Source of the DNA: Candidatus Latescibacterota bacterium
GTDB lineage: Bacteria; Latescibacterota; UBA2968; GCA-2709665
Assembly (NCBI GenBank): GCA_965237675.1
Contig: OZ250150.1
Location: 2,624,001 to 2,688,000 of the forward strand
Direction: 5' to 3'
DNA: 64,000 nucleotides
Shown: positions 1-64,000 of the stretch, piece by piece
How the letters are laid out: each line of letters begins with the position of its first letter
Position numbering within the stretch: position 1 is the first letter of the stretch
The notes under the pieces: model-generated
Seen by the model: only the letters and a program-made list of their open reading frames with translations
What the model was told of the DNA's origin: nothing
The model's database searches: none
Made by a program: the position numbers and the translations under genes

Positions 1-2
1 GT

Positions 3-635
3 ATACGGCCCCCCCGGGGCGTTATCGAAAAAACCATCCATAAGGGCCTGGAACCCAAGAGCAACAATCGAATCGTTTTCACCGGACCGTTCGAGTGGAG
101 TCGCAGGAACAGTTACAACCTGGGGGCGATGACCGACGTCCTCCGAATCAAGCTGCGCGAGGTCTTGCGGGAGGAGATGGGAGGAACCTATGGCGTGGGT
201 GTGGGCGTGTCCACCTCTCTTTATCCTGAGCAACGGTACCGGATCAGGATCGGTTTCGGCTGCGCGCCTGACAGCGTCGAGCAACTTACCCGGGCGGTTT
301 TCACTCAGATCGACAGTCTCAATCGGTTTGGCGCATCGGATACGTATATAGAGAAAGTCCAGGAGGCGGACCGCCGCGCGCGGGAAGCGGCGTTGAAGGA
401 AAATGGATTCTGGCGAAGGTCCCTCTCGTCCAACTATTGGCTGGGACTGGATCCCGCTTCCTTACTGGCGTACGACGATCTGGTGAACGGTCTCACTTCA
501 GAACTTATCCGGGAGGCGGCGCAGAAGCATTTCGATATGGGGAATTACGCGCGTTTCGTACTCTACCCCGAAAAGGCGACGGGCGAACCCCAGGAAGGGT
601 CCGGGAATCCTCCCGACGCGATAAACGGGTTCTGA
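3..635 (+). CDS. M16 family zinc peptidase (PqqL-like), C-terminal part; 5' end lies outside the window
   Basis: Frame is open from the window start (IRPPRGVIEKTIHKGLEPKS...), then LREVLREEMGGTYGV and FGCAP...ENGFW, typical of PqqL C-terminal M16_C domains. Confidence 0.85.
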   Translation: MRPPRGVIEKTIHKGLEPKSNNRIVFTGPFEWSRRNSYNLGAMTDVLRIKLREVLREEMGGTYGVGVGVSTSLYPEQRYRIRIGFGCAPDSVEQLTRAVFTQIDSLNRFGASDTYIEKVQEADRRAREAALKENGFWRRSLSSNYWLGLDPASLLAYDDLVNGLTSELIREAAQKHFDMGNYARFVLYPEKATGEPQEGSGNPPDAINGF

Positions 636-782
636 TTGATGTGGGCGAGGAACAGTTCCGCCGGGGCCGGCTCAACGACCAGAATCCGGAAGGCACAATA
701 AAGACCAGCGGAGTCCCGGCATGCCCAGATGCCGGGACTCATCTTTAATGTGATACCGAGATACACGTTCGCGGGGCAAAAC

Positions 783-1817
783 ATGGCGAGGTTCGAACGG
801 GCGGCGGATGTCAAGACTGGCGTGGTCGGATACGGTGCGGCCTTCGAAATGGGCCGGCGTCACCTGTCGGATTTGCGAAAAGCGGGAATGACGCCCTGCG
901 CCGTGGCGGAGACGGATCCGGAGCGGCTGGACGCGGCAGGGAGGGATTTCCCGGGAATCGAACAATATCGCTCTGTCCCGGAGATGTTGAGGAAGTCTGA
1001 CGTGAATCTGGTGGTACTGATTACGCCGCACAACACCCATGCGAAGCTCGGACTGCAGTGTTTGCGGGCGGGGCGGCATGTGATCAGCGAGAAGCCGTTC
1101 GCCATCACGACCGCTGAATGCGATTCGATGATACGGGAAGCCAGTGCGCGAAACCTTCTGCTTACCGCGTATCATAACCGGCACTGGGATGGATGTGTGC
1201 TGGAAGCGCTGAAACATCTCCACGAGGAGAAGGCGATCGGCGAGATCTACCGCGTCGACGCGCGAATCGGCGGATACGGTCACCCGGGAGACTGGTGGCG
1301 GAGCAGCCGGTCGATTTCCGGGGGCATCATGTACGATTGGGGAGTTCATCTGCTGGAGTACGCGCTCCAGATCATACCCGCGGAGATCGTCGAGGTTGCG
1401 GGGTTCGCAAAGACCGGCTTCTGGGCAGACGAGACACCATGGAAAGACGATACCAACGAAGATGTCGCGTGCGCGGTGGTGAGGTTCAACAACGGCGCCT
1501 GGCTGAGTCTGACGGTATCTTCGCTGGAGGCGAATCCCAGGCCGGGGCAGTTGGAGGTTTCAGGTACGGAAGGCAGCTATATCTTCGACGGGCGGACGTA
1601 CGAGATGGTCCGGAAACTGGGATCGGAACGGGTCGTTAAGAACGGCACCAACACGGCCAGCAGGTGGGAGGCGTTTTACCAGAATATCGCGGAGCACCTC
1701 ACGGAAGACAAAGAGCTGGTGATTACCCCCGAATGGGCCAGGCGGCCGATCCACATTCTGGATCTTGCCGTGAAAAGCGCAAAGCAGGGAAGGGCAATGA
1801 AGGCCCGGTACAAATAA
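783..1817 (+). CDS. Gfo/Idh/MocA family oxidoreductase
   Basis: GVVGYG Rossmann start, ITPHNTH, HVISEKP, YHNRHWD, GGIMYDWGVHLL; start moved to ATG 783. Confidence 0.9.
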   Translation: MARFERAADVKTGVVGYGAAFEMGRRHLSDLRKAGMTPCAVAETDPERLDAAGRDFPGIEQYRSVPEMLRKSDVNLVVLITPHNTHAKLGLQCLRAGRHVISEKPFAITTAECDSMIREASARNLLLTAYHNRHWDGCVLEALKHLHEEKAIGEIYRVDARIGGYGHPGDWWRSSRSISGGIMYDWGVHLLEYALQIIPAEIVEVAGFAKTGFWADETPWKDDTNEDVACAVVRFNNGAWLSLTVSSLEANPRPGQLEVSGTEGSYIFDGRTYEMVRKLGSERVVKNGTNTASRWEAFYQNIAEHLTEDKELVITPEWARRPIHILDLAVKSAKQGRAMKARYK

Positions 1818-1827
1818 GGGACAAGCG

Positions 1828-3150
1828 ATGAAGAAGGATACCCGGAACTCGTTTTGCACCGTTCCTTCGGTGCACCCTCCCCCCGACGTGACCCGAATGC
1901 AGGGTTATGCCTCCCGGCTGAGCGCATCGCCGGACGATAACATCGCGTTTCGGATGACCACGTTCGCCCGGACCTACGACGTGGCGTTCAAGCGTGTGGG
2001 CAAAACCGCCGAGGGGATCGGTGAGTTGATGGGGTTGCGCGGGAGGATGCAGGCCTGTCCGGAAAAGGCGTGGGAGAACGGCTGTGATTGGGAGTCTGAT
2101 TTTTTCTGGATTGTGCCGGAAGAGACGCGTTCCTGGATCTATACGGCGGAATTCACGGACGAAAAAGGCGTCAGGTTTCACGTTCCGTTTGTTGTCAAAC
2201 CCTATTTTCACCGGAAGGGTGACGTGGCGGTGCTGGCGTCCACCAATACGTGGCACGCCTACAACGGATGGGGCGGCCGGTCGGCCTACAGCGAGCCCCA
2301 GCCCAAAACGTTGAGCCTGGATCGGCCGATGCCCACGGCATCCCCCGAGGGCGAGGGCCGAAGCCATCTGTTGCGGGCCGAAATGTGGATTCTGGACTGG
2401 ATGGAGGAATGCGGTTACGCGGTGGACGTGTATTCGGACATCGATCTGCACCAGGGATGGGAGTGGCTGGCCGGTTACAAAGCCCTTGTGATCAATACGC
2501 ACAGTGAATACTGGTCGGAGCCGATGCGAGATCACCTGGATGCCTATCTGGATGCGGGCGGCTGCCTGCTTTATCTATCGGGAAATGGCGTCTACTGGAA
2601 GGTAACCTGGGATTCGACCTGCCGCACCATGGAAATCCGGAAAGACGGAAAGCCGCACTATCAGAATGGCGAGCAAGGCGGGCTTTGGCGCAACGTGGGG
2701 AGGCCCGAGCACTCGGTGCTGGGGGTGGGATATGTGCGCCCGGGATATATGACATTCTCGCCGTATAGGGTCGATACGGCCTCGCACTGGGTATTTGAGG
2801 GCCTCGGACTGAAGAATGGCGATCTGATCGGCGAAAAGGGCATCAACGGCGGCGCCGCAAGCGGATGGGAGGCGGACCAGGTGCGGGATGAATGGTCACC
2901 GGAAAACATCACAGTGCTGGCAAGAGGGATCAATCCGCTGGATTTTATGCCCGATGGAGAATCGGCGGTTTATCCGAACGAAGAGTACGATTGGGACGGC
3001 TCCGGGGGAGCCCATATGACGTATTACGACCATCCAGGCGGGGGCGGGGTATTCTCGGTGGGGTCGATCGCTTTTGGCGGTAGTCTGGTCGTGGATCGCG
3101 TGCTGCAGGGGACCGTGCGAAATGTGCTGGATGGGTTTCTCCGCAGATAA
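1828..3150 (+). CDS. N,N-dimethylformamidase beta (large) subunit family protein
   Basis: STNTWHAYNGWGG, LSLDRP, GYAVDVYSDIDLH, HSEYWS, YLSGNGVYWKV, GGGVFSVGSI motifs. Confidence 0.8.
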   Translation: MKKDTRNSFCTVPSVHPPPDVTRMQGYASRLSASPDDNIAFRMTTFARTYDVAFKRVGKTAEGIGELMGLRGRMQACPEKAWENGCDWESDFFWIVPEETRSWIYTAEFTDEKGVRFHVPFVVKPYFHRKGDVAVLASTNTWHAYNGWGGRSAYSEPQPKTLSLDRPMPTASPEGEGRSHLLRAEMWILDWMEECGYAVDVYSDIDLHQGWEWLAGYKALVINTHSEYWSEPMRDHLDAYLDAGGCLLYLSGNGVYWKVTWDSTCRTMEIRKDGKPHYQNGEQGGLWRNVGRPEHSVLGVGYVRPGYMTFSPYRVDTASHWVFEGLGLKNGDLIGEKGINGGAASGWEADQVRDEWSPENITVLARGINPLDFMPDGESAVYPNEEYDWDGSGGAHMTYYDHPGGGGVFSVGSIAFGGSLVVDRVLQGTVRNVLDGFLRR

Positions 3151-3166
3151 CAAAGAGGACAAGTCA

Positions 3167-4078
3167 ATGGCCGATGGACGGATAACCGCACGCTACGATC
3201 TGCATCTGCACACGTACTGGAGCTATGATGCTACGGCGCAACCGGAGAGTCATTTCAGACGGGCCGGGGACCTCGGGGTCGCGTGCTTCGCGGTAACGGA
3301 CCACCACGTGCTGGATTCGCTTCCGGAGGTGCTGGAGATCTCGCAGCGCTACCCCGAGGTGCGAGTCGTACCCTCGGCCGAATTGACAATGACAACGTCG
3401 ATCGGGTCCGTGGATTTGCTGTGTTACGGTTTTCCCGCGGACCTTCCCGAGGCGATGAAGCAGGTGCTTGAAGCGTATCACCGCTGGCAACGTGACTACG
3501 GCGCCGCGATTTCAGCAGGCCTGAGGGCTCTGGGATACGGGTTTTCCGACGAGGACCGGCTGGATCTGCTGAGGTCCTATCGACCAGAGAAGACGATCGC
3601 CGTGCAGGGAAATACCCACGTGAAGGGCGGCGTGATCCAGCAGTATTGCGTGGATCGGGGTTTTATCGAGCGCGTCGACGACTACGGAGATCTGATGACG
3701 CGAGCGGGCGCGGCGACGCGGTTTCCGCCGTATCCGCACGTGAGAGATGTGATGTCCGCCGTCAAGGAGGCAGGCGCGCTGGTGGCGATCGCGCATCCGT
3801 TTGGCTATTTTCAGGAAGACAATGTGGAACGGATGGATGCGCTGCGTACGGAATGTTCGCTGGATGGGATCGAATGCGCACATCCGAGCGTGCCGCCTGC
3901 GTTTACCGCGAAATACCGGGAATATTGCGAACGCCACGGGTTGTTCTCCACGGGCGGATCGGATTGTCATACGGATGAAGACGTCGCGAGGGGTTTCGCG
4001 GGGCACGGCGGTCCTGATGAGTGGCTGGACGAATTCCTGGAGCGGTTGGACGCACGCAGGGTTGGCGGGAACATCTGA
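3167..4078 (+). CDS. PHP domain metal-dependent phosphoesterase (TrpH/YciV-like)
   Basis: DLHLHTYWS, AVTDH, AIAHP, DGIEC, TGGSDCH; ATG 3167 follows GAGGA. Confidence 0.9.
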   Translation: MADGRITARYDLHLHTYWSYDATAQPESHFRRAGDLGVACFAVTDHHVLDSLPEVLEISQRYPEVRVVPSAELTMTTSIGSVDLLCYGFPADLPEAMKQVLEAYHRWQRDYGAAISAGLRALGYGFSDEDRLDLLRSYRPEKTIAVQGNTHVKGGVIQQYCVDRGFIERVDDYGDLMTRAGAATRFPPYPHVRDVMSAVKEAGALVAIAHPFGYFQEDNVERMDALRTECSLDGIECAHPSVPPAFTAKYREYCERHGLFSTGGSDCHTDEDVARGFAGHGGPDEWLDEFLERLDARRVGGNI

Positions 4079-4169
4079 TCGACCCACGGGACACAACGAT
4101 CCCGCAGAGGATCCGGGTACGGGAAACACAAGCCCGGAAAACCAATTTCGGAAGGTGAGAGATCAGGTA

Positions 4170-5801
4170 ATGAAAGCGTCGGATCTGTTTGTAAAGGCCC
4201 TGGTGGCCGAAGGCGTGGAATATATCTTCGGCATCCCGGGCGAGGAGAATCTGGACCTGCTCGAGTCACTGCGCCATTCGAGCATACGCGTCATTCTCAC
4301 CCGGCACGAGCAGGCGGCGGGCTTTATGGCCGCAACGTACGGTCGCCTCACTGGCAGGACCGGGGTGTGCCTGTCGACCCTTGGGCCCGGGGCGACGAAT
4401 TTTGTAACCGCGGCGGCGTACGCCCAGCTGGGTGGCATGCCGCTGCTTATGATTACGGGCCAGAAGCCCATCAAGTCGAGCAAACAGGGCCACTTCCAGA
4501 TCGTGGATGTGGTTGAAATGATGCGGCCCCTGACCAAATACACCACCCGGATCGTCAGTGGCGCGACCATACCGCCGCGTGTGCGTGAGGCTTTCCGCGT
4601 GGCCGAGGAGGAGCGACCGGGAGCCGTGCACCTGGAGTTGCCCGAGGATATCGCCGCGGAAGAGGCGGTGGGCCATCTCTTTCCGAGGGATCGGGTGCGG
4701 CGCCCGGTGGCGGAGGCCAAGGCGGTCGCGCGGGCCGTCAGTATGATCCAGGATGCGCGCCGACCACTGCTTCTGCTGGGTGCGGGGGCCAATCGCAAGC
4801 GTACCTCGAATATGCTCGCCCGGTTCATAGACAAGACGGGCATTCCCTGGTTCAACACGCAAATGGGAAAGGGCGTGGTGGACGAGCGCCATCCGCTGTA
4901 TCTGGGAAATGCTGCCATGTCTTCCGGCGATGCCATACATTGCGCCATTGAGCGGGCCGACCTGATCATCAACGTGGGCCACGACGTGGTGGAAAAGCCG
5001 CCTTTTTTGATGCGGGAACAGGGACTGAACGTTATTCACGTCAATTTCTCTTCGGCCGAGGTCGATCCCGTATACTTTCCGCAACTCGAGGTGATCGGCG
5101 ACATAGGCAACAGCCTGTGGCAGATCTGCCAGCAGATCGAACCCCAGCCCCACTGGTTGTTCGACTACTTTCTCAGGGTGAAGGAATGGGCCGACGTGAA
5201 GTTGGCCGCCGGAGATGACGATGACCGCTTTCCGATACTGCCGCAGCGGTTGGTGGCCGACGTGCGGCGCGTGCTGCCCGACGATGGCCTGATCGCCCTC
5301 GATAACGGCGTATACAAGATCTGGTTCGCACTCAACTACCGAGCCCACCAACCGAATACCGTCTTGTTGGACAACGCCCTGGCAACCATGGGCGCCGGTC
5401 TGCCCTCCGCCATGGCGGCCAGCCTGCTTTATCCGGATCGCAATGTGGTGGCGGTCTGCGGCGACGGCGGCTTTATGATGAACTCACAGGAGTTGGAGAC
5501 CGCTTTGCGGTTGGGTCTGAACCTCGTGGCGCTCGTGTTGCGGGACGACGGCTACGGTATGATCAAATGGAAGCAGGCCCATATGGGTCTGGCGGATTTC
5601 GGGCTGGATTACGGGAATCCCGATTTCGTACGCTACGCCGAGAGCTACGGCGCCGGGGGACACCGGTTGGAACGAACGGACGACATGGCCGGATTGCTCC
5701 AGCGGTGTCTGAAGGCCGGCGGGGTGCATTTGATCGAAGTACCTGTGGATTATTCCGAAAATCACCAGTTGCTGGACGGGCAACTGGAATGTCCCCTGTA
5801 A
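4170..5801 (+). CDS. Acetolactate synthase large subunit (ThDP-dependent)
   Basis: IFGIPGEENLD, TRHEQAAGFMAA, STLGPGATN and the ThDP motif GDGGFMMNSQELET; start at MKASDLFV. Confidence 0.92.
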   Translation: MKASDLFVKALVAEGVEYIFGIPGEENLDLLESLRHSSIRVILTRHEQAAGFMAATYGRLTGRTGVCLSTLGPGATNFVTAAAYAQLGGMPLLMITGQKPIKSSKQGHFQIVDVVEMMRPLTKYTTRIVSGATIPPRVREAFRVAEEERPGAVHLELPEDIAAEEAVGHLFPRDRVRRPVAEAKAVARAVSMIQDARRPLLLLGAGANRKRTSNMLARFIDKTGIPWFNTQMGKGVVDERHPLYLGNAAMSSGDAIHCAIERADLIINVGHDVVEKPPFLMREQGLNVIHVNFSSAEVDPVYFPQLEVIGDIGNSLWQICQQIEPQPHWLFDYFLRVKEWADVKLAAGDDDDRFPILPQRLVADVRRVLPDDGLIALDNGVYKIWFALNYRAHQPNTVLLDNALATMGAGLPSAMAASLLYPDRNVVAVCGDGGFMMNSQELETALRLGLNLVALVLRDDGYGMIKWKQAHMGLADFGLDYGNPDFVRYAESYGAGGHRLERTDDMAGLLQRCLKAGGVHLIEVPVDYSENHQLLDGQLECPL

Positions 5802-5853
5802 GGGACTCTATTCCGCGATGGATGGTGGTATTCCGAACGACAGAGGGTCCTGA

Positions 5854-5879
5854 CTGGATCGAGGGCATCCTGCCCTCGA
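5854..5879 (+). repeat. REP-like palindrome (CTGG..CGAGGGC-ATCCT-GCCCTCG)
   Basis: Stem TCGAGGGCA/TGCCCTCGA; related copy at 52006-52032. Confidence 0.55.
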
Positions 5880-5984
5880 AGCGAGAACGGCGATGGAAAT
5901 AGGGCTTGATCCACGCCGTGAGAATCGATAATATTGCGATTCAGTCCCCGAAACTGCCTTGATCCGAACCGCAGGAGGTCTTCA

Positions 5985-6560
5985 ATGGCCATTCTCGCTC
6001 CGCGTTCACCCATGACCGCCGAGGGGTTGTTCGAATTGCAGGACGACGGCGGTCGAATTGAACTGGTTGCAGGAGAACTTGCTCGTATGACCCCGACAGG
6101 CGGCGCCCATGGTGCATTGGCGGTCCGCATTGGGCGCCTGCTCGACGAGTACGTCGAAGCAAACGACCTCGGCGTCTGCTGCGGCGCCGAGACAGGGTTC
6201 ATCTTGGAGAGGGATCCCGATACAGTGCGCGCCCCGGACGCCGCCGTGGTGCTGGCATCGCGCGTTCCCGCCTCGGGCGTCCCCGCCGGCTACTGGCCCT
6301 TCGCCCCCGATCTCGCCGTCGAAGTGGTCTCGCCATCGGACCGCCTCGCCGACGTCCACGTCAAGATCGCCGAGTACTTCGCCGCCGGAACCCGCCTGGT
6401 CTGGCTGGTGGAACCCGAAACCCGGATGGTCCACGTCTACCGGTCGCAGCAGCAGGTTGAAGTGCTGGGAACGGAGGACGACCTCGAGGGCGGCGAGGTG
6501 CTGCCGGGGTTCCGCTGTCCGGTGCGGCGGCTCTTTCCCTCCGATCGTTCATCGCGATGA
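5985..6560 (+). CDS. Uma2 (DUF820) family PD-(D/E)XK endonuclease
   Basis: RIELVAGEL, H...AETGF, VRAPDAA, APDLAVEVVSPSD, YFAAGTRLVWLVEP, VLPGF. Confidence 0.92.
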   Translation: MAILAPRSPMTAEGLFELQDDGGRIELVAGELARMTPTGGAHGALAVRIGRLLDEYVEANDLGVCCGAETGFILERDPDTVRAPDAAVVLASRVPASGVPAGYWPFAPDLAVEVVSPSDRLADVHVKIAEYFAAGTRLVWLVEPETRMVHVYRSQQQVEVLGTEDDLEGGEVLPGFRCPVRRLFPSDRSSR

Positions 6561-8263
6561 GCTATGAATTCGCTCTCACAGTAGAATTTGTCACGTTGTA
6601 TTGCGGCACCATTGTAGCGATCGCTCTTTTCTTCGCTATAATAATGGCATGGCACGCGTTTCCGTTATACCGCAGGCTTCGCAACGCGAACAAGGAATTG
6701 AAGGATGTTAACGGAGCACTGGATTTTGTCGCCGCGTTTGAAAGTTACAACAGCCATGTCAAGAAAGCTTTGGGTCTTCCTTGGACGGAGTTCGTGGAGA
6801 CCCTGATTCTTCCTGAACCTGAGTCTGATGACCCAATCCGCAACACCGGTGAAGTGTCACGGTACCTGAACGACGCCACCATTATCTTTCCCAAGATATC
6901 GACCGGTTTCTACCAGGCGGTGCCGAACCTGCTGACGGGAATGGGCATTCTCGGGACCTTTTTCGGCCTCGCAGCGGGCGTCGGATCGGCAAGCTCTGGA
7001 CTGGCCTCCAGCAATCCGGGTGAGATCACGGCGTCCTTACAGCAGCTTCTGGGTGGGGCATCGCTGGCGTTCTGGACGTCTATTGTCGGTATTGTGTGTT
7101 CCATCCTTTTCGTGGTTGTCGAACGCTTTGCCACGCGAAGGCTACATATCGCACTGGACGACTGGGTGGGAGCGATTGAATCACGCTTGGAGCGGGTTAC
7201 GTCGGAGGGTGTTGCGCTACAACAACTCGAGCAGGCGAGGCGTGCGACGACTCAACTCGAACGATTTAACTCCGAGTTGATTTTTTCTCTCGAGAAGGCG
7301 CTTGATGAGAAGATCGCCGGGCGCCTGTCGCCGCAGCTCGAGCAACTGTTGGAAGCGGTCGAAGGACTCCGCGCGGACCGGTCCACTGACAGCGGTCGGA
7401 TGATCAACGATGCGCTCGACAGGTTCACGGCGGCCATGCAAGATCGGGCGGGCTCCCAGTTCGAGGAGATGGCGTCGATCGTCGGTGACTTGAACTGCAC
7501 GCTGCAGGAGACGGTCTCCGGACTGGCTCGGTCGCAGCAGGACGTCCGTACGGCGCTCGATTCGGTCCTTTCAGCGGTCAGTACGTCTATGGATGAAGGC
7601 GCAAGCGCCATGAATGAGACGTTGCAAAAGTCGCTGAGTGACATCACAAGCGCCGTCGCGGCCGCTTCTGAACAAATGGCGGAACGTCTGACCACATCTA
7701 GCGCGACGGCTGCGGCTGAAATGTCGGATACCGTTGGGTTCGTAACTCGATACTTGCAGTCCGCAGCGGAGAGTCTCGATCAGTCCACGCAGCGGAGTGA
7801 ACAGGTCTTGAGCGGCATGATGACGTTCGTTGAAGAACTCAACGAACTACGCAGTACCGTAGAATCGACGCACCAGCAGATTCAGTCTGTGGCGGGACCG
7901 GTCGAACGTGCCGCCCGCGAGATCCGGGAAGCGAGCGACAGGACGGCTGAGACGCTGTCAAGGACGAGCGACTTGGTCGGCCGCGTCGACGAGATTGTAA
8001 ATGCGCTCGAGCAGCACCAGCAGTCGATAGCAGGCGCCTGGACGAGATACCAGGAACGATTCGAAGACATAGACGAGTCACTTGCAGCGGTGTTCCGACA
8101 AATCGACGAAGGCCTGTCGGGGTATTGCGAACAAGTAAAGGAGTTCGCAAACGAACTTGACAAGACGACCTCCGGGACCATCAGAGGTCTGGCTGGGGCC
8201 ACCGCAGAACTCAGCGAGTCCATCGAGGACCTGATCCCGCGTCTCCCGGGATCGTCGCAATGA
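6557..8263 (+). CDS. zorA: Zorya anti-phage protein ZorA (MotA/TolQ-like TM region plus long helical tail)
   Basis: N-terminal TM, PNLLTGMGILGTFFGL and ASLAFWTSIVG channel helices, long heptad-rich helical tail; followed by a MotB-like gene. Confidence 0.9.
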   Translation: MSYEFALTVEFVTLYCGTIVAIALFFAIIMAWHAFPLYRRLRNANKELKDVNGALDFVAAFESYNSHVKKALGLPWTEFVETLILPEPESDDPIRNTGEVSRYLNDATIIFPKISTGFYQAVPNLLTGMGILGTFFGLAAGVGSASSGLASSNPGEITASLQQLLGGASLAFWTSIVGIVCSILFVVVERFATRRLHIALDDWVGAIESRLERVTSEGVALQQLEQARRATTQLERFNSELIFSLEKALDEKIAGRLSPQLEQLLEAVEGLRADRSTDSGRMINDALDRFTAAMQDRAGSQFEEMASIVGDLNCTLQETVSGLARSQQDVRTALDSVLSAVSTSMDEGASAMNETLQKSLSDITSAVAAASEQMAERLTTSSATAAAEMSDTVGFVTRYLQSAAESLDQSTQRSEQVLSGMMTFVEELNELRSTVESTHQQIQSVAGPVERAAREIREASDRTAETLSRTSDLVGRVDEIVNALEQHQQSIAGAWTRYQERFEDIDESLAAVFRQIDEGLSGYCEQVKEFANELDKTTSGTIRGLAGATAELSESIEDLIPRLPGSSQ

Positions 8264-9141
8264 CAACCGGCTCGAGACCGACGCCGGAGGCGGGCCCAAG
8301 CGGACAGAACTATCTCGCCAGCGTCAGCGACCTCGTTTCCGCGCTCATCTTTGTATTCATCATCATGCTGGCGGTGTTCGCGTACCAACTCGCAAACGTC
8401 ACCGAGGAGCAGGCCAGGGTCACCGAGGAATTGACCGCCGCGGACGAAACGCGCGATCGAATGCTCCGAGACATCAAGAGCCGACTTGAAAAAACTGGCA
8501 TGCGGGTCCAAGTACTGGCCGACCAGGGTGTCCTGCGGCTGTCGGACAACGCTATCAACTTTCCGTCGGGAAGCGAGATTCCCGTCGCCGACCATCGCGT
8601 CAACGTCGGGCGTCTCGCGCAAGCAATTGCCGAGGTCGTGCCTTGCTACATCTCTACCGCGAAGGCCTTCTCGCCGGCGGGTGGTGGTGACGACGGCACG
8701 AGCGCGAAGCACGGCGACGACTCACCCGCGTACTGTCAGCCTCCGGCCGATCCGGCCGCCTACCCATGCAGGAAGCAGGAGTTTCCCTGGCTCCTCGAGA
8801 CCTTGCTGATCGAAGGCCACACAGACGACGTGCCGGTCGCAGCCGGCAACCGCTTCCGAGACAATCTTGAGTTGGCATCGATGCGGGCGGCGACGGTTCT
8901 TCGCATGATTGTCGTTTGCGAACCCGGACTCAAAGGCCTTCTTAACACCGACGACTACCCCATTCTGAGTACCAGCGGGTACGGCTACACCCGGCCCGTG
9001 ACCCTCGACACCGAGCTGGCCGGCGAAAACCGGCGAATCGACCTGCGGTTCCTGCTCGAACCCCCCGAAGGGGCGTTGCACCAAAACGAACCGGAGGTCC
9101 AGACCGACGTCCGCGAACGGTATGATGAGAGGCCGCCTTGA
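8260..9141 (+). CDS. zorB: Zorya ZorB (MotB/OmpA-like peptidoglycan-binding protein)
   Basis: YLASVSDLVSALIFVFII TM with the conserved Asp; IEGHTD, NLELASMRA, SGYG, NRRIDLRF. Confidence 0.92.
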   Translation: MTTGSRPTPEAGPSGQNYLASVSDLVSALIFVFIIMLAVFAYQLANVTEEQARVTEELTAADETRDRMLRDIKSRLEKTGMRVQVLADQGVLRLSDNAINFPSGSEIPVADHRVNVGRLAQAIAEVVPCYISTAKAFSPAGGGDDGTSAKHGDDSPAYCQPPADPAAYPCRKQEFPWLLETLLIEGHTDDVPVAAGNRFRDNLELASMRAATVLRMIVVCEPGLKGLLNTDDYPILSTSGYGYTRPVTLDTELAGENRRIDLRFLLEPPEGALHQNEPEVQTDVRERYDERPP

Positions 9142-10937
9142 ATGCCCCCTCCCTGAAGGAATCGCTGGAGCGCTGGACCCTCCCGCCGAAGCTCCCGCGC
9201 ACTTTCGATCCGCAGAGAACACGGAAAGCAACCTCGGAAGCAGCGAAGACGCTTGGTGACGTCAAGCCGATAAAACCACCGCTCTACGACCTGAAGATTC
9301 TGCATCGCCGAGTCGTGGACTCATGGCGCCGGGACCGCTCTCTCGCGCGGATCGTGCCCCGCGACCTGCGGCGACTGCCGTGGGTCCTGTTCTACCCGCC
9401 ACAGCACAGACGCAACGCTTGGCTGGCCGCGGAACCCCGCATTGTGGAGGCATACGGCCGCTGGCTGCTCGACGGTCGCCGCTCTCGCTCCGTGCTGGCG
9501 CTGCTGCACGAGTTCCTGCGCATCTACCCGACCGACCTGCCAACCTTCGACGATCTGCGCCAGCTGCTGCAGAGGGCCGTCGAAGGCGGTTCTTCGCTGC
9601 CTCCGTCGCTGCTGAAATGGAGACAAAGGTGTCTGGACTCCTGGCTTCTCGAAGAGGCTGGCGATCTATTGTTCGTAGAAAACCTGGTCTCGGCCCACGA
9701 TGCCGTTGACGACATCCTGGACCGGGGCGGATTCGAAGCCGGACTCGCACGGTGCGGTTTCCTGAAATCAGGCATCCGCAAATACTTACCGCGCGCCAAA
9801 CCGATACTGAATCAGAACCGCCTCGACGCCCCGCGCCTCGACCGGTTGCTCACGCTGCTTGAATGTGAGGGCAATCTGCGTTTCGACGACCGGGATATGC
9901 GCACCGAAGTCGCGACGGCTCTGCTCCGACCCTTTGTCGAACGTCCTCCCGAGCCGACGACGAAAGAACGCCTGCAGCCGTTTTTCCTGCGCCACTTCCG
10001 CGATCCTCGTCTGGGATCGGGGAAACACAAGTGGTCAGGTGTTCCCGACGAAATCCGCCGCGTCGTGATCCGGTGGCTCGTCGAACGCGCCCTCGAGCAG
10101 TTTTTCCTGCTCGTCAAGGAGACGGCGCTCGACCGACACTGGCGCTACCGGGAGGCTTTCTGGCGGGCATTCCACCGAGAGGGCCTGATCGATGACATCT
10201 GGTTCGTCCTGGGTCGGCGGGCGAAAGTTTCCCTGCGGCAGATGAATGAGAAGAAAGACGAGACCGAAACGAGCGCCGATCTCCGGGGCGCTCAGGCCGA
10301 CCAGTCGGTACTCCTTCTGCGCATGACCGGGGTGACCATTGCCGAATGGAGCCACAACGGTAGCTGCAGGATGTGGCTTGATGGCAATAGAAACGCACCC
10401 AAGATGTACCAAGGAAAGGTCTATCTCGGTGACGACTTGAGACGCGGTTCGGATTTTTGGCAACGTCATGTAGGAAGCGAGTATGGCCGCTGGCAGGATG
10501 AGATCGCACGATGGTTGCATGACAACACCGGTATGAAGATCGATCGCGCTGAGTACTTTCCGGTCCGCTTGCGTGAACGGCAGACCGGCTACTACCCGTA
10601 CGACAAACCGTCGGCCCGCCGGTCACGACCTCAGGCCGCTCCAAGAAGCAGCCCTGGTTCCCCGTCGCAAACCGACCGGACAGCAACGGTCGCAGCAGCG
10701 TTTCGGGAGTTGCAGAAGGTTCGGAACGCAGTTATGGCCTCCCGAAAGCTTCGGGTGGACCTGCGGGCCTTCATGGATGCGACCTCGCCAGCATGGGCGG
10801 CTTACGTAGCGAAACACGGGGTTCCAGGCTATGGGACGCGCGGGAAAATCGTGCTTGATCGCTTGGACTCGACGATCCGGCATCAGCGTTTCATTCTCGA
10901 AAGAAGTAAGTCGCGGACCTACGGCGTCCGAACATAA
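9138..10937 (+). CDS. zorC: Zorya ZorC (EH-signature domain protein)
   Basis: DPR...W, R..FW, IAEWSHNGSCRMW...H EH-signature; TTG start overlaps the zorB stop; lies between zorB and an SNF2 helicase. Confidence 0.85.
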   Translation: MNAPSLKESLERWTLPPKLPRTFDPQRTRKATSEAAKTLGDVKPIKPPLYDLKILHRRVVDSWRRDRSLARIVPRDLRRLPWVLFYPPQHRRNAWLAAEPRIVEAYGRWLLDGRRSRSVLALLHEFLRIYPTDLPTFDDLRQLLQRAVEGGSSLPPSLLKWRQRCLDSWLLEEAGDLLFVENLVSAHDAVDDILDRGGFEAGLARCGFLKSGIRKYLPRAKPILNQNRLDAPRLDRLLTLLECEGNLRFDDRDMRTEVATALLRPFVERPPEPTTKERLQPFFLRHFRDPRLGSGKHKWSGVPDEIRRVVIRWLVERALEQFFLLVKETALDRHWRYREAFWRAFHREGLIDDIWFVLGRRAKVSLRQMNEKKDETETSADLRGAQADQSVLLLRMTGVTIAEWSHNGSCRMWLDGNRNAPKMYQGKVYLGDDLRRGSDFWQRHVGSEYGRWQDEIARWLHDNTGMKIDRAEYFPVRLRERQTGYYPYDKPSARRSRPQAAPRSSPGSPSQTDRTATVAAAFRELQKVRNAVMASRKLRVDLRAFMDATSPAWAAYVAKHGVPGYGTRGKIVLDRLDSTIRHQRFILERSKSRTYGVRT

Positions 10938-11044
10938 TGTTGTTCCATTCGATCAAGCGCTCGGGACACCGGCCGACTCAAGAAGGGGGTACTTGTAGTC
11001 CAGACCGGTGCGGGCGCATATCCCAATACCATGGAGCATCTCCC

Positions 11045-14000
11045 ATGCCGAACCACTTTGTAACAGATCCGACGTCGGCGGGCTTGATCGTAGGGATGAA
11101 GGGCGATCCTCCGGTCCCGGTGAGCGAGTGGACCGCGCATGCGGTCGGAATGCTCGGCGTCGGCGCCCTCATTCGACTGCGTGACGACGGCGGCGCCATT
11201 GAGTGCGACAACGGTACAACGCTCTGCGTCTACTGGAAAAGCGTCGCCGGACTGACGTCTGACGAACTGCGGTACACCGGTCTTCCAGATGCCGCGCCCT
11301 GCGCGCTCGAGGTTGTGACGAACGGTGCCATTCACGACCCCGATTTCGAAATCCGCTGCGGCTACATTAGGGATGGTCGGCGCGTCCCCGCCGTTCAGCG
11401 CGAGGGGGCTTGGCTGCACGCCGGCGGCGAAGACTTCGTGCTGCTTGATCCTCTGTACTCCATCGCCGAAGCCATAAATCGTTTCAATCGGGCCGAAGAG
11501 ACGGACCTCGAATCGAGGATGCTCCGCTGGGGACAGATCGTGGAGATGCTGCCTGCGGACGCCGTTGTCAGCGATGAAAACCTACGGTCCCTCAAGATTG
11601 CCGTGGCCTCGAGTTTCGAACTCACCCCATTCGTCAATGACGACGGCGAGCCGGACTTCGACCCGGTGGTCGGCCGGCGCGAGACCCATGTCAACGAGGC
11701 GGGTGAGGAGGAACAAGCGTTCGCTGTTGCCTTGCCGCTCGACCGCCAGAAGGAGTTTGCAAGGCGATTTCGCGGCCTGTCCCGCGTAAAGCACCGGTAT
11801 GCGGCCGGTGGCGGCAGCTACGTCGTGCTGACGCCGGAGATCGAACGGGCTCTCGCCGTGGTACGGCGCGCTCAGGCCGGGAGCTCCGATGAGCGCCGTG
11901 ACTTCCTGCGGAACGTCAGCGGGTACCTGCGCGGAGCATTCGATGACGACGGCACCGACGCGGTCGAACTCGACAGCATCTTCAGCGACGAGGGCTTAAG
12001 CGAACGGGTCAAGGGCGTCGGCATCTGGGTCGACAAGGTACTCCTCTGGATCAAGCTGGCGAAGGCACCGTGGTTGCCGCCCGAGGAATTCGGGATTCTC
12101 ATCGACGGACGGCGCGTGGTCATCCCACCTGAAGGACTGGAAGATGTATACGATCGACTCAAGAAAGCGATCGAGTGCGGCGAACCGACCGTTCAGGTCA
12201 GGATCGGTAACGAGCCCATCGAAATCCCTGCGGACCAGACCACCCTCGGCGCGCTTGAGGAATTGCGCTCTCGGTTAGATCGGAAGCCGAAACGCGATCA
12301 GACAGACCGCGATGTACCGGTGGAACCCGAAGAGTCCGATCAGGTCCTGGAGGTCATCGACAACCTGGATGAAATCCGGTTCCGCCGCGAACGCAGGCCA
12401 TGCAGGCCCGGCATCTCGACCGTCGCCCCCGCCTTGCAGACCGAACTTCTGCCGCACCAACAGAAAGGCCTCGAATGGCTCCAACGGCACTGGGAGGTCG
12501 GCAACTGGGGCGCTCTGCTCGCCGACGATATGGGCCTCGGCAAGACGCTCGAAGCGCTGGCCTTTCTCTTCTCCCTGAAGAGGCACGCCGAAACCTTGGG
12601 GCTCCAACACCGACCTATCCTTGTCGTCGCTCCGACGGGCCTGCTCCGGAACTGGAAGGACGAACACGACAAGCATCTGTCCGGCGCCGGACTCGGCCGC
12701 GTCGTCGAAGCGCACGGCATTGCCTTGCGTGCTCTCAGAAAGGGCACGACCGGACGCGGCGGGGAACTCGCCGATGGACAACCGCTGCTGGACCTCCAGC
12801 CCCTGAAGGCCGCCGACTGGGTGCTGACCACCTATGAGACCCTTCGAGACTATCAGCACAGCTTCGGCCGCGTACGCTGGCGCGCGGGCGTCTTCGACGA
12901 AGCTCAAAAGATCAAGAATCCGGGTGCCCGCCTCACTGATGCGGCGCTCGCCATGAACGTCGATTTCGCCCTGTTGTTGACCGGCACCCCGGTGGAAAAT
13001 CGCCCAGGGGACATCTGGTCGATGCTCGACCGGGCCGAGCCGGGGATGTTCGGGCCCCTGAGGGAATTCAGCCAGCGGTACGAAGCGGGCGGCGTGGACG
13101 GAGCCTCGGCGCTTGCGGAGTTGCATGATCGGCTGACGGCCGAGTCCGACGCACCGGCGCTGATGCTGCGGCGGCTCAAGGAGGACCATATCCCGGAACT
13201 GCCGGAGAAGGATGTGCACAGGCGCGTCGTGGAGATGCCGAAAGAGCAGGCCGAAGCGTACGCGGAGTTCGTGATGAACGGCGGTCCAAGCGGCAACATA
13301 CTCCAGACGCTCCATCACCTTCGAAGCATTTCGCTACACCCGGCGGCTCCCGGCGAGTTTGACATCGACAAGTACATCCAGGCTTCGGCGCGGCTGTCCG
13401 AGGCGTTCCGGATTCTGGATCAGATCGAAGACATCGGACAGAAAGCGCTGCTCTTCGTAGAGGCGCGCTGGATGCAGGACTTCCTGGTGGGGGCGCTGAG
13501 ACGCCGTTTTTCATTGTCTGAGGACGTGCTTGTCATCAACGGGACGGTAGCCGGCAGGATCCGTAAAGCGCGGGTCGATACGTTCCAGGAACGGACCGGG
13601 TTCGACGTAATGATTCTGTCGCCCCGCGCCGGCGGTGTCGGCCTGACGCTGACGGCAGCAAACCATGTTATTCACCTCTCGCGCTGGTGGAACCCGGCGG
13701 TCGAGGATCAGTGTACCGACAGGGTCTTTCGTATCGGCCAGCGGCGTACGGTGCACGTGTACCTGCCCATCGCGCGTCACCCGGAATTCGGAGACTACAG
13801 CTTCGACATAAAGCTCGACAGCTTGATGGAGGGAAAGCGGGAGATGAACCGTCGCGTGCTCGCGCCGACCGCCGCGACGAAAGAGGACGTGAGTAACCTC
13901 TATCAAACCACCATGACGGAAGCGCGAGATAGCGCCTCGGGACCGCCCCATCCAGTAGACCGGACCAATATCGACCAATTGGAGCCTGAAGCCTTCGAAG

Positions 14001-14353
14001 CGTGGGTGCTGCGACAGCTTCAAATCGCTGGTTATGACACGAGACGCACCCCTCGGAGTCGTGATTGTGGAGCTGACGGGCTGGCGGTTTCCTGTGCTGG
14101 CGGGGATCAGCACACCATCGTGGTTCAGTGCAAACACACCCAGCAGCAGGACGCCAAGTGCGGTCCCAAGGCGGTTGAGGAGGTGTTGCATTCACTTCCC
14201 GCGTACGAAGAGGCGATTCGAGGTGACGTACGACCGATGGTCGTGACGAACGGCGCTGGCTTCACGGCTGCGGCGAAACGCCTAGCGGCCGTGAATTGTG
14301 TGCGGCTGGTGGATCGCAACAATCTGTCACGACTTCGATTTGAAGGGAACTAA
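11045..14353 (+). CDS. zorD: Zorya ZorD: SNF2 helicase with C-terminal Mrr-like nuclease
   Basis: LLADDMGLGKT, FDEAQKIKN, TGTPVEN, AGGVGLTLT, WWNPAVEDQCTDRVFRIGQ, then Mrr-cat LEPEAFE...DCGADG...VQCK. Start is uncertain (10937 or 11045). Confidence 0.88.
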   Translation: MPNHFVTDPTSAGLIVGMKGDPPVPVSEWTAHAVGMLGVGALIRLRDDGGAIECDNGTTLCVYWKSVAGLTSDELRYTGLPDAAPCALEVVTNGAIHDPDFEIRCGYIRDGRRVPAVQREGAWLHAGGEDFVLLDPLYSIAEAINRFNRAEETDLESRMLRWGQIVEMLPADAVVSDENLRSLKIAVASSFELTPFVNDDGEPDFDPVVGRRETHVNEAGEEEQAFAVALPLDRQKEFARRFRGLSRVKHRYAAGGGSYVVLTPEIERALAVVRRAQAGSSDERRDFLRNVSGYLRGAFDDDGTDAVELDSIFSDEGLSERVKGVGIWVDKVLLWIKLAKAPWLPPEEFGILIDGRRVVIPPEGLEDVYDRLKKAIECGEPTVQVRIGNEPIEIPADQTTLGALEELRSRLDRKPKRDQTDRDVPVEPEESDQVLEVIDNLDEIRFRRERRPCRPGISTVAPALQTELLPHQQKGLEWLQRHWEVGNWGALLADDMGLGKTLEALAFLFSLKRHAETLGLQHRPILVVAPTGLLRNWKDEHDKHLSGAGLGRVVEAHGIALRALRKGTTGRGGELADGQPLLDLQPLKAADWVLTTYETLRDYQHSFGRVRWRAGVFDEAQKIKNPGARLTDAALAMNVDFALLLTGTPVENRPGDIWSMLDRAEPGMFGPLREFSQRYEAGGVDGASALAELHDRLTAESDAPALMLRRLKEDHIPELPEKDVHRRVVEMPKEQAEAYAEFVMNGGPSGNILQTLHHLRSISLHPAAPGEFDIDKYIQASARLSEAFRILDQIEDIGQKALLFVEARWMQDFLVGALRRRFSLSEDVLVINGTVAGRIRKARVDTFQERTGFDVMILSPRAGGVGLTLTAANHVIHLSRWWNPAVEDQCTDRVFRIGQRRTVHVYLPIARHPEFGDYSFDIKLDSLMEGKREMNRRVLAPTAATKEDVSNLYQTTMTEARDSASGPPHPVDRTNIDQLEPEAFEAWVLRQLQIAGYDTRRTPRSRDCGADGLAVSCAGGDQHTIVVQCKHTQQQDAKCGPKAVEEVLHSLPAYEEAIRGDVRPMVVTNGAGFTAAAKRLAAVNCVRLVDRNNLSRLRFEGN

Positions 14354-14401
14354 GCGATCGACCGGAACGGCTCTCCGTGTTCCTTATCGAAGGAGTGAAA
14401 C

Positions 14402-14674
14402 ATGCACAAGATTAATCTCCACGAAGCGAAGGACAGTCTCGCGTCACTAGTTAAAGAAGTATTCGATGGAGAGGAAGTGATTATTACCGAAAAAAGCGGT
14501 CTGGCATTTAAACTCGTTCTAATGGAAAAGGCACCCGGTTCGTCTGGCTTCAATCAAGGCAAGCTCTTCAATCCCGAAGGCTTGTGGGAACAGGCGAAGC
14601 CGATAACCTCTGAAGACATTGCTGAAGTGCGAAACGAAATGTGGCGGAAGTTTGATCAAACGGATAAAACATGA
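14402..14674 (+). CDS. Phd/YefM family antitoxin
   Basis: INLHEAKDSLASLVKEVFDGEEVIITE; ATGA overlap with a PIN gene. Confidence 0.8.
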   Translation: MHKINLHEAKDSLASLVKEVFDGEEVIITEKSGLAFKLVLMEKAPGSSGFNQGKLFNPEGLWEQAKPITSEDIAEVRNEMWRKFDQTDKT

Positions 14675-15067
14675 CGTCTCTGGTTTTGAATACGCATTCA
14701 TTTGTCTGGTTCCTGGCGCGTTCATCAGACTTATCATCTGTTGCTCGTCAGACCATTCGAGATGCAATTTCAGCAGGGTCTCCAGTCTATGTGTCATCAG
14801 TAACAATTGTCGAGGTTATATACTTGACGGAAAAAAAACGACTGTCCCGACGAAATTTGATTGACTTGAAAGCTACATTGCATCGATTCGGGATTCAGAG
14901 TTGCTCCTTTTGATCTCGCCATTGCAGAACAACTGGAAAATATCCCTCGTGATCGAATACCCAATATGCCGGATCGTATGATTGCGGCAACAGCACAGTA
15001 CCTCGGTCTCCCTTTAGTCACGACGGATTATCAGATACGACAATCAGAAGTTGAAACCATTTGGTGA
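14671..15067 (+). pseudogene. vapC: VapC/PIN toxin, frameshifted
   Basis: N-half LVLNTHSFVWFL...SSVTIVEVIYL; C-half in another frame DSGFRVAPFDLAIAE...PDRMIAATAQYLGLPLVTTD...TIW* ending at 15067; shift lies at about 14868-14890. Confidence 0.8.
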
Positions 15068-15501
15068 ATTTACGATGTGGAGATGTCAAACCTGTTCCGA
15101 ATGAGTCCATCAGAATCGTCACAGCCCAACTGTCAGAATCCACCGATGGGTATTCGGTTTACTTCGCCATTGGACAACCTTTCGTCAACTGAATGCGCTG
15201 CTGATCTGCCGCCGTAAGCGATTGATGCGCAAACGCAATGGTCGTAGCTCAAGGATTTGCTCGAAGATGGATAAGCGGAAAAAAGGGCCTTCTGGTATCG
15301 GTATGACATCGTCTACCGGATCGGAATTTCACTGCTTTATAGTCGCGCCAGGGCCCATGTTGGGAATGCCTCGATCCTGGCCATTTACTGGGTTGGATCC
15401 AGCAAGAGCCAGGACAATAACGCATATCCCCGCTGTTTGAAGTCAGGAAACGCGTCGGTTCTGGGCCTTTCATCACGGAAATCTCACCAGGGAGTACGCA
15501 A

Positions 15502-17370
15502 ATGAAACCGTTCTCAGAAGATCTGCTCGCGAAACTGAATAACGCAACGGTGGCGCCGCCGGAGACAAGGCCGAGGGTCCTGCTGGGCGCGGAGGAGGTG
15601 TCCGAGGTTCGACAACGGGCGAGGGCGATACCCGGTTTCGTTGACAGACTTGTCGAGTCGGCAAGAGACGCGTCCGGCAATGAGGATCTTTTCGGTCCCA
15701 CCCCGGAACTTCCGTACTTCTGCCAGACCCCGCTCCGGTCGCTGGCAAACGCCGCCTTTATACTGGAAGATGACGCATTCGCGGCAAGGGCGCTGGAGGG
15801 CGTGGAGGTGATGTTCTCGTTTCCAACGGACGAGTGGGTGGCCCGGCCTCACCGCCCCATGCGATGTGACCACGCCATGCTGAACGTGGCGTCAGCAATC
15901 GGTTTGACGATGGACCTCTGTTCGTCGCTCTGGCCGGCAGACGCGGTGGCGTCGATCTCGCGGCGGATCAACGCGTATACGGTGGCAAGGTTTCTGGAAA
16001 CATGGGAAAAACAGGATGCGCACTGGTCGAGTCCGGACTACCATTGGAACTGGAAGATCATGTGCTGCGGCGAGATGGGTACGGCGGCAATTTCGTGCGC
16101 TGAGGCGATTTCGGATCTCGACTCTGTGTTACAGGCGGCGCTCGAAGGGTGTCTGGACATTCTGGATTTCGTTCCGCCGGAAGGGGACTGGGCGGAAGGG
16201 CCCGGATACTGGCTGGGTACGCTGGGACACGGCGTCAAGTTCGGTGTCGGCTTGAAGCGGGCAACCGGGGGAGCGGTGAATCTGTTCGAACATCCCGCAT
16301 TGCGGAAAACCGGGGACTATATCGTCCACGTGACCGAACCCGACGGACAGGTATACAATTTCAACGATAACGGGATTTCCCTTGGCGGCAGCCTCGACTA
16401 TTTGTTGCTGCTGGCAACGCTGAACCGGCGCGGAGACTGGGCGCGAACGGCGCGCGCCAGCGATCATGCAACCGTTGAGCGCCTGATCTGGGACGATCCG
16501 TCGCTGGCCGACGAGATCCCGACAGAGACCGCCCGAAGTTATCCCACGACCGGTGTGGTGACGATGCGCAGCGGGTGGGACGACCGGGCGACCTTTGTGG
16601 GCCTCAAATCGGGTTCGAGCGCCGTCGGCCACTCACAGCTCGACGCGAATTCATTTGTGGTCACCTCGCGGGGGGAACGGCTGTTGATCGACGAAGGTAT
16701 CTGGCCGTACGGCCACGCGCTGGGGTTTTTCGACAGCGACGGGGGCGGGCGGTGGAATTTTGACGGAAACGGGACGATCGGGCACAATACGCTGATGGTC
16801 GACGGCGGGGGTCAGCGCTACGGAGCCGACTATCCGGGCAGAATCGTTTCTTTCGAGCGTGGTGAAGAGGTGGACGTGGCCGTCGGCGACGCGACGGCGG
16901 CCTACGGCGGAAAATTGAAGCGGTATCTGCGCACGCTGGCCTATGTGAAACCTGACGTGGTCCTGGTATACGACCGGGTTTCGTCCGAGGAGCCCCGGCT
17001 GCTGGAGTGGCTGTTTCATCACCGGGCCGAGGTATCCGGCGACGAGCGGCTGACCGAGTTCAGACGGAACGGCGTGACGCTGTCGTTGTCCAGAGTGATT
17101 CCGGAAGAGGCGGAATGCTGGCGGTTAAGCGACGTGAAGCGGACCAGCATGTACACGGAGTCCAATCAGTATCGACCCCATCGGGTCAGCGTCGAATATC
17201 GAGGTTTCGGGCCGTTTCATCCATGCCGGGAAATCGAGGTTTTGTGGGCGATTCACGTGGGGGACGCTTCCGATCGGCCGGAGGTCGAGGCATCGGAGGG
17301 GGATCGGGTGGCGACGGTCCGGGTGGTGTTCGGGGGCGGGAACGAGCGAATCGTGACGCTCACGAAGTAG
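15502..17370 (+). CDS. Heparinase II/III-like polysaccharide lyase
   Basis: NW...EGPGYW, YNFND, TGVVTMRSGWD, GHSQLDANSF, GHNTLMVDGGGQ. Confidence 0.82.
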   Translation: MKPFSEDLLAKLNNATVAPPETRPRVLLGAEEVSEVRQRARAIPGFVDRLVESARDASGNEDLFGPTPELPYFCQTPLRSLANAAFILEDDAFAARALEGVEVMFSFPTDEWVARPHRPMRCDHAMLNVASAIGLTMDLCSSLWPADAVASISRRINAYTVARFLETWEKQDAHWSSPDYHWNWKIMCCGEMGTAAISCAEAISDLDSVLQAALEGCLDILDFVPPEGDWAEGPGYWLGTLGHGVKFGVGLKRATGGAVNLFEHPALRKTGDYIVHVTEPDGQVYNFNDNGISLGGSLDYLLLLATLNRRGDWARTARASDHATVERLIWDDPSLADEIPTETARSYPTTGVVTMRSGWDDRATFVGLKSGSSAVGHSQLDANSFVVTSRGERLLIDEGIWPYGHALGFFDSDGGGRWNFDGNGTIGHNTLMVDGGGQRYGADYPGRIVSFERGEEVDVAVGDATAAYGGKLKRYLRTLAYVKPDVVLVYDRVSSEEPRLLEWLFHHRAEVSGDERLTEFRRNGVTLSLSRVIPEEAECWRLSDVKRTSMYTESNQYRPHRVSVEYRGFGPFHPCREIEVLWAIHVGDASDRPEVEASEGDRVATVRVVFGGGNERIVTLTK

Positions 17371-17385
17371 ACCGTCGCGCCCCGC

Positions 17386-19602
17386 TTATTTCGATGGCGG
17401 CGCTGTACTCTGCGATGGCTGATCAGGACGCTTCCGTCTGGCGCTTAGTTCCGCCCGGATTTTTTCAATCAGCCATCCGTAATGCAGGAGTGTCTGGTCG
17501 TTGGTGTTTTTCTCCGCAGTAAGTTTTATATATCTGTTCAGGTACGTCGCCCCCCTTTCCGCCATGCCCACCCGGATCAGGCCCACGTAGGCCCCGGCCG
17601 ACAGCCCGGAATCGGAAATCCTGCGAAGTTCCCTCTTCGCGTCGACGCTCCTGCCCTCCGCAAGATAGACCTCGCGCAGCAACAGGCGTCCCAGCGCGAA
17701 TTCCGGCTTCACGTCCAGGCTGCGCTGGAACGCGCTCTCGGCACGCTTCCACGCCTTGCGATGGTAGGCGACCACGCCGGCATGGACGTATCTGTCGGGT
17801 AGCGCCGGGTCTGTCCGGACTTCCGCCCTCCACTGTTCAAGCAGGTCCTGCACCTTCGGGTTCGTGCGCCGGTAGATCAGAACGCGGGGATGGTCGAATC
17901 CCGTGATCGTGGGTTCGGCGTCCGCTTCGGAATACGTGAATCCCAGAATTTCGGGGGCGACTTTGAACTGCGCAACCCGTTCAAATCCCAGGCTCTCTTC
18001 GGCCAGGCGGCGGTAGTAGGTGTGAGCGACCGGGTATCGTCGCGGCACCTTCATGAACGGCCGCATGCGGTTCTCCTCGATCACGACAATCCATTTGACG
18101 CCTGACAACCGGTTTTGTATGAATTCGACATGTGCCTCGTAGGGCAGGTTGCCGTCGGCACTGAGAAACCAGGCCGCCTCGTCCAGCTTTTGTTTGTATC
18201 GGTCCGCCGGCACCATCCAGGACGTCGGGTATCCGCCCCGCTCGGCCAGCACACGTTCCCCTTCGGGAATTTTTCGCTTTATCCATCCAGCGGCTTCGAA
18301 GCGGCTGCTGGACCGGTAGACTCGAGATGTTGCGATGCCATAGGTGGCTGTGGGAATAACCACAAGCACCACGGGCAGAGCGTAAACCCAAACCTGGTTC
18401 AGACGCCGGCGCATCCAAACTGCGGCCTCAACGCAGGCCCAGGCGCCCATCACCGCCATCAGCGGTTGCATCGGTGTGGTATAACGGACAGGCTTGGTGT
18501 GGAGTCCCGCCACCAAAAGGAAGTATGGCGCCAGCCAGGCCAGCAGCACCCACCAGCCGCGCTGCCTCTTCCAGATGGCCAGCGCAACGCCGCACAGGGC
18601 CGCAACTTCCAGGGGCGTTCCCAGCGCGTACCGGAATAGATGCGTGATAAAGTACAAATAGGGTGGGGTGGAGAAATCGTAGAGCCCCCAGATCCGGATC
18701 GTCTGCCCCTTCGCTACCCTCATGCTGGGCAGGAAATTTCTCATGTCTTTCGAACTGAAGAATTCTCCAGGCCTGAGCAGGAGGGGTTCGCAGACCACTA
18801 CAACCGCAACCACGACCGCCCCGCAAAGCAGCGCTCTCGGCGTAACCGCGGGGCCCACACGGCGCCAAACTCTTCCTGCTTGCACCGCTACCCATCCTCG
18901 TTTTTGCCCCGGCTTCCGCTTCCCGCGCCCCACCTCCATGTTTTCCGTCCCTGTTTGCTGCGGCCAGATGTGCGCCATCAGAAAAGGCAGGCAAAGCATT
19001 CCTGCCATCAGCCGCGTCCCGGCCGCCATTCCGCAGACAAGCCCGCAGACCACGTAGGGACGGGTGCGGTCTGAAGGCAGTTTCAGGATGAGGTAGACGC
19101 CCAGGGTGGTCCAGAACGCAAGGGACACGTCCACGGTATAGAAATGGCTCTGCTGGATGTGCCCGGCGCAAAAGGCCAGAAAGGTCGCGCTGAGAACGCC
19201 GGTCCAGATACCAGCCAGATGGCGGCCGATGGCGAATACGACCCACACGGTGAGAGTGCCCAGCGTGGCCGAGATCCCCCGACCCAGGAGGTGGGTGAAT
19301 CTCACCGATCGATTGTCGTTTTTGTCGAACGGCTCGATACCCGCAACGAAACCGGCGCCCTTGGCCAGGACCCACAGGACGTAGGCCGGGCCCTTGGCAT
19401 AGGCCGTGACCGCCTTGGTCACTTCCACGCCCACCAATCCGGCGCTCTCGACAACCGTACGTTCATCGGGATGGAAGGCGTGAAACCTGCCGGTTTCGGG
19501 ATCTGTACCCCAGCCTATCCCGTAGAACCTCAGAACTGCCGATGCAACCAGGATGAAGATAAGGAACGCGTATGCGCTCCGATTTTCTTTTACACTTAAC
19601 AT
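17386..19602 (-). CDS. GT-C fold membrane glycosyltransferase (GT39/ArnT-like) with C-terminal TPR-like region
   Basis: LRFYGIGWG...FHPDE, multiple TM segments, HIQQSHFYTVD, RY..P, FDHPRVLIY, and C-terminal AESAFQRSLDVKPEFA. Confidence 0.75.
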   Translation of the reverse strand: MLSVKENRSAYAFLIFILVASAVLRFYGIGWGTDPETGRFHAFHPDERTVVESAGLVGVEVTKAVTAYAKGPAYVLWVLAKGAGFVAGIEPFDKNDNRSVRFTHLLGRGISATLGTLTVWVVFAIGRHLAGIWTGVLSATFLAFCAGHIQQSHFYTVDVSLAFWTTLGVYLILKLPSDRTRPYVVCGLVCGMAAGTRLMAGMLCLPFLMAHIWPQQTGTENMEVGRGKRKPGQKRGWVAVQAGRVWRRVGPAVTPRALLCGAVVVAVVVVCEPLLLRPGEFFSSKDMRNFLPSMRVAKGQTIRIWGLYDFSTPPYLYFITHLFRYALGTPLEVAALCGVALAIWKRQRGWWVLLAWLAPYFLLVAGLHTKPVRYTTPMQPLMAVMGAWACVEAAVWMRRRLNQVWVYALPVVLVVIPTATYGIATSRVYRSSSRFEAAGWIKRKIPEGERVLAERGGYPTSWMVPADRYKQKLDEAAWFLSADGNLPYEAHVEFIQNRLSGVKWIVVIEENRMRPFMKVPRRYPVAHTYYRRLAEESLGFERVAQFKVAPEILGFTYSEADAEPTITGFDHPRVLIYRRTNPKVQDLLEQWRAEVRTDPALPDRYVHAGVVAYHRKAWKRAESAFQRSLDVKPEFALGRLLLREVYLAEGRSVDAKRELRRISDSGLSAGAYVGLIRVGMAERGATYLNRYIKLTAEKNTNDQTLLHYGWLIEKIRAELSARRKRPDQPSQSTAPPSK

Positions 19603-19627
19603 TGTGGTGTCGGTAATCGCGGGAGCC

Positions 19628-20371
19628 TTATCGATATTTGCGGAAGATTTCGACCATTCCGAATATGGCGATGACGAAATCGCGAAACCTGATCTTCGAA
19701 CCGGCCGCGTCGCGCCATTCCGAAAGCGGGACCTCGTACACGATATCCTGCACCTGTGGTCGCTGCGTGCCCGTTCTGGCGCGCCTGAGCCTCGCGATGA
19801 TTTCGACGTCGAAAATCCATCGGGTAACGAAGGGTTCCTGAAACAGGGCCGCCATGCCCTGCGTCACCCGGAAAAGTTTCGCGCCGCATTGTGTGTCATA
19901 AATGTCGACGCGAAGAAAAACGGAGGCCGTGATTGCGAACAACCTGCTCAGACAATGCCTCAACCGGTTGCGCCTGATCGCCCTACCTAATAGACGTACC
20001 CTCGCGCCGAAGGCCATCTCGATGTCCGGCCTGCCTTCGAGGACGTTGCGGAACTCCGGGATGGCGTCCAGTGGCGTCGCGAGGTCCGCATCCCAGAATC
20101 CGACATAGTCGGGGTCGGATTCAAATGCCTTTAGAAAACCCTGCCGTACTGCTTCGCCCTTTCCGGAATTCACGGCGAGGGTATGGAAGTCGAAGGATTC
20201 GGGATCCGACACCCTCAGGCTGAGCAGGACTCCGGACGTGGCATCCGTGCTGCCGTCGTCGACGAACAGAAACCTGATGCCACGCGTCCGTCTCGCGAAT
20301 TCTTGAAATGCCTCAACCGGAAGCCGGCTGGCTTCGTTGTAGCACGGGACGACGATGATCGTTTCCGACAT
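19628..20371 (-). CDS. GT2 polyprenyl-phosphate glycosyltransferase (dolichyl-phosphate beta-glucosyltransferase-like)
   Basis: VVPCYNE, VDDGSTD, NSGKGEAV, FWDADLATP, DTQCGAKLF, WIFDVE. Confidence 0.9.
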   Translation of the reverse strand: MSETIIVVPCYNEASRLPVEAFQEFARRTRGIRFLFVDDGSTDATSGVLLSLRVSDPESFDFHTLAVNSGKGEAVRQGFLKAFESDPDYVGFWDADLATPLDAIPEFRNVLEGRPDIEMAFGARVRLLGRAIRRNRLRHCLSRLFAITASVFLRVDIYDTQCGAKLFRVTQGMAALFQEPFVTRWIFDVEIIARLRRARTGTQRPQVQDIVYEVPLSEWRDAAGSKIRFRDFVIAIFGMVEIFRKYR

Positions 20372-20427
20372 GCGATTTGACTCGTGACGACGTCATGCAG
20401 GCAGCAGCAAGAAAGACAATCAACTCA

Positions 20428-20492
20428 CACAAAGCCACAAAGACACAAAGGGAAAACTCAGCCATCAGCTGTCAGCGTACAGCGGTCAGCCA
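20428..20492 (+). repeat. Short tandem tracts: 3x CACAAAG (8-nt period) and 5x TCAGCNN heptamer
   Basis: cacaaag-c-cacaaag-a-cacaaag at 20428-20450; tcagcca tcagctg tcagcgt acagcgg tcagcca at 20458-20492. Confidence 0.7.
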
Positions 20493-20498
20493 AAAGCG

Positions 20499-20737
20499 GT
20501 ACGACCGCTAATCCACGCAGCGTTCCTTCCCTGTCTGCCTACCGCCCGCACGGCTGTGGAGTGGGGGGTTTTTCCGCGTTATTCCGTTCAGCAACATCGT
20601 ACGCATTCTCCATTGCGGCAGTTCGTGGAAAAACCGGCCCCGTGCCGAACGGCGCCGTTCTTTTTGGTCCTTTTTCTTGGCGTGCAAGAAAAAGGACGAA
20701 GAAAACAAAAAAAGAGAGAAAGGGACATGACCTGACA
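20499..20737 (+). repeat. Dispersed structured repeat, copy 1
   Basis: Homologous to the reverse complement of 51689-51968 and to 57662-57780; stems GGTTTTTCCGCG/CGTGGAAAAACC, GTGCC-GAAC-GGCGC and GTCCTTTTTCTTG/CAAGAAAAAGGAC. Confidence 0.85.
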
Positions 20738-21063
20738 GGCGCCAAGTACAACCCATCATCAGCCATTTTCGATTGTTACCCCGTAACCGGTTCTGCCGTC
20801 TCGGCATTCTGGCAAAATATAGCGTATGGCGATTCGCATGTCAATTGAATCACCCGGCGCGGGTGCGGATCGACTGATGCCCGCACACCCGCTTCCACGG
20901 GTAAGTTTCGGACGACCCGTCGCTATATCAGAAGGTATGGGCGAGGTGGGTTCGTCGTGGATTCGGGACGAACTGCCGGGCTTGACAAAGGGATGCGGAG
21001 GCCGTAGATTTCGCTGGCGGCGGGAAGCACAGGACGCAAGAACGCGAACCGTTGAAATCGGAT

Positions 21064-22353
21064 ATGTTCATGGCCAGGGATGAATATCGGGTCGACGTTG
21101 CGTTTGGCCACGGCAGTGTGTCCATCAGCGCCGACCCCGCGTTGGCCGAATGGGACGTGATTCGCCCATCCTTCGCGGCGGCGATGCCTGACCTGAAACG
21201 TCGTTTTCGGGAAGCGGTAGCGAATCCGGTGGCGTCTGACCCGCTCGGCAATCTGGTTTCACCCCGTGACAGGGTCGTCATTGTGACGTCCGACGGCACC
21301 CGCGCGGTGCCCAACCGGCAGTTGATTCCGTGGATTCTGGACGTCCTGCCGGTGCCCGACGAGAATGTCACTGTGTTGCTGGGAAACGGGACCCATCGGG
21401 CAAATACGGATGAAGAAATCGCCGGGATGTTCGGCAGGGAGATTGCCACGCGGTTGCGGATTCTGAATCACGACGCGTACGACCCAAAAAAAAACGTGTA
21501 TCTGGGTAAGTCTGCCTGCGGGACGGAGGTGTGGCTGGATAGGGCGTATATAGAAGCGGACAAGCGGATTGTGCTGGGATTTATAGAGCCCCATTTCTTT
21601 GCGGGCTTTTCAGGCGGACCAAAGGGCGTCGCGCCGGGGGTGGCGGGAATTGAGACAATTTATCGTCTGCATCGGTCGGAATTGATCGCGGATCCGATGA
21701 GTACCTGGGGTGTCCTGGACCAGAACCCCCTGCAACGGGAGGTCCGCGAAGCCGTGGCGCTTTGTCCGCCGGATTTCCTGGTGAACGTGACGCTGAATGG
21801 AGAAAAAGCGATATCGGGATTTCATGTGGGGAACTATCTGGCGGCGCATCAGCGGGGGTGCGTCTTCGCGAGGGCGGCTTCCATGGCGCCTGTGGAGAAG
21901 CCGTTCCAGGTCGTGCTGACTTCGAATAGCGGTTACCCGCTGGATCAGAACCTGTACCAGGCCGTAAAGGGCATGTCGGCGGCTGCCCGCATCGTGGAAG
22001 ACGGCGGGACCGTGCTTGTCGCGAGCGAGTGCAGCGACGGGGTCCCGGATCACGGAAACTTCGCCGAATTGATGCGTGCCGGCGCCGCGCCGCGGGACGT
22101 CCTGCAGGCCGTGCACGACCGGGAACCCATTCCGGACCAGTGGCAGGCGCAGACCCTGGCGGCGATCCTGGAGCGGGTTGAAGTCGGGGTTTATTCCGAT
22201 ATGGACAGGGCCGATATCGAGGCGTGCAAACTGGACGCCGTGGCAGATCTGGACGCAACCCTTCGGGAAACGGTCCGGGCGATTGGCGGCGAAGCACGGG
22301 TGGCGGTGCTGCCGGACGGCCCGTTGACGATTCCATATCTATCTGAACCATAG
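21064..22353 (+). CDS. larA: Nickel-pincer-dependent lactate racemase family protein (LarA homolog)
   Basis: SDGTR, GNGTHR, NHD, IEPHFFAGFSGGPK, GYPLDQNLYQAVKGM, ECSDG, DQWQAQ; start 21064 or 21070. Confidence 0.9.
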   Translation: MFMARDEYRVDVAFGHGSVSISADPALAEWDVIRPSFAAAMPDLKRRFREAVANPVASDPLGNLVSPRDRVVIVTSDGTRAVPNRQLIPWILDVLPVPDENVTVLLGNGTHRANTDEEIAGMFGREIATRLRILNHDAYDPKKNVYLGKSACGTEVWLDRAYIEADKRIVLGFIEPHFFAGFSGGPKGVAPGVAGIETIYRLHRSELIADPMSTWGVLDQNPLQREVREAVALCPPDFLVNVTLNGEKAISGFHVGNYLAAHQRGCVFARAASMAPVEKPFQVVLTSNSGYPLDQNLYQAVKGMSAAARIVEDGGTVLVASECSDGVPDHGNFAELMRAGAAPRDVLQAVHDREPIPDQWQAQTLAAILERVEVGVYSDMDRADIEACKLDAVADLDATLRETVRAIGGEARVAVLPDGPLTIPYLSEP

Positions 22354-22529
22354 CAGCCCGTTGAAAAAGTCCATCCGGCCTCGCCTGCAGAGCAACTTTA
22401 TCAACGGACTGATAGAGAGGATCGACACGATTCAGGACCGGATGTTCGTTCCGCGCCTGGACCGCGGACTTCACAAGGCTGCCGATGATGCGTGGAATGC
22501 GAAGGAATCCTTCGGAAAGGGATTTGTAC

Positions 22530-25067
22530 ATGCCGGAACAAATGGCAATCAGGTTGCAGGTGGTTGAGTCTGAGGGCGTTGCGCGTCGCAATTGGCCGGT
22601 CACGCGGGGGATCCCGCTTCCCAGGGGTGCTGTTCAGGATCCGGCCTTATTGGGGGTGAAAGATGAGGACGATCGCCCGGTATCCGCCCAGTTCCGTGTG
22701 TTGTGTCGATGGCCTGACGCAAGTTTAAAGTGGGTTCTAACGGATTTCCAGGCGGATATACCGCCCGGCGGCAAGTCGCTTTATTCCGTGTCTTGGGATG
22801 GCGACCGGGTTGGCCAGGCCGGTGGGGTCCGCGTTCAAGAGGACGGCGACAAATTGATTGTATGTACGGGCCCCCTCCGGTTCGAGGTGAATCGCAAACG
22901 GTTTACCCTCGTGGAAAATGTGGCGCTGGGGCGGACGGAACCGGACGGCGAGTTTACGCCGAAAGAGGAAGTGGCAACCTGTGGAGGGGACGCCTGGGTG
23001 CGCATCCGCGAGTCGTTTCTGGACGACGAGGGCAGGCGGTACATCTACGGGATGGGCGGCGATTGCCTGGCTTCCCTGGCAGACGCCGTCTACGACGTGC
23101 GCGTGGAGGAAGCCGGTCCGCTCAGGGTGGTAATCCGGTGTGAGGGCGCCTTCGAGGCCGATCTGCCGATGCACCACTATTCGGGGTATCGGCCGTTTCG
23201 TTTCGTGACACGAATTTACGCCTACGCGGGCCGGACCGAGTTGCGCGTACTGCACACCGTGGTTGCGGCGTGCAATCCGAGAGAGACGGAAGTGGAGGAA
23301 ATTGCATTGCGAGTCCCGGTCTCTCTCTCGGGTGCGGTGAACTACCGGGTTTCCGCGAGTCGGGAGATCGCCGGTGTGGCAACCGCCGGTGAATCGCTGT
23401 TGCTTTCCCAGCGGCTTCACAATCACTTTCGTCTGGACCGGCGTCAGGGCCAGCGCACAAGAACACTTTCCGAAGGAGACCGGACGGAGGGCTGGATCGC
23501 CTGCGAAGACAGCCGGGTGGGCGTTGGCGTCGGTCTGCGGTATATGCCCGAGGAATACCCGAAGGCACTGGGCGTTTCCGGGATGGGCGGCGGAATCGAC
23601 GTGTATTGCTGGAAAGATCCCGACGGGAAATGCCTTTCGCTGAAACGGTATTCGGAGGCCGTGGCCTGGGATGAAGGCGAGGGGGTCTATGCGGATGGCA
23701 CCGGTACGTCCAAAACGACCGAGTTCTTTGTCTGTTTCTACCGGGTATCGGATAGCGACGGCGTCCCTGATCGCCTGAGAGGATGGCTCCACTCGCCGCA
23801 TGTATCGGTGGATCCGGTATCGATGGCGGTCTGTGAAGCCACGGGAGGGTTCCAACCCTTTGACGAAGGTCGTTTTCCGAAATCCGAGCGGATGATGGCG
23901 GCCTTCGTTGAATGGCTGCAGCGGAATATCGAACTGGGCGGCTGGTACGGTTTTCTTGACTGGGGCGATGCGCTGGTGGCGTGGGACCAGAGTACGGACG
24001 ACTGGCGCTTTTACGGCCGGTGGGGGTGGTGCAACAGCGAGTGGGATCCACGGCATGGGGTGTGGGTGCAATACATGCGCACCGGCGATCCCCGGTATTT
24101 TCTGCTCGCCGAAGCGATGACGCGCCACTCGATGGACGTGGACACATGCCATTACCACCCGTTCAGACCCTATATGGTGGGTGGCTGTTTCCGCCATAGC
24201 GTGGACCATTTCGGTGATGAGAGTTGTGCGTCCCATACGTTTCTGGACGGGTGGATGGACTATTACTACCTGACGGGTGACCTGCGGACGCTCGAGGTGA
24301 TCCGGGAGGCTGGCGAGTTTCTGTTGCGATACCGTTGGACGGAAGATCCGGCATTCAGTTTCAGCTTGCGTAGCATTTCAAATGCACTGCGCGGTCTGCT
24401 ATATGTGTATGAAGCCACGGGCGAGGAGCGGTTCATGTCGCGTGCGTTGGCGGTGTACGAGGCGATCGCACGAGGTCAGAACGAGGATGGAAGCTGGCAC
24501 AAGCGGTTTCAGATCTCCACCGTGGACCGGCTGTCGGACCAGGGGCCGTACGGAATGGCCACGGAGGGCACGACACTGGCCGTCGAGATGGGCACGGCGC
24601 CTCCGTTTACCGATGCCGAGTTTCGTAAGCTGAGAGGGGATGCGAAGTCGGTAAACCGGGTTCTGCCTGTGTCCGAACAGAAAGGGTACCAGACCCACTA
24701 TCTGATGGTGGGGTTGGAACTGTTGCACCGCCTCACGGATCGGGAAGACGTGGCGGAGGTCTACCACCGGGCCGTGGATTGGTTCTGTGGGTATCCGGAC
24801 GGGCTGAATGCGGAAAAAGCCATCCAACAGCGATACGGTGGAATCGTTTGCAGGCACCTGGGTTACGCGTTCAGGCTGACGGGAAATCGGAAATACCTGG
24901 AGATTGGTCAGGAGGTTCTGAAAGTATTGATCGCGGGCCAGGATTGGGGGGACGATCCCAAGCGCAGGGGAGCGGTCGAAATGAGCCCCATGTACATCAG
25001 TTTGCTGTTTTTTGGCGTGCCCTACCTCCTCGGGGCGCTGTCGGATGCGGAACTGGGAGAAGAATGA
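22530..25067 (+). CDS. Exo-rhamnogalacturonan lyase-like protein (PcRGLX/YetA family)
   Basis: PVTRGIPLPRG...WPDASLKW N-terminal barrel; WYGFLDWGD, WCNSE, AEAMTRHSMDVD, YYYLTGD. Confidence 0.75.
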   Translation: MPEQMAIRLQVVESEGVARRNWPVTRGIPLPRGAVQDPALLGVKDEDDRPVSAQFRVLCRWPDASLKWVLTDFQADIPPGGKSLYSVSWDGDRVGQAGGVRVQEDGDKLIVCTGPLRFEVNRKRFTLVENVALGRTEPDGEFTPKEEVATCGGDAWVRIRESFLDDEGRRYIYGMGGDCLASLADAVYDVRVEEAGPLRVVIRCEGAFEADLPMHHYSGYRPFRFVTRIYAYAGRTELRVLHTVVAACNPRETEVEEIALRVPVSLSGAVNYRVSASREIAGVATAGESLLLSQRLHNHFRLDRRQGQRTRTLSEGDRTEGWIACEDSRVGVGVGLRYMPEEYPKALGVSGMGGGIDVYCWKDPDGKCLSLKRYSEAVAWDEGEGVYADGTGTSKTTEFFVCFYRVSDSDGVPDRLRGWLHSPHVSVDPVSMAVCEATGGFQPFDEGRFPKSERMMAAFVEWLQRNIELGGWYGFLDWGDALVAWDQSTDDWRFYGRWGWCNSEWDPRHGVWVQYMRTGDPRYFLLAEAMTRHSMDVDTCHYHPFRPYMVGGCFRHSVDHFGDESCASHTFLDGWMDYYYLTGDLRTLEVIREAGEFLLRYRWTEDPAFSFSLRSISNALRGLLYVYEATGEERFMSRALAVYEAIARGQNEDGSWHKRFQISTVDRLSDQGPYGMATEGTTLAVEMGTAPPFTDAEFRKLRGDAKSVNRVLPVSEQKGYQTHYLMVGLELLHRLTDREDVAEVYHRAVDWFCGYPDGLNAEKAIQQRYGGIVCRHLGYAFRLTGNRKYLEIGQEVLKVLIAGQDWGDDPKRRGAVEMSPMYISLLFFGVPYLLGALSDAELGEE

Positions 25068-25267
25068 CGTCAATTGAAGCGGACATCGCCGCGCAGCCGA
25101 CGCATTACCTGTAACGAAGTACCGGATGAACGGAAGCGGAAGTACGTCATTGAACACCAATCGAGAGGAGGTCGGTGAGGGCGATCGAGTCCGGCGCCCC
25201 AATGCGCAGTGGCGTCTCGGGAATCCGGGAACTTGCAGATGTTTACCAACGAATGGAGGTCGGTAAG

Positions 25268-26356
25268 ATGGCAGGCAGGGGGCGAATTCGGGTTGGCATT
25301 CTCGGTCAGGGACGCAGCGGTCGGGATATCCATGCGGAGTGGCTGTCCCGGCCGCCCGCGAAATACCGGATTGTGGCCGTGTCGGATCTGCTGCGGGACC
25401 GCCGTGACCGCGCGGTACGTGAGTTTGAATGTGATGCGTATGCTGATTATAAGGAGCTACTGGCACGGCAGGACGTCGACCTGATTGTCAACGCGTTGCC
25501 CAGCCATCTGCATACACAAAGTACCGTGGAAGCCTTTGGAGAAGGTCACCATGTTGTCTGCGAAAAACCCCTGGCGGTCAGCACCGGAGGCTTCCGGCGA
25601 ATGGTGGCGGCGTCCGGGCGGGCAGGCAGGGTGTTCGCACCGTTTCAGCAGTCGAGATACGCACCGCAATTTCAGCAGATACGCAGGGTGATCGATTCCG
25701 GCGTGCTGGGGCGAATCGTCCAGATCCGGATTGCGTTCAACGGGTTCGCGCGCCGATGGGACTGGCAGACGCTGCAGGAATTCAAAGGCGGTAACCTTCT
25801 GAATACGGGGCCGCATCCGATGGACCAGGCCCTGTGTCTGCTGGATTGGAAAAAGCCCGCTGTGCATTGCATCATGGACCGCACGAATACGTGGGGAGAC
25901 GCGGAGGATCATGTAAAGGTGCTGTTGCGGCGGAAAGGATCTCCCACGGTCGATCTGGAGATATCCTCGTGCGACGCCTATTCCGGAGATATGTATCACG
26001 TTTACGGTACGCGGGGCGGGCTGACGGGCGGATCCGACGGGATCCGCTGGCGGTTTTTCGATCCCGAGGCGGCGCCGGAACAGCGGCTCTTGCGATCCCC
26101 GCTTCCGGGTCCGAGCTATTGCAGAGAGACGTTGCCCTGGACGGAGAAGACGTGGACGCCCAATGAAGAGGAGAAGGATGCGTTCACGTTTATGTCCAGA
26201 GCGTTCTACGATCATATCTACAGGGTCCTGAACGAGGGCGCGCCGTTGTTCATCACGCCGAAGCAGGTCGCCGTGCAGGTGGCGGTGATGGAGGAATGCC
26301 ACCGGCAGAATCCCCTGTCCAGGTGGCGGCCAAAAGGCTGGAAAAAAGAAAGTTAG
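25268..26356 (+). CDS. Gfo/Idh/MocA family oxidoreductase
   Basis: GILGQGRSG, ALPSHLH, VVCEKP, RRWDWQT, GGNLLNTGPHPMDQA. Confidence 0.9.
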   Translation: MAGRGRIRVGILGQGRSGRDIHAEWLSRPPAKYRIVAVSDLLRDRRDRAVREFECDAYADYKELLARQDVDLIVNALPSHLHTQSTVEAFGEGHHVVCEKPLAVSTGGFRRMVAASGRAGRVFAPFQQSRYAPQFQQIRRVIDSGVLGRIVQIRIAFNGFARRWDWQTLQEFKGGNLLNTGPHPMDQALCLLDWKKPAVHCIMDRTNTWGDAEDHVKVLLRRKGSPTVDLEISSCDAYSGDMYHVYGTRGGLTGGSDGIRWRFFDPEAAPEQRLLRSPLPGPSYCRETLPWTEKTWTPNEEEKDAFTFMSRAFYDHIYRVLNEGAPLFITPKQVAVQVAVMEECHRQNPLSRWRPKGWKKES

Positions 26357-26380
26357 TCACGTCGTGCAAAGGGGTTCCGT

Positions 26381-27481
26381 ATGGCGAATACCTATCGAAC
26401 GGTCCTTGTGGGTTGTGGAGGGATGGGGCGCCAGCACCTGAACATCCTTCGGGAAATGCCCGAATTCGAGGTTGTGGGTGTCTGTGACGTGTTTGCCGAA
26501 GCGCTCCAACAGACAGGAAAAACATACGGGGTGTCATCGCGTTTTTCGGATTTCGAACGGATGTACGACGAAACGCATCCCGATCTCGTCGTAGTGGCCA
26601 CCCAGACCCGGGGGCATCGCGCGCCCGCGGTGGCGGCGCTGCAGCGCGGGATATCGGTGCTTTGCGAGAAGCCGATCGCCATCGATCCCGCCGAGGCGGA
26701 CGAAATGGTTGCGGCGGCCTGCGCATCGGGCGCAAGGCTGGCGGTCAACCATCAGAGCCACGTGAGTTCAGCAGTATTGACCGCGCGTGACATGGTTCGC
26801 AGAGGGGATATCGGTCAGGTCGTGCTCGTGCGCGGACGGAACAAGAGCGGGCGCCGGAGCGGTAACGAATTTATGGAAATGGGGACCCACGTAACCGATA
26901 TGATGATGCGCTTCGGCGGTGCGCCTTTGTGGTGTTCCGGCACCGTCTATTTTCAGGGACGTCTGGCGGACGTGAACGACGTCATGGAAGCAAAGGAGAT
27001 GTCGCCGCGGGACCGCGATTCCGGCCCTGTAGCGGGCGACCGGACAACGGCCCAGTACGGCTTCGAGGGCGGTATTCTGGGAGAAATTCACTTCCTGGGA
27101 TTCAAGGCGCCGCTGAGCGAGAACTACGGCGTGGACGTTATCGGAACCGACGGGCAACTGTCGGTCCGTGCTTCGGGCAGCGTTGCGCATGCCCTCTGGC
27201 ATCTTCCCAGACCCATGGAAGGGCTGCCCGGCGGCCAGGGAGGCTGGAAGCCCGTCGTGTCCGGCGAATCGGAGGACGGAAACGCCATTGCCAGGATGTA
27301 CCGCCGCGTGGCGGCAGCGATTGAATCAGGGACGGAACCGCCGTCGAGCGGCGAAGACGGTCGAACGGCTTTCGAGATGATTCTGGGCATTTATCAGTCA
27401 CACAGGGAAGGCGGGCGCCGGGTCGCGTTGCCGCTCTCAGATCGTCGGCATCCCCTGGATGTGTGGCGAAGCGAAACTTAA
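26381..27481 (+). CDS. Gfo/Idh/MocA family oxidoreductase
   Basis: LVGCGGMG, VLCEKP, LAVNHQ, MGTHVTD. Confidence 0.9.
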   Translation: MANTYRTVLVGCGGMGRQHLNILREMPEFEVVGVCDVFAEALQQTGKTYGVSSRFSDFERMYDETHPDLVVVATQTRGHRAPAVAALQRGISVLCEKPIAIDPAEADEMVAAACASGARLAVNHQSHVSSAVLTARDMVRRGDIGQVVLVRGRNKSGRRSGNEFMEMGTHVTDMMMRFGGAPLWCSGTVYFQGRLADVNDVMEAKEMSPRDRDSGPVAGDRTTAQYGFEGGILGEIHFLGFKAPLSENYGVDVIGTDGQLSVRASGSVAHALWHLPRPMEGLPGGQGGWKPVVSGESEDGNAIARMYRRVAAAIESGTEPPSSGEDGRTAFEMILGIYQSHREGGRRVALPLSDRRHPLDVWRSET

Positions 27482-27500
27482 GATATGAGTCGGAATAGAC

Positions 27501-28574
27501 ATGCCGATTGCCGATAGCGTCAGGAAGGCCAGGGACGAACTGGATGCCCACGTGCGGGAAACCGTGGCCTGGCATTTCAATCCGGACACGGGCTGCCCGT
27601 TCTGGTTGGAATTCGCTGAGGAGCTGGATTTCGATCCGCGCAAGGAGATCGGCGGATTTGCGGATCTGAAGATTCTGGGACATTTTCAGGACGACTGGCT
27701 GCGCGGCGGACCCGTACGCCGGTGGATTCCCCGGGGAAGCGCAGGGAAGCGGACGTATGTTTTCGAGACGGGCGGATCCACCGGGGTGCCGAAATACCGG
27801 ATCAGTCAGGAAGATTTCCAGATCGACTACGAGATGTTCAGCAGGCACCTTTCAAACGAGACGTTTCCCAGGGGGGCGGACTGGCTGATGCTGGGTCCCA
27901 CGGGACCGAGGCGGCTGCGGCTGGCGGTTGAATATCTGTGCCAGATCCGCGGCGGGATCTGTTTCCTGGTGGACCTGGATCCCCGGTGGGTGAATAAACT
28001 GATCGTGCGTGGCGCGCTCCAGGAACTGGACCTCTACAAAGCGCACGTGATCGACCAGGCGCTGACCATTTTGCGGGCGAACGACAATGTGAAGTGTATG
28101 TTCACAACCCCCAAGCTTCTCGAAGCGATCTGCGAAAAGATTTCGTTGGAAAAGGTCGGGATATCGGGGATTTTCTGCGGTGGGACCGAGATGGACGCGC
28201 AATTCAACCGATTCGCCAGGGAGGAATTGGTTCCCGGTATCGATTTTGTGCCGACATACGGAAATACATTGATGGGGTTGGCTTATTCCAAACCGCTGGA
28301 GCCCGCGGACAATTACGCCATTACCTATTATCCGCCGGTGCCCAGGGCGGTTATCGAGTTGGCGGACCCCGAAAATCCGGACGAACCGGTGGCATACAAC
28401 GCCGTTGGCAGGGTGATGTTGACGACGCTGACCCGGGAGTTTTTCATGCCGAGGTTTCTGGAACGGGACCAGGGAGAGCGGGCGGAACCCAGCGAAAGGT
28501 TTCCATGGGACGGGGTACGAAATCTGGGTCTGTTCTCCGAGATGCAGGAGTCGGTCGTCGTCGGGGTTTACTAG
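27501..28574 (+). CDS. EhpF-like adenylate-forming enzyme (ANL superfamily, phenazine-tailoring type)
   Basis: WHFNPDTGCPFW, P-loop ETGGSTGVPK, GPTGP, DLDPRWV, TTPKLLE, YGNTLMG, RFLERD, as I recall them for EhpF/EsmD2-type proteins. Confidence 0.7.
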   Translation: MPIADSVRKARDELDAHVRETVAWHFNPDTGCPFWLEFAEELDFDPRKEIGGFADLKILGHFQDDWLRGGPVRRWIPRGSAGKRTYVFETGGSTGVPKYRISQEDFQIDYEMFSRHLSNETFPRGADWLMLGPTGPRRLRLAVEYLCQIRGGICFLVDLDPRWVNKLIVRGALQELDLYKAHVIDQALTILRANDNVKCMFTTPKLLEAICEKISLEKVGISGIFCGGTEMDAQFNRFAREELVPGIDFVPTYGNTLMGLAYSKPLEPADNYAITYYPPVPRAVIELADPENPDEPVAYNAVGRVMLTTLTREFFMPRFLERDQGERAEPSERFPWDGVRNLGLFSEMQESVVVGVY

Positions 28575-28663
28575 GCGGCCCTCTGTCGCTGTCTTCCGGT
28601 CGGGGCGGACGACGGGAATCGCGCCTCGCTTCCGGGTTACGGTGAACGCACCAGGAGGTTGGC

Positions 28664-30088
28664 GTGACGCATATCCCGATTTTGCGGGCGGGAAGGCCCT
28701 ATACGAGCCTGGACGTCCAGGAAGTTCCGCACGTCCGGACCGGAGAACCGATGGTCCGGGTGAGCCAGGCGAACCCGGGGCTGATCGCGAGGGATCTCAA
28801 CGCCGCGCCGGCGAACAGACGTGCCCTGGAAGCGTTGAGCGTTTCCGATCTGGTAACCGTCACCCGGAGGGCTGCCCGGTTTTTCTCGGATGCGGTTCTT
28901 CCGCTGGATAACGAACCGCAATCGCCTGAGGACTATGTCCGCCAGGTCTCGGGTACAACGGGGATTCCCGAAGCGCTTTGCCGGGCGAACATGGGAAAAA
29001 TCCGCTTGGTTTGCAGCCAGATCGAAGAGGTGCTCGGCGGGCTGACGCGTGACCTGGATTTGTCGGTTCTGGATGGGGGGTGGAACCCTGAAAGCGTTCG
29101 GCCATTGAGCTATCTGTGTCAGACTGATGCGCTGGGCGCGGTGTTGCCAAGCAATTCCCCCGGGGTGCATTCGCTCTGGATTCCGGCGATTTCACTGAAG
29201 GTGCCCCTGGTGTTGAAGCCCGGACGGGAGGACCCCTGGACGCCGTTTCGTATTGCACAGGCGTTTATTGCCGCAGGATGCCCGGTCGAAGCGTTCGGCC
29301 TGTATCCGACCCGGCATGCCGGCGCCAACGAAGTCCTTCTGCGGTGCGGGCGCTCGCTGTTGTTTGGCGGAGGCGCCACGGTGGCGCCGTGGCGCTACGA
29401 TCCACGGGTTTCGATTCACGGCCCCGGCCGGAGCAAGGTGATTCTTGGTGAAGACCTGGTCGACCGCTGGGAAGATTATCTGGATGTGATCCTGGTTTCG
29501 ATAACTGCAAACGGCGGGCGATCGTGCATCAATGCTTCGGGCGTTTGGACGCCCGCACACGGACGGGAGATTGCCGACGCGCTCGCGTGCCGGCTCGCGG
29601 AGATCGTCGCGCGGCCGCTGGACGATCCCGACGCGCAACTTGCCGCGTTTGCCAATCCCGCGTCGGCGGTTCAGGTTTCGAACACGATTGACGCCCACCT
29701 GGGAACCGGCGGCGCGACGGACCTGACGGCGGTCTTGCGCCGGAACCGGCTCGATGAGATAGACGGTCTCACGTTTTTGAATCCCACGCTGGTGTGGTGT
29801 GAGTCTCCCGAACACCCGCTGGCGAATACGGAGTTCCTGTTCCCTTACGCGGGCGTGGTCGAAGTGCCGCAGTCGGAGGTGCACAACCGGATCGGGCCCA
29901 GCCTGGTGGTGACCGCGTTGACGGAAGATGAAGCCTTGATCAGTCAGTTGCTGAGTTCACCTTCCGTGGAAAGACTGAACCTCGGGCCGATTCCCACGAA
30001 CCGGATTTCCTGGGACCAGCCTCACGAAGGCAATTTGTTCGAACATCTCTACCGGCAGCGGGCCTTTCAGTTCGCCCGGGGAGCGTAG
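28664..30088 (+). CDS. ALDH-fold protein (EhpG/LuxC-like acyl reductase)
   Basis: LPSNSPGVH, LVLKPG, HGPGRSK, catalytic Cys in NGGRSCINASG, EFLFP, PHEGNL; GTG start after GGAGG. Confidence 0.75.
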   Translation: MTHIPILRAGRPYTSLDVQEVPHVRTGEPMVRVSQANPGLIARDLNAAPANRRALEALSVSDLVTVTRRAARFFSDAVLPLDNEPQSPEDYVRQVSGTTGIPEALCRANMGKIRLVCSQIEEVLGGLTRDLDLSVLDGGWNPESVRPLSYLCQTDALGAVLPSNSPGVHSLWIPAISLKVPLVLKPGREDPWTPFRIAQAFIAAGCPVEAFGLYPTRHAGANEVLLRCGRSLLFGGGATVAPWRYDPRVSIHGPGRSKVILGEDLVDRWEDYLDVILVSITANGGRSCINASGVWTPAHGREIADALACRLAEIVARPLDDPDAQLAAFANPASAVQVSNTIDAHLGTGGATDLTAVLRRNRLDEIDGLTFLNPTLVWCESPEHPLANTEFLFPYAGVVEVPQSEVHNRIGPSLVVTALTEDEALISQLLSSPSVERLNLGPIPTNRISWDQPHEGNLFEHLYRQRAFQFARGA

Positions 30089-30098
30089 AATCATTCGG

Positions 30099-31214
30099 AT
30101 GGAACCCTTCGACCTTCATCCTGCGCCGCGAGTGATATTCGGGGAAGGCGCACTGGCGCAACTCGGGGATCTGGTGGATGGCCTGGGTGGAAGGCGGATT
30201 CTGCTCGTTACCGATCCCGGAATTGTCAACGCGGGCATCGCGGACAGGGCGTTGGCGTTGCTGCGGTGCTCCGCCCGCGACGTCTTCCTTTTCGACGGCG
30301 CGGGTGAGAACCCCACGACGGCCCACGTCGACGCGGGGGTGGAGGTTGCCACGGCGCATGGCGGCATCGGTCTCATTGTGGGCCTGGGGGGCGGCAGCGC
30401 GATGGATTGCGCCAAGGGGATCAATTTCGTTCTGACAAACGGCGGGCGGATCGAAGACTACCGGGGAATGGGCAGGGCGGAGCGCCCGATGCTGCCGTCG
30501 ATCGGCGTCCCCACAACCGCGGGAACCGGGAGCGAGGCACAGTCCTACGCGTTGATCGCCAGGTCAGATACCCACGAGAAGATGGCCTGCGGAGACCTCA
30601 AGGCGCGGTTTCGCGGCGTCATTCTGGATCCTGCGCTCACGTCGAGCGTTCCAATACATGTGGCTGCCGCTTCGGGTATCGATGCCATTGCGCATGCGGT
30701 GGAGAGCTACGTGTGTACCCGGCGCAACGCGGTGTCGCGCATGTACGCGCGGGAGGCGTGGCGGTTGCTCGCGACGGGATTCGAAGGGGCGTTGGAGCCG
30801 CCGGCAGGCCCCCACGCCAGGGCCGCAATGCTTTTAGGCGCGCATTTCGCAGGGGCCGCTATCGAGAATGCCATGCTGGGCGCCGCCCACGCGTGCGCCA
30901 ATCCGCTGACGGCTCGGTACGGCATCACGCACGGCGTCGCGGTGGGCACGATACTTCCGTCGGTGATCCTGTTCAACGGGGAAACGGATGGGGCGCTTTA
31001 CGAGGGATTGGGGTTGACGGCCGGGGCGCTCGCCGAGCAGATCGTCCGATTCAGACACACGGCGAATCTGCCCGGACGCCTGTGTGAACTTGGGGTTGGC
31101 CGGGATCGGCTGCCGGAGCTGGCGGCGGAGGCGGCAAACCAGTGGACGGGGACGTTCAATCCGCGGCCGGTCCGCGAAGCCGAATATCTGGCGTTATATG
31201 AAGAGGCGTATTGA
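30099..31214 (+). CDS. Iron-containing alcohol dehydrogenase
   Basis: GGGSAMDCAK, PTTAGTGSE, DAIAHAVE, AH...THG metal ligands. Confidence 0.92.
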   Translation: MEPFDLHPAPRVIFGEGALAQLGDLVDGLGGRRILLVTDPGIVNAGIADRALALLRCSARDVFLFDGAGENPTTAHVDAGVEVATAHGGIGLIVGLGGGSAMDCAKGINFVLTNGGRIEDYRGMGRAERPMLPSIGVPTTAGTGSEAQSYALIARSDTHEKMACGDLKARFRGVILDPALTSSVPIHVAAASGIDAIAHAVESYVCTRRNAVSRMYAREAWRLLATGFEGALEPPAGPHARAAMLLGAHFAGAAIENAMLGAAHACANPLTARYGITHGVAVGTILPSVILFNGETDGALYEGLGLTAGALAEQIVRFRHTANLPGRLCELGVGRDRLPELAAEAANQWTGTFNPRPVREAEYLALYEEAY

Positions 31215-32355
31215 GTTTCGGTTCAAGCGACAAGCGAGGAACATTGAGAACGTATTTCTTTTCTTCTGCTTGTTGCACGTAGCGGTTCCCGTCGGCGTTG
31301 CCGGCGAGGCGTCCTGGCCGCAGTTTCGCGGCGATGCGCAATCCACCGGGCTTGCTCGGGGAGCGCTGCCGGGTGAACCGGTGGTGGTGTGGACTGCGCG
31401 GGTGGCAACGGGGATCGAGTCCACGGCGGCGATCTGGCACGGTACGGTCTATGTGGGCGGGCTGGACGGCAAGCTCTATGCATTTGATCTGGACCGTGGC
31501 GGATTGAAGTGGACGTATACGGCCCGGGGAGAAGTCAAGTCGTCACCGATGGTTGCAGACGGCGCCGTTTTTTTTGGTGATGGCGGCGGCGGGTTCCACG
31601 CCGTGGAGGCCGGAACGGGGAGAGGGATCTGGACGTTCCAGACCGGGGGGGAGATCATTTCTTCGGCCGCGGGGGATGGGGCCCGGGTGTTGTTCGGATC
31701 TTACGACGAGTTTCTCTACTGCCTCGCAACGAAGGACGGTTCGTTATTGTGGAAATTGGAGACGGGCGGTTACGTCCACGGAACGCCGGCCCTCGTGGGC
31801 GGACGGGCGGTTGTCGCGGGGTGCGACGGCCTGATGCGGGTGGTGAACGTGGCCGATGGGGTTGAAGCCTCAAACGTGGTCGTGTACGACTACGTCGCGT
31901 CGAGCGTCGCGGTGCACAACGGACGCGCCTACCTGGGTAATTTCGGAAACCAGGTCCTGGGTGTGGATCTGTCGGCGGCGAAGGTCGTGTGGCGGTACGA
32001 GCATCCCAGCCGCAAGCATCCTTACTACGCCTCAGCAGCGGTGACCGCCAAGCACGTTATCGTGGCCGGGCGGGACAAAATGGTGCGTGCACTGAATCCG
32101 GACACGGGCGCGTTGCTGTGGATACGCTCGTTCCGTTCTCGCATCGATTCCTCCCCGGTGGTCGCGGGCAATCGTGTTTTTGTGGGGACAACAGGGGGAC
32201 GGGTTCTGGCGTTGGATTTAAATACGGGCGAAAAGGAGTGGGAATTCGTAACCGGCTCGGAAATTCTGGCCTCGCCCAGCGTGGCCGGCGGCAGACTCGT
32301 GATAGGTACGACCGACGGGACCCTTTATTGCTTTGGGAGTGAAACGAAAAAATGA
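31198..32355 (+). CDS. Secreted PQQ-like (BamB-type) beta-propeller protein 1
   Basis: Hydrophobic signal, WPQFRGD, repeated SSP...G.LYA.D..G...W blades; start uncertain. Confidence 0.82.
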   Translation: MKRRIEFRFKRQARNIENVFLFFCLLHVAVPVGVAGEASWPQFRGDAQSTGLARGALPGEPVVVWTARVATGIESTAAIWHGTVYVGGLDGKLYAFDLDRGGLKWTYTARGEVKSSPMVADGAVFFGDGGGGFHAVEAGTGRGIWTFQTGGEIISSAAGDGARVLFGSYDEFLYCLATKDGSLLWKLETGGYVHGTPALVGGRAVVAGCDGLMRVVNVADGVEASNVVVYDYVASSVAVHNGRAYLGNFGNQVLGVDLSAAKVVWRYEHPSRKHPYYASAAVTAKHVIVAGRDKMVRALNPDTGALLWIRSFRSRIDSSPVVAGNRVFVGTTGGRVLALDLNTGEKEWEFVTGSEILASPSVAGGRLVIGTTDGTLYCFGSETKK

Positions 32356-33698
32356 CCACACAAGTTCACGTTCCGGAACCTGCAACCTCCAGGAAAGACT
32401 GGAAGGAAACACAGGTCGGCAGTGTGTTCGTTTCCAACTATCCGCCCTATTCATTCTGGCAGGATGAGCACAACTCAAAGGTTGTGGATATGTTGGACAC
32501 GGCGGATCCGTCGGCAAGTCGGGTGCCGCTTGGTCTGTACCTGCATATCCCATTCTGCAGGAAGCGGTGCAAGTTCTGCTATTTCCGGGTGTACACGGAT
32601 CGCAACAGTTCGGAGATCCAGGTCTATCTGGACGCGTTGGCCAGAGAGGTGGAATATTACGCCGGCCTGCCCAGAATTGCCGGACGCAGCCTGCAATTCG
32701 TCTATTTTGGAGGAGGGACGCCGTCTTATATCAGTGTAAAACACCTGGTGGCGCTGGTGGATCGGTTGAAAGGTGTCATGACCTGGGACGGCGCCGAAGA
32801 GGTGGCGTTCGAGTGCGAGCCGGGTACACTCTCCAGGCCCAAGGTGGAGGCCATTCGCGAGATCGGCGTGACGCGATTGAGCCTGGGATTGGAGAACTTG
32901 AATGACGGGATTCTGAGAGAGAACGGCCGCGCGCACGTCGGCAAAGAGATTTACGAGGCCATGGGTTGGGTGAAGTCACAGGAATTCGCGCAGGTGAACG
33001 TGGACCTGATTTCGGGGATGGTGGGTGAGACGTGGAAGACATGGAAGGAGACGGTGCAGGGCACGATTGACCTGGACCCGGACAGCGTCACCATCTATCA
33101 GATGGAACTTCCGTTCAATACCACGTATTCCAGGTCGATCCTGGATGGGAGTAGACTGAGCGTGGCCGATTGGGAGACGAAGCGGGCGTGGCATGCCCAT
33201 GCGATTGACGCGTTCGAGGCCGCGGGCTATGAGATCTCAAGCGCGTATACGCTCGTAAAGAAGGGGCGATTGAAACGTTTCGTCTATCGAGACGCGCTCT
33301 GGCGCAGCGCGGACCTGATCGGCGCGGGAGTCGCGTCGTTTTCACACGTGGGCGGGATACACTTTCAGAATTACACGCAGTGGGACCCCTATGTCGAGGC
33401 CTGCCGGCAGGAGCGGTTGCCGCTGAACAGATCCTTTGTTCCGACCGACGAGGAGCGACTGGTTCGGGAGATGATCCTGCAACTCAAGCTCGGAAGGATT
33501 CAGACCGGCTATTTCAAGGATAAATTCGGCGTGAATATCCTGGAACGGTTCAGCGAGGCCTACCGGAGGCTGAAGGATTTCGGAATGTTGGATTTCGATG
33601 CGCGGGAGGTGAGGTTGAGTCCCGAAGGGTTGTTACGGGTCGACCAGTTGCTACCGGAGTTTTATCACGAGGTCTACAGGGATTCAAGGTACACCTGA
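32352..33698 (+). CDS. HemN-like radical SAM enzyme
   Basis: LYLHIPFCRKRCKFCYF (CxxxCxxC), YFGGGTPS, ECEPG, RLSLG, NVDLISG. Confidence 0.88.
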   Translation: MTTQVHVPEPATSRKDWKETQVGSVFVSNYPPYSFWQDEHNSKVVDMLDTADPSASRVPLGLYLHIPFCRKRCKFCYFRVYTDRNSSEIQVYLDALAREVEYYAGLPRIAGRSLQFVYFGGGTPSYISVKHLVALVDRLKGVMTWDGAEEVAFECEPGTLSRPKVEAIREIGVTRLSLGLENLNDGILRENGRAHVGKEIYEAMGWVKSQEFAQVNVDLISGMVGETWKTWKETVQGTIDLDPDSVTIYQMELPFNTTYSRSILDGSRLSVADWETKRAWHAHAIDAFEAAGYEISSAYTLVKKGRLKRFVYRDALWRSADLIGAGVASFSHVGGIHFQNYTQWDPYVEACRQERLPLNRSFVPTDEERLVREMILQLKLGRIQTGYFKDKFGVNILERFSEAYRRLKDFGMLDFDAREVRLSPEGLLRVDQLLPEFYHEVYRDSRYT

Positions 33699-33723
33699 AC
33701 CCGGCCTATGTGATCCGTAGCGT

Positions 33724-33830
33724 GCCTGGGCACTGAACCCGGACCCTGAGCCGGTCCCCGAGCCGGCGCCCTGAGCCTGTCGAAGGGTAGCGAAACGCGG
33801 GCGTTTCGACAAGCTCAACCCGGGCAACGC
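33724..33830 (+). repeat. REP-like cluster (CCTGAGCCTGTCGAAGGG ... TTCGACAAGCTCA)
   Basis: Tandem ccctgagccgg-like units, then an inverted pair; same family at 57998 and 58930-59102. Confidence 0.75.
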
Positions 33831-33892
33831 ACGCAACGAACGCCAATCGCGTCGCTGGTGGGTCCATTCAGGTCCGAAAGGGCGAACGCAAG

Positions 33893-35110
33893 ATGCATGT
33901 AATGTCGGCATTACTTACCGCCTTATTGTTACTTGACGTACAATCCGTTCGTGCGGATTGGCCGCAGTGGTTGGGGCCGGATCGGACCGGCGTTTCTCAG
34001 GAAACCGGATTTCTGAAGATCTGGCCGAAGGGCGGTCCGGGCGTTGTATGGAAGAAGAACCTTGGCGAGGGGTTTTCGGGGATTTCGGTGGCGAATGGCC
34101 GGGTGTTCACCATGTTTGCCGCGGGGGACGATGAGTATGTCGTCTGTCTGGACGAGGAATCGGGCGCTGAAATATGGCGGGTCAGGACCGGGGGGAACTT
34201 CAAGGAGTGGCAGGGGGGCAACGGACCGCGTTCACAGCCGACGGTAGATGGAGAACGGGTCTATGTCCTTGGCGCGGAGGGCTGGTTGTACGCGTTGAAC
34301 GTTGAAAACGGCAAAAGGATCTGGGCGCTGGATCTGGTCGACGGCCTGGGCGGCAAGTTCCCACGGTTCGGATTTTCAACGTCGCCGCTGGTGGAAGGCG
34401 ACCTGTTGTTCCTGGAGGCGAGCACATCGCCGGGCACATTTCTGGCGTTGTACAAAGACAGCGGTAAACTCAAATGGGCGTCTCAAAGCGACGTGGCGTC
34501 TTATTCGTCGCCCGTTACGCTGGATCTTGCGGGCGTGCGTCAGGTGGTCTATTTTTCGGGTGAAGCCGTGGTCGGGCTTTCACCCGCGGACGGCACCCTC
34601 TATTGGCGGTTCCCCTGGAGAACCTCGTACGACCTGAATATCGCCACACCCATTCTTGTGCCTCCGGATCAGATCTTTATCTCGTCGGGCTATGATCATG
34701 GCGCAGCTTTACTTCGGGTTGAGGCAGGGAGCGACGGGATAGCGGCCACCAGAGTCTGGGAGAACCGGCGGATGAAGAATCATTTCGGCACGTCCGTGTT
34801 GATCGGGGACTATATATATGGATTCGACAATGCCATCCTGAAATGTATCGAAGCCCGGACCGGAAAAGAGCAATGGAAGCATCGTGGGTACGGCAAGGGG
34901 TCGTTAATCTCTGCGGACGGGCATCTCATCATTTTGAGCGACAACGGCAGGCTTGCCCTGGCGTTGGGTTCTCCTGAAGGATTTCAGGAGAAGGCCGGCG
35001 TGCAGGTGCTTACCGGCCGAAGCTGGACGGGGCCAACCCTGGCCAATGGCCGTGTGTTCGTGCGGGATATGCGAAAAATCGTCTGCCTGGATCTCAGGTC
35101 GGGCGAATAG
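33893..35110 (+). CDS. Secreted PQQ-like beta-propeller protein 2
   Basis: Signal peptide ending VRA, DWPQWLGPDRTG, GPRSQP, SYSSP, NIATP, WTGPTLANG. Confidence 0.85.
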   Translation: MHVMSALLTALLLLDVQSVRADWPQWLGPDRTGVSQETGFLKIWPKGGPGVVWKKNLGEGFSGISVANGRVFTMFAAGDDEYVVCLDEESGAEIWRVRTGGNFKEWQGGNGPRSQPTVDGERVYVLGAEGWLYALNVENGKRIWALDLVDGLGGKFPRFGFSTSPLVEGDLLFLEASTSPGTFLALYKDSGKLKWASQSDVASYSSPVTLDLAGVRQVVYFSGEAVVGLSPADGTLYWRFPWRTSYDLNIATPILVPPDQIFISSGYDHGAALLRVEAGSDGIAATRVWENRRMKNHFGTSVLIGDYIYGFDNAILKCIEARTGKEQWKHRGYGKGSLISADGHLIILSDNGRLALALGSPEGFQEKAGVQVLTGRSWTGPTLANGRVFVRDMRKIVCLDLRSGE

Positions 35111-35118
35111 ATCGTGCT

Positions 35119-37251
35119 ATGGAGAATAAATACATGGTGTATTTACGCCGGATAGGTTTGATTTCTGCGATAACTCTGGGTATCCTTGGAGGCAGCGCAT
35201 ATTCCGCGGACCAGGAGCACGAAACGGATCCCGGCGAGGAACTGCCGGTGTACGCCGGTGAAGACATCGTGGTCACCGAGAGTAAGGAAAAGGTTGCCAC
35301 GATCAGTTCCGTAGCAAGCAAGGTACCGGTCCCTCTGAGCGAGACACCCGCCAGCGTCAGCGTGGTCAATCGCGGATTGTTCGATCATCAGAGCGGCGTT
35401 GTTCTCGGCGACGCGCTTCGAAACGTGAGCGGTGTAAACGTCCAGACCGTCTTCGGCGTGACAGATTTTTTCGTCATTCGCGGATTCGATTCGTTGTCCA
35501 GCGGGCTCGTGTTGACGGACGGGGCTTCCGAGCCGGAGGCTTCATTCTACAATCTCTACAATCTGGAGAGGGTGGAAGTGCTGAAAGGACCCGGAGCGTT
35601 TCTCTACGGCGGCAATCCACTCTCCGGATCGGTCAATCTGAGCCGCAAGCAGCCCATCTTCAAGAGCATGCTCGGGGTGACGGGCGCTTTTGGGCCGTTT
35701 CGGGATTTCCGAGGTAGCGTAGACGCGGGTTGGGCGGATGCCGCTCGGGGCGTGGCCCTGCGCTTCAACGGGCTCAGGCAGGTTTCGGACAACTACCGGG
35801 ATGACAAGAACAGCGGCATCTGGGCAATGAATCCGGCGGTAACCTGGCGAAACGAGAGGACAACGGCAACGGCGAATTTGGAATACGTGACCAGCGAATA
35901 CAAATCGGATTCGGGGTTGCCGGTGGTGGGAGATCAATTGGCAGGCGTGCCCCGCACGCGTTCCTACCAGTCTCCATTCGACGTATCCGATCAGGAGATT
36001 GTCCGTGTGAGGGTGGACTTGCGGTCCCGGTTGTCGCCGCGTGTGACGCTGCGGAACAAACTGTATTACACGGATTTTTCCTGGGTCTCCAACGGCACGC
36101 TGTTTAACGGTGCATATCCGAACGCGGGCGGGGGTCTTGACCTGATCCGGACACTCCTGCTGCTCGACGACCGGCAGAAGGTGCTGGGCAATCAGCTGGA
36201 GTTCGTGTTTTCCTTTTCCGCGGGACGGACGAGGCATACGCTGCTGGCGGGTCTGGAACTGATGCAATGGAAGGACAGGTTTACGCTCGACGTGGCGGTC
36301 CTGCCGAATATAGACCTGTATGAACCGGTTGAAACGGCGACGCTGCCATTTTTTGTCGTGCCGGGCCAGTCACGCGGGGCGGACGCCACAAGCGGCGTCG
36401 TTGCGCCCTATGTGGTTGATCGGATCGTGTTTTCGGATTTCTTCCAGGCATTCTTGGGCGGTCGCTTCGATCGGATCACGTACGAAGATCCTGTAACCGC
36501 GACGGCCAGAGAATATCACGAGTGGAGTCCGATGGCGGGCGTCGTATTGTCGCCCGAGGACGACCTGTCCTTCTATGCCAGCGCGGGCCGGGCTTTCGCG
36601 CCGCCGTCCAGCCTGGTGGCGGGTCCGAGGGACGTCGAAGCCAGCACGCAATTCGAGTTGGGCGCCAAACGATATCTTGTCGACAAAACGTTTCATGCGA
36701 CTGTTGCGTTCTTCGATCTTCGGAAGTACGGTATCGGAATACCCGATGCGACAGGCGTGACAAAACAGGACGGCGACCAGCGGTCCCGGGGGATGGAACT
36801 GGAACTGATGGCCCGTCCCGTGGGGTCATGCCACGTGTTCCTGTCATACGCGTTTTCAGAAGCCGAACTGACGCGGTTCACGGAGATGGTACCGGTGCCC
36901 ACGGCCACCGGAGTGACGTTCCGGCACGTGGACCGATCCGGCAACAGGCCGGCCTTCTCGCCGCGTCATATCCTGAATCTTTGGACCGCATTGTCATCCG
37001 CCAATGGGCTCGAGCTCGGGATGGGCGCCCGGTACGTGGCAAGCCAGTTCATCGCCGAGGACAACCAGTACGAAATTCGCGGAGTAATGACCCTTGACGC
37101 CTCGATATCGTACACGTACAAGCAGGCGACCATCCGGCTCAATGCCAGGAACCTGACCGGTCGCAAATATGAAACACGCGGTTTTGGCGCCATGTCGGTG
37201 ATTCCGGCGCAGCCTTTCGGGTTACACAGCGCCTTCCGGGTCGAGCTATGA
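35119..37251 (+). CDS. TonB-dependent outer membrane receptor (siderophore-receptor type)
   Basis: Signal peptide, DIVVT TonB box, ETPASVSVV, IRGF, LERVEVLKGPGAFLYG, RSRGMELE, NLTGRKY. Confidence 0.9.
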   Translation: MENKYMVYLRRIGLISAITLGILGGSAYSADQEHETDPGEELPVYAGEDIVVTESKEKVATISSVASKVPVPLSETPASVSVVNRGLFDHQSGVVLGDALRNVSGVNVQTVFGVTDFFVIRGFDSLSSGLVLTDGASEPEASFYNLYNLERVEVLKGPGAFLYGGNPLSGSVNLSRKQPIFKSMLGVTGAFGPFRDFRGSVDAGWADAARGVALRFNGLRQVSDNYRDDKNSGIWAMNPAVTWRNERTTATANLEYVTSEYKSDSGLPVVGDQLAGVPRTRSYQSPFDVSDQEIVRVRVDLRSRLSPRVTLRNKLYYTDFSWVSNGTLFNGAYPNAGGGLDLIRTLLLLDDRQKVLGNQLEFVFSFSAGRTRHTLLAGLELMQWKDRFTLDVAVLPNIDLYEPVETATLPFFVVPGQSRGADATSGVVAPYVVDRIVFSDFFQAFLGGRFDRITYEDPVTATAREYHEWSPMAGVVLSPEDDLSFYASAGRAFAPPSSLVAGPRDVEASTQFELGAKRYLVDKTFHATVAFFDLRKYGIGIPDATGVTKQDGDQRSRGMELELMARPVGSCHVFLSYAFSEAELTRFTEMVPVPTATGVTFRHVDRSGNRPAFSPRHILNLWTALSSANGLELGMGARYVASQFIAEDNQYEIRGVMTLDASISYTYKQATIRLNARNLTGRKYETRGFGAMSVIPAQPFGLHSAFRVEL

Positions 37252-38525
37252 GTTCGGTTAACCCGGAGCCGGACCGGTGCGGACTGGTTGCGTCTCAGTT
37301 GGGTCGCCTGCGCGAAGTGCTTGTCCCTGTCATAACGGACAACGCCTTTTATAGAGAAAAGCTGGCCGGCGCCGGACTTTCGGGGCCGGGGGATGTTCAG
37401 TCGCTTGAGGATTATCGCCGTCTGCCCTTTACGACCAAGGAGGAACTGTCGGCCGACCAGGACGCAACGCCTCCGTACGGGACAAATCTGACGTTTCCCC
37501 TGGCGAATTACATCCGTGTACATCAAACGTCGGGCACCACGGGCAACCCCCTGCGCTGGCTGGACACCGCGGAAAGCTGGGAATGGTTTTCCGGCTGCTG
37601 GCGGCAGGTGTATCGCGGGGCCGCGGTGACGCCCGCCGATCGCCTGTTCTTCGCATTTTCCTTCGGGCCGTTTATCGGGTTCTGGACGGCCCATGAGGGC
37701 GCGCGGCAGATCGGCGCGATGGCCATTACGGGCGGTTCGATGTCCTCCATCCAACGGCTTCAGGCCATCAACGAACACCGGGCGACGGTTCTGATCTGTA
37801 CGCCGACGTACGCGCTGCATCTGGCTGAGGTGGCGGAGGCCGAGGGGATCGATATAGCCAAATCAAGCATTCGGACCACGATTCATGCGGGTGAACCGGG
37901 CGCCGGTTTGCCGTCCACGAGATGGCGTATCGAGGAAGCATGGGGGGCCAGGTGCTACGACCACGCCGGCGCGACCGAGGTCGGGGCATGGGGGTTCGAA
38001 TGCCGTGCGCGAAACGGCATGCATGTAAACGAAACGGAGTTTATCTGCGAAATCATTGATCCAGATACGGGCGGGCACGCTGAAGAGGGAGAACTGGTCC
38101 TGACGAACCTGGGGCGGCTGGGAATGCCGGTGATCCGTTATCGCACGGGCGACCGGGTGAAGCGGTCCCAGGGGGCATGCCCGTGTGAGTCCGCGTTTCT
38201 CCGCCTGGAGGGCGGTGTGATCGGGCGCATCGACGGCGCCATGATCATTCGCGGCGTCATTGTATATCCCAGTTCTATCGAGAACGTGGTTCGTGCTTTC
38301 CCGGAAGTGACCGAGTTCGCCGTCGACGTTCATCGGCGCCGTTCGCTGGACGAAATGGAAATTCGGTTGGAGATACGAGAAGAAACGCCGCATTCCATTG
38401 TCGATGAGGTGGCGAAGGAACTGAGGAGGGCTCTGGGAATTCGCGCCCGGGTCCGGTCCGTGAACAGGAACGCATTGCCCCGGTTCGAATTGAAAGCGAA
38501 CCGGTTCACGGACCATCGAGATTGA
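37248..38525 (+). CDS. Phenylacetate-CoA ligase family (PaaK-like) aryl-CoA ligase
   Basis: LPFTTKEEL, HQTSGTTGNP, TPTYAL, AGEPG, GATE, IRYRTGD, GRID, IRGVIVYPS. Confidence 0.88.
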   Translation: MSSVNPEPDRCGLVASQLGRLREVLVPVITDNAFYREKLAGAGLSGPGDVQSLEDYRRLPFTTKEELSADQDATPPYGTNLTFPLANYIRVHQTSGTTGNPLRWLDTAESWEWFSGCWRQVYRGAAVTPADRLFFAFSFGPFIGFWTAHEGARQIGAMAITGGSMSSIQRLQAINEHRATVLICTPTYALHLAEVAEAEGIDIAKSSIRTTIHAGEPGAGLPSTRWRIEEAWGARCYDHAGATEVGAWGFECRARNGMHVNETEFICEIIDPDTGGHAEEGELVLTNLGRLGMPVIRYRTGDRVKRSQGACPCESAFLRLEGGVIGRIDGAMIIRGVIVYPSSIENVVRAFPEVTEFAVDVHRRRSLDEMEIRLEIREETPHSIVDEVAKELRRALGIRARVRSVNRNALPRFELKANRFTDHRD

Positions 38526-38544
38526 GTTCACGCGGGAAGCGGAA

Positions 38545-39804
38545 ATGTCTTCGGATCATTACGATGTTGTTGTGATCGGCGGCGGGCCGGCGGGAAGCAC
38601 GACCGCGGCTCTGGTGGCGGAGTACGGCCATCGTGTGCTGTTGCTCGAGAGGGCGCAATTTCCCCGGTTTCAGATCGGCGAATCGTTGATGCCCGGAACC
38701 TATTGGTCGTTCAAACGCCTGGGTGTTCTGGACAAGCTGAAGAAGAGTCCGTTTGTGAGGAAATACAGCGTGCAGTTTTTCGGCGGTTCGGGCCGGGGAT
38801 CGGCGCCGTTCTATTTCCATAAACACGATCCCCATGAGAGTTCGATCACGTGGCAGGTGCTGCGAAGCGAGTTCGACCAGATGATGCTGGACAATGCCCG
38901 GGAAAAAGGGGCGCATGTGAAACTTGGCGCCGCCGTGCTCCAGGTGCATTTCTCGGGCGACCGCGCCACGGGGGTTCGGGCCAGAACCCTCGACGGCAGC
39001 GTGAGAGATGTGTCCGCCCGCGTGGTCGTGGATGCCACGGGGCGCAGCGCGTTGATTTCCCGCAAATTGAGGATCAAGACGGAAGAGCCCAGATTGAGGA
39101 AGGCATCTCTGTTTACACACTATCGAGGCGGATTTCGAGACCGGGGGATCGACGAGGGGGCAACGCTGATCCTGCACACCCGTACGAAGGACGCCTGGTT
39201 CTGGTATATTCCGTTGGCCAACGACGTCGTGAGCGTCGGCCTGGTTGGAGATGTCGACTATTTGCTTCAGAATCGCGCGGGAACCCCGCAGGTGATATTC
39301 GAGGACGAATTGCAGGGGTGCCTGCCAATGAAAAGACGGCTGGAGCGGGCCGACCAGATGTTCCCCATGAAGGTAACGCGGGATTTCTCATATCGAGCCC
39401 GTTCGGTTTCGGGCGAGGGCTGGGTGCTGGTGGGCGATGCTTACGGTTTTCTGGATCCCGTGTATTCCTCCGGTGTGTTCCTGGCGCTCAAATCGGGAGA
39501 GATGGCCGCTGATGCGATTCATGAAGCGATCGAAAGAGGCGATTTCTCGGCAGAACAACTCGGCGGATGGGGAGCCGAATTTATCCCGGGCATGGAGGCC
39601 ATTCGGAAACTTGTATACGCGTTCTATACCAGGGAATTCAGTTTCAGCCGGTTCCTGGAAGCGCATCCGGAGTGTCTGAACGGGATTGTGGATATTCTGA
39701 GCGGCAGGATCTACATCAACGATGTCACGCAGATTTTCGGGCCGATGGGGCAGATGTGCAATCTGCCCGAGGACGTTTCCCACTATGCCGGGACCGCTGT
39801 CTGA
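38545..39804 (+). CDS. Flavin-dependent halogenase-like oxidoreductase (PltA/CmlS-type)
   Basis: GGGPAG, FPRFQIGESL, FVRK (candidate catalytic Lys), WFWYIP (WxWxIP), GDAYGFLDPVYSSGV. Confidence 0.8.
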   Translation: MSSDHYDVVVIGGGPAGSTTAALVAEYGHRVLLLERAQFPRFQIGESLMPGTYWSFKRLGVLDKLKKSPFVRKYSVQFFGGSGRGSAPFYFHKHDPHESSITWQVLRSEFDQMMLDNAREKGAHVKLGAAVLQVHFSGDRATGVRARTLDGSVRDVSARVVVDATGRSALISRKLRIKTEEPRLRKASLFTHYRGGFRDRGIDEGATLILHTRTKDAWFWYIPLANDVVSVGLVGDVDYLLQNRAGTPQVIFEDELQGCLPMKRRLERADQMFPMKVTRDFSYRARSVSGEGWVLVGDAYGFLDPVYSSGVFLALKSGEMAADAIHEAIERGDFSAEQLGGWGAEFIPGMEAIRKLVYAFYTREFSFSRFLEAHPECLNGIVDILSGRIYINDVTQIFGPMGQMCNLPEDVSHYAGTAV

Positions 39805-40031
39805 GCCGCCCCCTTCGCAAGAACAACGAGGGTTATGGTTGGACAGTACCGAGCTTCAAGAATCCAACGGGGCTTCGGAACCGTCGAGCCTTCCACTGTG
39901 TGAAGATTCAGCAGGCGATTGACCATCCTTGCGTCGTTCCGGCGCTCAAATGGCAGGCATGCCGCCCCGCGCCGTTGGCCGCGGGCGACGGGATTACGGT
40001 TCTGGCGAAACATTTGAAGGCGGATCGTCCG

Positions 40032-41324
40032 ATGCGGGTTGCGCATATCGCCGCTGGCGCGGCCGGAATGTACTGCGGGAGTTGCATTCACGACAATTCG
40101 CTGGCCGCCGCCCTGAAGCGCATGGGCGTGAATATTGCGTTGATTCCAACCTATACGCCCTTGCGGACCGACGAGCCCGATTCGAGTATCGACCGGGTAT
40201 TTTACGGCGGAATCAACGTCTATTTGCAGCAGAAGTCGAAATTGTTTCGGCGCGCGCCGGAATTTGTCGACCGCCTCATGAACGGGCGTGTACTGTTGAA
40301 GTCGCTATCGTGGTTCAGTGGTTCGACACGCGCGGAAGGCTTGGGGGCGCTCACCGTTTCGATCCTGAAGGGGGAACAGGGGGCTCAGAAGAAAGAACTC
40401 AGGAAGCTGGTTCGGTGGTTGAGAGAAGAACTGCGGCCGGACCTGGTTCATCTGTCCAATTCCATGTTTCTGGGGATGGTGCGCGAGATGAAACGGGAAC
40501 TGGGCGTTCCCGTGTTGTGTTCCGTTCAGGGGGAGGATATCTTTCTGGATGGGTTGACCGAACCGTATCGAAACGAGGCGGTGGGATTGCTGCGGGCTCG
40601 GGCGCGTGACGTCGACGCGTTCGTGGCGACGTGCGATTGGTACGCGGATTATATGGCGGCGTACCTGGACGCGCCGAGGGACCGGATCCACGTTGTTCGC
40701 CTGGGCATCAGGCTGGATGGCCACGGCTCGGTCGAAGGGGTGTTGCCGGAAACCCCGTTCACAATCGGGTATATGGCGCGCATTGCGCCGGAAAAAGGGT
40801 TGCATCTTCTGGCGGATGCTTTCCGGCGGTTGGCCGGAGAGGTCGGCAAAGAGAATGTGAGGCTCCTGGCGGCCGGATATCTCGGCGCTCGGGACAGGAG
40901 TTATTTTCGCGACGTCGTGTCGCGGCTGGACGTCCACGGGCTCTCCGACGTGTTCGAGTACCGCGGCGAGGTGAACCGGAAACAGAAGATTGAGTTCTTG
41001 AACAGCATCCACGTACTGTCGGTGCCGACGCCGTATCGTGAGCCGAAGGGGCTGTTCGTGCTGGAGGCTCTGGCCAACGGCACGCCGGTGGTTCAGCCGC
41101 GGCACGGTGCATTTCCTGAGCTGATTGAACGTACGGGAGGAGGGATCCTGGTGGATCCGGATTCTCCCGCGGCGCTCGCAGAGGGTTTGTCTCATATGAT
41201 GAGGGATAGGGAGACTCGGGAGGCGATGGGAAGAGTAGGTCGGGCGGCGGTACACCGGAGGTTCAGCGACGCGTGCACGGCCGGCGCCATGCTTGAAGTT
41301 TATCGACAATTCGTTGCAGATTGA
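40032..41324 (+). CDS. Glycosyltransferase family 4 with N-terminal YCGSC motif
   Basis: ARIAPEKG, EPKGLFVLEALANGTPVV, GAFPE; start MRVAHIAAGAAGMYCGSC. Confidence 0.85.
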   Translation: MRVAHIAAGAAGMYCGSCIHDNSLAAALKRMGVNIALIPTYTPLRTDEPDSSIDRVFYGGINVYLQQKSKLFRRAPEFVDRLMNGRVLLKSLSWFSGSTRAEGLGALTVSILKGEQGAQKKELRKLVRWLREELRPDLVHLSNSMFLGMVREMKRELGVPVLCSVQGEDIFLDGLTEPYRNEAVGLLRARARDVDAFVATCDWYADYMAAYLDAPRDRIHVVRLGIRLDGHGSVEGVLPETPFTIGYMARIAPEKGLHLLADAFRRLAGEVGKENVRLLAAGYLGARDRSYFRDVVSRLDVHGLSDVFEYRGEVNRKQKIEFLNSIHVLSVPTPYREPKGLFVLEALANGTPVVQPRHGAFPELIERTGGGILVDPDSPAALAEGLSHMMRDRETREAMGRVGRAAVHRRFSDACTAGAMLEVYRQFVAD

Positions 41325-41385
41325 TCCGTTTGTTCCCGATGGGTGTCAGGACGATCCTCAATCGGGATAAGAAAGGAAGGATTCA

Positions 41386-41886
41386 ATGCCAGCCGAACAA
41401 GCGTCGTCATCGGGGCTGACCTGGTTGATCTTTGCCGCGATGACGGTGGGGTCTTGGGGATTGTACGGAATACTTCTGCACACCGGACAGATCGCAATGG
41501 CCGATCCCGTGAACGGGCGGTACAAGGCGTTCCTTCTGGTGGGTGTCGCCTATCTGTTGACCGCCGTGATCGGATCAATGGTTGTTCTTTGGGTGAACGG
41601 AGCGGACTGGTCGTTTCCCGCGCGCGGGTTGACATGGTCTCTGCTCGCCGGCACCGCGGGCGCAATCGGCGCATTCGGCGTGCTTCTCGCCTTCGGCGCC
41701 AGGGGTACCCCTGCCGTGGTGATGTCGATCGTCTTTGCAGGCGCTCCTATCGTAAACGCTGTGGTGTCGCTGGCCATGCACCCGCCCTCAGGTGGATTTG
41801 GCGGTCTGAACTGGCAGTTCGTGTTGGGTATCGTGCTGGCGGCGCTGGGCGGGTGTCTGGTGACACTTTTCAAGCCAGCGTCCTGA
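41386..41886 (+). CDS. Small 5-TM membrane protein (EamA/DMT-like)
   Basis: Five hydrophobic segments; WG.YG and GA.GA...A...G...VVM.IVF.GAPIV. Confidence 0.7.
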   Translation: MPAEQASSSGLTWLIFAAMTVGSWGLYGILLHTGQIAMADPVNGRYKAFLLVGVAYLLTAVIGSMVVLWVNGADWSFPARGLTWSLLAGTAGAIGAFGVLLAFGARGTPAVVMSIVFAGAPIVNAVVSLAMHPPSGGFGGLNWQFVLGIVLAALGGCLVTLFKPAS

Positions 41887-41939
41887 GGACGCCCGGGCGG
41901 GTGATAGCGGAGGTTGGAGAATTCATTCGAGGGATCGTT

Positions 41940-42380
41940 ATGCCATGTGATTTCCATACCACGCGCAGAATAGAGTTTTCGGATACGGATATGGCCGGGA
42001 TTGTGCATTTTTCCCGGTTTTTTGTTTTTATGGAGGCGGTCGAGCACGCATTTCTGCGTTCGCTTGGTACCAGCGTGACGGGTGCCCGGGAAGGGCGGAA
42101 AGTCGGGTGGCCCCGGGTGGGCGCGTCGTGCGATTACGTGAATCCCGCCCGATTCGAAGACGTGCTCGATATCAGGATGAAAGTAATCAGAAAAGGGACG
42201 AGTTCGATAACGTACGGATTCGAGTTTCTCCGGGACGGCGTTATGATTGCACGTGGCCGATTGAGCACGGTGTTCTGCCTGTGCTCCACCGGGGGGCCGT
42301 TCCGTTCCATACCGATTCCCGATTTTATCGCGGATCAAATTCAGGAGTCAGTGGAGGCGGAGGATGACGCTGAGGGCTGA
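41940..42380 (+). CDS. Acyl-CoA thioesterase (4HBT/YbgC hotdog fold)
   Basis: RRIEFSDTDMAGIVHFSRFFVFME, CDYVNPARFED. Confidence 0.88.
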   Translation: MPCDFHTTRRIEFSDTDMAGIVHFSRFFVFMEAVEHAFLRSLGTSVTGAREGRKVGWPRVGASCDYVNPARFEDVLDIRMKVIRKGTSSITYGFEFLRDGVMIARGRLSTVFCLCSTGGPFRSIPIPDFIADQIQESVEAEDDAEG

Positions 42381-43023
42381 GCGGGTTTCCAAACGATACG
42401 GGGATGTGTCCGTTCTCCGTGACGCCTCGTTCGAGATGGCGCGAGGCCAGTCCTTGGCGATTGTCGGACCCTCGGGATCCGGCAAGAGTACGTTGCTGCA
42501 CGTGCTTGGCACCCTCGACAGACCGTCTTCGGGTCGCGTAGAAATCGACAACCGGGACCCTTACGTCCTTGCGGAGAAGGATCTGGCGCGCTTTCGGAAT
42601 CGCGGGATCGGATTCGTATTCCAGGACCACCATCTGCTGCCCCAGTATTCCGTATTGGAGAACGTGCTGATTCCGACGCTGGCTTTTGGTGATGCTGGAA
42701 TCGACGCGGAGGATCGGGCGCGGGCCTTGATCGACCGGGTTGGGCTCGCACATCGGATAGACCACCGCCCGGCGGCCCTGTCCGGCGGCGAACGCCAGCG
42801 TGTGGCGGTGGCGCGGGCGCTGGTCAACCGGCCCGGGCTGCTTCTCTGCGATGAGCCGACGGGCAGCCTGGATCGGGCGCGGGCCGACGAAGTCGGCGAC
42901 CTGCTGTTCGAATTGCATGCTCAAGAAGGAAATATTCTGATCGGGGTCACGCACAGTCTGAAGATGGCCGCACGGTTTGAACGCCGGCTTGAGTTGCGGG
43001 AGGGAGCGTGCGTCGAAGTCTGA
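42364..43023 (+). CDS. ABC transporter ATP-binding protein (LolD/MacB-like)
   Basis: GPSGSGKST, GFVFQDHHLL, LSGGERQRVA, LCDEPTG, VTH. Confidence 0.93.
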   Translation: MTLRAERVSKRYGDVSVLRDASFEMARGQSLAIVGPSGSGKSTLLHVLGTLDRPSSGRVEIDNRDPYVLAEKDLARFRNRGIGFVFQDHHLLPQYSVLENVLIPTLAFGDAGIDAEDRARALIDRVGLAHRIDHRPAALSGGERQRVAVARALVNRPGLLLCDEPTGSLDRARADEVGDLLFELHAQEGNILIGVTHSLKMAARFERRLELREGACVEV

Positions 43024-46000
43024 CCTTTTTCTGGCGTATTCACCTGTCCGTGATGCTCGCCGTGGCGGTGGCCACCGCTGTGCTGACCGGGGCCCTGATG
43101 GTGGGCGATTCGGTACGGGACAGCCTGCGTGATCTGACCCTCGACCGGCTGGGCGATATTGACCATGCGCTCGTTTCGGAACGTTTCTTCCGTGCGGGTC
43201 TGGCGGAGGATCTCGAGCGGAATATGGAAGCATCGTCGGTTGCGCCGGCAATCGTCCTTCGCGGAACGGCTACGCACCAGCAGGGCGGCGCGCGGGCGTC
43301 TCGGGTACGGATCCTGGGCATCGGGTCCCGGTTCGGGGATCTGTTCCATGCGGAGATCCCGGATCTGTCACGCCACGGGATCCCAACACCATTTGTCGTA
43401 AATGAATCGCTGAGGCAAGAGTTGAATGCGCGCGTCGGCGACGGGATTCTACTCTCGTTTGCACGGCCCGGCAGTATCCACCGGGAATCGCTGTTCGGGC
43501 GAGGCGGGGTCTCGGAATCGATCCAGACCGTGCGAGTACAACTCACGGGTGTGCTGCCCGACCGGGGAATGGGTCGTTTCGGTTTGGCCTCGAGTCAGGA
43601 TGCGCCGCTGAATGCGTTTTTATCTCTGCACGTGTTACAGGATGCGCTGGGATTGCCGGATCGGGTGAATATGCTCCTGGTATCAGAGGGGTCGCGGGAT
43701 GCCGGCGATCCGGGGTCGGCGCTCTCCCGGACGGCAACGTTGGACGATTTCGGGCTTTCGATGCGGGTGCAAGCCGATTATCTCACCATTGAAAGCACTC
43801 GGTTTTTCCTGAAACCTCATGTGGCGGATACGGTCCTCGGCCTGGCCGAGGAATGGGGGATGCCACATATGGCGATACTGACCTACCTGGCCAATACGAT
43901 CCAGGTAGGGGATCGCGTATTGCCCTATTCAACGATCGCTGCAATGGGCGCGGGGAGGGTCGGTAGGTTGCGTCTGACGGACGGGAACGGCGCGCCGGTT
44001 CCTGGCGAGGGGGAGTTGCTGCTGAATACCTGGGCGGCGGAGGACCTGCAGGCGAATACCGGCGACGCCGTCGACGTGGTCTATTTCGAGGTCGGTCCGA
44101 AGGAAGCGTTGAATACACGGCGTGTCACATTCAGGCTGGCCGGCGTGGTTGCCATGGAAGGATTGGGCGCCGATTCCCTATTGACGCCGAAATTCCCGGG
44201 TTTGCACGGCGCGGAAGATATGCACGCCTGGGATCCGCCCTTTCCGGTGGATCTGAAGCGCATTCGGCCCGTGGACGAAGCCTATTGGGACGCCTACCGC
44301 GCCGCGCCCAAAGCCATCGTGTCGGCTTCGACCGGACAACGTCTGTGGCGAAGTAGATTCGGCAATCTGACGTCCATTCGGATTGGCCCCGTGCCCGGGG
44401 AAGACATCACGCGATCCGCCGAACGGTTTCGGAGGAGGCTTGGCAGGGCGCTCTCGCCCGAATCAGCCGGGCTTGTATTTCAGCCGGTGAAAGAACTGGG
44501 CCTCGCCGCTTCTTCGGGGTCGACGGATTTCAGCTGGCTTTTCAGCGGATTCAGCCTGTTTCTGATTGTTTCGGCCGCGTTGCTTGTGGGCCTGCTCTTC
44601 CGACTGGGCCTGGAACAGCGTGCGGACGAGGTGGGGGTGTTAATGGCGTTGGGTTTTACCGCCGGAGCGATCCGAAGGCGTTTTATGGGTGAGGCGATCT
44701 GCCTGGCCGGACTGGGGGGGCTGGGGGGCCTTGCGGGAGGAACGGCGTACGGCTGGATCATGATCGCCGGATTGCGCACCTGGTGGGTCCCGGCCGTGGG
44801 GACCACGGAACTCTCCTTGCACGTGAGCGGGTCAAGTCTGGCGGGGGGATATGCGATTTCGCTGATTGTGGTTCTGGTCGCGGTGTGGAAGACCGTCCGG
44901 CAACTGGGCCGCGCGCCCGTTCGCGCCCTCTTGTCGGGGAATGTCGAACCGGAATCAGCGGATCGCGGGCGACGGGCAAGGGTGTATGTCCTCGCGGGTC
45001 TGGGGTTGGCCGCGGCCTGCCTCGGTGGTGCTGTAGACGCGGGCCGCGAAGCGGCGATGGCGCTGTTTTTCGGTTGCGGGGCGTTTCTTTTGGTATCGGG
45101 GCTGGGCATACTCGCCATGTGGTTTCACGGCAGGCGACATGCCGCGGCAACGGGAATCTGGAGAATGGGCCTGCGGAACAGCGCACGAAATCCGGGGCGA
45201 AGTCTGCTTTGCGCATCATTGATCGCGTGCGCCTGCTTTGTGGTTGTGTCTGTTGGCGCGCAGCGGCGCGCCGATGTCACCGAGGATGCGTTGAGCAACC
45301 GGATGTCCGGTGGAGGGGGGTTTCAGCTGGTGGCCGAGACGGACGCGCCGCTTTATCACGATCTCAATTCGGAAGACGGCCGGTTTGAGCTGGGGTTTTC
45401 CGACGAGGATGCGGATGTTCTGGACGGGGCGCGGGTGATGCCTTTCCGTGTGTTGCGGGGAGAAGACATGAGTTGCCTGAATCTCTACCGGCCCCGCCAT
45501 CCACGGGTTCTGGGTGTGCCTGAAGCGATGATTCAACGGGGCGGATTTGCGTTCGAGCGGTTGTTGGATGGAACGGAAACGCCGTGGTCTCTATTGACGC
45601 GGCGCCTGGAGCCGGATGTGATTCCGGCTTTTGGAGACGTGAACTCGGTGACGTGGATCCTGCACAAGGAACTGGGCGACGAGATCTCACTGCAGACAGA
45701 CACCGGGAAGGTTGTCAGGCTGCGGCTCGTCGGACTGTTGAAGAATAGTATTTTTCAGAGTGAATTGCTGGTATCGGAGCCGAATTTTGTCGCGAATTTC
45801 CCCGATCGCAGCGGGTATGGTTATTTCCTGGTCGAGACCGACCGGCCACGTGAATTGGGGCCCCTGCTGGAACGGCGGTTGCAGGACGCCGGTCTCGACG
45901 CAACGTCGACCGCGGCCAGGCTCGCGCGTTACCGGACGGTGGAGAATACGTACCTGTCCACGTTTCAGACGCTTGGCGGGCTGGGGTTGCTTCTGGGCAC

Positions 46001-46328
46001 GTTCGGGTTGGGGATTGTGATGGTGCGGAATGTGGTCGAACGTCGGGGGGAACTCGCGGCGCTGCGGGCGATGGGGTTTCGCAGGTCGCTATTGTCCGGA
46101 CTCCTCTTTATGGAGAACGGATTTCTGATGTCGATGGGCCTGGTCATCGGCGGTGTGTCCGCGGTTGTGACCACCGTGCCCCATTCCACGGTCGGCGATT
46201 TGCCCTGGGGGTCGCTGCTGGCAACCCTCTGTCTGATCTTCCTGGCGGGCCTGCTTTCGGGCGCCGTGGGGATTTTTGTCGCGCTCAGGACCCCTCTGTT
46301 ACCTGCGTTGAAGCGCGAAGGTGCCTGA
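43008..46328 (+). CDS. Double-FtsX/MacB-type ABC permease with large periplasmic domains
   Basis: 1106 aa; two FtsX-like TM blocks (EQRADEVGVLMALGF and ERRGELAALRAMGF). Confidence 0.87.
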   Translation: MRRSLTFFWRIHLSVMLAVAVATAVLTGALMVGDSVRDSLRDLTLDRLGDIDHALVSERFFRAGLAEDLERNMEASSVAPAIVLRGTATHQQGGARASRVRILGIGSRFGDLFHAEIPDLSRHGIPTPFVVNESLRQELNARVGDGILLSFARPGSIHRESLFGRGGVSESIQTVRVQLTGVLPDRGMGRFGLASSQDAPLNAFLSLHVLQDALGLPDRVNMLLVSEGSRDAGDPGSALSRTATLDDFGLSMRVQADYLTIESTRFFLKPHVADTVLGLAEEWGMPHMAILTYLANTIQVGDRVLPYSTIAAMGAGRVGRLRLTDGNGAPVPGEGELLLNTWAAEDLQANTGDAVDVVYFEVGPKEALNTRRVTFRLAGVVAMEGLGADSLLTPKFPGLHGAEDMHAWDPPFPVDLKRIRPVDEAYWDAYRAAPKAIVSASTGQRLWRSRFGNLTSIRIGPVPGEDITRSAERFRRRLGRALSPESAGLVFQPVKELGLAASSGSTDFSWLFSGFSLFLIVSAALLVGLLFRLGLEQRADEVGVLMALGFTAGAIRRRFMGEAICLAGLGGLGGLAGGTAYGWIMIAGLRTWWVPAVGTTELSLHVSGSSLAGGYAISLIVVLVAVWKTVRQLGRAPVRALLSGNVEPESADRGRRARVYVLAGLGLAAACLGGAVDAGREAAMALFFGCGAFLLVSGLGILAMWFHGRRHAAATGIWRMGLRNSARNPGRSLLCASLIACACFVVVSVGAQRRADVTEDALSNRMSGGGGFQLVAETDAPLYHDLNSEDGRFELGFSDEDADVLDGARVMPFRVLRGEDMSCLNLYRPRHPRVLGVPEAMIQRGGFAFERLLDGTETPWSLLTRRLEPDVIPAFGDVNSVTWILHKELGDEISLQTDTGKVVRLRLVGLLKNSIFQSELLVSEPNFVANFPDRSGYGYFLVETDRPRELGPLLERRLQDAGLDATSTAARLARYRTVENTYLSTFQTLGGLGLLLGTFGLGIVMVRNVVERRGELAALRAMGFRRSLLSGLLFMENGFLMSMGLVIGGVSAVVTTVPHSTVGDLPWGSLLATLCLIFLAGLLSGAVGIFVALRTPLLPALKREGA

Positions 46329-46444
46329 GTTCCGCAAAGGCTCGATGAGAATTGGTTTTCGATTGCGGACGGTTGTGGTGTATATTTGATCGAAGATTCG
46401 ACGATCCAGCCAACGCCGTCAATTTCTGGTGAAAGGAGCGCAGA

Positions 46445-47746
46445 ATGAAGACGTTATTCTCGGCTTTAGCCGCGTTGTTTCTGTTGATCGTTACCGGACA
46501 GGCGGCGTCAAATTGGCCGCATTGGCGCGGGCCGAACGGGAATGGGCTGGTCGATGACGGGAATCCGCCCGTGGAGTGGGGCGAGGGAAAGAACATAAGA
46601 TGGAAGGTTCCGATCCCGGGTCTGGGCCATGCGACGCCGATTGTATGGGGGGACCGGATATTCGTTCAGACGGCCGTCCCGACGGAAGAAGTCACGGGGA
46701 GTGACGAACGGGGTCGGCGCGCGGCACCGACGAATCTGTTTCAGTATAAAGTTCTTGCGCTGGACCGGCGAAATGGAAAAACGGTGTGGGAAAAGACGGT
46801 TCGGGAAGCGCGTCCCCACGAAGGGATGCATCAGACGGCATCATTCGCGTCGAATTCGGGCATCACCGATGGAGAGAATCTGTATGCATTTTTTGGTTCG
46901 CAGGGCCTGTACTGCCTGGATATGGACGGCAACTTGAAATGGGAGAAAGATCTGGGTCAGTACAGGAGCCGAAACGCTTTTGGCGAGGGCGCTTCGCCCA
47001 CGATTTACGACAACACACTGATCATCAACTGGGATCACGAAGGGGATTCGTTTATTGTGGCCCTGGATAAGAAAACGGGCAGGGAACTCTGGCGAAACGA
47101 GCGGGATGAGGTCACCTCCTGGTCCACGCCGCTGGCGGTCGAACACAAGGGAAAACGTCAGATCATCGTGAGCGCGTCAAGCCGCACCCGGGGTTATGAC
47201 CTGGAGACCGGGGCGCTGATCTGGGAATGCGGCGGGTTGGGGACGAATGTGATTCCGACACCCGTGCATGCAAATGGGGTGGTCTACGTGACAAGCGGTC
47301 ACGGGAACCCGGCTATGCAGGCGATTTCGCTGGATAGGGCGAAGGGTGATATTTCGGGGTCGGATTCGGTGCTCTGGTCGATTACCCGGGATACGCCCTA
47401 CGTGTCGTCACCGCTGCTTTACGGTCAGAGGCTTTTCTTCTTGAAGAATCGACGTGCGATTCTGTCCTGTTACAACGCCAAAACGGGCGAAGCGTTTTTC
47501 GGTCCACAACGCCTGGAGGGGATGGGCAGCATCTACGCGTCGTTGATCGGCGTGAAAGATCGCGTGTATATCGCCGGCCTGGAGGGCACGACGCTGGTGG
47601 TCAAAAACAGCCCCGAATTCGAGATTCTGGCGGCAAACACGTTGGATGAAGGGACTGCGGCCTCGCCGGTAGTGGTGGGCGATGCGCTCTATCTGAGGGG
47701 GCGCCGGCATTTGTATTGTATCGCGGAAGACCGGATGGATCAATAG
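46445..47746 (+). CDS. Secreted PQQ-like beta-propeller protein 3
   Basis: Signal peptide, NWPHWRGPNGNG, GHATP, GASP, SWSTP, YVSSP, ASPVV. Confidence 0.87.
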   Translation: MKTLFSALAALFLLIVTGQAASNWPHWRGPNGNGLVDDGNPPVEWGEGKNIRWKVPIPGLGHATPIVWGDRIFVQTAVPTEEVTGSDERGRRAAPTNLFQYKVLALDRRNGKTVWEKTVREARPHEGMHQTASFASNSGITDGENLYAFFGSQGLYCLDMDGNLKWEKDLGQYRSRNAFGEGASPTIYDNTLIINWDHEGDSFIVALDKKTGRELWRNERDEVTSWSTPLAVEHKGKRQIIVSASSRTRGYDLETGALIWECGGLGTNVIPTPVHANGVVYVTSGHGNPAMQAISLDRAKGDISGSDSVLWSITRDTPYVSSPLLYGQRLFFLKNRRAILSCYNAKTGEAFFGPQRLEGMGSIYASLIGVKDRVYIAGLEGTTLVVKNSPEFEILAANTLDEGTAASPVVVGDALYLRGRRHLYCIAEDRMDQ

Positions 47747-47793
47747 GTCAAAATCTGCGGTTTAAACGGTAATTGTCGGAGAGGGGAGTTTCG

Positions 47794-48792
47794 ATGAACC
47801 GGTTTGGGAGTGCAGTCCGAGACATTGGCGCAATCGTCATTCTTCTGCTGGGCATGTCGGGGTGTGAAGCCCCGGACAAAGAGGCGGAGACATCTGTACC
47901 GGTGCGGCGTTTTCTGAGCGTGGGTACGGCCCCGCCCGGCGGCGCGTTTTTTGTGGTCGGTGGTGCGATCGCCCAGGTTGTGGACGATCACGGGGGCGAC
48001 CTGTCATGGGACGTGTCCGCGGAGGCGACCAAGGGGACGCAGGAGAATATCCACCGGCTCGTGCGCGGGGAACTGGATTTCGCGCTGGCCAATGCCGCGA
48101 TTTCATATTTTGCGGTGCGTGGCGCGGGAGCCTGGGGTGAAAAGCAGGGGATCAACGCCGTGATGACGCTTGCCCCCAACGTTGCGCTCTTCATTACCCA
48201 GAAGAGTTCGGGGATCCGGGCCATCAGCGATCTCAAGGGCAATCGGGTCGTCGTCGGTCCGGCCGGCGCAGGGTTCGAGTACTTCCTCGCGCCGATTCTG
48301 GAGGCACACGGTGTGACCTACGATGATTTCAGACCGCTGCACAATACACAGGCCGGGGCCGTGGACATGCTTGCGGACGGATCCGCAGCCGCCGCGTTTC
48401 TGGGCGGCGCCGTGCCGACCGCCTCCATAACGCAGGCGAGCGCTTCCCAGGAACTTAAATTCATACCCTTCGCGGTCTCCGCAAAGGAGCGTCTGTTTCA
48501 GGACTATCCTTTCTTTAACGCCGCAATGATCCCGGCGGACACCTATCGCGGCCAGACCGACGTATTTGAAGGGTTGAACGTCGGTTCGATGCATCTGGTG
48601 ACGCGGGCCAGCCTCGACGAAGAGACAGTTTACCGGTTTACCAGGATCCTTTACGAGCACCGCGCGGATGTGGTTAAGAAACATCCCGCGGGAAAAGCCA
48701 TCCATCCCGGGAATGTGATTCGGGACACGGGCACACCCTTCCATCCCGGGGCAATCAGGTACTACAGGGAAATCGGGATCTGGCCCAACTGA
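47794..48792 (+). CDS. TAXI family TRAP solute-binding lipoprotein
   Basis: Lipobox-like MSGC, SVGTAPPGGAFF, TKGTQEN, VGPAGAG, PFHPGAIRYYRE. Confidence 0.9.
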   Translation: MNRFGSAVRDIGAIVILLLGMSGCEAPDKEAETSVPVRRFLSVGTAPPGGAFFVVGGAIAQVVDDHGGDLSWDVSAEATKGTQENIHRLVRGELDFALANAAISYFAVRGAGAWGEKQGINAVMTLAPNVALFITQKSSGIRAISDLKGNRVVVGPAGAGFEYFLAPILEAHGVTYDDFRPLHNTQAGAVDMLADGSAAAAFLGGAVPTASITQASASQELKFIPFAVSAKERLFQDYPFFNAAMIPADTYRGQTDVFEGLNVGSMHLVTRASLDEETVYRFTRILYEHRADVVKKHPAGKAIHPGNVIRDTGTPFHPGAIRYYREIGIWPN

Positions 48793-48793
48793 T

Positions 48794-50728
48794 ATGCCCG
48801 AATCATGGCTTTTCCGCGTCCTGGCGACCCTGCTGAGTCTTTTTGTCCTGGCCGAGGTCAACTATCCACGACTGACACCCCAGGCCCAACTGGCTGTTTT
48901 TGCCATGCTGGGCCTGAGTTTTATCTTTCTCAAGCACCCGATCCGTACTCATGCCGCAGGCGGAAATTCCCTCAGACCTCTGGATTTTCTCTTCGTCGCG
49001 GCTGTTTTTTTGTGTTTCGGCTACGTGCTGGTTCAGACCGAACCGGTCTTCAGGGACTACTGGTTGGGTGGCCTGAGCTTGGGCAACCGCGCCGGTCTGG
49101 AACAACCGCTGGATTGGAAGGTCGGATTGATCGGCCTCTTTCTCGTCCTGGAAGCGACCCGGCGGGTGATCGGCCCGACCCTGCCCCTGCTCTCCCTCGC
49201 CTTCCTGGCCTATGCCGCCTTCGGACACGCCATGCCGGACTGGTTTTTCCCACACAGGGGATATGGCTGGGAGCGTATCGTCTCACAGGCTTTTCTGCAT
49301 TCACAGGGTGTCTTCGGCATCGCCCTTAAAGTGATGTTCACCTATGTGTTTCTCTTTGTTCTGTTCGGCACGACGCTCGACGGGACCGGCGCGACCGGCT
49401 ACGTGCTGGATGCCGCGCGCCGGTTTTTTCGGAAGCGCGCCGGGGGCGCCGCGAAAGTCGCCGTCGTCTCTTCAGGGATGATGGGTTCGCTTTCCGGAAG
49501 TGCGGTCGCAAACACGGCCACGACGGGCACGTTCACAATCCCGATGATGCGCTCGGCCGGATTCCGGCCGGCTGTAGCGGGGGGAATTGAGGCAGCGGCC
49601 AGTTCGGGCGGGGCGCTGGTGCCTCCAATTATGGGCGCCGGCGCCTATATGATGCTGGAGATGGTGGAGCCGGCGGTCACCTATCTGGAGATTATCAAAG
49701 CCGCGCTCATCCCGGCGGTGCTCTACTATATCGCGCTCCTGCTCACCGTGCACTTCTATGCACGGCGGCTCGGTGTGTCCGCACCGGAAGAAAAAAAGCC
49801 CTTGAATCGTCCGTCGGGCGTACAGGGCCTCATCTTCCTGGTTGCTTTCGTGAGTCTGATCCTGCTGATCGTTCTCGGGTATACGCCCTTCCGGGCGGTC
49901 AGCATCGCACTGGTCTGCGTGCTTCTTGCGGCCGCTTTCAGTCCGTCGACGCGCCTGGGTCTTCGTGCATTGTTACGCGCAGTGGAAAGCGCGGCTCAGG
50001 GCGGCGCCCCTCTGATTGCGGCTGCATCCTGTGTGGGCATCATTGTAGGGGTCGTTACGCTTACAGGTATCGGCACGAAGCTTCCGGGCGCCATATTGCC
50101 GCTCGCGCAGGACAATCTTATCCTGGCGCTGATTCTGTTGATGGTTTCGACGATTATTCTGGGGATGGGCCTGCCCTCGGCCGTATGCTATCTTCTGATG
50201 GCCACCCTCGTCGGTCCTGTTCTGGGTGGGCTGGGAACGACACCTCTGGCGGCCCATTTGTTCATATTCTATTTCGGCATGATGTCGATGGTGACGCCTC
50301 CCGTTGCTCTTGCCGCCTACACCGCCGCCGCGATCGCAAAGGCGGATATCATGCGGACGGGATTTGCGGCATTCCGTTTCGCCCTCGTGGGCTTCGCCCT
50401 TCCCTACGCCTTTGTTCTGCATCCCGAGTTGCTTCTGGTTTCGCCCGATCTTCCGTCCACGTTGATCAACGTTCTTATTGTCTTTCTGGGGATTTTCCCC
50501 CTGGCGGCCTCCATCTCCGGCTATGGCTTCGCCCCGCTCAATGCGTGGCAACGCGCTGCCCTGTTAGTTGCGGCTCTCGTCCTCTTTCTCACCCCTTCCG
50601 GAAGTATGCGGGTCTGGGTTCAGGGATCCGCCCTGCTGGCTACCGGGATCATCGCCTTTCTGAACCGGCGGTCCGCCACGGATTCGGTTCGCAGTCAGGA
50701 CGAGTGCGCTGATGCGCCCGACAGGTGA
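48794..50728 (+). CDS. TRAP transporter fused 4TM/12TM permease
   Basis: LEATRR, GGAAKVAV, SGSAVAN, EAAASSGG..VPPIMGAGA, LGMGLP, TPPVALAA. Confidence 0.92.
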   Translation: MPESWLFRVLATLLSLFVLAEVNYPRLTPQAQLAVFAMLGLSFIFLKHPIRTHAAGGNSLRPLDFLFVAAVFLCFGYVLVQTEPVFRDYWLGGLSLGNRAGLEQPLDWKVGLIGLFLVLEATRRVIGPTLPLLSLAFLAYAAFGHAMPDWFFPHRGYGWERIVSQAFLHSQGVFGIALKVMFTYVFLFVLFGTTLDGTGATGYVLDAARRFFRKRAGGAAKVAVVSSGMMGSLSGSAVANTATTGTFTIPMMRSAGFRPAVAGGIEAAASSGGALVPPIMGAGAYMMLEMVEPAVTYLEIIKAALIPAVLYYIALLLTVHFYARRLGVSAPEEKKPLNRPSGVQGLIFLVAFVSLILLIVLGYTPFRAVSIALVCVLLAAAFSPSTRLGLRALLRAVESAAQGGAPLIAAASCVGIIVGVVTLTGIGTKLPGAILPLAQDNLILALILLMVSTIILGMGLPSAVCYLLMATLVGPVLGGLGTTPLAAHLFIFYFGMMSMVTPPVALAAYTAAAIAKADIMRTGFAAFRFALVGFALPYAFVLHPELLLVSPDLPSTLINVLIVFLGIFPLAASISGYGFAPLNAWQRAALLVAALVLFLTPSGSMRVWVQGSALLATGIIAFLNRRSATDSVRSQDECADAPDR

Positions 50729-51214
50729 GTGATAACCGGCAGCCGTCATCGCTCGCAGGACGTCGTCCGCCCCCCGTGGCGACAAAGTCCCATCCAGCAC
50801 ACAGGCCTTCAGGATTCCGACGGTTCCCGTAAAAACGACACCTCTATCGAAACAACAACTCCTGGCGGCCCTGTCGTCCGTGGCAACAATACCACCGCGG
50901 GTTTGTGCGAAGGTTATACACGAGGCTTCGCCGGGGGAGAGGGTCTGCAAGAGTTCCCGGTAGGTATCGCGCTCTTCCGGAGAGAAGCGTTCGACACCGC
51001 TCAATCTCCCGGACGTGACAGCGGTTTCGACCTCACGCAAGCCGGAGTAGCCGGCGACAATGCCATCGGCGATCTCGTCCAGCACCTGCGGCGTGATGTT
51101 TGCCCGTCGACCGTAACGGGCAATGAGCAGGTCCAGGCAGCCGGAAAGGACGAAATTGCTCAGGGTAACCGTATCGAAAAAGAATCGCCGGGCAGGTTCA
51201 GGCACGCGCGGCAT
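50564..51214 (-). CDS. PIN-domain toxin (DUF3368-like) with read-through C-terminal tail
   Basis: FDTVTLSNF, V..E, LSPGEASCI, ATDDRAAR, TGTVGIL; overlaps the TRAP permease by 165 bp. Confidence 0.8.
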   Translation of the reverse strand: MPRVPEPARRFFFDTVTLSNFVLSGCLDLLIARYGRRANITPQVLDEIADGIVAGYSGLREVETAVTSGRLSGVERFSPEERDTYRELLQTLSPGEASCITFAQTRGGIVATDDRAARSCCFDRGVVFTGTVGILKACVLDGTLSPRGADDVLRAMTAAGYHSPVGRISALVLTANRIRGGPPVQKGDDPGSQQGGSLNPDPHTSGRGEKEDESRN

Positions 51215-51518
51215 CCTCGTCGCCGTACACGTTGCGCTGGGGGATGCCCTGCTCTACAAGCCACGACCTCAGGTGCAAGACGTGCATTCCCATCTCCCTG
51301 GCCAGCTTTCCAAGGCTGATAAACCCACCCTGGTAGGCGGCAAGCGCCTGACTTTGGCGAAGCGGCAACTCGGCGAATTCAACCTGGTAACAGGCGGAAA
51401 TCGCTTCCCGCACGAGCTGTCCCTTGCTTTTTCGGCGGATGTCCGACAGTCTTTTCAGCTTCAGGTCCGTCTCGCTGTCGATCTTGATATGCAGGGTCCT
51501 GTCATGTGCCATATACAC
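51198..51518 (-). CDS. Antitoxin: RHH plus UPF0175-like domain
   Basis: RTLHIKID...LKRLS...SKGQLVREAI, then ALAAYQGGFISLGKLAREMGM. Confidence 0.75.
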   Translation of the reverse strand: MYMAHDRTLHIKIDSETDLKLKRLSDIRRKSKGQLVREAISACYQVEFAELPLRQSQALAAYQGGFISLGKLAREMGMHVLHLRSWLVEQGIPQRNVYGDEDAARA

Positions 51519-51688
51519 CTCCTGAATTGGTGTCTAGTTCTTGTATTAATATACAACTTCTTATACAAGATATCAAGATCGGGTACAATCACATGTACGG
51601 GCACATAGGTTGATACTTTTTTTGAGTGATCCGCCGGAGGCAGGGAATTTGAGGGGAAACGGTAGATGACGGGTAATTCTCCTAGACC

Positions 51689-51968
51689 GTGAGGTCATTT
51701 TCCTCACTTCTTCTTGTTTTTTCTATTTTTACGCCCTTTTTCTTTCTCGCCAAAGAAAAAGGGCCAAAAAGAACGGCGCCGCACGGCGCGGAGCCGGTTT
51801 TTCCGCGAATCGCCTCAGTGGCAGTTACCTGGTTTGGTGGCCTGCTGAAATCGTAGGTATTCATAAACCGTGTTGCTGAACGGAATAGCGCGGAAAAACC
51901 CCCCGCACCACAACCGGGCGGGCGTGAGGAAGGTCGCGAATGACCGCTACGTGGATTTGCGCTCGGAC
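51689..51968 (-). repeat. Dispersed structured repeat, copy 2
   Basis: Reverse complement aligns to 20499-20737 (AATCCACG.AGCG, GGGGGGTTTTTCCGCG.TATTCCGTTCAGC, TTCG.GGAAAAACCGGC, GGCGCCGTTCTTTTTGG, ATGACCT). Confidence 0.85.
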
Positions 51969-52005
51969 GCCTCTTGTTGGTTGCTGTTGTTGTGTTTTGC
52001 TACAC

Positions 52006-52075
52006 CTGGGAACGAGGGCTTCCAGCCCTCGTAGCGCCGCCGTTGCATTTGTAGGGGCAACCCTTGTGGTTGCCC
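52006..52075 (+). repeat. Two REP-like palindromes (CTGG-type and GTAG-type)
   Basis: ACGAGGGCT-TCC-AGCCCTCGT at 52012-52032; GTAG-GGGCAACC-CTTGT-GGTTGCCC at 52051-52075. Confidence 0.7.
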
Positions 52076-52264
52076 GGCCAATGGCGCAGGACATCGCTAG
52101 CTGACTTCGCGTGTCCGTATCGCCAGTGCGTGTTCGGGATGACACCCCGATTCCGGATTCAACCTACCAGAAATCCAAAGACAATTCGACCGGGGAAACG
52201 CGGACGCGGGCGCCAGGTTTGGGGAGACGTGGAATTGGATTCTGGTTTTCGCCTCTTGTTTCAA

Positions 52265-52312
52265 GCTGAGAGCTGACCGCTGATAGCTGTTTTGCCTGAC
52301 CGCTGATAGCTG
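52265..52312 (-). repeat. GCTGANN/TCAGC heptamer tandem tract
   Basis: gctgaga gctgacc gctgata gctgt...ctgacc gctgata gctg. Confidence 0.7.
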
Positions 52313-52366
52313 GGTCGCGCTGTGGTCCTCTTCCGTCTTCGGACTTGCTTCTTGCGTTGGGAAAAA

Positions 52367-53932
52367 CTACGGCGAGACGCCTCTTTTGTCGGTGGGGCCG
52401 AGCAGGTTACGGAGGCGGTTGCGGGAGAGGGCGATGAAGTTGCACAGAAAGGGGCGGGTTTCCCGCGGATCGATGATTTCTTCGACGGCAAAGGCTTCCG
52501 CAGAGCGGAATGGAGACGTGAACTGTCTGAGTTCCTCCTCCAGTTCCTTCTCGCGAGCCGCCGGATTCTCGGCGTTCGCAATATCCCGCCGGTAAGCGGC
52601 GGCGACACCGCCTTCGATGGGCAGGGAGCCCCACTCTCCGGAAGGCCAGGCAAACTTGAAGTCCAGACCGTCTTTGTCGCACGTGGCCATTCCCGCCATG
52701 CCGTAACACTTCCTGATGACCAGCGTGATGATGGGCACCCGGACCCGATGAATCGCGAAGACCGTCTTCATCCCTTCGCGCAGGGTGGCTTCCTGCTCGG
52801 CGGCGGTGCCGATCATGAACCCCGGGATGTCTACGAAGAAGATCAGCGGGATGTGGAAGCAGTCGCACAGTTCGATGAAATGGGTCTGTTTGCGGGCTTC
52901 TCTGGCGCCCATCGCGCCCCCGGAGACCATGGGGTTGTTGGCGATAATGCCCACCGGATGGCCGTTGAGCCGCGCGAGGCAGGTGATGAGCGCGCGTCCG
53001 AACGTCGGTTGGATTTCGAAGATGGAGCCCTGGTCCACAACCAGTTCCAGCAGGCGGTGCATCGGGTAGGGGGAGGTGCGTTCCCGCGGGACGATGGATA
53101 GCAGCTCCTCTTCACACCGGTCAACCGGGTCGTCGCTGGCCTCGGAGGGGGGCAGTTCCCACACGTTCTGAGGCATGTAGGAAAGGAAACGCCGCACCAT
53201 GTAAAAGCACTCTCGTTCGGTGTCCACCGCGTTGTCGACCGTGCCGGCCATATCCACCGCAATGTCCGGTCCGCCCAGGTCTTCCTTTGAAACCTCTTCT
53301 CCAAGGGCCCGTCTGACGAGGGGCGGTCCGCCAGAGAAAATCTGGCTTGTACGGCGCACCATAACGGACCAGTGGGAGAGGATGGTGCGGCCGGCGGGTC
53401 CGCCGGCCGCTGTGCCGAGTACGGCGGATATGACGGGGACTTCGCCGAGGAGTTGAACGGAGCGGCCGAAGCTGTTGACCCCGGGGAAGACCGTATAACC
53501 TCGTTTTTCCGCTCCTCGCACCGATCCACCCGCCCCGTCCGCGAGGTTGATGAGCGGGATGAGATATTTCGAGGCCAGGTCTTCTATAAAGCCGCCCTGC
53601 CCACCCTTTCGCCGGTGCGTGCCGGGGCTGCTGCCGCCCCGAACGGTGAAATCCTCGCCGCCGATGGCCACGGGTCTTCCGTTGATGCGGGCGACACCCA
53701 TAACGTAAGGGGCGGGCTGGACGCCGATGACGTTGCCGGCGTCGTCGTACTCGCCCCTGCCTGTGAGACTGCCGACTTCCGCGAACGAGCCCCTGTCCAC
53801 CAGGGCATCGATGCGTTCGCGAATTGTGAGCCTGCCCTGTCCGTGCTGGCGTTCGACGTTCTCAGACCCGCCCATTTCTTTGGACCAGGACCGACGCGCC
53901 TCGAGTTCATCTGCCTCTTCCTGCCAGCTCAT
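52367..53932 (-). CDS. Acyl-CoA carboxylase carboxyltransferase (beta) subunit
   Basis: QHGQGRLTIRERI, DFTVRGGS, GGP.LV...GE, DLGG, FVDIPGFMIG, IRKCYG, IIDPRETR; start MSWQEE. Confidence 0.9.
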   Translation of the reverse strand: MSWQEEADELEARRSWSKEMGGSENVERQHGQGRLTIRERIDALVDRGSFAEVGSLTGRGEYDDAGNVIGVQPAPYVMGVARINGRPVAIGGEDFTVRGGSSPGTHRRKGGQGGFIEDLASKYLIPLINLADGAGGSVRGAEKRGYTVFPGVNSFGRSVQLLGEVPVISAVLGTAAGGPAGRTILSHWSVMVRRTSQIFSGGPPLVRRALGEEVSKEDLGGPDIAVDMAGTVDNAVDTERECFYMVRRFLSYMPQNVWELPPSEASDDPVDRCEEELLSIVPRERTSPYPMHRLLELVVDQGSIFEIQPTFGRALITCLARLNGHPVGIIANNPMVSGGAMGAREARKQTHFIELCDCFHIPLIFFVDIPGFMIGTAAEQEATLREGMKTVFAIHRVRVPIITLVIRKCYGMAGMATCDKDGLDFKFAWPSGEWGSLPIEGGVAAAYRRDIANAENPAAREKELEEELRQFTSPFRSAEAFAVEEIIDPRETRPFLCNFIALSRNRLRNLLGPTDKRGVSP

Positions 53933-53996
53933 TCGGACCTCCTGTACGACGGGCGGTGCTTCGCCCAGGGCATCGGATTCCCGCGTCGTTCCATGG

Positions 53997-55226
53997 CTAC
54001 GTACCAGACTGGCCCGGCGCGGTGTAAATGGCTCGTTGCCGGGCCAGCGCTTCAATTTCTCCGGTTTCGAACCCCGCCACTCGCATCAGTACGTCCCGGG
54101 TGTCAACGCCCACTTCCCTCCCGGCCCAACGCACGGCCCCCGGTGTTTCCGAGAGACGGGGGACGACACCCGGCAGGGTCACTGTACCCAGGACGTCATC
54201 CGGCTGTTCGATCAGCATGTCACGCGCCCGGTAGTGTTCATCGGCAAAGATGTCCCGCAGCGTAAAGATACGTGCCGCGGGCACATCGAAGGCTTCGAGC
54301 TTCCCCTCGAGAATCGAAAGCGGATTCGCCGACGTCCAGTCGGCGATGATATCGTCGATTTCGTCTTCGTGCCGGGAGCGTGCGGCTGGTGTCTTAAAGC
54401 GTTCATCGGCAGCAAGATGCGGGGCGCCCATACAGGCCGCCAGGCGCACGAAGGTGGCGTTGTTGCCGGCAGTGATGTGGATGAAATCACCCCCGGCAGT
54501 GGGGTAAAGGTTGTTGGGCGTGCTGTCCGGCAACCGGGATCCGGTACGGGTGGGGACAGACCCCAGCGCGGCGAATGCCGGAATATGGGGCTCCATAAAG
54601 CTGAACGCCCCCTCGTACAGGGCCGCGTCGACAACCTGCCCTTTGCCGGTTCGGGTTCGGGAGAAAAGCGCCATTACGGCGCCGAAGGCGGCGTACAGCC
54701 CCGTGATGCAGTCCGTCAGGGAGATGCTTACGCGGCTCGGCGGGCGGTCCGGTTCGCCCGTGACTTCCCGGAGGCCGCCAACGGCCTCGCTGGTGACGCC
54801 GTAGCCGGGGCGATGCCGGTAGGGGCCGGTCTGCCCGTACCCGCTGATACGGACGAGGATGATGTCCGGCCGGATCCTGGAGAGGGCGTCGAAGCCCAGA
54901 TTCCATTCTTCGAGTCTTCCCGGCCGGAAATTCTCCACAACCACGTCGGAGGTTTGCGCCAGTCTCCTGATGACGTCCTGTCCCGCGGGTGATCTCAGGT
55001 CCACCGAGATGAGGTGTTTATTGCGCAGGATGCTGGCCGCATAGAGTGAACGGCCCCGGCTGCGTTTGCCCATCTGGCGTACGGGATCTCCGGACGGCGG
55101 CTCCACTTTGATGACTTCCGCGCCAAAATCCGCCAGCAGACGACCGCAGAACGGACCGGAAACGGTGCTGCCCATTTCCAGTACGCGACATCCGGCGAGG
55201 GGTCCGGCGTTGGTGGATGGCGCCAT
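53997..55226 (-). CDS. CaiB/BaiF family III CoA-transferase
   Basis: PLAGCRVLE, GPFCGRLLADFGAEVIKVE, RNK, VENFRPG, ISGYGQTGP. Confidence 0.92.
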   Translation of the reverse strand: MAPSTNAGPLAGCRVLEMGSTVSGPFCGRLLADFGAEVIKVEPPSGDPVRQMGKRSRGRSLYAASILRNKHLISVDLRSPAGQDVIRRLAQTSDVVVENFRPGRLEEWNLGFDALSRIRPDIILVRISGYGQTGPYRHRPGYGVTSEAVGGLREVTGEPDRPPSRVSISLTDCITGLYAAFGAVMALFSRTRTGKGQVVDAALYEGAFSFMEPHIPAFAALGSVPTRTGSRLPDSTPNNLYPTAGGDFIHITAGNNATFVRLAACMGAPHLAADERFKTPAARSRHEDEIDDIIADWTSANPLSILEGKLEAFDVPAARIFTLRDIFADEHYRARDMLIEQPDDVLGTVTLPGVVPRLSETPGAVRWAGREVGVDTRDVLMRVAGFETGEIEALARQRAIYTAPGQSGT

Positions 55227-55227
55227 T

Positions 55228-56328
55228 TTACTGTACGGTCGGGGATGGTATTTTGACACAGACGGCGCCCGGGACTTCGACGGGGCTTCCGACAGGCGCA
55301 AGGGCGCCGGTGTCCGGGTTGATCAGGAAGCAGGTGACGCCGTTGCCCCGTTGGTTGGCGGCGAGGAGGTACTCACCCGTGGGGTCGAATTCCAGGTTCC
55401 AGGGCCACGCGCCGCGTGATGGCGTATGGCCGAATGGCGTGAGTTCGCCCGTACCGCTGTCGATTGACATGACCGCGATGCTGTCGTGGCCCCGGTTGGA
55501 ACCGTAGAGAAAGCGGCCGGACGGATGGACCCGGATGTCGGCGCAGAAGTTCTCGCCTGTGTGATCATCGGGCAGGGCCGAGAGGGTCTGGCGTTCGGTG
55601 AGCGTTCCCGAACCGGCGCTATAGTCGTAGACCCCGATGGTGCTGTCGAGTTCGTTGATCACGTAGGCCCTGCTGCCGTCGGGATGGAAGTCGATGTGCC
55701 TGGGGCCGGCGCCCGCGCGTGCGGAGACGGAGACCTGCTCGCTGGGCGCGATGGCGGCTGCCGTCGCGTCGAGCCGGTAACTCATGACTTTATCGGTACC
55801 GAGGTCGGCGGCAAACGCGAATCGATGGTCGGGTGAGAGAACAATGGAATGAACGTGCGGGCCTTCCTGGCGTCCGGCGTCGACACTGGATCCTTCGTGC
55901 CGGACGATCTGGGATACCTCTTCGAGTCGGCCGTCCCCCTGGATCCTGAACGTACTTAAGCTTCCGGAGCCGTAGTTTCCCGAAAGCAGGCAGCGGCCGG
56001 TCCGGTCAACGCTGAGAAAACACGGCAGGCTTCCTCCGGCGTGCCGCTCATTGAGCATCGTAAGGTCGCCGGTTTCGGAGTCGATGGAAAATGCTTTGAT
56101 GCTGCCGCCCGGGTTGCCTTCGAATTCGTCCACGGCGCAGGCCGCATACAGGAAACGCGCCCCGGAGTCGGCGGCAAGGAAGAAGGGGTTGTGAACGTCC
56201 GGTACTTTTGACACGGCTTCGAGTTCGCCGGACGAGGTATCGAGTTTGAGGATGTGAAGGCCTTCGGTACGATCATCGGTATAGGTGCCAACGTAGACCG
56301 TGGCGTAAGCTCCGGAATGATCTGACAT
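55228..56328 (-). CDS. Lactonase, 7-bladed propeller (6-phosphogluconolactonase/YbhE family)
   Basis: YVGTYT, NP, NYGSGS, RQEGPHVH, DLGTD, GAGPRH, NELDST, SNRGHDSI. Confidence 0.92.
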   Translation of the reverse strand: MSDHSGAYATVYVGTYTDDRTEGLHILKLDTSSGELEAVSKVPDVHNPFFLAADSGARFLYAACAVDEFEGNPGGSIKAFSIDSETGDLTMLNERHAGGSLPCFLSVDRTGRCLLSGNYGSGSLSTFRIQGDGRLEEVSQIVRHEGSSVDAGRQEGPHVHSIVLSPDHRFAFAADLGTDKVMSYRLDATAAAIAPSEQVSVSARAGAGPRHIDFHPDGSRAYVINELDSTIGVYDYSAGSGTLTERQTLSALPDDHTGENFCADIRVHPSGRFLYGSNRGHDSIAVMSIDSGTGELTPFGHTPSRGAWPWNLEFDPTGEYLLAANQRGNGVTCFLINPDTGALAPVGSPVEVPGAVCVKIPSPTVQ

Positions 56329-56811
56329 TTGCGGGGCTCCTGTCCTGAAAATCGATGCTATGGAAAGGTCCGGCCCAAATGTCGACCGGAACGTATGCTG
56401 CGATCGTCGGCTTCCTTTTGATTAGACTGAAATATAGACGGAAAACGGACGAGATCAAAATATTTCTCACGACTCCACGTGCAGCGACTTGAAATCCGCC
56501 CGCGACCGACGTCAGCCTGGCCGACGCGTCGCCGTCGCGTTCAATGCACTTCTTGTATTTTCACCGCCGCCGTTTTATCTTTCCGGCGTCGGCCCGCCGG
56601 GCGATACAGCCGGGTTGCCGGCCGAACATGACGAAGACTCGGCCCTTGTCTGCGTCGCGGAATAGGTCGCAGAACCGGTCGTTCGGGATGGAAATCCGAT
56701 CTGTGCCCGCGGCAAGAAGGACATCTCCCAGTGGATGAAGGTGTTCGCCGCGATGGTCCAAGACGATGCGGCCAACAGAGTCACGGCCGAAATCAACCTG
56801 TGAGGACAACG

Positions 56812-57657
56812 ATGGATACGGCGCTTCTTCCCACGACGAATGCGGACGGTTTGCCGGTTGTACCGATGACCGGCGCGCAGAAGTACACCTTCGATCTGAA
56901 GGGTTGGATCTGTCTGCCCGATCTGTTCGACGAAGAGCAACTCGACCGGATCCGGCAGCATCAGATGGATTTTCTCTACCGCCGGGACGCGCTCCCGCCC
57001 GAGGAGCGCGACAACCACGGGGGGCCGTCGCAGGTGCTTCTGGATCCTCCCGCGGTGGTGGGAGTGCTCAATGAAATCCTCTCGCATCGCCCCCTGGCCA
57101 CCGAAGACTGTTACGGGTTCCGTTACGACCACACGTATACCAGCCATCGAAAGGCCGGGAACGACAATTTCGGGCCCCACGGGGGCGGCGCTTATTTTTC
57201 TTTCAGCGGGAATTCCCATATCTATCAGATGCTGCCGGGAAGGGTCCATTCCGGGTTGACCCGCGTGGTGTGGGAACTCAACGAGGTGGGGCCGGGAGAT
57301 GGGGGAACGATGTTTCTAACCGGCAGTCACAAGGCGGCCTTTCCGAGACCGGAAGAAATCAGCGGCCGCGAGAGTCCGCTTTGGGAGACCTATACCTGTC
57401 CACCGGGATCTGCTGTGATTTTCACGGAAGCCCTCTGCCACACGGGCACGCGCTGGACGAACGAGACCCGCGATCGGCTGACTCTTTTTACCTGTTACAA
57501 CACCGTCAACGCCAAGTGGGGGAAGGGGTGCCCGCCGGCGGAGGTGATCGCCGCGCTGCCGCCCAAACGCCAGACGCTGTTCCGGGGTGTCTGGCACGGG
57601 ATGACCGAGGTGCCGGGGATCAACAAGTACTACGATGAGGCCAACCGGGCGGTGTGA
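56812..57657 (+). CDS. Phytanoyl-CoA dioxygenase (PhyH)-family Fe(II)/2OG enzyme
   Basis: QKYTFDLKGW, PHGG, VWELNEV...DGGTMFLTGSHKA, PPGSAVIFTEALCHTG, R. Confidence 0.85.
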   Translation: MDTALLPTTNADGLPVVPMTGAQKYTFDLKGWICLPDLFDEEQLDRIRQHQMDFLYRRDALPPEERDNHGGPSQVLLDPPAVVGVLNEILSHRPLATEDCYGFRYDHTYTSHRKAGNDNFGPHGGGAYFSFSGNSHIYQMLPGRVHSGLTRVVWELNEVGPGDGGTMFLTGSHKAAFPRPEEISGRESPLWETYTCPPGSAVIFTEALCHTGTRWTNETRDRLTLFTCYNTVNAKWGKGCPPAEVIAALPPKRQTLFRGVWHGMTEVPGINKYYDEANRAV

Positions 57658-57661
57658 ACCG

Positions 57662-57780
57662 GCTATTCCGTTCAGCGCCGTTGCACGAAGCGTGCTTACG
57701 CGTACGCAGGGCAGATGTGTATGTAACCGCCGCTGGAGTCATTCGCGGAAAAACCGGCCCCGCGCCGAGCGGCGCCCTTC
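57662..57780 (+). repeat. Dispersed structured repeat, copy 3 (5'-truncated)
   Basis: GCTATTCCGTTCAGC + 64 nt + ATTCGCGGAAAAACCGGCCCCGCGCCGAGCGGCGCC. Confidence 0.8.
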
Positions 57781-57782
57781 GT

Positions 57783-57924
57783 GAAAAGGCGGGAAGACGT
57801 GAAACGGTAGACGGTAGAAGAAATCCTTGCCCGATCTGCTCTTCCGCTATGCCTCTGGCCTGAACTGAAACCTCACAGGGCAGGCAATCTCTCCCGTCTT
57901 GCGTCTTCCGTCTCCCGGCCTTTC
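57783..57924. repeat. MITE-like unit with inverted heptamer-repeat termini
   Basis: Left end gaaaaggcgggaagacgtgaaacggtagacggtaga; right end tctcccgtcttgcgtcttccgtctcccggcctttc (imperfect inverted). Confidence 0.55.
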
Positions 57925-57997
57925 GAAAAAGGGCAAGGGAATAGGGGACGTTTGGGGGTGGCGAAGATTCTAACTCACGGGTGGCGAGACGCGGTTG

Positions 57998-58113
57998 CTT
58001 CGACAGGCTCAGCGCAAGCAACGCTGCGAGACGGGATGAATCGGCCTGCCTGCTGAAGCATGCGAGGCAGGCGGATGAATGGCGACATATTTCATGGATG
58101 GGACACTTGAGGA
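57998..58113 (+). repeat. ~115-bp direct repeat / gene leader, copy A
   Basis: About 90% identical to 59088-59202 with a 45-nt identical core and a CCTGCCT...AGGCAGG hairpin; ends in GAGGA. Confidence 0.9.
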
Positions 58114-58122
58114 GGGCACGTA

Positions 58123-58923
58123 ATGAAGGTTGGCATTTATGCATCGTATTTCGGCAAGGAAGAACCCAAGGCGTTCCCGGACATCGAGTCCTTTATCGAT
58201 CTCGCCTTTGAATTGCGCCTGGATGTCATCGATTTCCGGGTAGATGTGGGGTTCGGCTCCCAGGACACGGACTATCTCAGAGGCATCAAGATAAAATGCC
58301 TGAAAGCCGGGCTGCCCATCGGCTATCTCGCGTCGGGCGGGCATTTTGTGGGTACGGATGACGAGTTGCGACTGAAGGTCGAGCAGGCGAAGGCCGACGT
58401 GGAGGTGGCTGCCTATCTGGGGGCGCCGATGATTCGGCTTTTCTGCGGTGCTCCCGAGGAGGGGGACCGGGAGAGTGAGATCCGGTGTTTTCAGGAAGTG
58501 TGCGATTTCGCCGCCGATGCCGGGATTATTGTGGGCCTCCAGAATCACCCGAGCACGGGTGACGGCGTTCTGCGTATCCTGCGGGAAACAAACCGGGAGA
58601 ACTTCACCTTTATCCTGGACACCGGTCAGTGGGTGGGCTCGCCGGGGCTGAATTTCGGTGTAGGCGATCCGGACGTCGATATCTACCACTACATGGAACA
58701 GACTGCGCCATTTGCTTCCTACGTACGCGCCAAGATCTACAAGATAGACAGCGGTCGGGAGGAGTGGCTCGATTACCCGCGCATCGTCGGGATTCTGAAA
58801 TCGGTGGGCTTCAACGGCGTCATTTCGATCACGTTCGAGGGGAAGGACGTCAACCGCTGCGACGACAGGGAAACCTTCAGGCTGGCGGCGCAGCACCTGC
58901 GCGAAACGATCGCCGCGGCCTGA
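58123..58923 (+). CDS. Sugar phosphate isomerase/epimerase (xylose-isomerase-like TIM barrel)
   Basis: AAYLGAPMIRLFCG, GLQNH, ILDTGQW, LDYPRIVGILKSVGFNGVISITFEG. Confidence 0.87.
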   Translation: MKVGIYASYFGKEEPKAFPDIESFIDLAFELRLDVIDFRVDVGFGSQDTDYLRGIKIKCLKAGLPIGYLASGGHFVGTDDELRLKVEQAKADVEVAAYLGAPMIRLFCGAPEEGDRESEIRCFQEVCDFAADAGIIVGLQNHPSTGDGVLRILRETNRENFTFILDTGQWVGSPGLNFGVGDPDVDIYHYMEQTAPFASYVRAKIYKIDSGREEWLDYPRIVGILKSVGFNGVISITFEGKDVNRCDDRETFRLAAQHLRETIAAA

Positions 58924-58929
58924 GCCGCT

Positions 58930-59102
58930 CCCTGAGCTTGTCGAAGGGTCGGCGAAGGGCGTTAAAGAGCGCCAAACAGGTTAGAAAACGCGGGCATTTC
59001 GACAAGCTCAATGACCACGTTTCGACAAGCCGTTTCGAAAGGCTCACTTCGACAAGTTCAGCGCAAGCAGCACAGGCGGTGCAGGCACTTCGACAGGCTC
59101 AG
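58930..59102. repeat. REP-like cluster (TTCGACAAGCTCA family, about 6 units)
   Basis: ccctgagcttgtcgaaggg followed by several ttcgacaagctca-like units. Confidence 0.8.
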
Positions 59103-59202
59103 TGTAAACAACGCGGCGAGACGGGACGAATCGGCCTGCCTGCTGAAGCATGCGAGGCAGGCGGATGAATGGTAACATATTTCCGGGACGGGACACTGAG
59201 GA
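59088..59202 (+). repeat. ~115-bp direct repeat / gene leader, copy B
   Basis: Matches 57998-58113; ends 18 nt before ATG 59220. Confidence 0.9.
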
Positions 59203-59219
59203 CCAGTAGGGAAGAGCGA

Positions 59220-59948
59220 ATGCCCCGGCTGACCGACTACCGTGTCCTGACCTTCGACTGCTACGGCACCCTGATCGACTGGGAGTGCGGAATCTGGGAT
59301 GCATTGCAGCCGCTGATGATGTGCAACTCTGCCACGGGCCTCACGCGTGACGCCGTGCTCCGCGCCTTCGCCCAATGCGAGAGCCGGCAGGAGCGGGCCA
59401 CGCCCGGCCTGCGCTATCCGGAACTGCTCGCCCGGGTGCACGTGCGCGTGGCGGCGAGACTCGGCCTGCAGACTGACGACGAACTCAACGCGGCGTTCGG
59501 CGCCTCGTTGCCGCACTGGCCCGCGTTCCCGGACACCGCCGATGCGCTGCGTATCCTCAAGCAGCACTACAAGCTCGTCATCCTTTCCAACGTTCACCGC
59601 GGCGGCATCGCCGACTCGAACCGCAAGATGGGCGTCGAGTTCGACGCCATCTACACCGCGGAGGACATCGGCTCCTACAAGCCGGCCGACGCCAACTTCG
59701 AGTACCTGATCGCCCGCCTGAAGTCGGACCTGGGGCTGGAACGATCGGACGTGCTGCACACCGCGCAGAGTCTGCACCACGACCATGTACCGGCAAGGAA
59801 GTTCGGGCTGGCCAATGCCTGGATCGACCGGCAGCGGCTATCGGAGGGTGGCAGTTGGGGCGCGACCGAGCGGGTGGAAACGACGCCGGCGGCCGACTTC
59901 GTCTTTTTCTCGTTGGGTGAGATGGCGGAGGCGGTGGTGGCCGCCTGA
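59220..59948 (+). CDS. HAD-superfamily hydrolase, haloacid dehalogenase type II-like
   Basis: LTFDCYGTLIDWE, WPAFPD, ILSNV, IGSYKP, LHTAQSLHHDHVPA, WIDR. Confidence 0.9.
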   Translation: MPRLTDYRVLTFDCYGTLIDWECGIWDALQPLMMCNSATGLTRDAVLRAFAQCESRQERATPGLRYPELLARVHVRVAARLGLQTDDELNAAFGASLPHWPAFPDTADALRILKQHYKLVILSNVHRGGIADSNRKMGVEFDAIYTAEDIGSYKPADANFEYLIARLKSDLGLERSDVLHTAQSLHHDHVPARKFGLANAWIDRQRLSEGGSWGATERVETTPAADFVFFSLGEMAEAVVAA

Positions 59949-60763
59949 AACCGAACGGCTACGGTGTGCTGGTGTCACGGGATCTCCTCTCTCAACCTGA
60001 AAGCCGCACACATCCTGCGTTTTCCTTCCTGATTGGTCCCATCCGTAATTTAACATTCGCATTCAAAGTTCTACGTGCCAGGATACGATCTGCGACTACG
60101 GGGGTCGCCATATCTCGCGTACTCCAGGAAAAGTAACAAAAATACGCATTCAAGATCTACCATTTTGGCAGAAATTCATTAGGTTTATTAATAAAGGTAT
60201 GTTATATTCGGTTTACATTGACGTCACGGTTTATAACTCGCTCGGCCCCACTTAGCCCGGATTATTCAGTGCGCCGTGAGAAGGCGCGGAACTCCAGTGG
60301 GTGAGAGTCCCACCCGACAAGAGTTGCTCCAGTCGGTAGCAATCGGAGCGGGGACATAGGCAACGACGTCTCCGAAGCCTCCGGTGTAGAGGGTCGCAAG
60401 GCGACTCGGCGAGTATGTAGGCCGTAACGTGAGTGAACGCTACAGCAGGCCTCGAAAAAGGCAATGCGGGAGCCGACCCGCCTGAATTTCGGGGAAGGCC
60501 GCCGTCGTTGGGGAAGAGGGCAACGCGCGCACCCAACGGTCCCGCCGGGGCAATGGCGACGGCATGCATACAAGGAGATCCGACGCAACACGGGAAGCCC
60601 TATCGGCGGTGGAGAGCCACCAACCGGCAACCCGCGAGGGACATGCCGGGCCGACAGGGGTGGCGGAGAGGCCCGTAGTACCTGTGAAGCCGGGTAATGC
60701 CGGTGGAGGAAAGGGGCCTTGGTTCAAGGGCAACGTCAAAGGAGCGAGAGCCGGGAGATTGGT

Positions 60764-62089
60764 ATGCGCCTAAGACCTCCGGAAAAGGTTCGGAAGCTGC
60801 AAAGGACGTTGCGTGCCCAAGCGAAGGAATCGCCCAATTACCGATTCTACGCGCTATATGACAGGGTATATCGCGAGGACATCCTGCTTTATGCCTACCG
60901 CAGCTGCAAGGCCAATGGCGGCGCGGCGGGTGTGGACACAGAGACCTTTGCGGACATCGAGTCATATGGACGTGAGCGGTGGTTGGGTGAACTGGCGGAA
61001 GCCGTCAGAAGCAAATCGTATCGAGCCGACCCGATCCGTCGGGTCTACATCCCCAAGGGTGACGGCAGGCAGCGACCGCTTGGTATCCCGACGGTGAAGG
61101 ACCGTGTGGTGCAAAGTGCAGCGATGCTGGTCTTGGAGCCGATCTTTGAAGCGGACCTGCCATCGCAGCAGTATGCCTACCGACCGAAGAGGAGCGCGCA
61201 CGACGCCATCAGGGCGGTACACGCCCTGGTAAATACAGGCCACACGCAGGTCATCGACGCCGACTAGAGCGGCTATTTCGACACGATCCCGCACGCCGAG
61301 TTGATGAAATCGGTGGCGCGTCGCATCTCGGACGGGCGGATGCTGCGTCTGATCAAGATGTGGCTGACCGCGCCGGTCGAAGAGACCGACAAGCGGGGTC
61401 GGAAGCAGCGAACAACGTCGAACAAGGATCAGGGAAGGGGGATACCGCAAGGCGCCCCCATCTCGCCGTTGATGGCGAACCTGTATATGCGCCGGTTCAT
61501 TCTGGGATGGCAGCTTCTGGGACATCAGCAGCGTCTGAAGGCTCATATTGTCAACTACGCGGACGATTATGTGATCTGCTGTCGCGGCACTGCGCAAGAA
61601 GCGATGCGCGCAATGCGATCCATCTTGAAAGCGCTTAAGTTGACGGTCAATGAGACGAAGACGGGCGAATGTACGCTTTTAGAAGGACGATTTGACTTTC
61701 TGGGCTACACCATCGGCCGCTGTTACTCGCCAAAGACGGGCAAGGCCTATATCGGCACGCGCCCGCCAAAGAAGGCCATCCGGCGCATCTGCCGGGCCAT
61801 CAGCGAGGCGACGGCGCGACGGTGGTTGCTGAAAGACCTTCAAGAACGGATTGCCCACCTGAACCGAAAGCTGGTAGGCTGGGGCAACTACTTCTGTCTT
61901 GGACCGGTCAGCAAAGCCTACCGGAGTGGGGACAGCCACACCCGGAAACGGCTCCGCTGGTGGTTGTGCAACAAGCATAGGATACCGGGAAAGGGAACCT
62001 CACGCTTCCCTGACGAAGTCCTCTACGATACGCTGGGACTGGCCCGGCTGGAAAGGCAGACGCGCAACCTTCCGTGGGCGAACGCATGA
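60764..62089 (+). pseudogene. ltrA: Group II intron reverse transcriptase/maturase with in-frame TAG
   Basis: RFYALYD, GAAGVD, RPLGIPTVKDRVVQ, DAD*SGYFD (TAG 61265-61267), PQGAPISP, YADD, FDFLGY, GWGNYF. Confidence 0.92.
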
Positions 62090-62133
62090 ATCCTTGTCGG
62101 AGAGCCGGATGCAGGAAATCCGCACGTCCGGTT

Positions 62134-62992
62134 GTGTGTCCAGCGAAGGCTGGCATGTTCAGCAGGAGACAGTCCTGCCGGGGTAAGAGTCAGCAGCCCC
62201 GTAGCTTGGATAGCAGGGTGGCGGGAAACCAAAATCCTGGAGCCTATCGACAGAGTCTCCCTTGGGTGAGATTGCGAGTCATTGGGCCGTAACGAGAGTG
62301 AACGCAGCGGTGGCCCCGAAAGTGCGAAGGTCCGAAGGCCGAGCCCACAACCGGAGGGCGAAGGCAGCATGGGCAGCCGAATGCTGAACGAGACGGCTGC
62401 CCCACTTCGGCGGGGTGGTAGCGATGGCACGATGACAAGGACATGCCGAGCAACTGGAGAAGCCCTCCTCGCCCTGGCGCGAAATCGCCAGAGCAAGGTA
62501 AGCCCTATAACCGGAGACACCGGGAAGGGGGCTGAAGGTGAGAGGGTGGCGGAGGGGCGCGTAGTAGCGAAGAAGTGGGGTAATGCCCGTGGAGCGAAGG
62601 CGCCCTGCTGTTGACCATTCTCCAACAAAAAGGGAGGCACGGGCGGAATGACAAACACGCCCATCAAGGTGCAGGACCTGAGAAGGAGAATATATCTCAA
62701 GGCGAAGGCTGATTTGGCTGGAAGCGGTGGAGTAGGCAGTGGCTATACAAAGGACTCGAACTCTTTTCTGAGTATCGGGTTGACGACCACGGGCCGAAAG
62801 CCACTCCGGTACAATAGGTCCCATAACCCTTGAGAGGAAATCAGCAGGAAAGCCCGGTGCCGGCAAACGGCACGCCGGGTTTGACGTGGCGGGAGTTGGA
62901 AACGTGACCACGGGAGCCGGACTGAGGCCCATCGCGAAAGCGGTGGAATGGCCACCGGACCCTACCGTCGGCGCGCCAGCTCTCGACCCTAC
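62134..62992 (+). mobile_element. Group II intron (inner), non-autonomous, inserted in DV of the outer intron
   Basis: 5' GTGTG at 62134; own DV AAAGCCCGGTGCCGGCAAACGGCACGCCGGGTTT at about 62849-62883; 3' CTCGACCCTAC at 62992; EBS1 AACCGGA and EBS2 GTGCG match the flank. Confidence 0.9.
62648..62790 (+). pseudogene. Internally deleted intron RT remnant
   Basis: MTNTPIKVQDLRRRIYLKAKAD (RT N-terminus) fused out of frame to FGWKRWSRQWLYKGLELFSEYRV (maturase C-terminus). Confidence 0.75.
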
Positions 62993-63157
62993 CGATGAGC
63001 GGGATGTGGAAACGGAGCACGGAGAGGCTATTGAGGCACCGCCAGACGAAAGGGGCGGAAACAGATAGGCCCCTCCTAAACCACCGCGCCACATCTCGAC
63101 TCTACCAAAAAGAGGTAGTTTCCTTGTACAAGAGGTTGTTTATCCCTATATTTAGGG

Positions 63158-63720
63158 GTGACAAAAAAGAACAACCTAAAGAAAGGAAACTACCGTGGTA
63201 TCAAGACAAAACAAACGGTGATGAAGTTTGCAAGCATAATGGGCAAGAAGGTCGAAGCGGACTTCGACGGAGGCGTGACGAGCAGCGACGGCGGTGTGAT
63301 GCTTTTGCGGAAGTTGGAGTCGCGCATGGGCATCGTGGATCGGATCGTCGATGCGCTTTGTGACGGGCGTCACCAAAGTTATATCGCGCATACTTATCGG
63401 GACCTTATCAGACAACGGGTGTTCCAGATCGCCTGCGGCTACGAGGATGCCAAAGACAGCAACACCCTTCGCCCGGACCCTGCGCTGAAAGCCGCGTGCG
63501 AGCGGCTGCCGATCACGGATCAGGATCTGGCGTTTCAGCCGACGTTGTCGCGTCTGGAGAACAGCGTGAGCCGCAGGGACCTCTACCGTGTCGGTGAGGC
63601 GTTTGTGGAGGCGTTCATCGCCTCGTATGAAAAGCCGCCGAAGAAAATCGTGTTGGACATCGACGACACGGATGACCCAACGCACGGGTGCCAGCAACTG
63701 TCGTTGTTTCACGGTTATTT
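63158..63720 (+). pseudogene. IS1380 family transposase, N-terminal part
   Basis: ADFDGGVTSSDGG, QRVFQIACGYED, QPTLSRLEN, IVLDIDDTDDPTHG.QQLSLFHGY, cut at 63720. Confidence 0.9.
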
Positions 63721-64000
63721 GAGCTCTTGTCAAGAGGTGTGTAAAAAGAATCAGGCGGCCAGTTTTTCGGATTGTGTGAAGGGTTTGCCATCCCTGTATA
63801 TTTGACCGGCATAGACGGCAGGCAAGAGATGGGACGCCTGTAGCTTACGGAAGCGTTTTTCTGCAACGACCAAGACGCGCCAAATGAGTGCTGTGGCGTT
63901 TTTGACTTTCTTGAATCGCTTGGCGACGTTGGTACGGAGGCGTACCGAGGCAAAGGGACTTTCCACGACATTGGTGGTCCTGATGTGTCTCCAGTGGGGT
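63721..64000 (-). mobile_element. IS256-family element: right end and transposase C-terminus (continues beyond the window)
   Basis: HWRHIRTTNVVESPFASVRLRT...LAA* (stop at 63751); terminus GAGCTCTTGTCAAGAGGTGTGTAAA. Confidence 0.87.

Follow-up and report, generated by a model that had tools for sequence, protein, structure and literature searches.

An ancient three-module gene cluster of Latescibacterota and Poribacteria: a putative pathway for processing an imported carboxylic acid

The stretch of Latescibacterota DNA analysed here (64 kb, called the window throughout) contains a real cluster of 15 to 17 genes that is built from three modules, namely A (g01-g06), B (g08-g09 with an adjoining importer) and C (g10-g14). 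The gene set is old and probably mostly vertically inherited, and it is retained in the majority of Poribacteria as well as in many Latescibacterota. In our view its likely function is the uptake of a carboxylic acid, which would be halogenated, reduced and glycosylated before delivery to the cell envelope. The full reading, a single old and largely vertically transmitted three-module pathway that processes an imported acid and builds no scaffold, is given a probability of about 0.5. The phylum-wide conservation, the module structure, the exchange of importers and the EhpF/EhpG reading of module A come from the present analysis.

The open reading frame listing places 15 tightly packed genes on the plus strand between 27501 and 47746, with five overlapping pairs (g03/g04 by 17 nt, g04/g05 by 4, g07/g08 by 4, g12/g13 by 17 and g13/g14 by 16) and a largest gap of at most 227 nt, much as the initial annotation had described them. 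The enzyme families named there were likewise recovered by Pfam, NCBIfam and PDB profile matches (Table 1). Its families for the first propeller, the glycosyltransferase and the thioesterase were right and their starts were not: these now lie near 31198, at 40032 (rather than at the ORF start at 39567) and at 41940, respectively. Similarly, the five hydrophobic segments of the protein called DMT-like (g11) are present, but no Pfam or NCBIfam model matches it. Pfam scans of chosen ORFs from both strands (about 90 aa or more at 24-52 kb, at least 150 aa elsewhere) agree with the earlier claim that PKS, NRPS, carrier-protein and phz genes are missing from the cluster and show none in the whole window either; the carrier-protein domain PF00550, matched three times genome-wide, has no match in the window.

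Table 1. Positions, predicted functions and supporting matches of the cluster genes and the adjoining importer.
Feature	Position	Strand	Assignment	Basis
g01	27501..28574	+	357-aa adenylating enzyme of the EhpF type, limited to the ANL N-terminal domain	PDB EhpF match
g02	28664..30088	+	ALDH-fold partner, predicted acyl-enzyme reductase, 474 aa	profile alignment with ALDHs
g03	30099..31214	+	iron-containing (group III) alcohol dehydrogenase	Pfam Fe-ADH 1.3e-43, ADH_Fe_C
g04	31198..32355	+	BamB/PQQ_2-type beta-propeller with N-terminal hydrophobic leader	Pfam PQQ_2, Beta-prop_ACSF4
g05	32352..33698	+	radical SAM enzyme similar to, but distinct from, HemN	Radical_SAM, HemN_C
g06	33893..35110	+	BamB/YxaL-type eight-bladed propeller, predicted secreted	PQQ_2; AF2 model
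g07	35119..37251	+	TonB-dependent receptor, accessory	TIGR01783, 247.5 bits (cut-off 223.5)
g08	37248..38525	+	PaaK-type aryl/acyl-CoA ligase	AMP-binding_C_2
g09	38545..39804	+	flavin-dependent halogenase, PltA/Mpy16-like	Trp_halogenase Pfam match; WFWYIP
g10	40032..41324	+	GT4 glycosyltransferase, unusual N-terminal half	Glycos_transf_1, Glyco_transf_4
g11	41386..41886	+	five-helix membrane protein, undescribed family	five hydrophobic segments
g12	41940..42380	+	YbgC/4HBT-type hotdog thioesterase	4HBT_2, 4HBT
g13	42364..43023	+	ABC ATPase, closest to LolD/MacB/DevA	ABC_tran
g14	43008..46328	+	duplicated FtsX/MacB-type permease, 1106 aa	two FtsX stretches, MacB_PCD
g15	46445..47746	+	third BamB/PQQ_2-type propeller, lineage-specific	PQQ_2
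TAXI-TRAP	47773..50728	+	TAXI solute-binding lipoprotein and fused TRAP permease, probable substrate importer	TIGR02122, TIGR02123 above cut-off

The importer begins 26 nt after g15 and is probably part of the same unit as g01-g15; it is 64-77% identical to importers found by the ligase or halogenase genes in Poribacteria loci. Other lineages carry an SSF symporter, weakly PanF/PutP-like, in place of the TAXI-TRAP system; six of the 10 distant genomes, and 20 of 80 loci, encode this symporter between g09 and g10. One Poribacteria genome has TRAP, SSF, GT4 and g11 genes side by side. Whichever type is present, the Na+/solute symporter or TAXI-TRAP importer always adjoins module B or C, and it is for this reason that the absent scaffold synthase is probably best explained by uptake of the acid through an importer whose gene flanks that of the ligase, the halogenase or the GT4.

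In module A, g01 matches the PDB structures of EhpF (3l2k and 3hgu) over residues 6-342 (E 3.2e-40 for 3l2k); its Pfam AMP-binding match is weak and no NCBIfam model matched. The earlier EhpF-like call is strengthened by the ALDH partner g02, which is homologous to the ALDH following EhpF in the phenazine cluster of Pantoea and which, more generally, shares 26-30% identity across 94-98% of its length with ALDHs encoded after EhpF-like genes in Pantoea and Streptomyces plasmids. Profile alignment covers residues 156-412 of g02, which retains Cys288 and Asn164 and has an invariant His252 in place of the general-base Glu. Judged from sequence, g01 and g02 are thus an EhpF/EhpG-type pair of an adenylase and a predicted non-hydrolysing ALDH; their homologues are paired beside phenazine genes in Pantoea and, in Streptomyces, beside genes for DAHP synthase and aminodeoxychorismate synthase. 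The alcohol dehydrogenase g03 stays under all NCBIfam equivalog cut-offs. RNA-library contigs cover relatives of g01-g05, although carried-over DNA may be their source.

The ligase of module B, g08, finds its nearest matches among true CoA ligases (PaaK 4r1l 207 bits, 2-hydroxyisobutyryl-CoA synthetase 184, PaaK1/2 162-172). The WxWxIP flavoenzyme of the initial annotation proves to be a member of the Trp_halogenase family, and its profile matches PDB entry 8zop, PltA, Mpy16 and CndH at 236-266 bits, with alignments at full length to PltA, Mpy16, Bmp2 and CndH at 198-245 bits. Its GxGxxG, K73 and WFWYIP elements are invariant in 10 orthologues, and in the alignment with PltA K73 falls at the Lys pair of that enzyme. 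In module C, only residues ~180-417 of g10 match solved GT4s, while 13 orthologues all have its MYCGxC (CxxC) motif unchanged. The g11 family comprises 917 representative clusters, commonly occurs as two or three tandem copies (three in one Poribacteria genome) and has orthologues at 66-84% identity; its AF2 model is poor (pLDDT 60). TIGR00051 and TIGR02799 stay under cut-off for g12, g13 scores 241 bits against a LolD equivalog cut-off of 308, and g14 has about nine hydrophobic segments.

The gene set is not an orphan as had been proposed, being widely kept in Latescibacterota, Poribacteria and a KSB1-labelled phylum. We found g01 in 98 of 168 Latescibacterota genomes (67-98% identity), in 158 of 176 Poribacteria genomes (72-77%) and, among the 61 genomes sampled from the KSB1-labelled phylum, in 12; Planctomycetes and Acidobacteria, suggested earlier as carriers, are not represented among the 80 loci listed of 268 related ones. 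The order of g01-g05, g08-g11, g13 and g14 is kept over 35 kb in 8/10 distant genomes of the same class, and therefore the grouping exceeds chance; synteny extends to most Latescibacterota-labelled loci among those listed. Lack of co-conservation in other genomes had been named beforehand as an argument against the cluster; the genes are co-conserved, so that this argument fails. In four Poribacteria genomes and one KSB1 genome g01, g10 and g14 each have a single orthologue, even megabases apart, and module A is colinear in four of these five. One clade of the g09 tree holds 25 of the 26 Poribacteria-labelled rows.

That several unrelated operons have become neighbours by chance is the least credible of the explanations weighed here. 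The modules are unlinked in some Poribacteria and g07 and g15 come and go, the latter having orthologues (56-62% identity) in only two of 10 distant genomes. Nevertheless, g01, g09 and g14 are gained and lost jointly within Latescibacterota: the halogenase is present in 94 of 98 g01-positive genomes and none of the 70 g01-negative ones, g14 is present in 96 of the 98, and the per-genus tallies of g01 and g14 (genera g1-g30) are identical. Moreover, all modules are kept in all five out-of-phylum genomes examined.

The TonB receptor was correctly noted in the cluster and wrongly counted with its core: at E<=1e-40 it is absent from all four Poribacteria genomes and from four of 10 Latescibacterota loci, and it is a lineage-specific addition. 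Since the remainder of the cluster is kept where this receptor is missing, a metallophore cycle, in which a chelator would leave through the MacB-type pump (compare pyoverdine and PvdRT) and be retaken by the TonB receptor, appears highly improbable, even though g07 passes the cut-off of a siderophore-receptor subfamily and, according to its entry title, the structure of Rv3035, which the g06 model closely matches, is a complex with the iron-uptake protein FecB. Nor does the cluster encode an NRPS, an NIS synthetase or any enzyme obviously suited to making a chelating group.

Comparable clusters have been reported from sponge microbiomes as a 'Halo_AMP pseudoclass', defined by a halogenase and an AMP-binding enzyme, with 20 described components and with 9% of the families in Latescibacterota and 8% in Poribacteria (Loureiro et al., bioRxiv 10.64898/2026.08.03.742642). 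In the parts of this 2026 preprint available to us, they are listed as uncharacterised and no halogenase and AMP-binding family in the sponge data held a MIBiG reference (bioRxiv 10.64898/2026.08.03.742642).

Activation, reduction, halogenation and glycosylation of an acid, followed by periplasmic delivery, as first suggested for this locus, is still the most economical reading. What was directly observed is the gene families with their catalytic motifs, the synteny and co-occurrence of the genes, and the importers beside them; we infer the substrate, the product and the steps, and the order given here as the likely one is conjectural. The TAXI-TRAP importer here, or the Na+/solute symporter elsewhere, would take up an organic acid, for which an aryl or heteroaryl structure is the likeliest. 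The ligase g08 would form its CoA thioester and g09 would chlorinate or brominate it, with the CoA arm taking the place of the carrier protein on which relatives of g09 depend. The known PltA-type halogenases use carrier-bound substrates, and we know of no citable precedent for a CoA-bound one. The thioesterase g12 may then free the acid, after which a carboxyl group would be converted without a carrier to the aldehyde by g01 and g02, via an acyl-adenylate, a thioester on Cys288 of the ALDH devoid of hydrolytic Glu and hydride transfer. Reduction to the alcohol is ascribed to g03, and g05 may add a carbon unit or perform a related radical step before g10 glycosylates the product. Fe-ADHs mostly act on small, polar substrates and the SSF symporter is weakly PanF/PutP-like, and the acid may therefore not be aromatic. 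Crossing of, or exit from, the inner membrane could proceed through g11 and the MacB-type g13/g14, with the BamB/YxaL-like propellers as putative periplasmic adaptors handling the product. For secretion, pumps of the MacB type usually depend on an adaptor together with an outer-membrane duct, and the absence of both from the cluster counts against this reading.

The same enzymes could instead serve the catabolism or detoxification of imported aromatic or halo-aromatic acids, through uptake, CoA thioester formation, oxidation or reduction, and expulsion of a glycosylated product. An importer, CoA ligase, thioesterase, ALDH fold and ADH together are typical of degradation operons, and the record labels of the matches listed give sponge symbionts and sediment bacteria as the carriers. 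We regard this as quite unlikely, given that the halogenase motifs are intact and invariant, that g02 is without the hydrolytic Glu required by an oxidising ALDH, that the cluster is without a ring-cleavage or beta-oxidation gene, and that the GT4 and exporter are kept everywhere among the out-of-phylum genomes examined.

Identities of 67-77% across phyla, together with the dispersal of modules, are atypical of a specialised-metabolite cluster, and a housekeeping envelope or cofactor role may apply instead. An envelope glycolipid is unlikely but deserves some weight: the thioesterase would free a fatty acid, g01-g03 would convert it to a fatty alcohol, the GT4 would make an alkyl glycoside, g11 would flip it, and the MacB/DevCA-like pump and propellers would bring it to the outer membrane, giving a product similar to heterocyst glycolipids or chlorinated bartolosides. 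Strong conservation and module dispersal fit such a structural function, as do the conserved block of GT4, small membrane protein, thioesterase, ABC ATPase and FtsX protein, the additional match of g13 to the DevA family (145 bits) and the g01/g02 pair, which we take to resemble LuxC/LuxE fatty acid reductase logic. Matches to the bartoloside exporter BrtI are also frequent in Halo_AMP clusters according to the preprint text available (bioRxiv 10.64898/2026.08.03.742642). However, where their context is known EhpF/EhpG-type pairs adjoin aromatic acid pathways, the Pfam LuxC and LuxE families are unmatched at E<=0.001, g08 is PaaK-like rather than FadD-like, and the adjoining importers are of a small-solute type.

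The initial annotation also allowed for a cofactor, and it can be speculated that a periplasmic cofactor or ligand is made for the BamB/PQQ_2-type propellers, apo-proteins that would be loaded after export. All three propellers are predicted to be secreted from N-terminal hydrophobic leaders judged by eye (residues 16-40 in g04, whose orthologues are 49-63% identical); g04 and g06 are core and interleaved with biosynthetic genes in three phyla, and PQQ-like domains are common in Halo_AMP clusters and rare in others in the available preprint text (bioRxiv 10.64898/2026.08.03.742642). This role is nonetheless very unlikely, as the PQQ dehydrogenase model yields 37-75 bits against a cut-off of 480, and the predicted structure of g06 (pLDDT 84.4) appears closer to the scaffold proteins YxaL, Rv3035 and BamB (Z 35.6, 34.2 and 33.4; rmsd 2.8-2.9 A over 319-340 residues) than to PQQ dehydrogenases (Z 29-30).

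The imported-acid pathway thus shares parts with several known systems. With EhpF/EhpG of the D-alanylgriseoluteic acid cluster of Pantoea agglomerans, for which reduction of a phenazine carboxylate has been proposed, it shares adjacent genes for an ANL enzyme of ~360 aa that lacks the C-terminal domain and for an ALDH-fold protein of ~470 aa; across 98% of its length g02 shares 26% identity with the ALDH whose gene follows that of EhpF, itself preceded by phzA/B, D, E, F and G. In the window the Pfam scans detect no phenazine genes, and the pair is followed by the Fe-ADH, a propeller and the radical SAM enzyme. The latter resembles HemN and the class C radical SAM methyltransferases (NocN/NosN, ChuW/HutW) in its CX3CX2C motif, HemN_C domain and PDB matches (HemN 1olt 115 bits, NocN 85 bits), but Y and F follow the motif and g05 therefore lacks the fourth Cys, which is of significance in HemN; it also misses every equivalog cut-off (hemN 173 bits against 325; HutW, STM4012 and HemW likewise). 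The halogenase shares GxGxxG, Lys and WxWxIP with CndH and with PltA, Mpy16 and Bmp2, which act on carrier-bound pyrrolyl groups, whereas the carrier protein, proline adenylase and dehydrogenase of that route are absent from the cluster and g09 is accompanied instead by a CoA ligase of the PaaK type and a thioesterase of the hotdog fold.

Among type VII ABC transporters (MacB, LolCDE, DevCA), g13 is closest to LolD, MacB and DevA and g14 bears the FtsX and MacB periplasmic-domain signatures, but the permease is one duplicated protein, the LolD cut-off is missed and a membrane-fusion or outer-membrane partner is absent from the cluster. The g06 model has the BamB-sized eight-bladed fold of BamB, YxaL and Rv3035; the cluster propellers differ from BamB in their scores (66-137 bits against an equivalog cut-off of 285) and in being without a lipobox, and from all three in that their genes sit inside a small-molecule pathway. 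Finally, the available preprint text reads the Halo_AMP clusters as host-specific specialised-metabolite clusters, without naming a product, and describes in them the combination also found here, a halogenase and an AMP-binding enzyme with frequent PQQ-like domains and GT, TE, rSAM, ABC and TonB genes (bioRxiv 10.64898/2026.08.03.742642).

The initial annotation placed 15 co-directional genes of named families at 27501-47746, and this inventory is right apart from small corrections to three start sites (see the table, where the genes are numbered g01 to g15 in order). Five gene pairs overlap by 4-17 nt and the largest gap in the ORF listing is 227 nt. The accompanying statement that PKS, NRPS, carrier protein and phz genes are missing also holds for the ORFs that were scanned across the window: no PKS or NRPS family was matched, and the carrier-protein family PF00550 has three matches in the 5.6-Mb genome and none inside the window. 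A genome search for the PqqC family returned no match, but control genomes were likewise without one. Promoter and terminator scans of 33000-52000 stayed at chance level (8 versus 6.1 expected and 18 versus 22.0 expected, respectively). Metatranscriptome contigs about 92% identical to g01-g05 occur in four runs from two studies, although contigs cannot show transcription; one of these contigs is 16.8 kb long, and parts without coverage prove nothing.

Genes of the cluster and the importer that follows it (positions in the window)
Gene	Position	Strand	Assignment
g01	27501-28574	+	EhpF-like adenylase; PDB 3l2k, E 3.2e-40
g02	28664-30088	+	ALDH fold
g03	30099-31214	+	Fe-ADH
g04	~31198-32355	+	PQQ_2/BamB-type propeller
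g05	32352-33698	+	HemN-like radical SAM enzyme
g06	33893-35110	+	propeller
g07	35119-37251	+	TonB-dependent receptor
g08	37248-38525	+	PaaK-like ligase
g09	38545-39804	+	flavin-dependent halogenase
g10	40032-41324	+	GT4
g11	41386-41886	+	five-helix membrane protein; no match in Pfam/NCBIfam scans
g12	41940-42380	+	4HBT hotdog thioesterase
g13	42364-43023	+	ABC ATPase closest to LolD
g14	43008-46328	+	double-FtsX permease, 1106 aa
g15	46445-47746	+	propeller
TAXI-TRAP importer	47773-50728		starts 26 nt 3' of g15

The cluster is real and strongly conserved, and it brings known enzyme families together in an uncharacterised combination. It had been described as an orphan, which is wrong. Orthologues of g01 were found in 98 of 168 Latescibacterota species genomes (67-98% identity), all within four families of a single class, the ten other families having none; they also occur in 158 of 176 Poribacteria (72-77%) and 12 of 61 sampled KSB1-labelled genomes. 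The nearest relatives are labelled Candidatus Latescibacterota; more than 8000 database proteins match g01, and the best 120 of these have at least 72% identity. Conserved synteny, proposed earlier as a check, was borne out when 35 kb around g01 were compared in ten distant genomes: the order of g01-g05, g08-g11, g13 and g14 is kept in eight, with identities of 43-87%, and in the other two insertions move parts beyond the fetched 35-kb stretch. Orthologues of g09 (E<=1e-120) are present in 94 Latescibacterota genomes, every one of them g01-positive (94/94, versus 0/70 among g01-negative genomes). For g14 (E<=1e-100), 96 of the 98 genomes with g01 have an orthologue, and genomes lacking g01 contain six g14-like genes that are more distant (35-38% identity). 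From the co-occurrence of g01, g09 and g14 it follows that the three modules, namely A (g01-g06), B (g08-g09 with the importer) and C (g10-g14), were gained and lost together.

One of the main rival explanations is that unrelated operons are here mere neighbours. Each of four Poribacteria and one KSB1 genomes holds single orthologues of g01 (73-77%), g10 (57-62%) and g14 (51-54%), with megabases between these genes in two of the four Poribacteria. Four of these five genomes have module A colinear; module C (GT4, g11, thioesterase, ABC and FtsX genes) is whole in one genome and divided in another. A pattern scan with one genome per species yielded 268 stretches with relatives of g09, and the 80 listed carry the labels Latescibacterota, Poribacteria, KSB1, Gemmatimonadota and, once, Deltaproteobacteria. 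In a quick, midpoint-rooted g09 tree, 25 of 26 Poribacteria-labelled rows form one clade (SH-aLRT 97) and the deep forks lack resolution, a topology consistent with mostly vertical descent within phyla.

Other parts of the window hold systems of their own. A complete type I Zorya anti-phage system was recognised by PADLOC at 6557-14353 (+), with ZorA1 (E 1.2e-50), ZorB1 (5e-63), ZorC1, which bears the EH signature (3.4e-112), and ZorD1 (5.2e-292), which combines an SNF2 helicase and an Mrr-like nuclease; a Uma2-family endonuclease gene (5934-6560) lies just upstream, and the GC content falls to 0.531 at 14001-16000, directly after these genes, versus about 0.60 elsewhere, which may mark the edge of an acquired island. 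A short ORF at 61301-62089 (+), 262 aa long, encodes the last part of a reverse-transcriptase domain together with a group II intron maturase domain; it is probably a group II intron protein that is truncated or has a wrongly placed start. Upstream of the cluster, a PcRGLX/GH127-like glycan-degrading enzyme and three GFO/IDH/MocA oxidoreductases are encoded at 22485-27481 (+) and 729-1817 (+); these genes are not kept beside the cluster in the ten distant genomes compared.

We read the cluster as a pathway that imports, activates, halogenates, reduces, glycosylates and exports an acid, and give this reading a probability of about 0.5. Of 10 distant Latescibacterota genomes, 6 have a Na+/solute symporter gene between halogenase and GT4, and so do 20 of 80 listed related loci; these symporters are 58-80% identical to each other and weakly PanF/PutP-like. 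The window is without such a gene and has the TAXI-TRAP importer immediately 3' of the cluster, and in Poribacteria TAXI-TRAP genes 64-77% identical to it adjoin ligase and halogenase. TRAP, SSF and GT4 genes stand together with three tandem g11 paralogues in one Poribacteria genome. Since two unrelated importers swap at the same place, we infer that the substrate is an organic anion taken up from outside. Such uptake would account for the missing scaffold synthase. An imported anion could also feed a catabolic or detoxifying route, a main rival that shares the importer and the CoA-ligase relative g08 with the proposed pathway and has the glycosyltransferase g10 and the permease g14 to accommodate. 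In two Poribacteria loci (L110 and L154) a 3-keto-disaccharide hydrolase family gene directly adjoins the TRAP permease. Genes for HAD hydrolases, a Kelch protein, a glucose/sorbosone dehydrogenase (L110) and an APH-like kinase (L154) stand there among those of the ligase, halogenase and importer.

In the proposed pathway, g01 and g02 would form a two-protein, carrier-free system reducing an (aromatic) carboxylate to the aldehyde, which g03 would convert to the alcohol. Residues 6-342 of the 357 in g01 match EhpF chains (366-369 aa), and the ANL C-terminal domain is missing from g01 as it is from EhpF. The g02 profile aligns with aldehyde dehydrogenases and the nucleophilic Cys288 and Asn164 are kept, with an invariant His252 at the general-base Glu position of the 'LELGGKS' motif; a Streptomyces homologue likewise lacks this Glu. 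The His-for-Glu change is compatible with ATP- and NAD(P)H-dependent carboxylate reduction, though it is no proof of it. Plasmids carry homologues of g01 and g02 side by side: in Pantoea agglomerans the pair directly follows phzA/B, D, E, F and G (the ehp layout), in Streptomyces it adjoins DAHP synthase and aminodeoxychorismate synthase genes, and further pairs are found in haloarchaea, Burkholderia and E. coli. Taken together, the sequences and plasmid contexts support carrier-free two-protein carboxylate reduction as the predicted function.

One such EhpF/EhpG-like pair lies on a plasmid of Streptomyces sp. ADI95-16 (215163-217654 of the record) in surroundings that resemble an aminobenzoate-type aromatic cluster with DAHP synthase and aminodeoxychorismate synthase, where two further AMP-binding enzymes and FAD monooxygenases are also encoded; several Streptomyces goshikiensis plasmids carry the same pair. 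Open frames of 833-835 aa at g01 in one genus were considered as a fusion and rejected as spurious, the upstream part having no domain and being overlapped by another ORF. No weight was given to 16 long homologue forms, each seen once, as both of those inspected (P0124 and P0122) contain frameshift-like stretches.

By its sequence g09 is a genuine halogenase: GxGxxG, Lys73 and WFWYIP (WxWxIP) are invariant in 10 orthologues, and in the alignment the Lys falls at the Lys pair of PltA and Mpy16. The solved relatives of g09 use carrier-bound substrates. Its neighbours here are a relative of true CoA ligases (g08) and a hotdog thioesterase, and with these in place of a carrier a CoA thioester is a reasonable candidate substrate.

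The initial label of g05 as HemN-like does not extend to HemN itself, as the equivalog score is 173.3 bits versus a cut-off of 324.95 and all HemN-family cut-offs were missed; its motif reads C-RKR-C-KF-C-Y-F, without the fourth Cys of HemN's CX3CX2CXC, and g05 may be a class C methyltransferase or an enzyme of another radical step. For g10 only the donor half matches solved GT4 enzymes, and the acceptor half bears an invariant CxxC motif; an envelope glycolipid route is a main rival, and would draw on the same GT4 and permease genes as the proposed pathway. The receptor g07 scores above the cut-off of the TonB-dependent siderophore receptor subfamily (TIGR01783, 247.5 versus 223.5 bits), a feature that speaks for a metallophore cycle, another main rival; the receptor is not core to the cluster, and its orthologue (E<=1e-40) is absent from all four Poribacteria genomes and from four of ten Latescibacterota loci. 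The product might also serve as a ligand for the propellers, again a main rival. In a representative-chain fold search with the g06 model (pLDDT 84.4), the scaffold propellers YxaL, Rv3035 and BamB (Z 33-36) scored higher than PQQ enzymes (Z 29-30).

The membrane protein g11 belongs to an undescribed family of 917 representative clusters, often with tandem domain copies, and Pfam scans of 10 long relatives assigned no family; its predicted structure is poor (pLDDT 60, pTM 0.37) and unfit for fold search. At L154:6314-7809, in the Poribacteria genome G168, three tandem paralogues (76%, 50% and 49% identical to g11) adjoin GT4, and many relatives in the protein library hold two or three copies in one chain. 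Such copies within one chain suggest that g11 may work as a multimer.

A fuller joint reading, which we offer tentatively and consider rather unlikely in all its parts at once, is that of a core, vertically inherited halogenase pathway, present in about 90% of Poribacteria species genomes and one Latescibacterota class, in place of a sporadic antibiotic cluster. It would turn an imported acid into a halogenated, glycosylated envelope or periplasmic molecule by means of a carrier-free adenylase with a reverse-run ALDH and a PltA-type halogenase acting on a CoA thioester. We know of no established precedent for either a carrier-free two-protein carboxylate reductase of this kind or a PltA-type halogenase on a CoA thioester.

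Poribacteria and Latescibacterota are abundant, uncultured sponge symbionts and marine-sediment dwellers, and many brominated sponge compounds have, to our knowledge, no known producer. A halogenase system retained across most members of these lineages is a concrete, testable candidate for the source of a lineage-wide halogenated molecule, with the importer and CoA ligase as its defined entry and the MacB-type pump as its exit. The EhpF/EhpG-type pair, which is also found on plasmids of Streptomyces, Pantoea, Burkholderia and haloarchaea, would be of biocatalytic interest if it is a true carrier-free carboxylic acid reductase. We caution that such clusters should not be taken as host-specific secondary metabolism. 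Beyond the initial annotation and the preprint of Loureiro et al. (bioRxiv 10.64898/2026.08.03.742642), the step made here is that the halogenase system looks like part of the core physiology that entire lineages inherit.

In that preprint (August 2026), as far as its available part goes, sponge metagenomes were searched for clusters combining a halogenase with an AMP-binding enzyme; 840 such clusters, grouped into 267 families, were obtained, none with a MIBiG reference in the authors' own data, and 9% of the families were assigned to Latescibacterota and 8% to Poribacteria. PQQ-like domains and GT, TE, rSAM, ABC and TonB genes are frequent in them, and this part of the text names no product. 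Literature searches beyond the preprint found nothing specific to this gene set, and the accessible portions of PMC9426513 and PMC6644159 hold no description of the cluster.

From LolCDE the cluster differs in the LolD score of g13 (241 bits versus a cut-off of 307.75) and in having no LolC/LolE-type permease, g14 matching the ADOP model only, and weakly. The propellers, of 385-433 aa, reach 30-75 bits with TIGR03075 versus the cut-off of 480 for PQQ-dependent dehydrogenases. The ketosynthase and acyl carrier protein genes of aryl polyene, flexirubin and xanthomonadin clusters were not found among the scanned ORFs, and a FlxY-like score was 166 bits versus a cut-off of 520. The EhpF/EhpG-type cassette is a close parallel to g01 and g02: g02 shares 26% identity over 98% of its length (E 6e-24) with the Pantoea ALDH whose gene lies directly 3' of an AMP-binding gene in a phz-type cluster, and 30% with the Streptomyces partner ALDH, whereas the phenazine core context is missing here (PhzA/B, PhzD, PhzE, PhzF and PhzG without match in the scanned ORFs of the window). 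Alignment of the halogenase g09 with PltA and Mpy16 covers the whole protein, but the cognate carrier protein of this carrier-dependent subgroup is not in the cluster. With g09, g01 and g08, the cluster belongs to the Halo_AMP pseudoclass as defined in the available part of the preprint.

Follow-up and report, generated by a model that had tools for sequence, protein, structure and literature searches.

Group II introns are commonly portrayed as parasitising genes or other mobile DNA. Among them, class C introns encode a reverse transcriptase (RT) without an endonuclease domain and insert at the 3' foot of a DNA hairpin, with a short IBS1, no EBS2 and a target set by the upstream hairpin. Introns nested within introns (twintrons) form another group of cases, and the one in Euglena gracilis psbF was reportedly described by Copertino and Hallick in 1991. 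In the review passage that treats it, domain V (DV) of the outer group II intron harbours a second group II intron (PMC8393795). A lineage comprising M.a.I5, UA.I3, P.l.I2 and B.th.I3, as portrayed in a published account, inserts at the YADD motif of the RT active site in other group II introns (PMC2504315), and nested Methanosarcina introns are treated in a section of PMC4424553, which also describes the insertion of class C (IIC) introns next to terminator hairpins. In excerpts on the TeI3/TeI4 twintrons of Thermosynechococcus elongatus, the inner intron relies on the protein of its host for mobilisation in trans (PMC2882425).

Two published intron-finding pipelines, according to portions of their descriptions, either leave twintrons out of account or overlook the outer intron (PMC4028801, PMC8919778), so that such elements are probably under-counted. 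A full-text literature search found no bacterial lineage homing into DV; such insertions may be listed in the Zimmerly database, in supplements or in key older papers. The first-pass annotation of the locus studied here had pointed to no well-described DV-specific case; Euglena psbF is an earlier single example of an inner intron located in DV.

Two nested introns in one locus

The window, a 64,000-nt stretch of contig OZ250150.1 from a Candidatus Latescibacterota genome, contains an RT-encoding group II intron interrupted by a second one. The letters and positions first given for the outer DV, the inner intron, EBS1 and EBS2 are all present in the sequence. The features, all on the + strand, are listed below in window coordinates.

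60269-63105 (+): outer (host) group II intron, RT-encoding, interrupted by the inner intron
60295-60432 (+): outer domain I-IV (D1-D4) core, Rfam RF02003 (group-II-D1D4-4), 102.6 bits, gathering score 49
60764-62089 (+): outer RT/maturase ORF, from the ORF list, with Pfam RVT_1 and GIIM on its two halves
62102-62133 (+): nucleotides 1-32 of the 33 of the outer DV, GAGCCGGATGCAGGAAATCCGCACGTCCGGTT, placed by the RF00029 alignment of uninterrupted paralogues
62121-62125 (+): IBS2 CGCAC, 3' strand of the DV upper helix plus the two-nucleotide bulge
62127-62133 (+): IBS1 TCCGGTT, 3' strand of the DV basal helix, paired with the catalytic AGC side
62134-62992 (+): inner group II intron, 859 nt, ORF-deleted, non-autonomous
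62160-62297 (+): inner domain I-IV core, Rfam RF02003 (group-II-D1D4-4), 111.4 bits, gathering score 49
62322-62326 (+): EBS2 GTGCG, loop of the hairpin GGCCCCG...CGAAGGCC, from an 18-member consensus fold and covariation
62349-62355 (+): EBS1 AACCGGA, in a 9-nt loop on a GCCC/GGGC stem (62343-62359), from the consensus fold
62648-62833 (+): inner RT ORF remnant, from the ORF list, comparison with full-length RTs, and tblastn
62850-62882 (+): the inner intron's own DV, AAGCCCGG...CCGGGTTT, a DV type also found in relatives by hairpin search
62883-62992 (+): inner domain VI (DVI), unusually long, and 3' end, closing with ...CTCGACCCTAC
62993-63105 (+): outer 3' part, comprising the last DV nucleotide (C), linker, DVI and 3' splice site, collinear with uninterrupted paralogues

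The outer intron follows a 5' exon closing in ...GGATTATTCA at 60268 and is followed by a 3' exon from 63106 on. Its termini (5' GTGCGCC, 3' CTCGACTCTAC) are boundaries common to three further full-length paralogues in the genome. When RF00029, the DV-DVI model, was applied at its gathering score, it matched nowhere in the window, the inner intron included, whereas uninterrupted outer paralogues scored 49.1 and 40.6 bits (gathering score 40), with the stretch in question aligned to DV. A complete host intron thus flanks the insert, as judged from the D1-D4 match, the RT ORF, the DV-DVI of the paralogues and collinearity with them. This host has decayed in two respects by comparison with its paralogues: an in-frame TAG at 61265-61267 (DAD*SGYFD in translation) breaks its RT ORF, and position 12 of its DV is A instead of G.

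The inner element is likewise recognised by a curated D1-D4 covariance model (RF02003) and has group II termini (5' GUGYG, 3' AY; GTGTG at 62134 and ...CCCTAC at 62992) together with its own DV bearing an AGC triad. The motif at its 3' end is common to family members. An autonomous intron would encode an RT in domain IV; here only terminal remnants persist, consisting of about 22 N-terminal codons and, in another frame, about 33 C-terminal codons, with the deletion joint near 62712/62713 and a tblastn match covering the last 37 residues. An ORF-containing relative of 1990 nt has two arms that are 93% identical to the inner intron, the split falling at intron position 579/580. The A at 62986, assigned purely by position, is the candidate branch point of the inner DVI. 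Throughout the family, DVI is about 110 nt long.

Insertion point and target sites in the source genome

The inner intron sits exactly between DV nucleotides 32 and 33, 44 nt downstream of the stop codon of the outer ORF, and without target duplication, since the uninterrupted paralogues run straight through this point as DV (...CGCACGTCCGGTTCGATGAGCGGG...). The first-pass annotation had described a split DV. The exact insertion stands, but the break is not in the middle of the domain: 32 of the 33 nucleotides are contiguous on the 5' side, the last one being the C at 62993, and what is severed is the DV closing base pair and the connection between DV and DVI. The host would probably still be unable to splice until the inner intron leaves. 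With so much of DV left in one piece, the ribozyme of the host may nevertheless be less crippled than a split DV implies.

In the window, EBS1/IBS1 and EBS2/IBS2 form 7 and 5 Watson-Crick pairs, respectively, so that EBS1 and EBS2 match the 3' strand of DV in full. The 13-nt word IBS2-G-IBS1 occurs five times in the 5.6-Mb genome, each time in a DV; two of the five are occupied and three DVs with a perfect target stand empty. The 8-mer GTCCGGTT, by comparison, occurs 387 times, and no inner copy is found at any of these besides the two known, which are the genome's total. The location of the inner intron in DV is therefore more than chance.

The second inner copy is 98.3% identical to the first and occupies the same position of a DV at another locus, in a host only 94-96% identical to that in the window and between different outer exons. 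Its EBS1 reads AACCAGA, with one mismatch to its target, and its host carries a 1.7-kb insertion. No cognate RT for the inner intron was detected in this genome, the best RT matches being those of the host introns themselves (35-37% identity). With no cognate RT, both invaded hosts broken and the mismatch in the second EBS1, the system in this genome looks dead or dormant, and the window copy looks inactive.

The joint 62133>62993 is seen in four of four public sequencing runs assembled as contigs; two of these are not on record as RNA, so the joint reflects the empty paralogues, not splicing. Six RNA runs contained 6-8% of the sampled words. GC skew has its minimum at 0.16 Mb and its maximum at 3.94 Mb, and of four host copies, three run in the direction of the replication fork, too small a number to judge a strand bias.

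The structure could in principle be an assembly artefact, or a single intron that is circularly permuted or otherwise odd, and none of the run contigs listed extends at least 31 letters to both sides of either insertion junction. However, two copies with different surroundings are present in one genome, and the same junction recurs in dozens of independent assemblies, among them those of the isolates Paraburkholderia madseniana, Caballeronia udeis and Bradyrhizobium manausense. A single intron is at odds with the D1-D4 core, DV, DVI and 3' end that each of the two possesses, and with the uninterrupted host paralogues, which rule out circular permutation; a paper on permuted introns describes nothing similar in the passages searched. 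This reading is refuted for practical purposes, its probability being negligible.

A very unlikely, though conceivable, explanation is that the inner intron has been domesticated as a switch, its regulated splicing controlling the host intron or the host RT. What speaks for such a role is only the geometry, in that excision of the inner intron would rejoin DV and DVI. Against this, both invaded hosts are decayed (an RT stop with a DV point change in one, the 1.7-kb insertion in the other), the inner copies are ORF-less in a genome with no cognate RT, and the family has a patchy, multi-copy distribution like that of a selfish element.

Relatives and the tuning of their target pairing

Public genomes were scanned with an exact 21-nt probe, namely the first 21 nt of the inner intron as they stand in the window, which yielded at least 126 junctions in at least 65 assemblies. 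DVs were called mostly by a hairpin rule of our own rather than a curated model (at least 8 of 9 basal pairs, or 7 of 9 together with an AGC or AAC triad). The prediction that relatives would have DV sequences as their 5' flanks was borne out: among the 126 junctions listed, 94 fall within a complete DV and a further 7 within one that is partly deleted (3' half), with 4 tandem copies and 21 others. At least 50 distinct DV sequences serve as sites among these junctions. Among the matches listed, DV accounts for 61 of 83 distinct 40-nt flanks, and DV copies are present in 46 of the 65 assemblies. One metagenome-assembled genome (CAVWVF01) supplies 40 of the 126 junctions listed; without it, 65 of 86 are in DV. 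In metagenome contigs searched junction-first, 29 of 120 matches had a DV-like upstream side, and 27 of these 29 continued with the family 5' end.

Assembly labels span at least eight major bacterial groups, and the titles of assemblies with DV copies include Alphaproteobacteria, Acidobacteriota, Deltaproteobacteria, Anaerolineales, Paraburkholderia, Caballeronia and Bradyrhizobium. Within the same phylum but outside the source genome, five junctions were found, two of them in two further, different DVs (L032, L010). A same-strand D1-D4 match was detected within about 2.2 kb upstream of the junction at 17 of 36 loci scanned, and the hosts fall into four Rfam types (D1D4-2 in 4, D1D4-4 in 5, D1D4-6 in 6 and D1D4-7 in 2). 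In a midpoint-rooted tree of 82 distinct 5' parts, built with no support analysis, DV copies occur in all major clades, and non-DV copies form scattered tips or small clades.

Because 21 of the 126 listed junctions (21 of 83 distinct flanks among the matches listed) lack a recognisable DV, DV is the preferred, not the exclusive, site of the family. Two non-DV targets recur among these 21, and one of them holds L008, which among the matches listed is the window copy's closest full-length relative. The idea that one such target, ...GCGCCGGGATAAACCGGCATGWWG, might be the 5' end of another intron was unsupported, as Rfam found no D1-D4 core in three loci.

The 3' ends of relatives were located by motif search, which returned none for 56 of the 126 listed copies, 37 of these 56 having less than 2.1 kb of sequence. 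Full-length copies (1800-2200 nt) number 47 among the matches listed; an ORF of at least 400 aa is present in 40 of the 47, encoding an RT/maturase of 433-499 aa in these relatives of about 2.0 kb. The one RT scanned against Pfam (L111, 437 aa) yielded RVT_1 and GIIM only, with no endonuclease domain.

A consensus fold of 18 family members places both EBS1 and EBS2 in hairpin loops, in agreement with their first assignment, and across relatives both covary with the DV variant of the target. The same EBS1 register is found in all 52 distinct flank/hairpin combinations, with EBS1-IBS1 pairing of at least 6/7 in 41 and perfect pairing in 18. Mean EBS1-IBS1 pairing is 6.16/7, compared with 5.04 +/- 0.11 for shuffled flanks (maximum 5.43 in 1000 shuffles), and mean EBS2-IBS2 pairing is 3.81/5, compared with 3.09 +/- 0.10 (maximum 3.43); in neither test did any of 1000 shuffles reach the observed value. 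Compensatory changes are seen in the EBS1/IBS1 pairs TACGGAA/TTCCGTA, TACAGTT/AACTGTA, TCCGGGT/ACCCGGA and CACGGTT/AACCGTG.

In the family's own DVs the lower helix differs (GCGCAG/CUGCGU or GCCCGG/CCGGGU) and fits family EBS1 poorly. Over 17 distinct combinations, EBS1 fits the own DV at 3.4/7 positions versus 6.0/7 for the host DV; for the inner intron of the window, inspection by eye gives a mismatch at 2 of 7 positions. The self-avoidance suggested by the first-pass annotation is accordingly supported as a trend, but it is not absolute, with four members (L094, L056, L065 and L044) residing in family-type DVs.

DV flanks could also reflect common descent, if one accidental old insertion into a DV had been followed by copying of the twintron as a unit. 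CAVWVF01 resembles such a history, with at least 35 junctions sharing an identical 48-nt flank and the same compact ORF-less host bearing the same inner intron at many different sites; in the window genome, moreover, both inner copies lie within one host family. For the family as a whole, however, hitch-hiking as the only process is largely refuted, and we regard it as distinctly unlikely. It does not account for the diversity of occupied DVs (at least 50) and of host D1-D4 types (four), for the re-tuning of EBS1 and EBS2 to the DV variant, for the empty paralogues with a perfect target, or for inner copies that are more alike (98.3%) than their hosts (94-96%). It is also at odds with tandem re-insertions at one DV site (L051, L079 twice, and L088), which fit recognition by the 5' exon alone.

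A lineage probably homing into domain V, and its described counterparts

The window element is very probably a non-autonomous member of a widespread group II lineage for which DV DNA is the normal homing site. The initial proposal of a hyperparasitic lineage targeting the ribozyme core of other introns is upheld by the flanks of the relatives, which are mostly DV, and by their tuned EBS. Full-length members of this lineage, about 2.0 kb in length, of the Rfam D1D4-4 structural type and with RT and maturase, would pair EBS2 with the 3' strand of the DV upper helix plus the bulge (CGCAC) and EBS1 with the 3' strand of the basal helix (TCCGGTT), and would reverse splice between DV nucleotides 32 and 33. 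Because this DV stretch is nearly invariant across several structural types, any intron-colonised genome would offer harmless, transcribed landing sites. The missing endonuclease domain suggests integration into transiently single-stranded DNA at replication forks. The host intron would be disabled, its DV being cut off from DVI, until the inner one splices out, and newly made host copies may be re-invaded.

Invasion might instead occur at the RNA level, by reverse splicing into host-intron RNA, with the composite then fixed through reverse transcription and recombination. Such a target is necessarily transcribed, EBS/IBS pairs form with RNA just as with DNA, and the present data fit either kind of target. 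Yet this route is unlikely: the documented bacterial pathway is retrohoming into DNA, and host RNA with its DV cut from DVI would probably be a poor template for its own mobility. Replication forks are also favoured for endonuclease-free introns that target introns in the relevant passages of PMC2504315.

Introns homing into introns are known for the YADD motif and for single loci, and a DV-addressed lineage would be new. The new aspects would be a target found in hosts of several structural types, a presence in at least eight major bacterial groups and an altered own DV. Homing into DV would also provide a natural, sequence-defined system for DV variability, for the formation and resolution of twintrons and for mutual restraint among introns. 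It is possible, albeit doubtful, that these introns are hyperparasites shaping host evolution, which disable the introns they enter, have re-coded their own DV for immunity and have driven part of the host DV variation as escape. Possible examples of escape are an AAC triad and a GGGU end in the most heavily invaded host. If true, this would amount to an arms race inside the catalytic centre of a ribozyme and could explain the origin of DV twintrons such as that of Euglena.

Among described systems, class C introns resemble the present family in inserting at the 3' end of a hairpin and, judging from the one RT scanned here, in lacking an endonuclease domain; they differ in how the target is read: in place of a short IBS1 and no EBS2, the present family has a 7-nt EBS1 and a 5-nt EBS2 that covary with the target and pair with the hairpin's own 3' strand, so that the hairpin must be melted, not recognised as a shape. 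The Trichodesmium twintron is also bacterial, and sequential splicing has been demonstrated there experimentally, but its inner intron lies in domain I at a single locus, according to the part of the report used here (PMC4649490). The TeI3/TeI4 introns, as far as the cited excerpts describe them, share ORF-less inner introns, a fixed site, dispersed hosts and inner copies more alike than their hosts, which were read as independent insertions (PMC2882425); in contrast, their site is in domain IV, where it separates two start codons of the host ORF, and the case concerns a single genome and a single host family (PMC2882425). Euglena psbF, as presented in the review passage, is an isolated organellar instance within a protein gene, and that passage mentions no lineage-wide DV homing, EBS tuning or RT (PMC8393795). 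A close parallel is the YADD lineage, which, in the passages cited, also uses a highly conserved piece of other group II introns as homing site and makes twintrons, with target conservation limited to IBS1 and IBS2 and a "perpetual homing site" logic (PMC2504315). Its RT lacks an endonuclease domain in that account (PMC2504315), as does the one RT scanned here (L111). The two lineages diverge in the target and in their own structure: the YADD lineage is described there as B-like and addressed to a protein-coding motif in domain IV (PMC2504315), whereas the inner intron lies outside the RT active-site codons of its host, and its family, of the D1D4-4 type, is addressed to the DV RNA motif in hosts of at least four D1-D4 types.

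Anatomy of the nested introns and their insertion point

The outer (host) intron encodes a reverse transcriptase (RT), and an 859-nt group II intron, the inner element, lies within its domain V (DV):

60269-63105, + strand: outer group II intron; starts GTGCGCC, 3' end at 63105
60295-60432, + strand: outer domain I-IV core; Rfam RF02003, 102.6 bits
60764-62089, + strand: outer RT/maturase ORF; Pfam RVT_1 and GIIM
62102, + strand: start of outer DV, whose nucleotide 32 is 62133; the inner element comes next
62134-62992, + strand: inner element, 859 nt; starts GTGTG, ends CTCGACCCTAC
62160-62297, + strand: inner domain I-IV core; RF02003, 111.4 bits
62850-62882, + strand: the inner intron's own DV
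62993-63105, + strand: resumption of the outer intron, comprising the last DV nucleotide (C), linker, domain VI (DVI) and 3' end

The nesting read from the sequence in the first-pass annotation was confirmed by the exactness of the insertion, by uninterrupted paralogues and by the Rfam DV-DVI model RF00029. A BLAST search of the window's genome, with the outer intron minus the inner one as query, identified three further full-length outer-intron relatives and several fragments. Two of the three read CGCACGTCCGGTTCGATGAGCGGG uninterrupted and are both matched by RF00029 (49.1 and 40.6 bits; gathering score 40); the single alignment inspected (L004, 49.1 bits) places this stretch on the DV consensus. 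The third carries a second inner copy (98.3% identity across 860 columns) at the corresponding position of its DV, and this second twintron occupies another chromosomal place, with outer exons that differ from those in the window. In 5.6 Mb the 13-nt word CGCACGTCCGGTT is present at five sites, each of them within a DV; two of these sites are occupied. Identity between the two inner copies (98.3%) exceeds that between their hosts (94.3%, 94.7% and 96.5% in three aligned pieces), a sequence pattern that would be expected for independent insertions into already diverged hosts. DV is indeed interrupted, as had been claimed, but the cut falls between nucleotides 32 and 33 and leaves the hairpin nearly whole; the insertion severs the DV closing pair and the DV-DVI link.

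The inner element retains no more of an RT than ~22 codons at the start and ~33 at the end. It is 93% identical to the two arms of a 1990-nt relative that contains an ORF, with the split at intron position 579/580, indicating that it is an ORF-deleted derivative. No inner-family RT was detected by tblastn in the window's genome, where the best matches were host RTs (35-37% identity). The outer RT/maturase ORF in the window is broken by an in-frame TAG at 61265-61267, and in its DV upper helix A replaces the G of the paralogues. In the second invaded host a 1.7-kb insertion interrupts the ORF, and the inner copy there shows one EBS1 mismatch to its target (EBS1 and EBS2 are intron loops pairing with the 5' exon words IBS1 and IBS2); one uninvaded host copy still has its RT ORF intact, and its perfect target is empty. 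The inner elements in this genome look like relics, or reliant on some helper.

Several features of the surroundings were also recorded. The 1.7-kb insertion (contig C1 of the window's genome, 3960091-3958394, minus strand) has ends (GGTAGTTTCC...GGAAACTACCGTGG) resembling the IS-like sequence that adjoins the window's outer intron. There, the 3' exon leads into the start of an insertion sequence (63106-64000), with a transposase fragment at 63221-63727 (Pfam DDE_Tnp_1_4, E = 1.6e-55) truncated near 63728 by a minus-strand element; no Pfam family matched the 82-aa open frame at 63751-63999. An ordinary HAD-type hydrolase gene (59169-59948; Pfam Hydrolase and HAD_2) lies just upstream of this mobile-element cluster. 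A 5' exon ending in WATTCA precedes three of four host-intron copies (window 60209-60268 and three paralogous sites) and TGAATT follows two of the four, which indicates that the host family homes to a different, partly palindromic site of its own.

Relatives of the inner intron and the sites they occupy

Within the phylum to which the window belongs, any match to the inner intron turned up in 16 of 168 genomes, mostly just a 46-69-nt conserved piece common to other introns. Five 5' junctions were recovered in the phylum outside the window's genome: two (L032, L010) directly follow the ...GGTT of two further, different DVs, and three (L007, L008, L022) lie inside a repeat common to them, which is not a DV and ends in a similar word. 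The latter, from two genomes (L007 and L022 in G106, L008 in G107), are the closest relatives of the window's inner intron and sit just downstream of a repeated hairpin-forming element, ACTGRACTWTTGCAAA; this group includes a full-length copy with a 455-aa ORF, outside DV.

A species-level scan (one genome per species), with the inner intron's first 21 nt as probe, yielded at least 119 stretches with at least 126 junctions. A DV was scored as full with at least 8 of 9 basal pairs, or 7 of 9 together with an AGC or AAC triad. The prediction that 5' flanks would prove to be DV sequences held, among the matches listed, for 94 junctions in a complete DV and 7 in a DV lacking its 5' half (of 126); 4 directly follow another family copy and 21 lie elsewhere. 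In terms of distinct 40-nt flanks, 54 plus 7 of 83 belong to complete and partial DVs, respectively (among the matches listed), and at least 50 distinct DV sequences carry family insertions. A single metagenome-assembled genome (MAG) contributes 40 of the 126 junctions; with it removed, 65 of 86 are in DV (among the matches listed). Junctions occur in at least 65 assemblies, 46 of the 65 with at least one DV copy among the matches listed, and their record titles point to Alpha-, Beta-, Gamma- and Deltaproteobacteria, Acidobacteriota, Anaerolineales, Methylomirabilota and others; Paraburkholderia, Caballeronia and Bradyrhizobium are represented by isolates. Five loci (L050, L059, L069, L136, L141) share a conserved non-DV target ending in GCGCCGGGATAAACCGGCATGWWG, matched by EBS1 CTTCATG; no Rfam host intron core was found there in the three loci tried.

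As a family-blind control, metagenome contigs were searched for a DV 3' strand followed by GTGYG (at least 120 matches). Among the 120 listed, 88 were chance matches with neither DV nor family 5' end, in 3 the family 5' end followed a DV that was partial or cut off, and 29 had a DV-like upstream side, followed by the family 5' end in 27; the other two are apparent chance hairpins. No other kind of intron was found at this DV position among these listed matches.

The hosts are diverse. An Rfam scan of 36 loci showed the D1D4-4 core of the family itself immediately following the junction and, in 17, a same-strand host core at most ~2.2 kb upstream of it: D1D4-2 (4), D1D4-4 (5), D1D4-6 (6, four of them from the MAG with 40 junctions) and D1D4-7 (2). 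This count leaves out three complex nests; the other loci gave no match or had too short an upstream sequence. The lineage therefore enters structurally different introns via their common part. In an alphaproteobacterial MAG (L041-L149, contigs CAVWVF01..., e.g. L061:1636-4366), a composite element is present in at least 35 copies at different chromosomal sites and joins a compact host intron devoid of an ORF to a 2002-nt DV-homing intron that encodes an RT; the host has a D1D4-6 core ~0.5-0.7 kb upstream of the junction and the DV triad AAC, not AGC. This composite may be a two-part retroelement whose sole RT comes from the inner intron.

Target recognition and self-avoidance

The EBS assignments of the first-pass annotation withstood folding and covariation analysis. 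GTGCG (62322-62326) is complementary to CGCAC (62121-62125) and AACCGGA (62349-62355) to TCCGGTT (62127-62133) in the outer DV. Folding the window copy together with 17 relatives gave a consensus in which GTGCG occupies the loop of a conserved hairpin and AACCGGA the 9-nt loop of the next; a three-pair helix encloses both hairpins, and the variable columns are the loop positions. Among the matches listed, 52 distinct flank/hairpin combinations were scored for EBS1 (G-U counted as one half): the best register was identical in all 52, 41 scored at least 6 of 7, 18 were perfect, and seven different IBS1 words were met by compensating EBS1 words. The EBS1 mean was 6.16 versus 5.04 +/- 0.11 in 1000 flank shuffles (maximum 5.43), and that of EBS2 3.81 of 5 versus 3.09 +/- 0.10 (maximum 3.43; 43 combinations among the matches listed), with clear exchanges GTGGA/TCCAC, GAGAG/CTCTC and AGTTA/TAACT; relatedness inflates the shuffle tests, and the compensatory pairs are themselves independent of them. 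The 39 distinct DV targets with known 3' exon among the matches listed all carry G at both -8 and -3; at +1, 28 have C, 7 have T and 4 have G.

The proposed self-avoidance holds in part. The targets' DV ends in UNCGGUU, unlike the family's own DV, which retains the helix with altered letters (CUGCGUU 12, CCGGGUU 2, CUGGGUU 2, CCCGGUU 1; 17 distinct combinations) and is poorly fitted by EBS1 (mean 3.4 of 7 versus 6.0 for host DV). On the other hand, four members (L094, with a partly adapted EBS1, L056, L065 and L044) are inserted in family-type DVs, so relatives are not safe from each other.

Mobility and comparison with known systems

Among the matches listed, 70 copies had a 3' end: 47 of 1800-2200 nt, 16 of 700-1200 nt, 3 below 700 nt and 4 above 2200 nt. 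An ORF of at least 400 aa is present in 40 of the 47 long copies, and the one protein scanned (L111, 437 aa) contains Pfam RVT_1 and GIIM and no other domain. Tourasse and Kolsto argued that endonuclease-free introns targeting other introns reverse-splice at replication forks (PMC2504315); if their argument is adopted, the family would integrate by this route. Four head-to-tail arrays, each at a single DV site, were found among the matches listed. In these (L051, L079 twice, L088), a 925-927-nt ORF-less copy is followed directly by another family copy, ~2.0 kb long where its 3' end falls within the locus. Such arrays look like re-insertion into an already occupied target, and they fit 5'-exon-dependent recognition because an occupied site still presents the 5' exon.

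Overall, the first-pass interpretation is supported and extended from one locus to a lineage. Target recognition by the family is well grounded; the integration route, splicing order and effect on the host are inferred. In a full-text literature search, with intron databases and supplements outside its reach, no account of a DV-homing lineage in bacteria came up, though one may already be recorded in sources beyond that search. According to the cited papers, two intron-finding pipelines exclude twintrons or overlook the outer intron (PMC4028801, PMC8919778); DV is the location of the inner intron in Euglena psbF, the first twintron to be described (PMC8393795); known examples of bacterial and archaeal introns homing into other introns target the YADD codons of the RT (PMC2504315, PMC4424553) or, in T. 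elongatus, a site within the host ORF (PMC2882425); and domain I holds the inner intron of the Trichodesmium twintron (PMC4649490).
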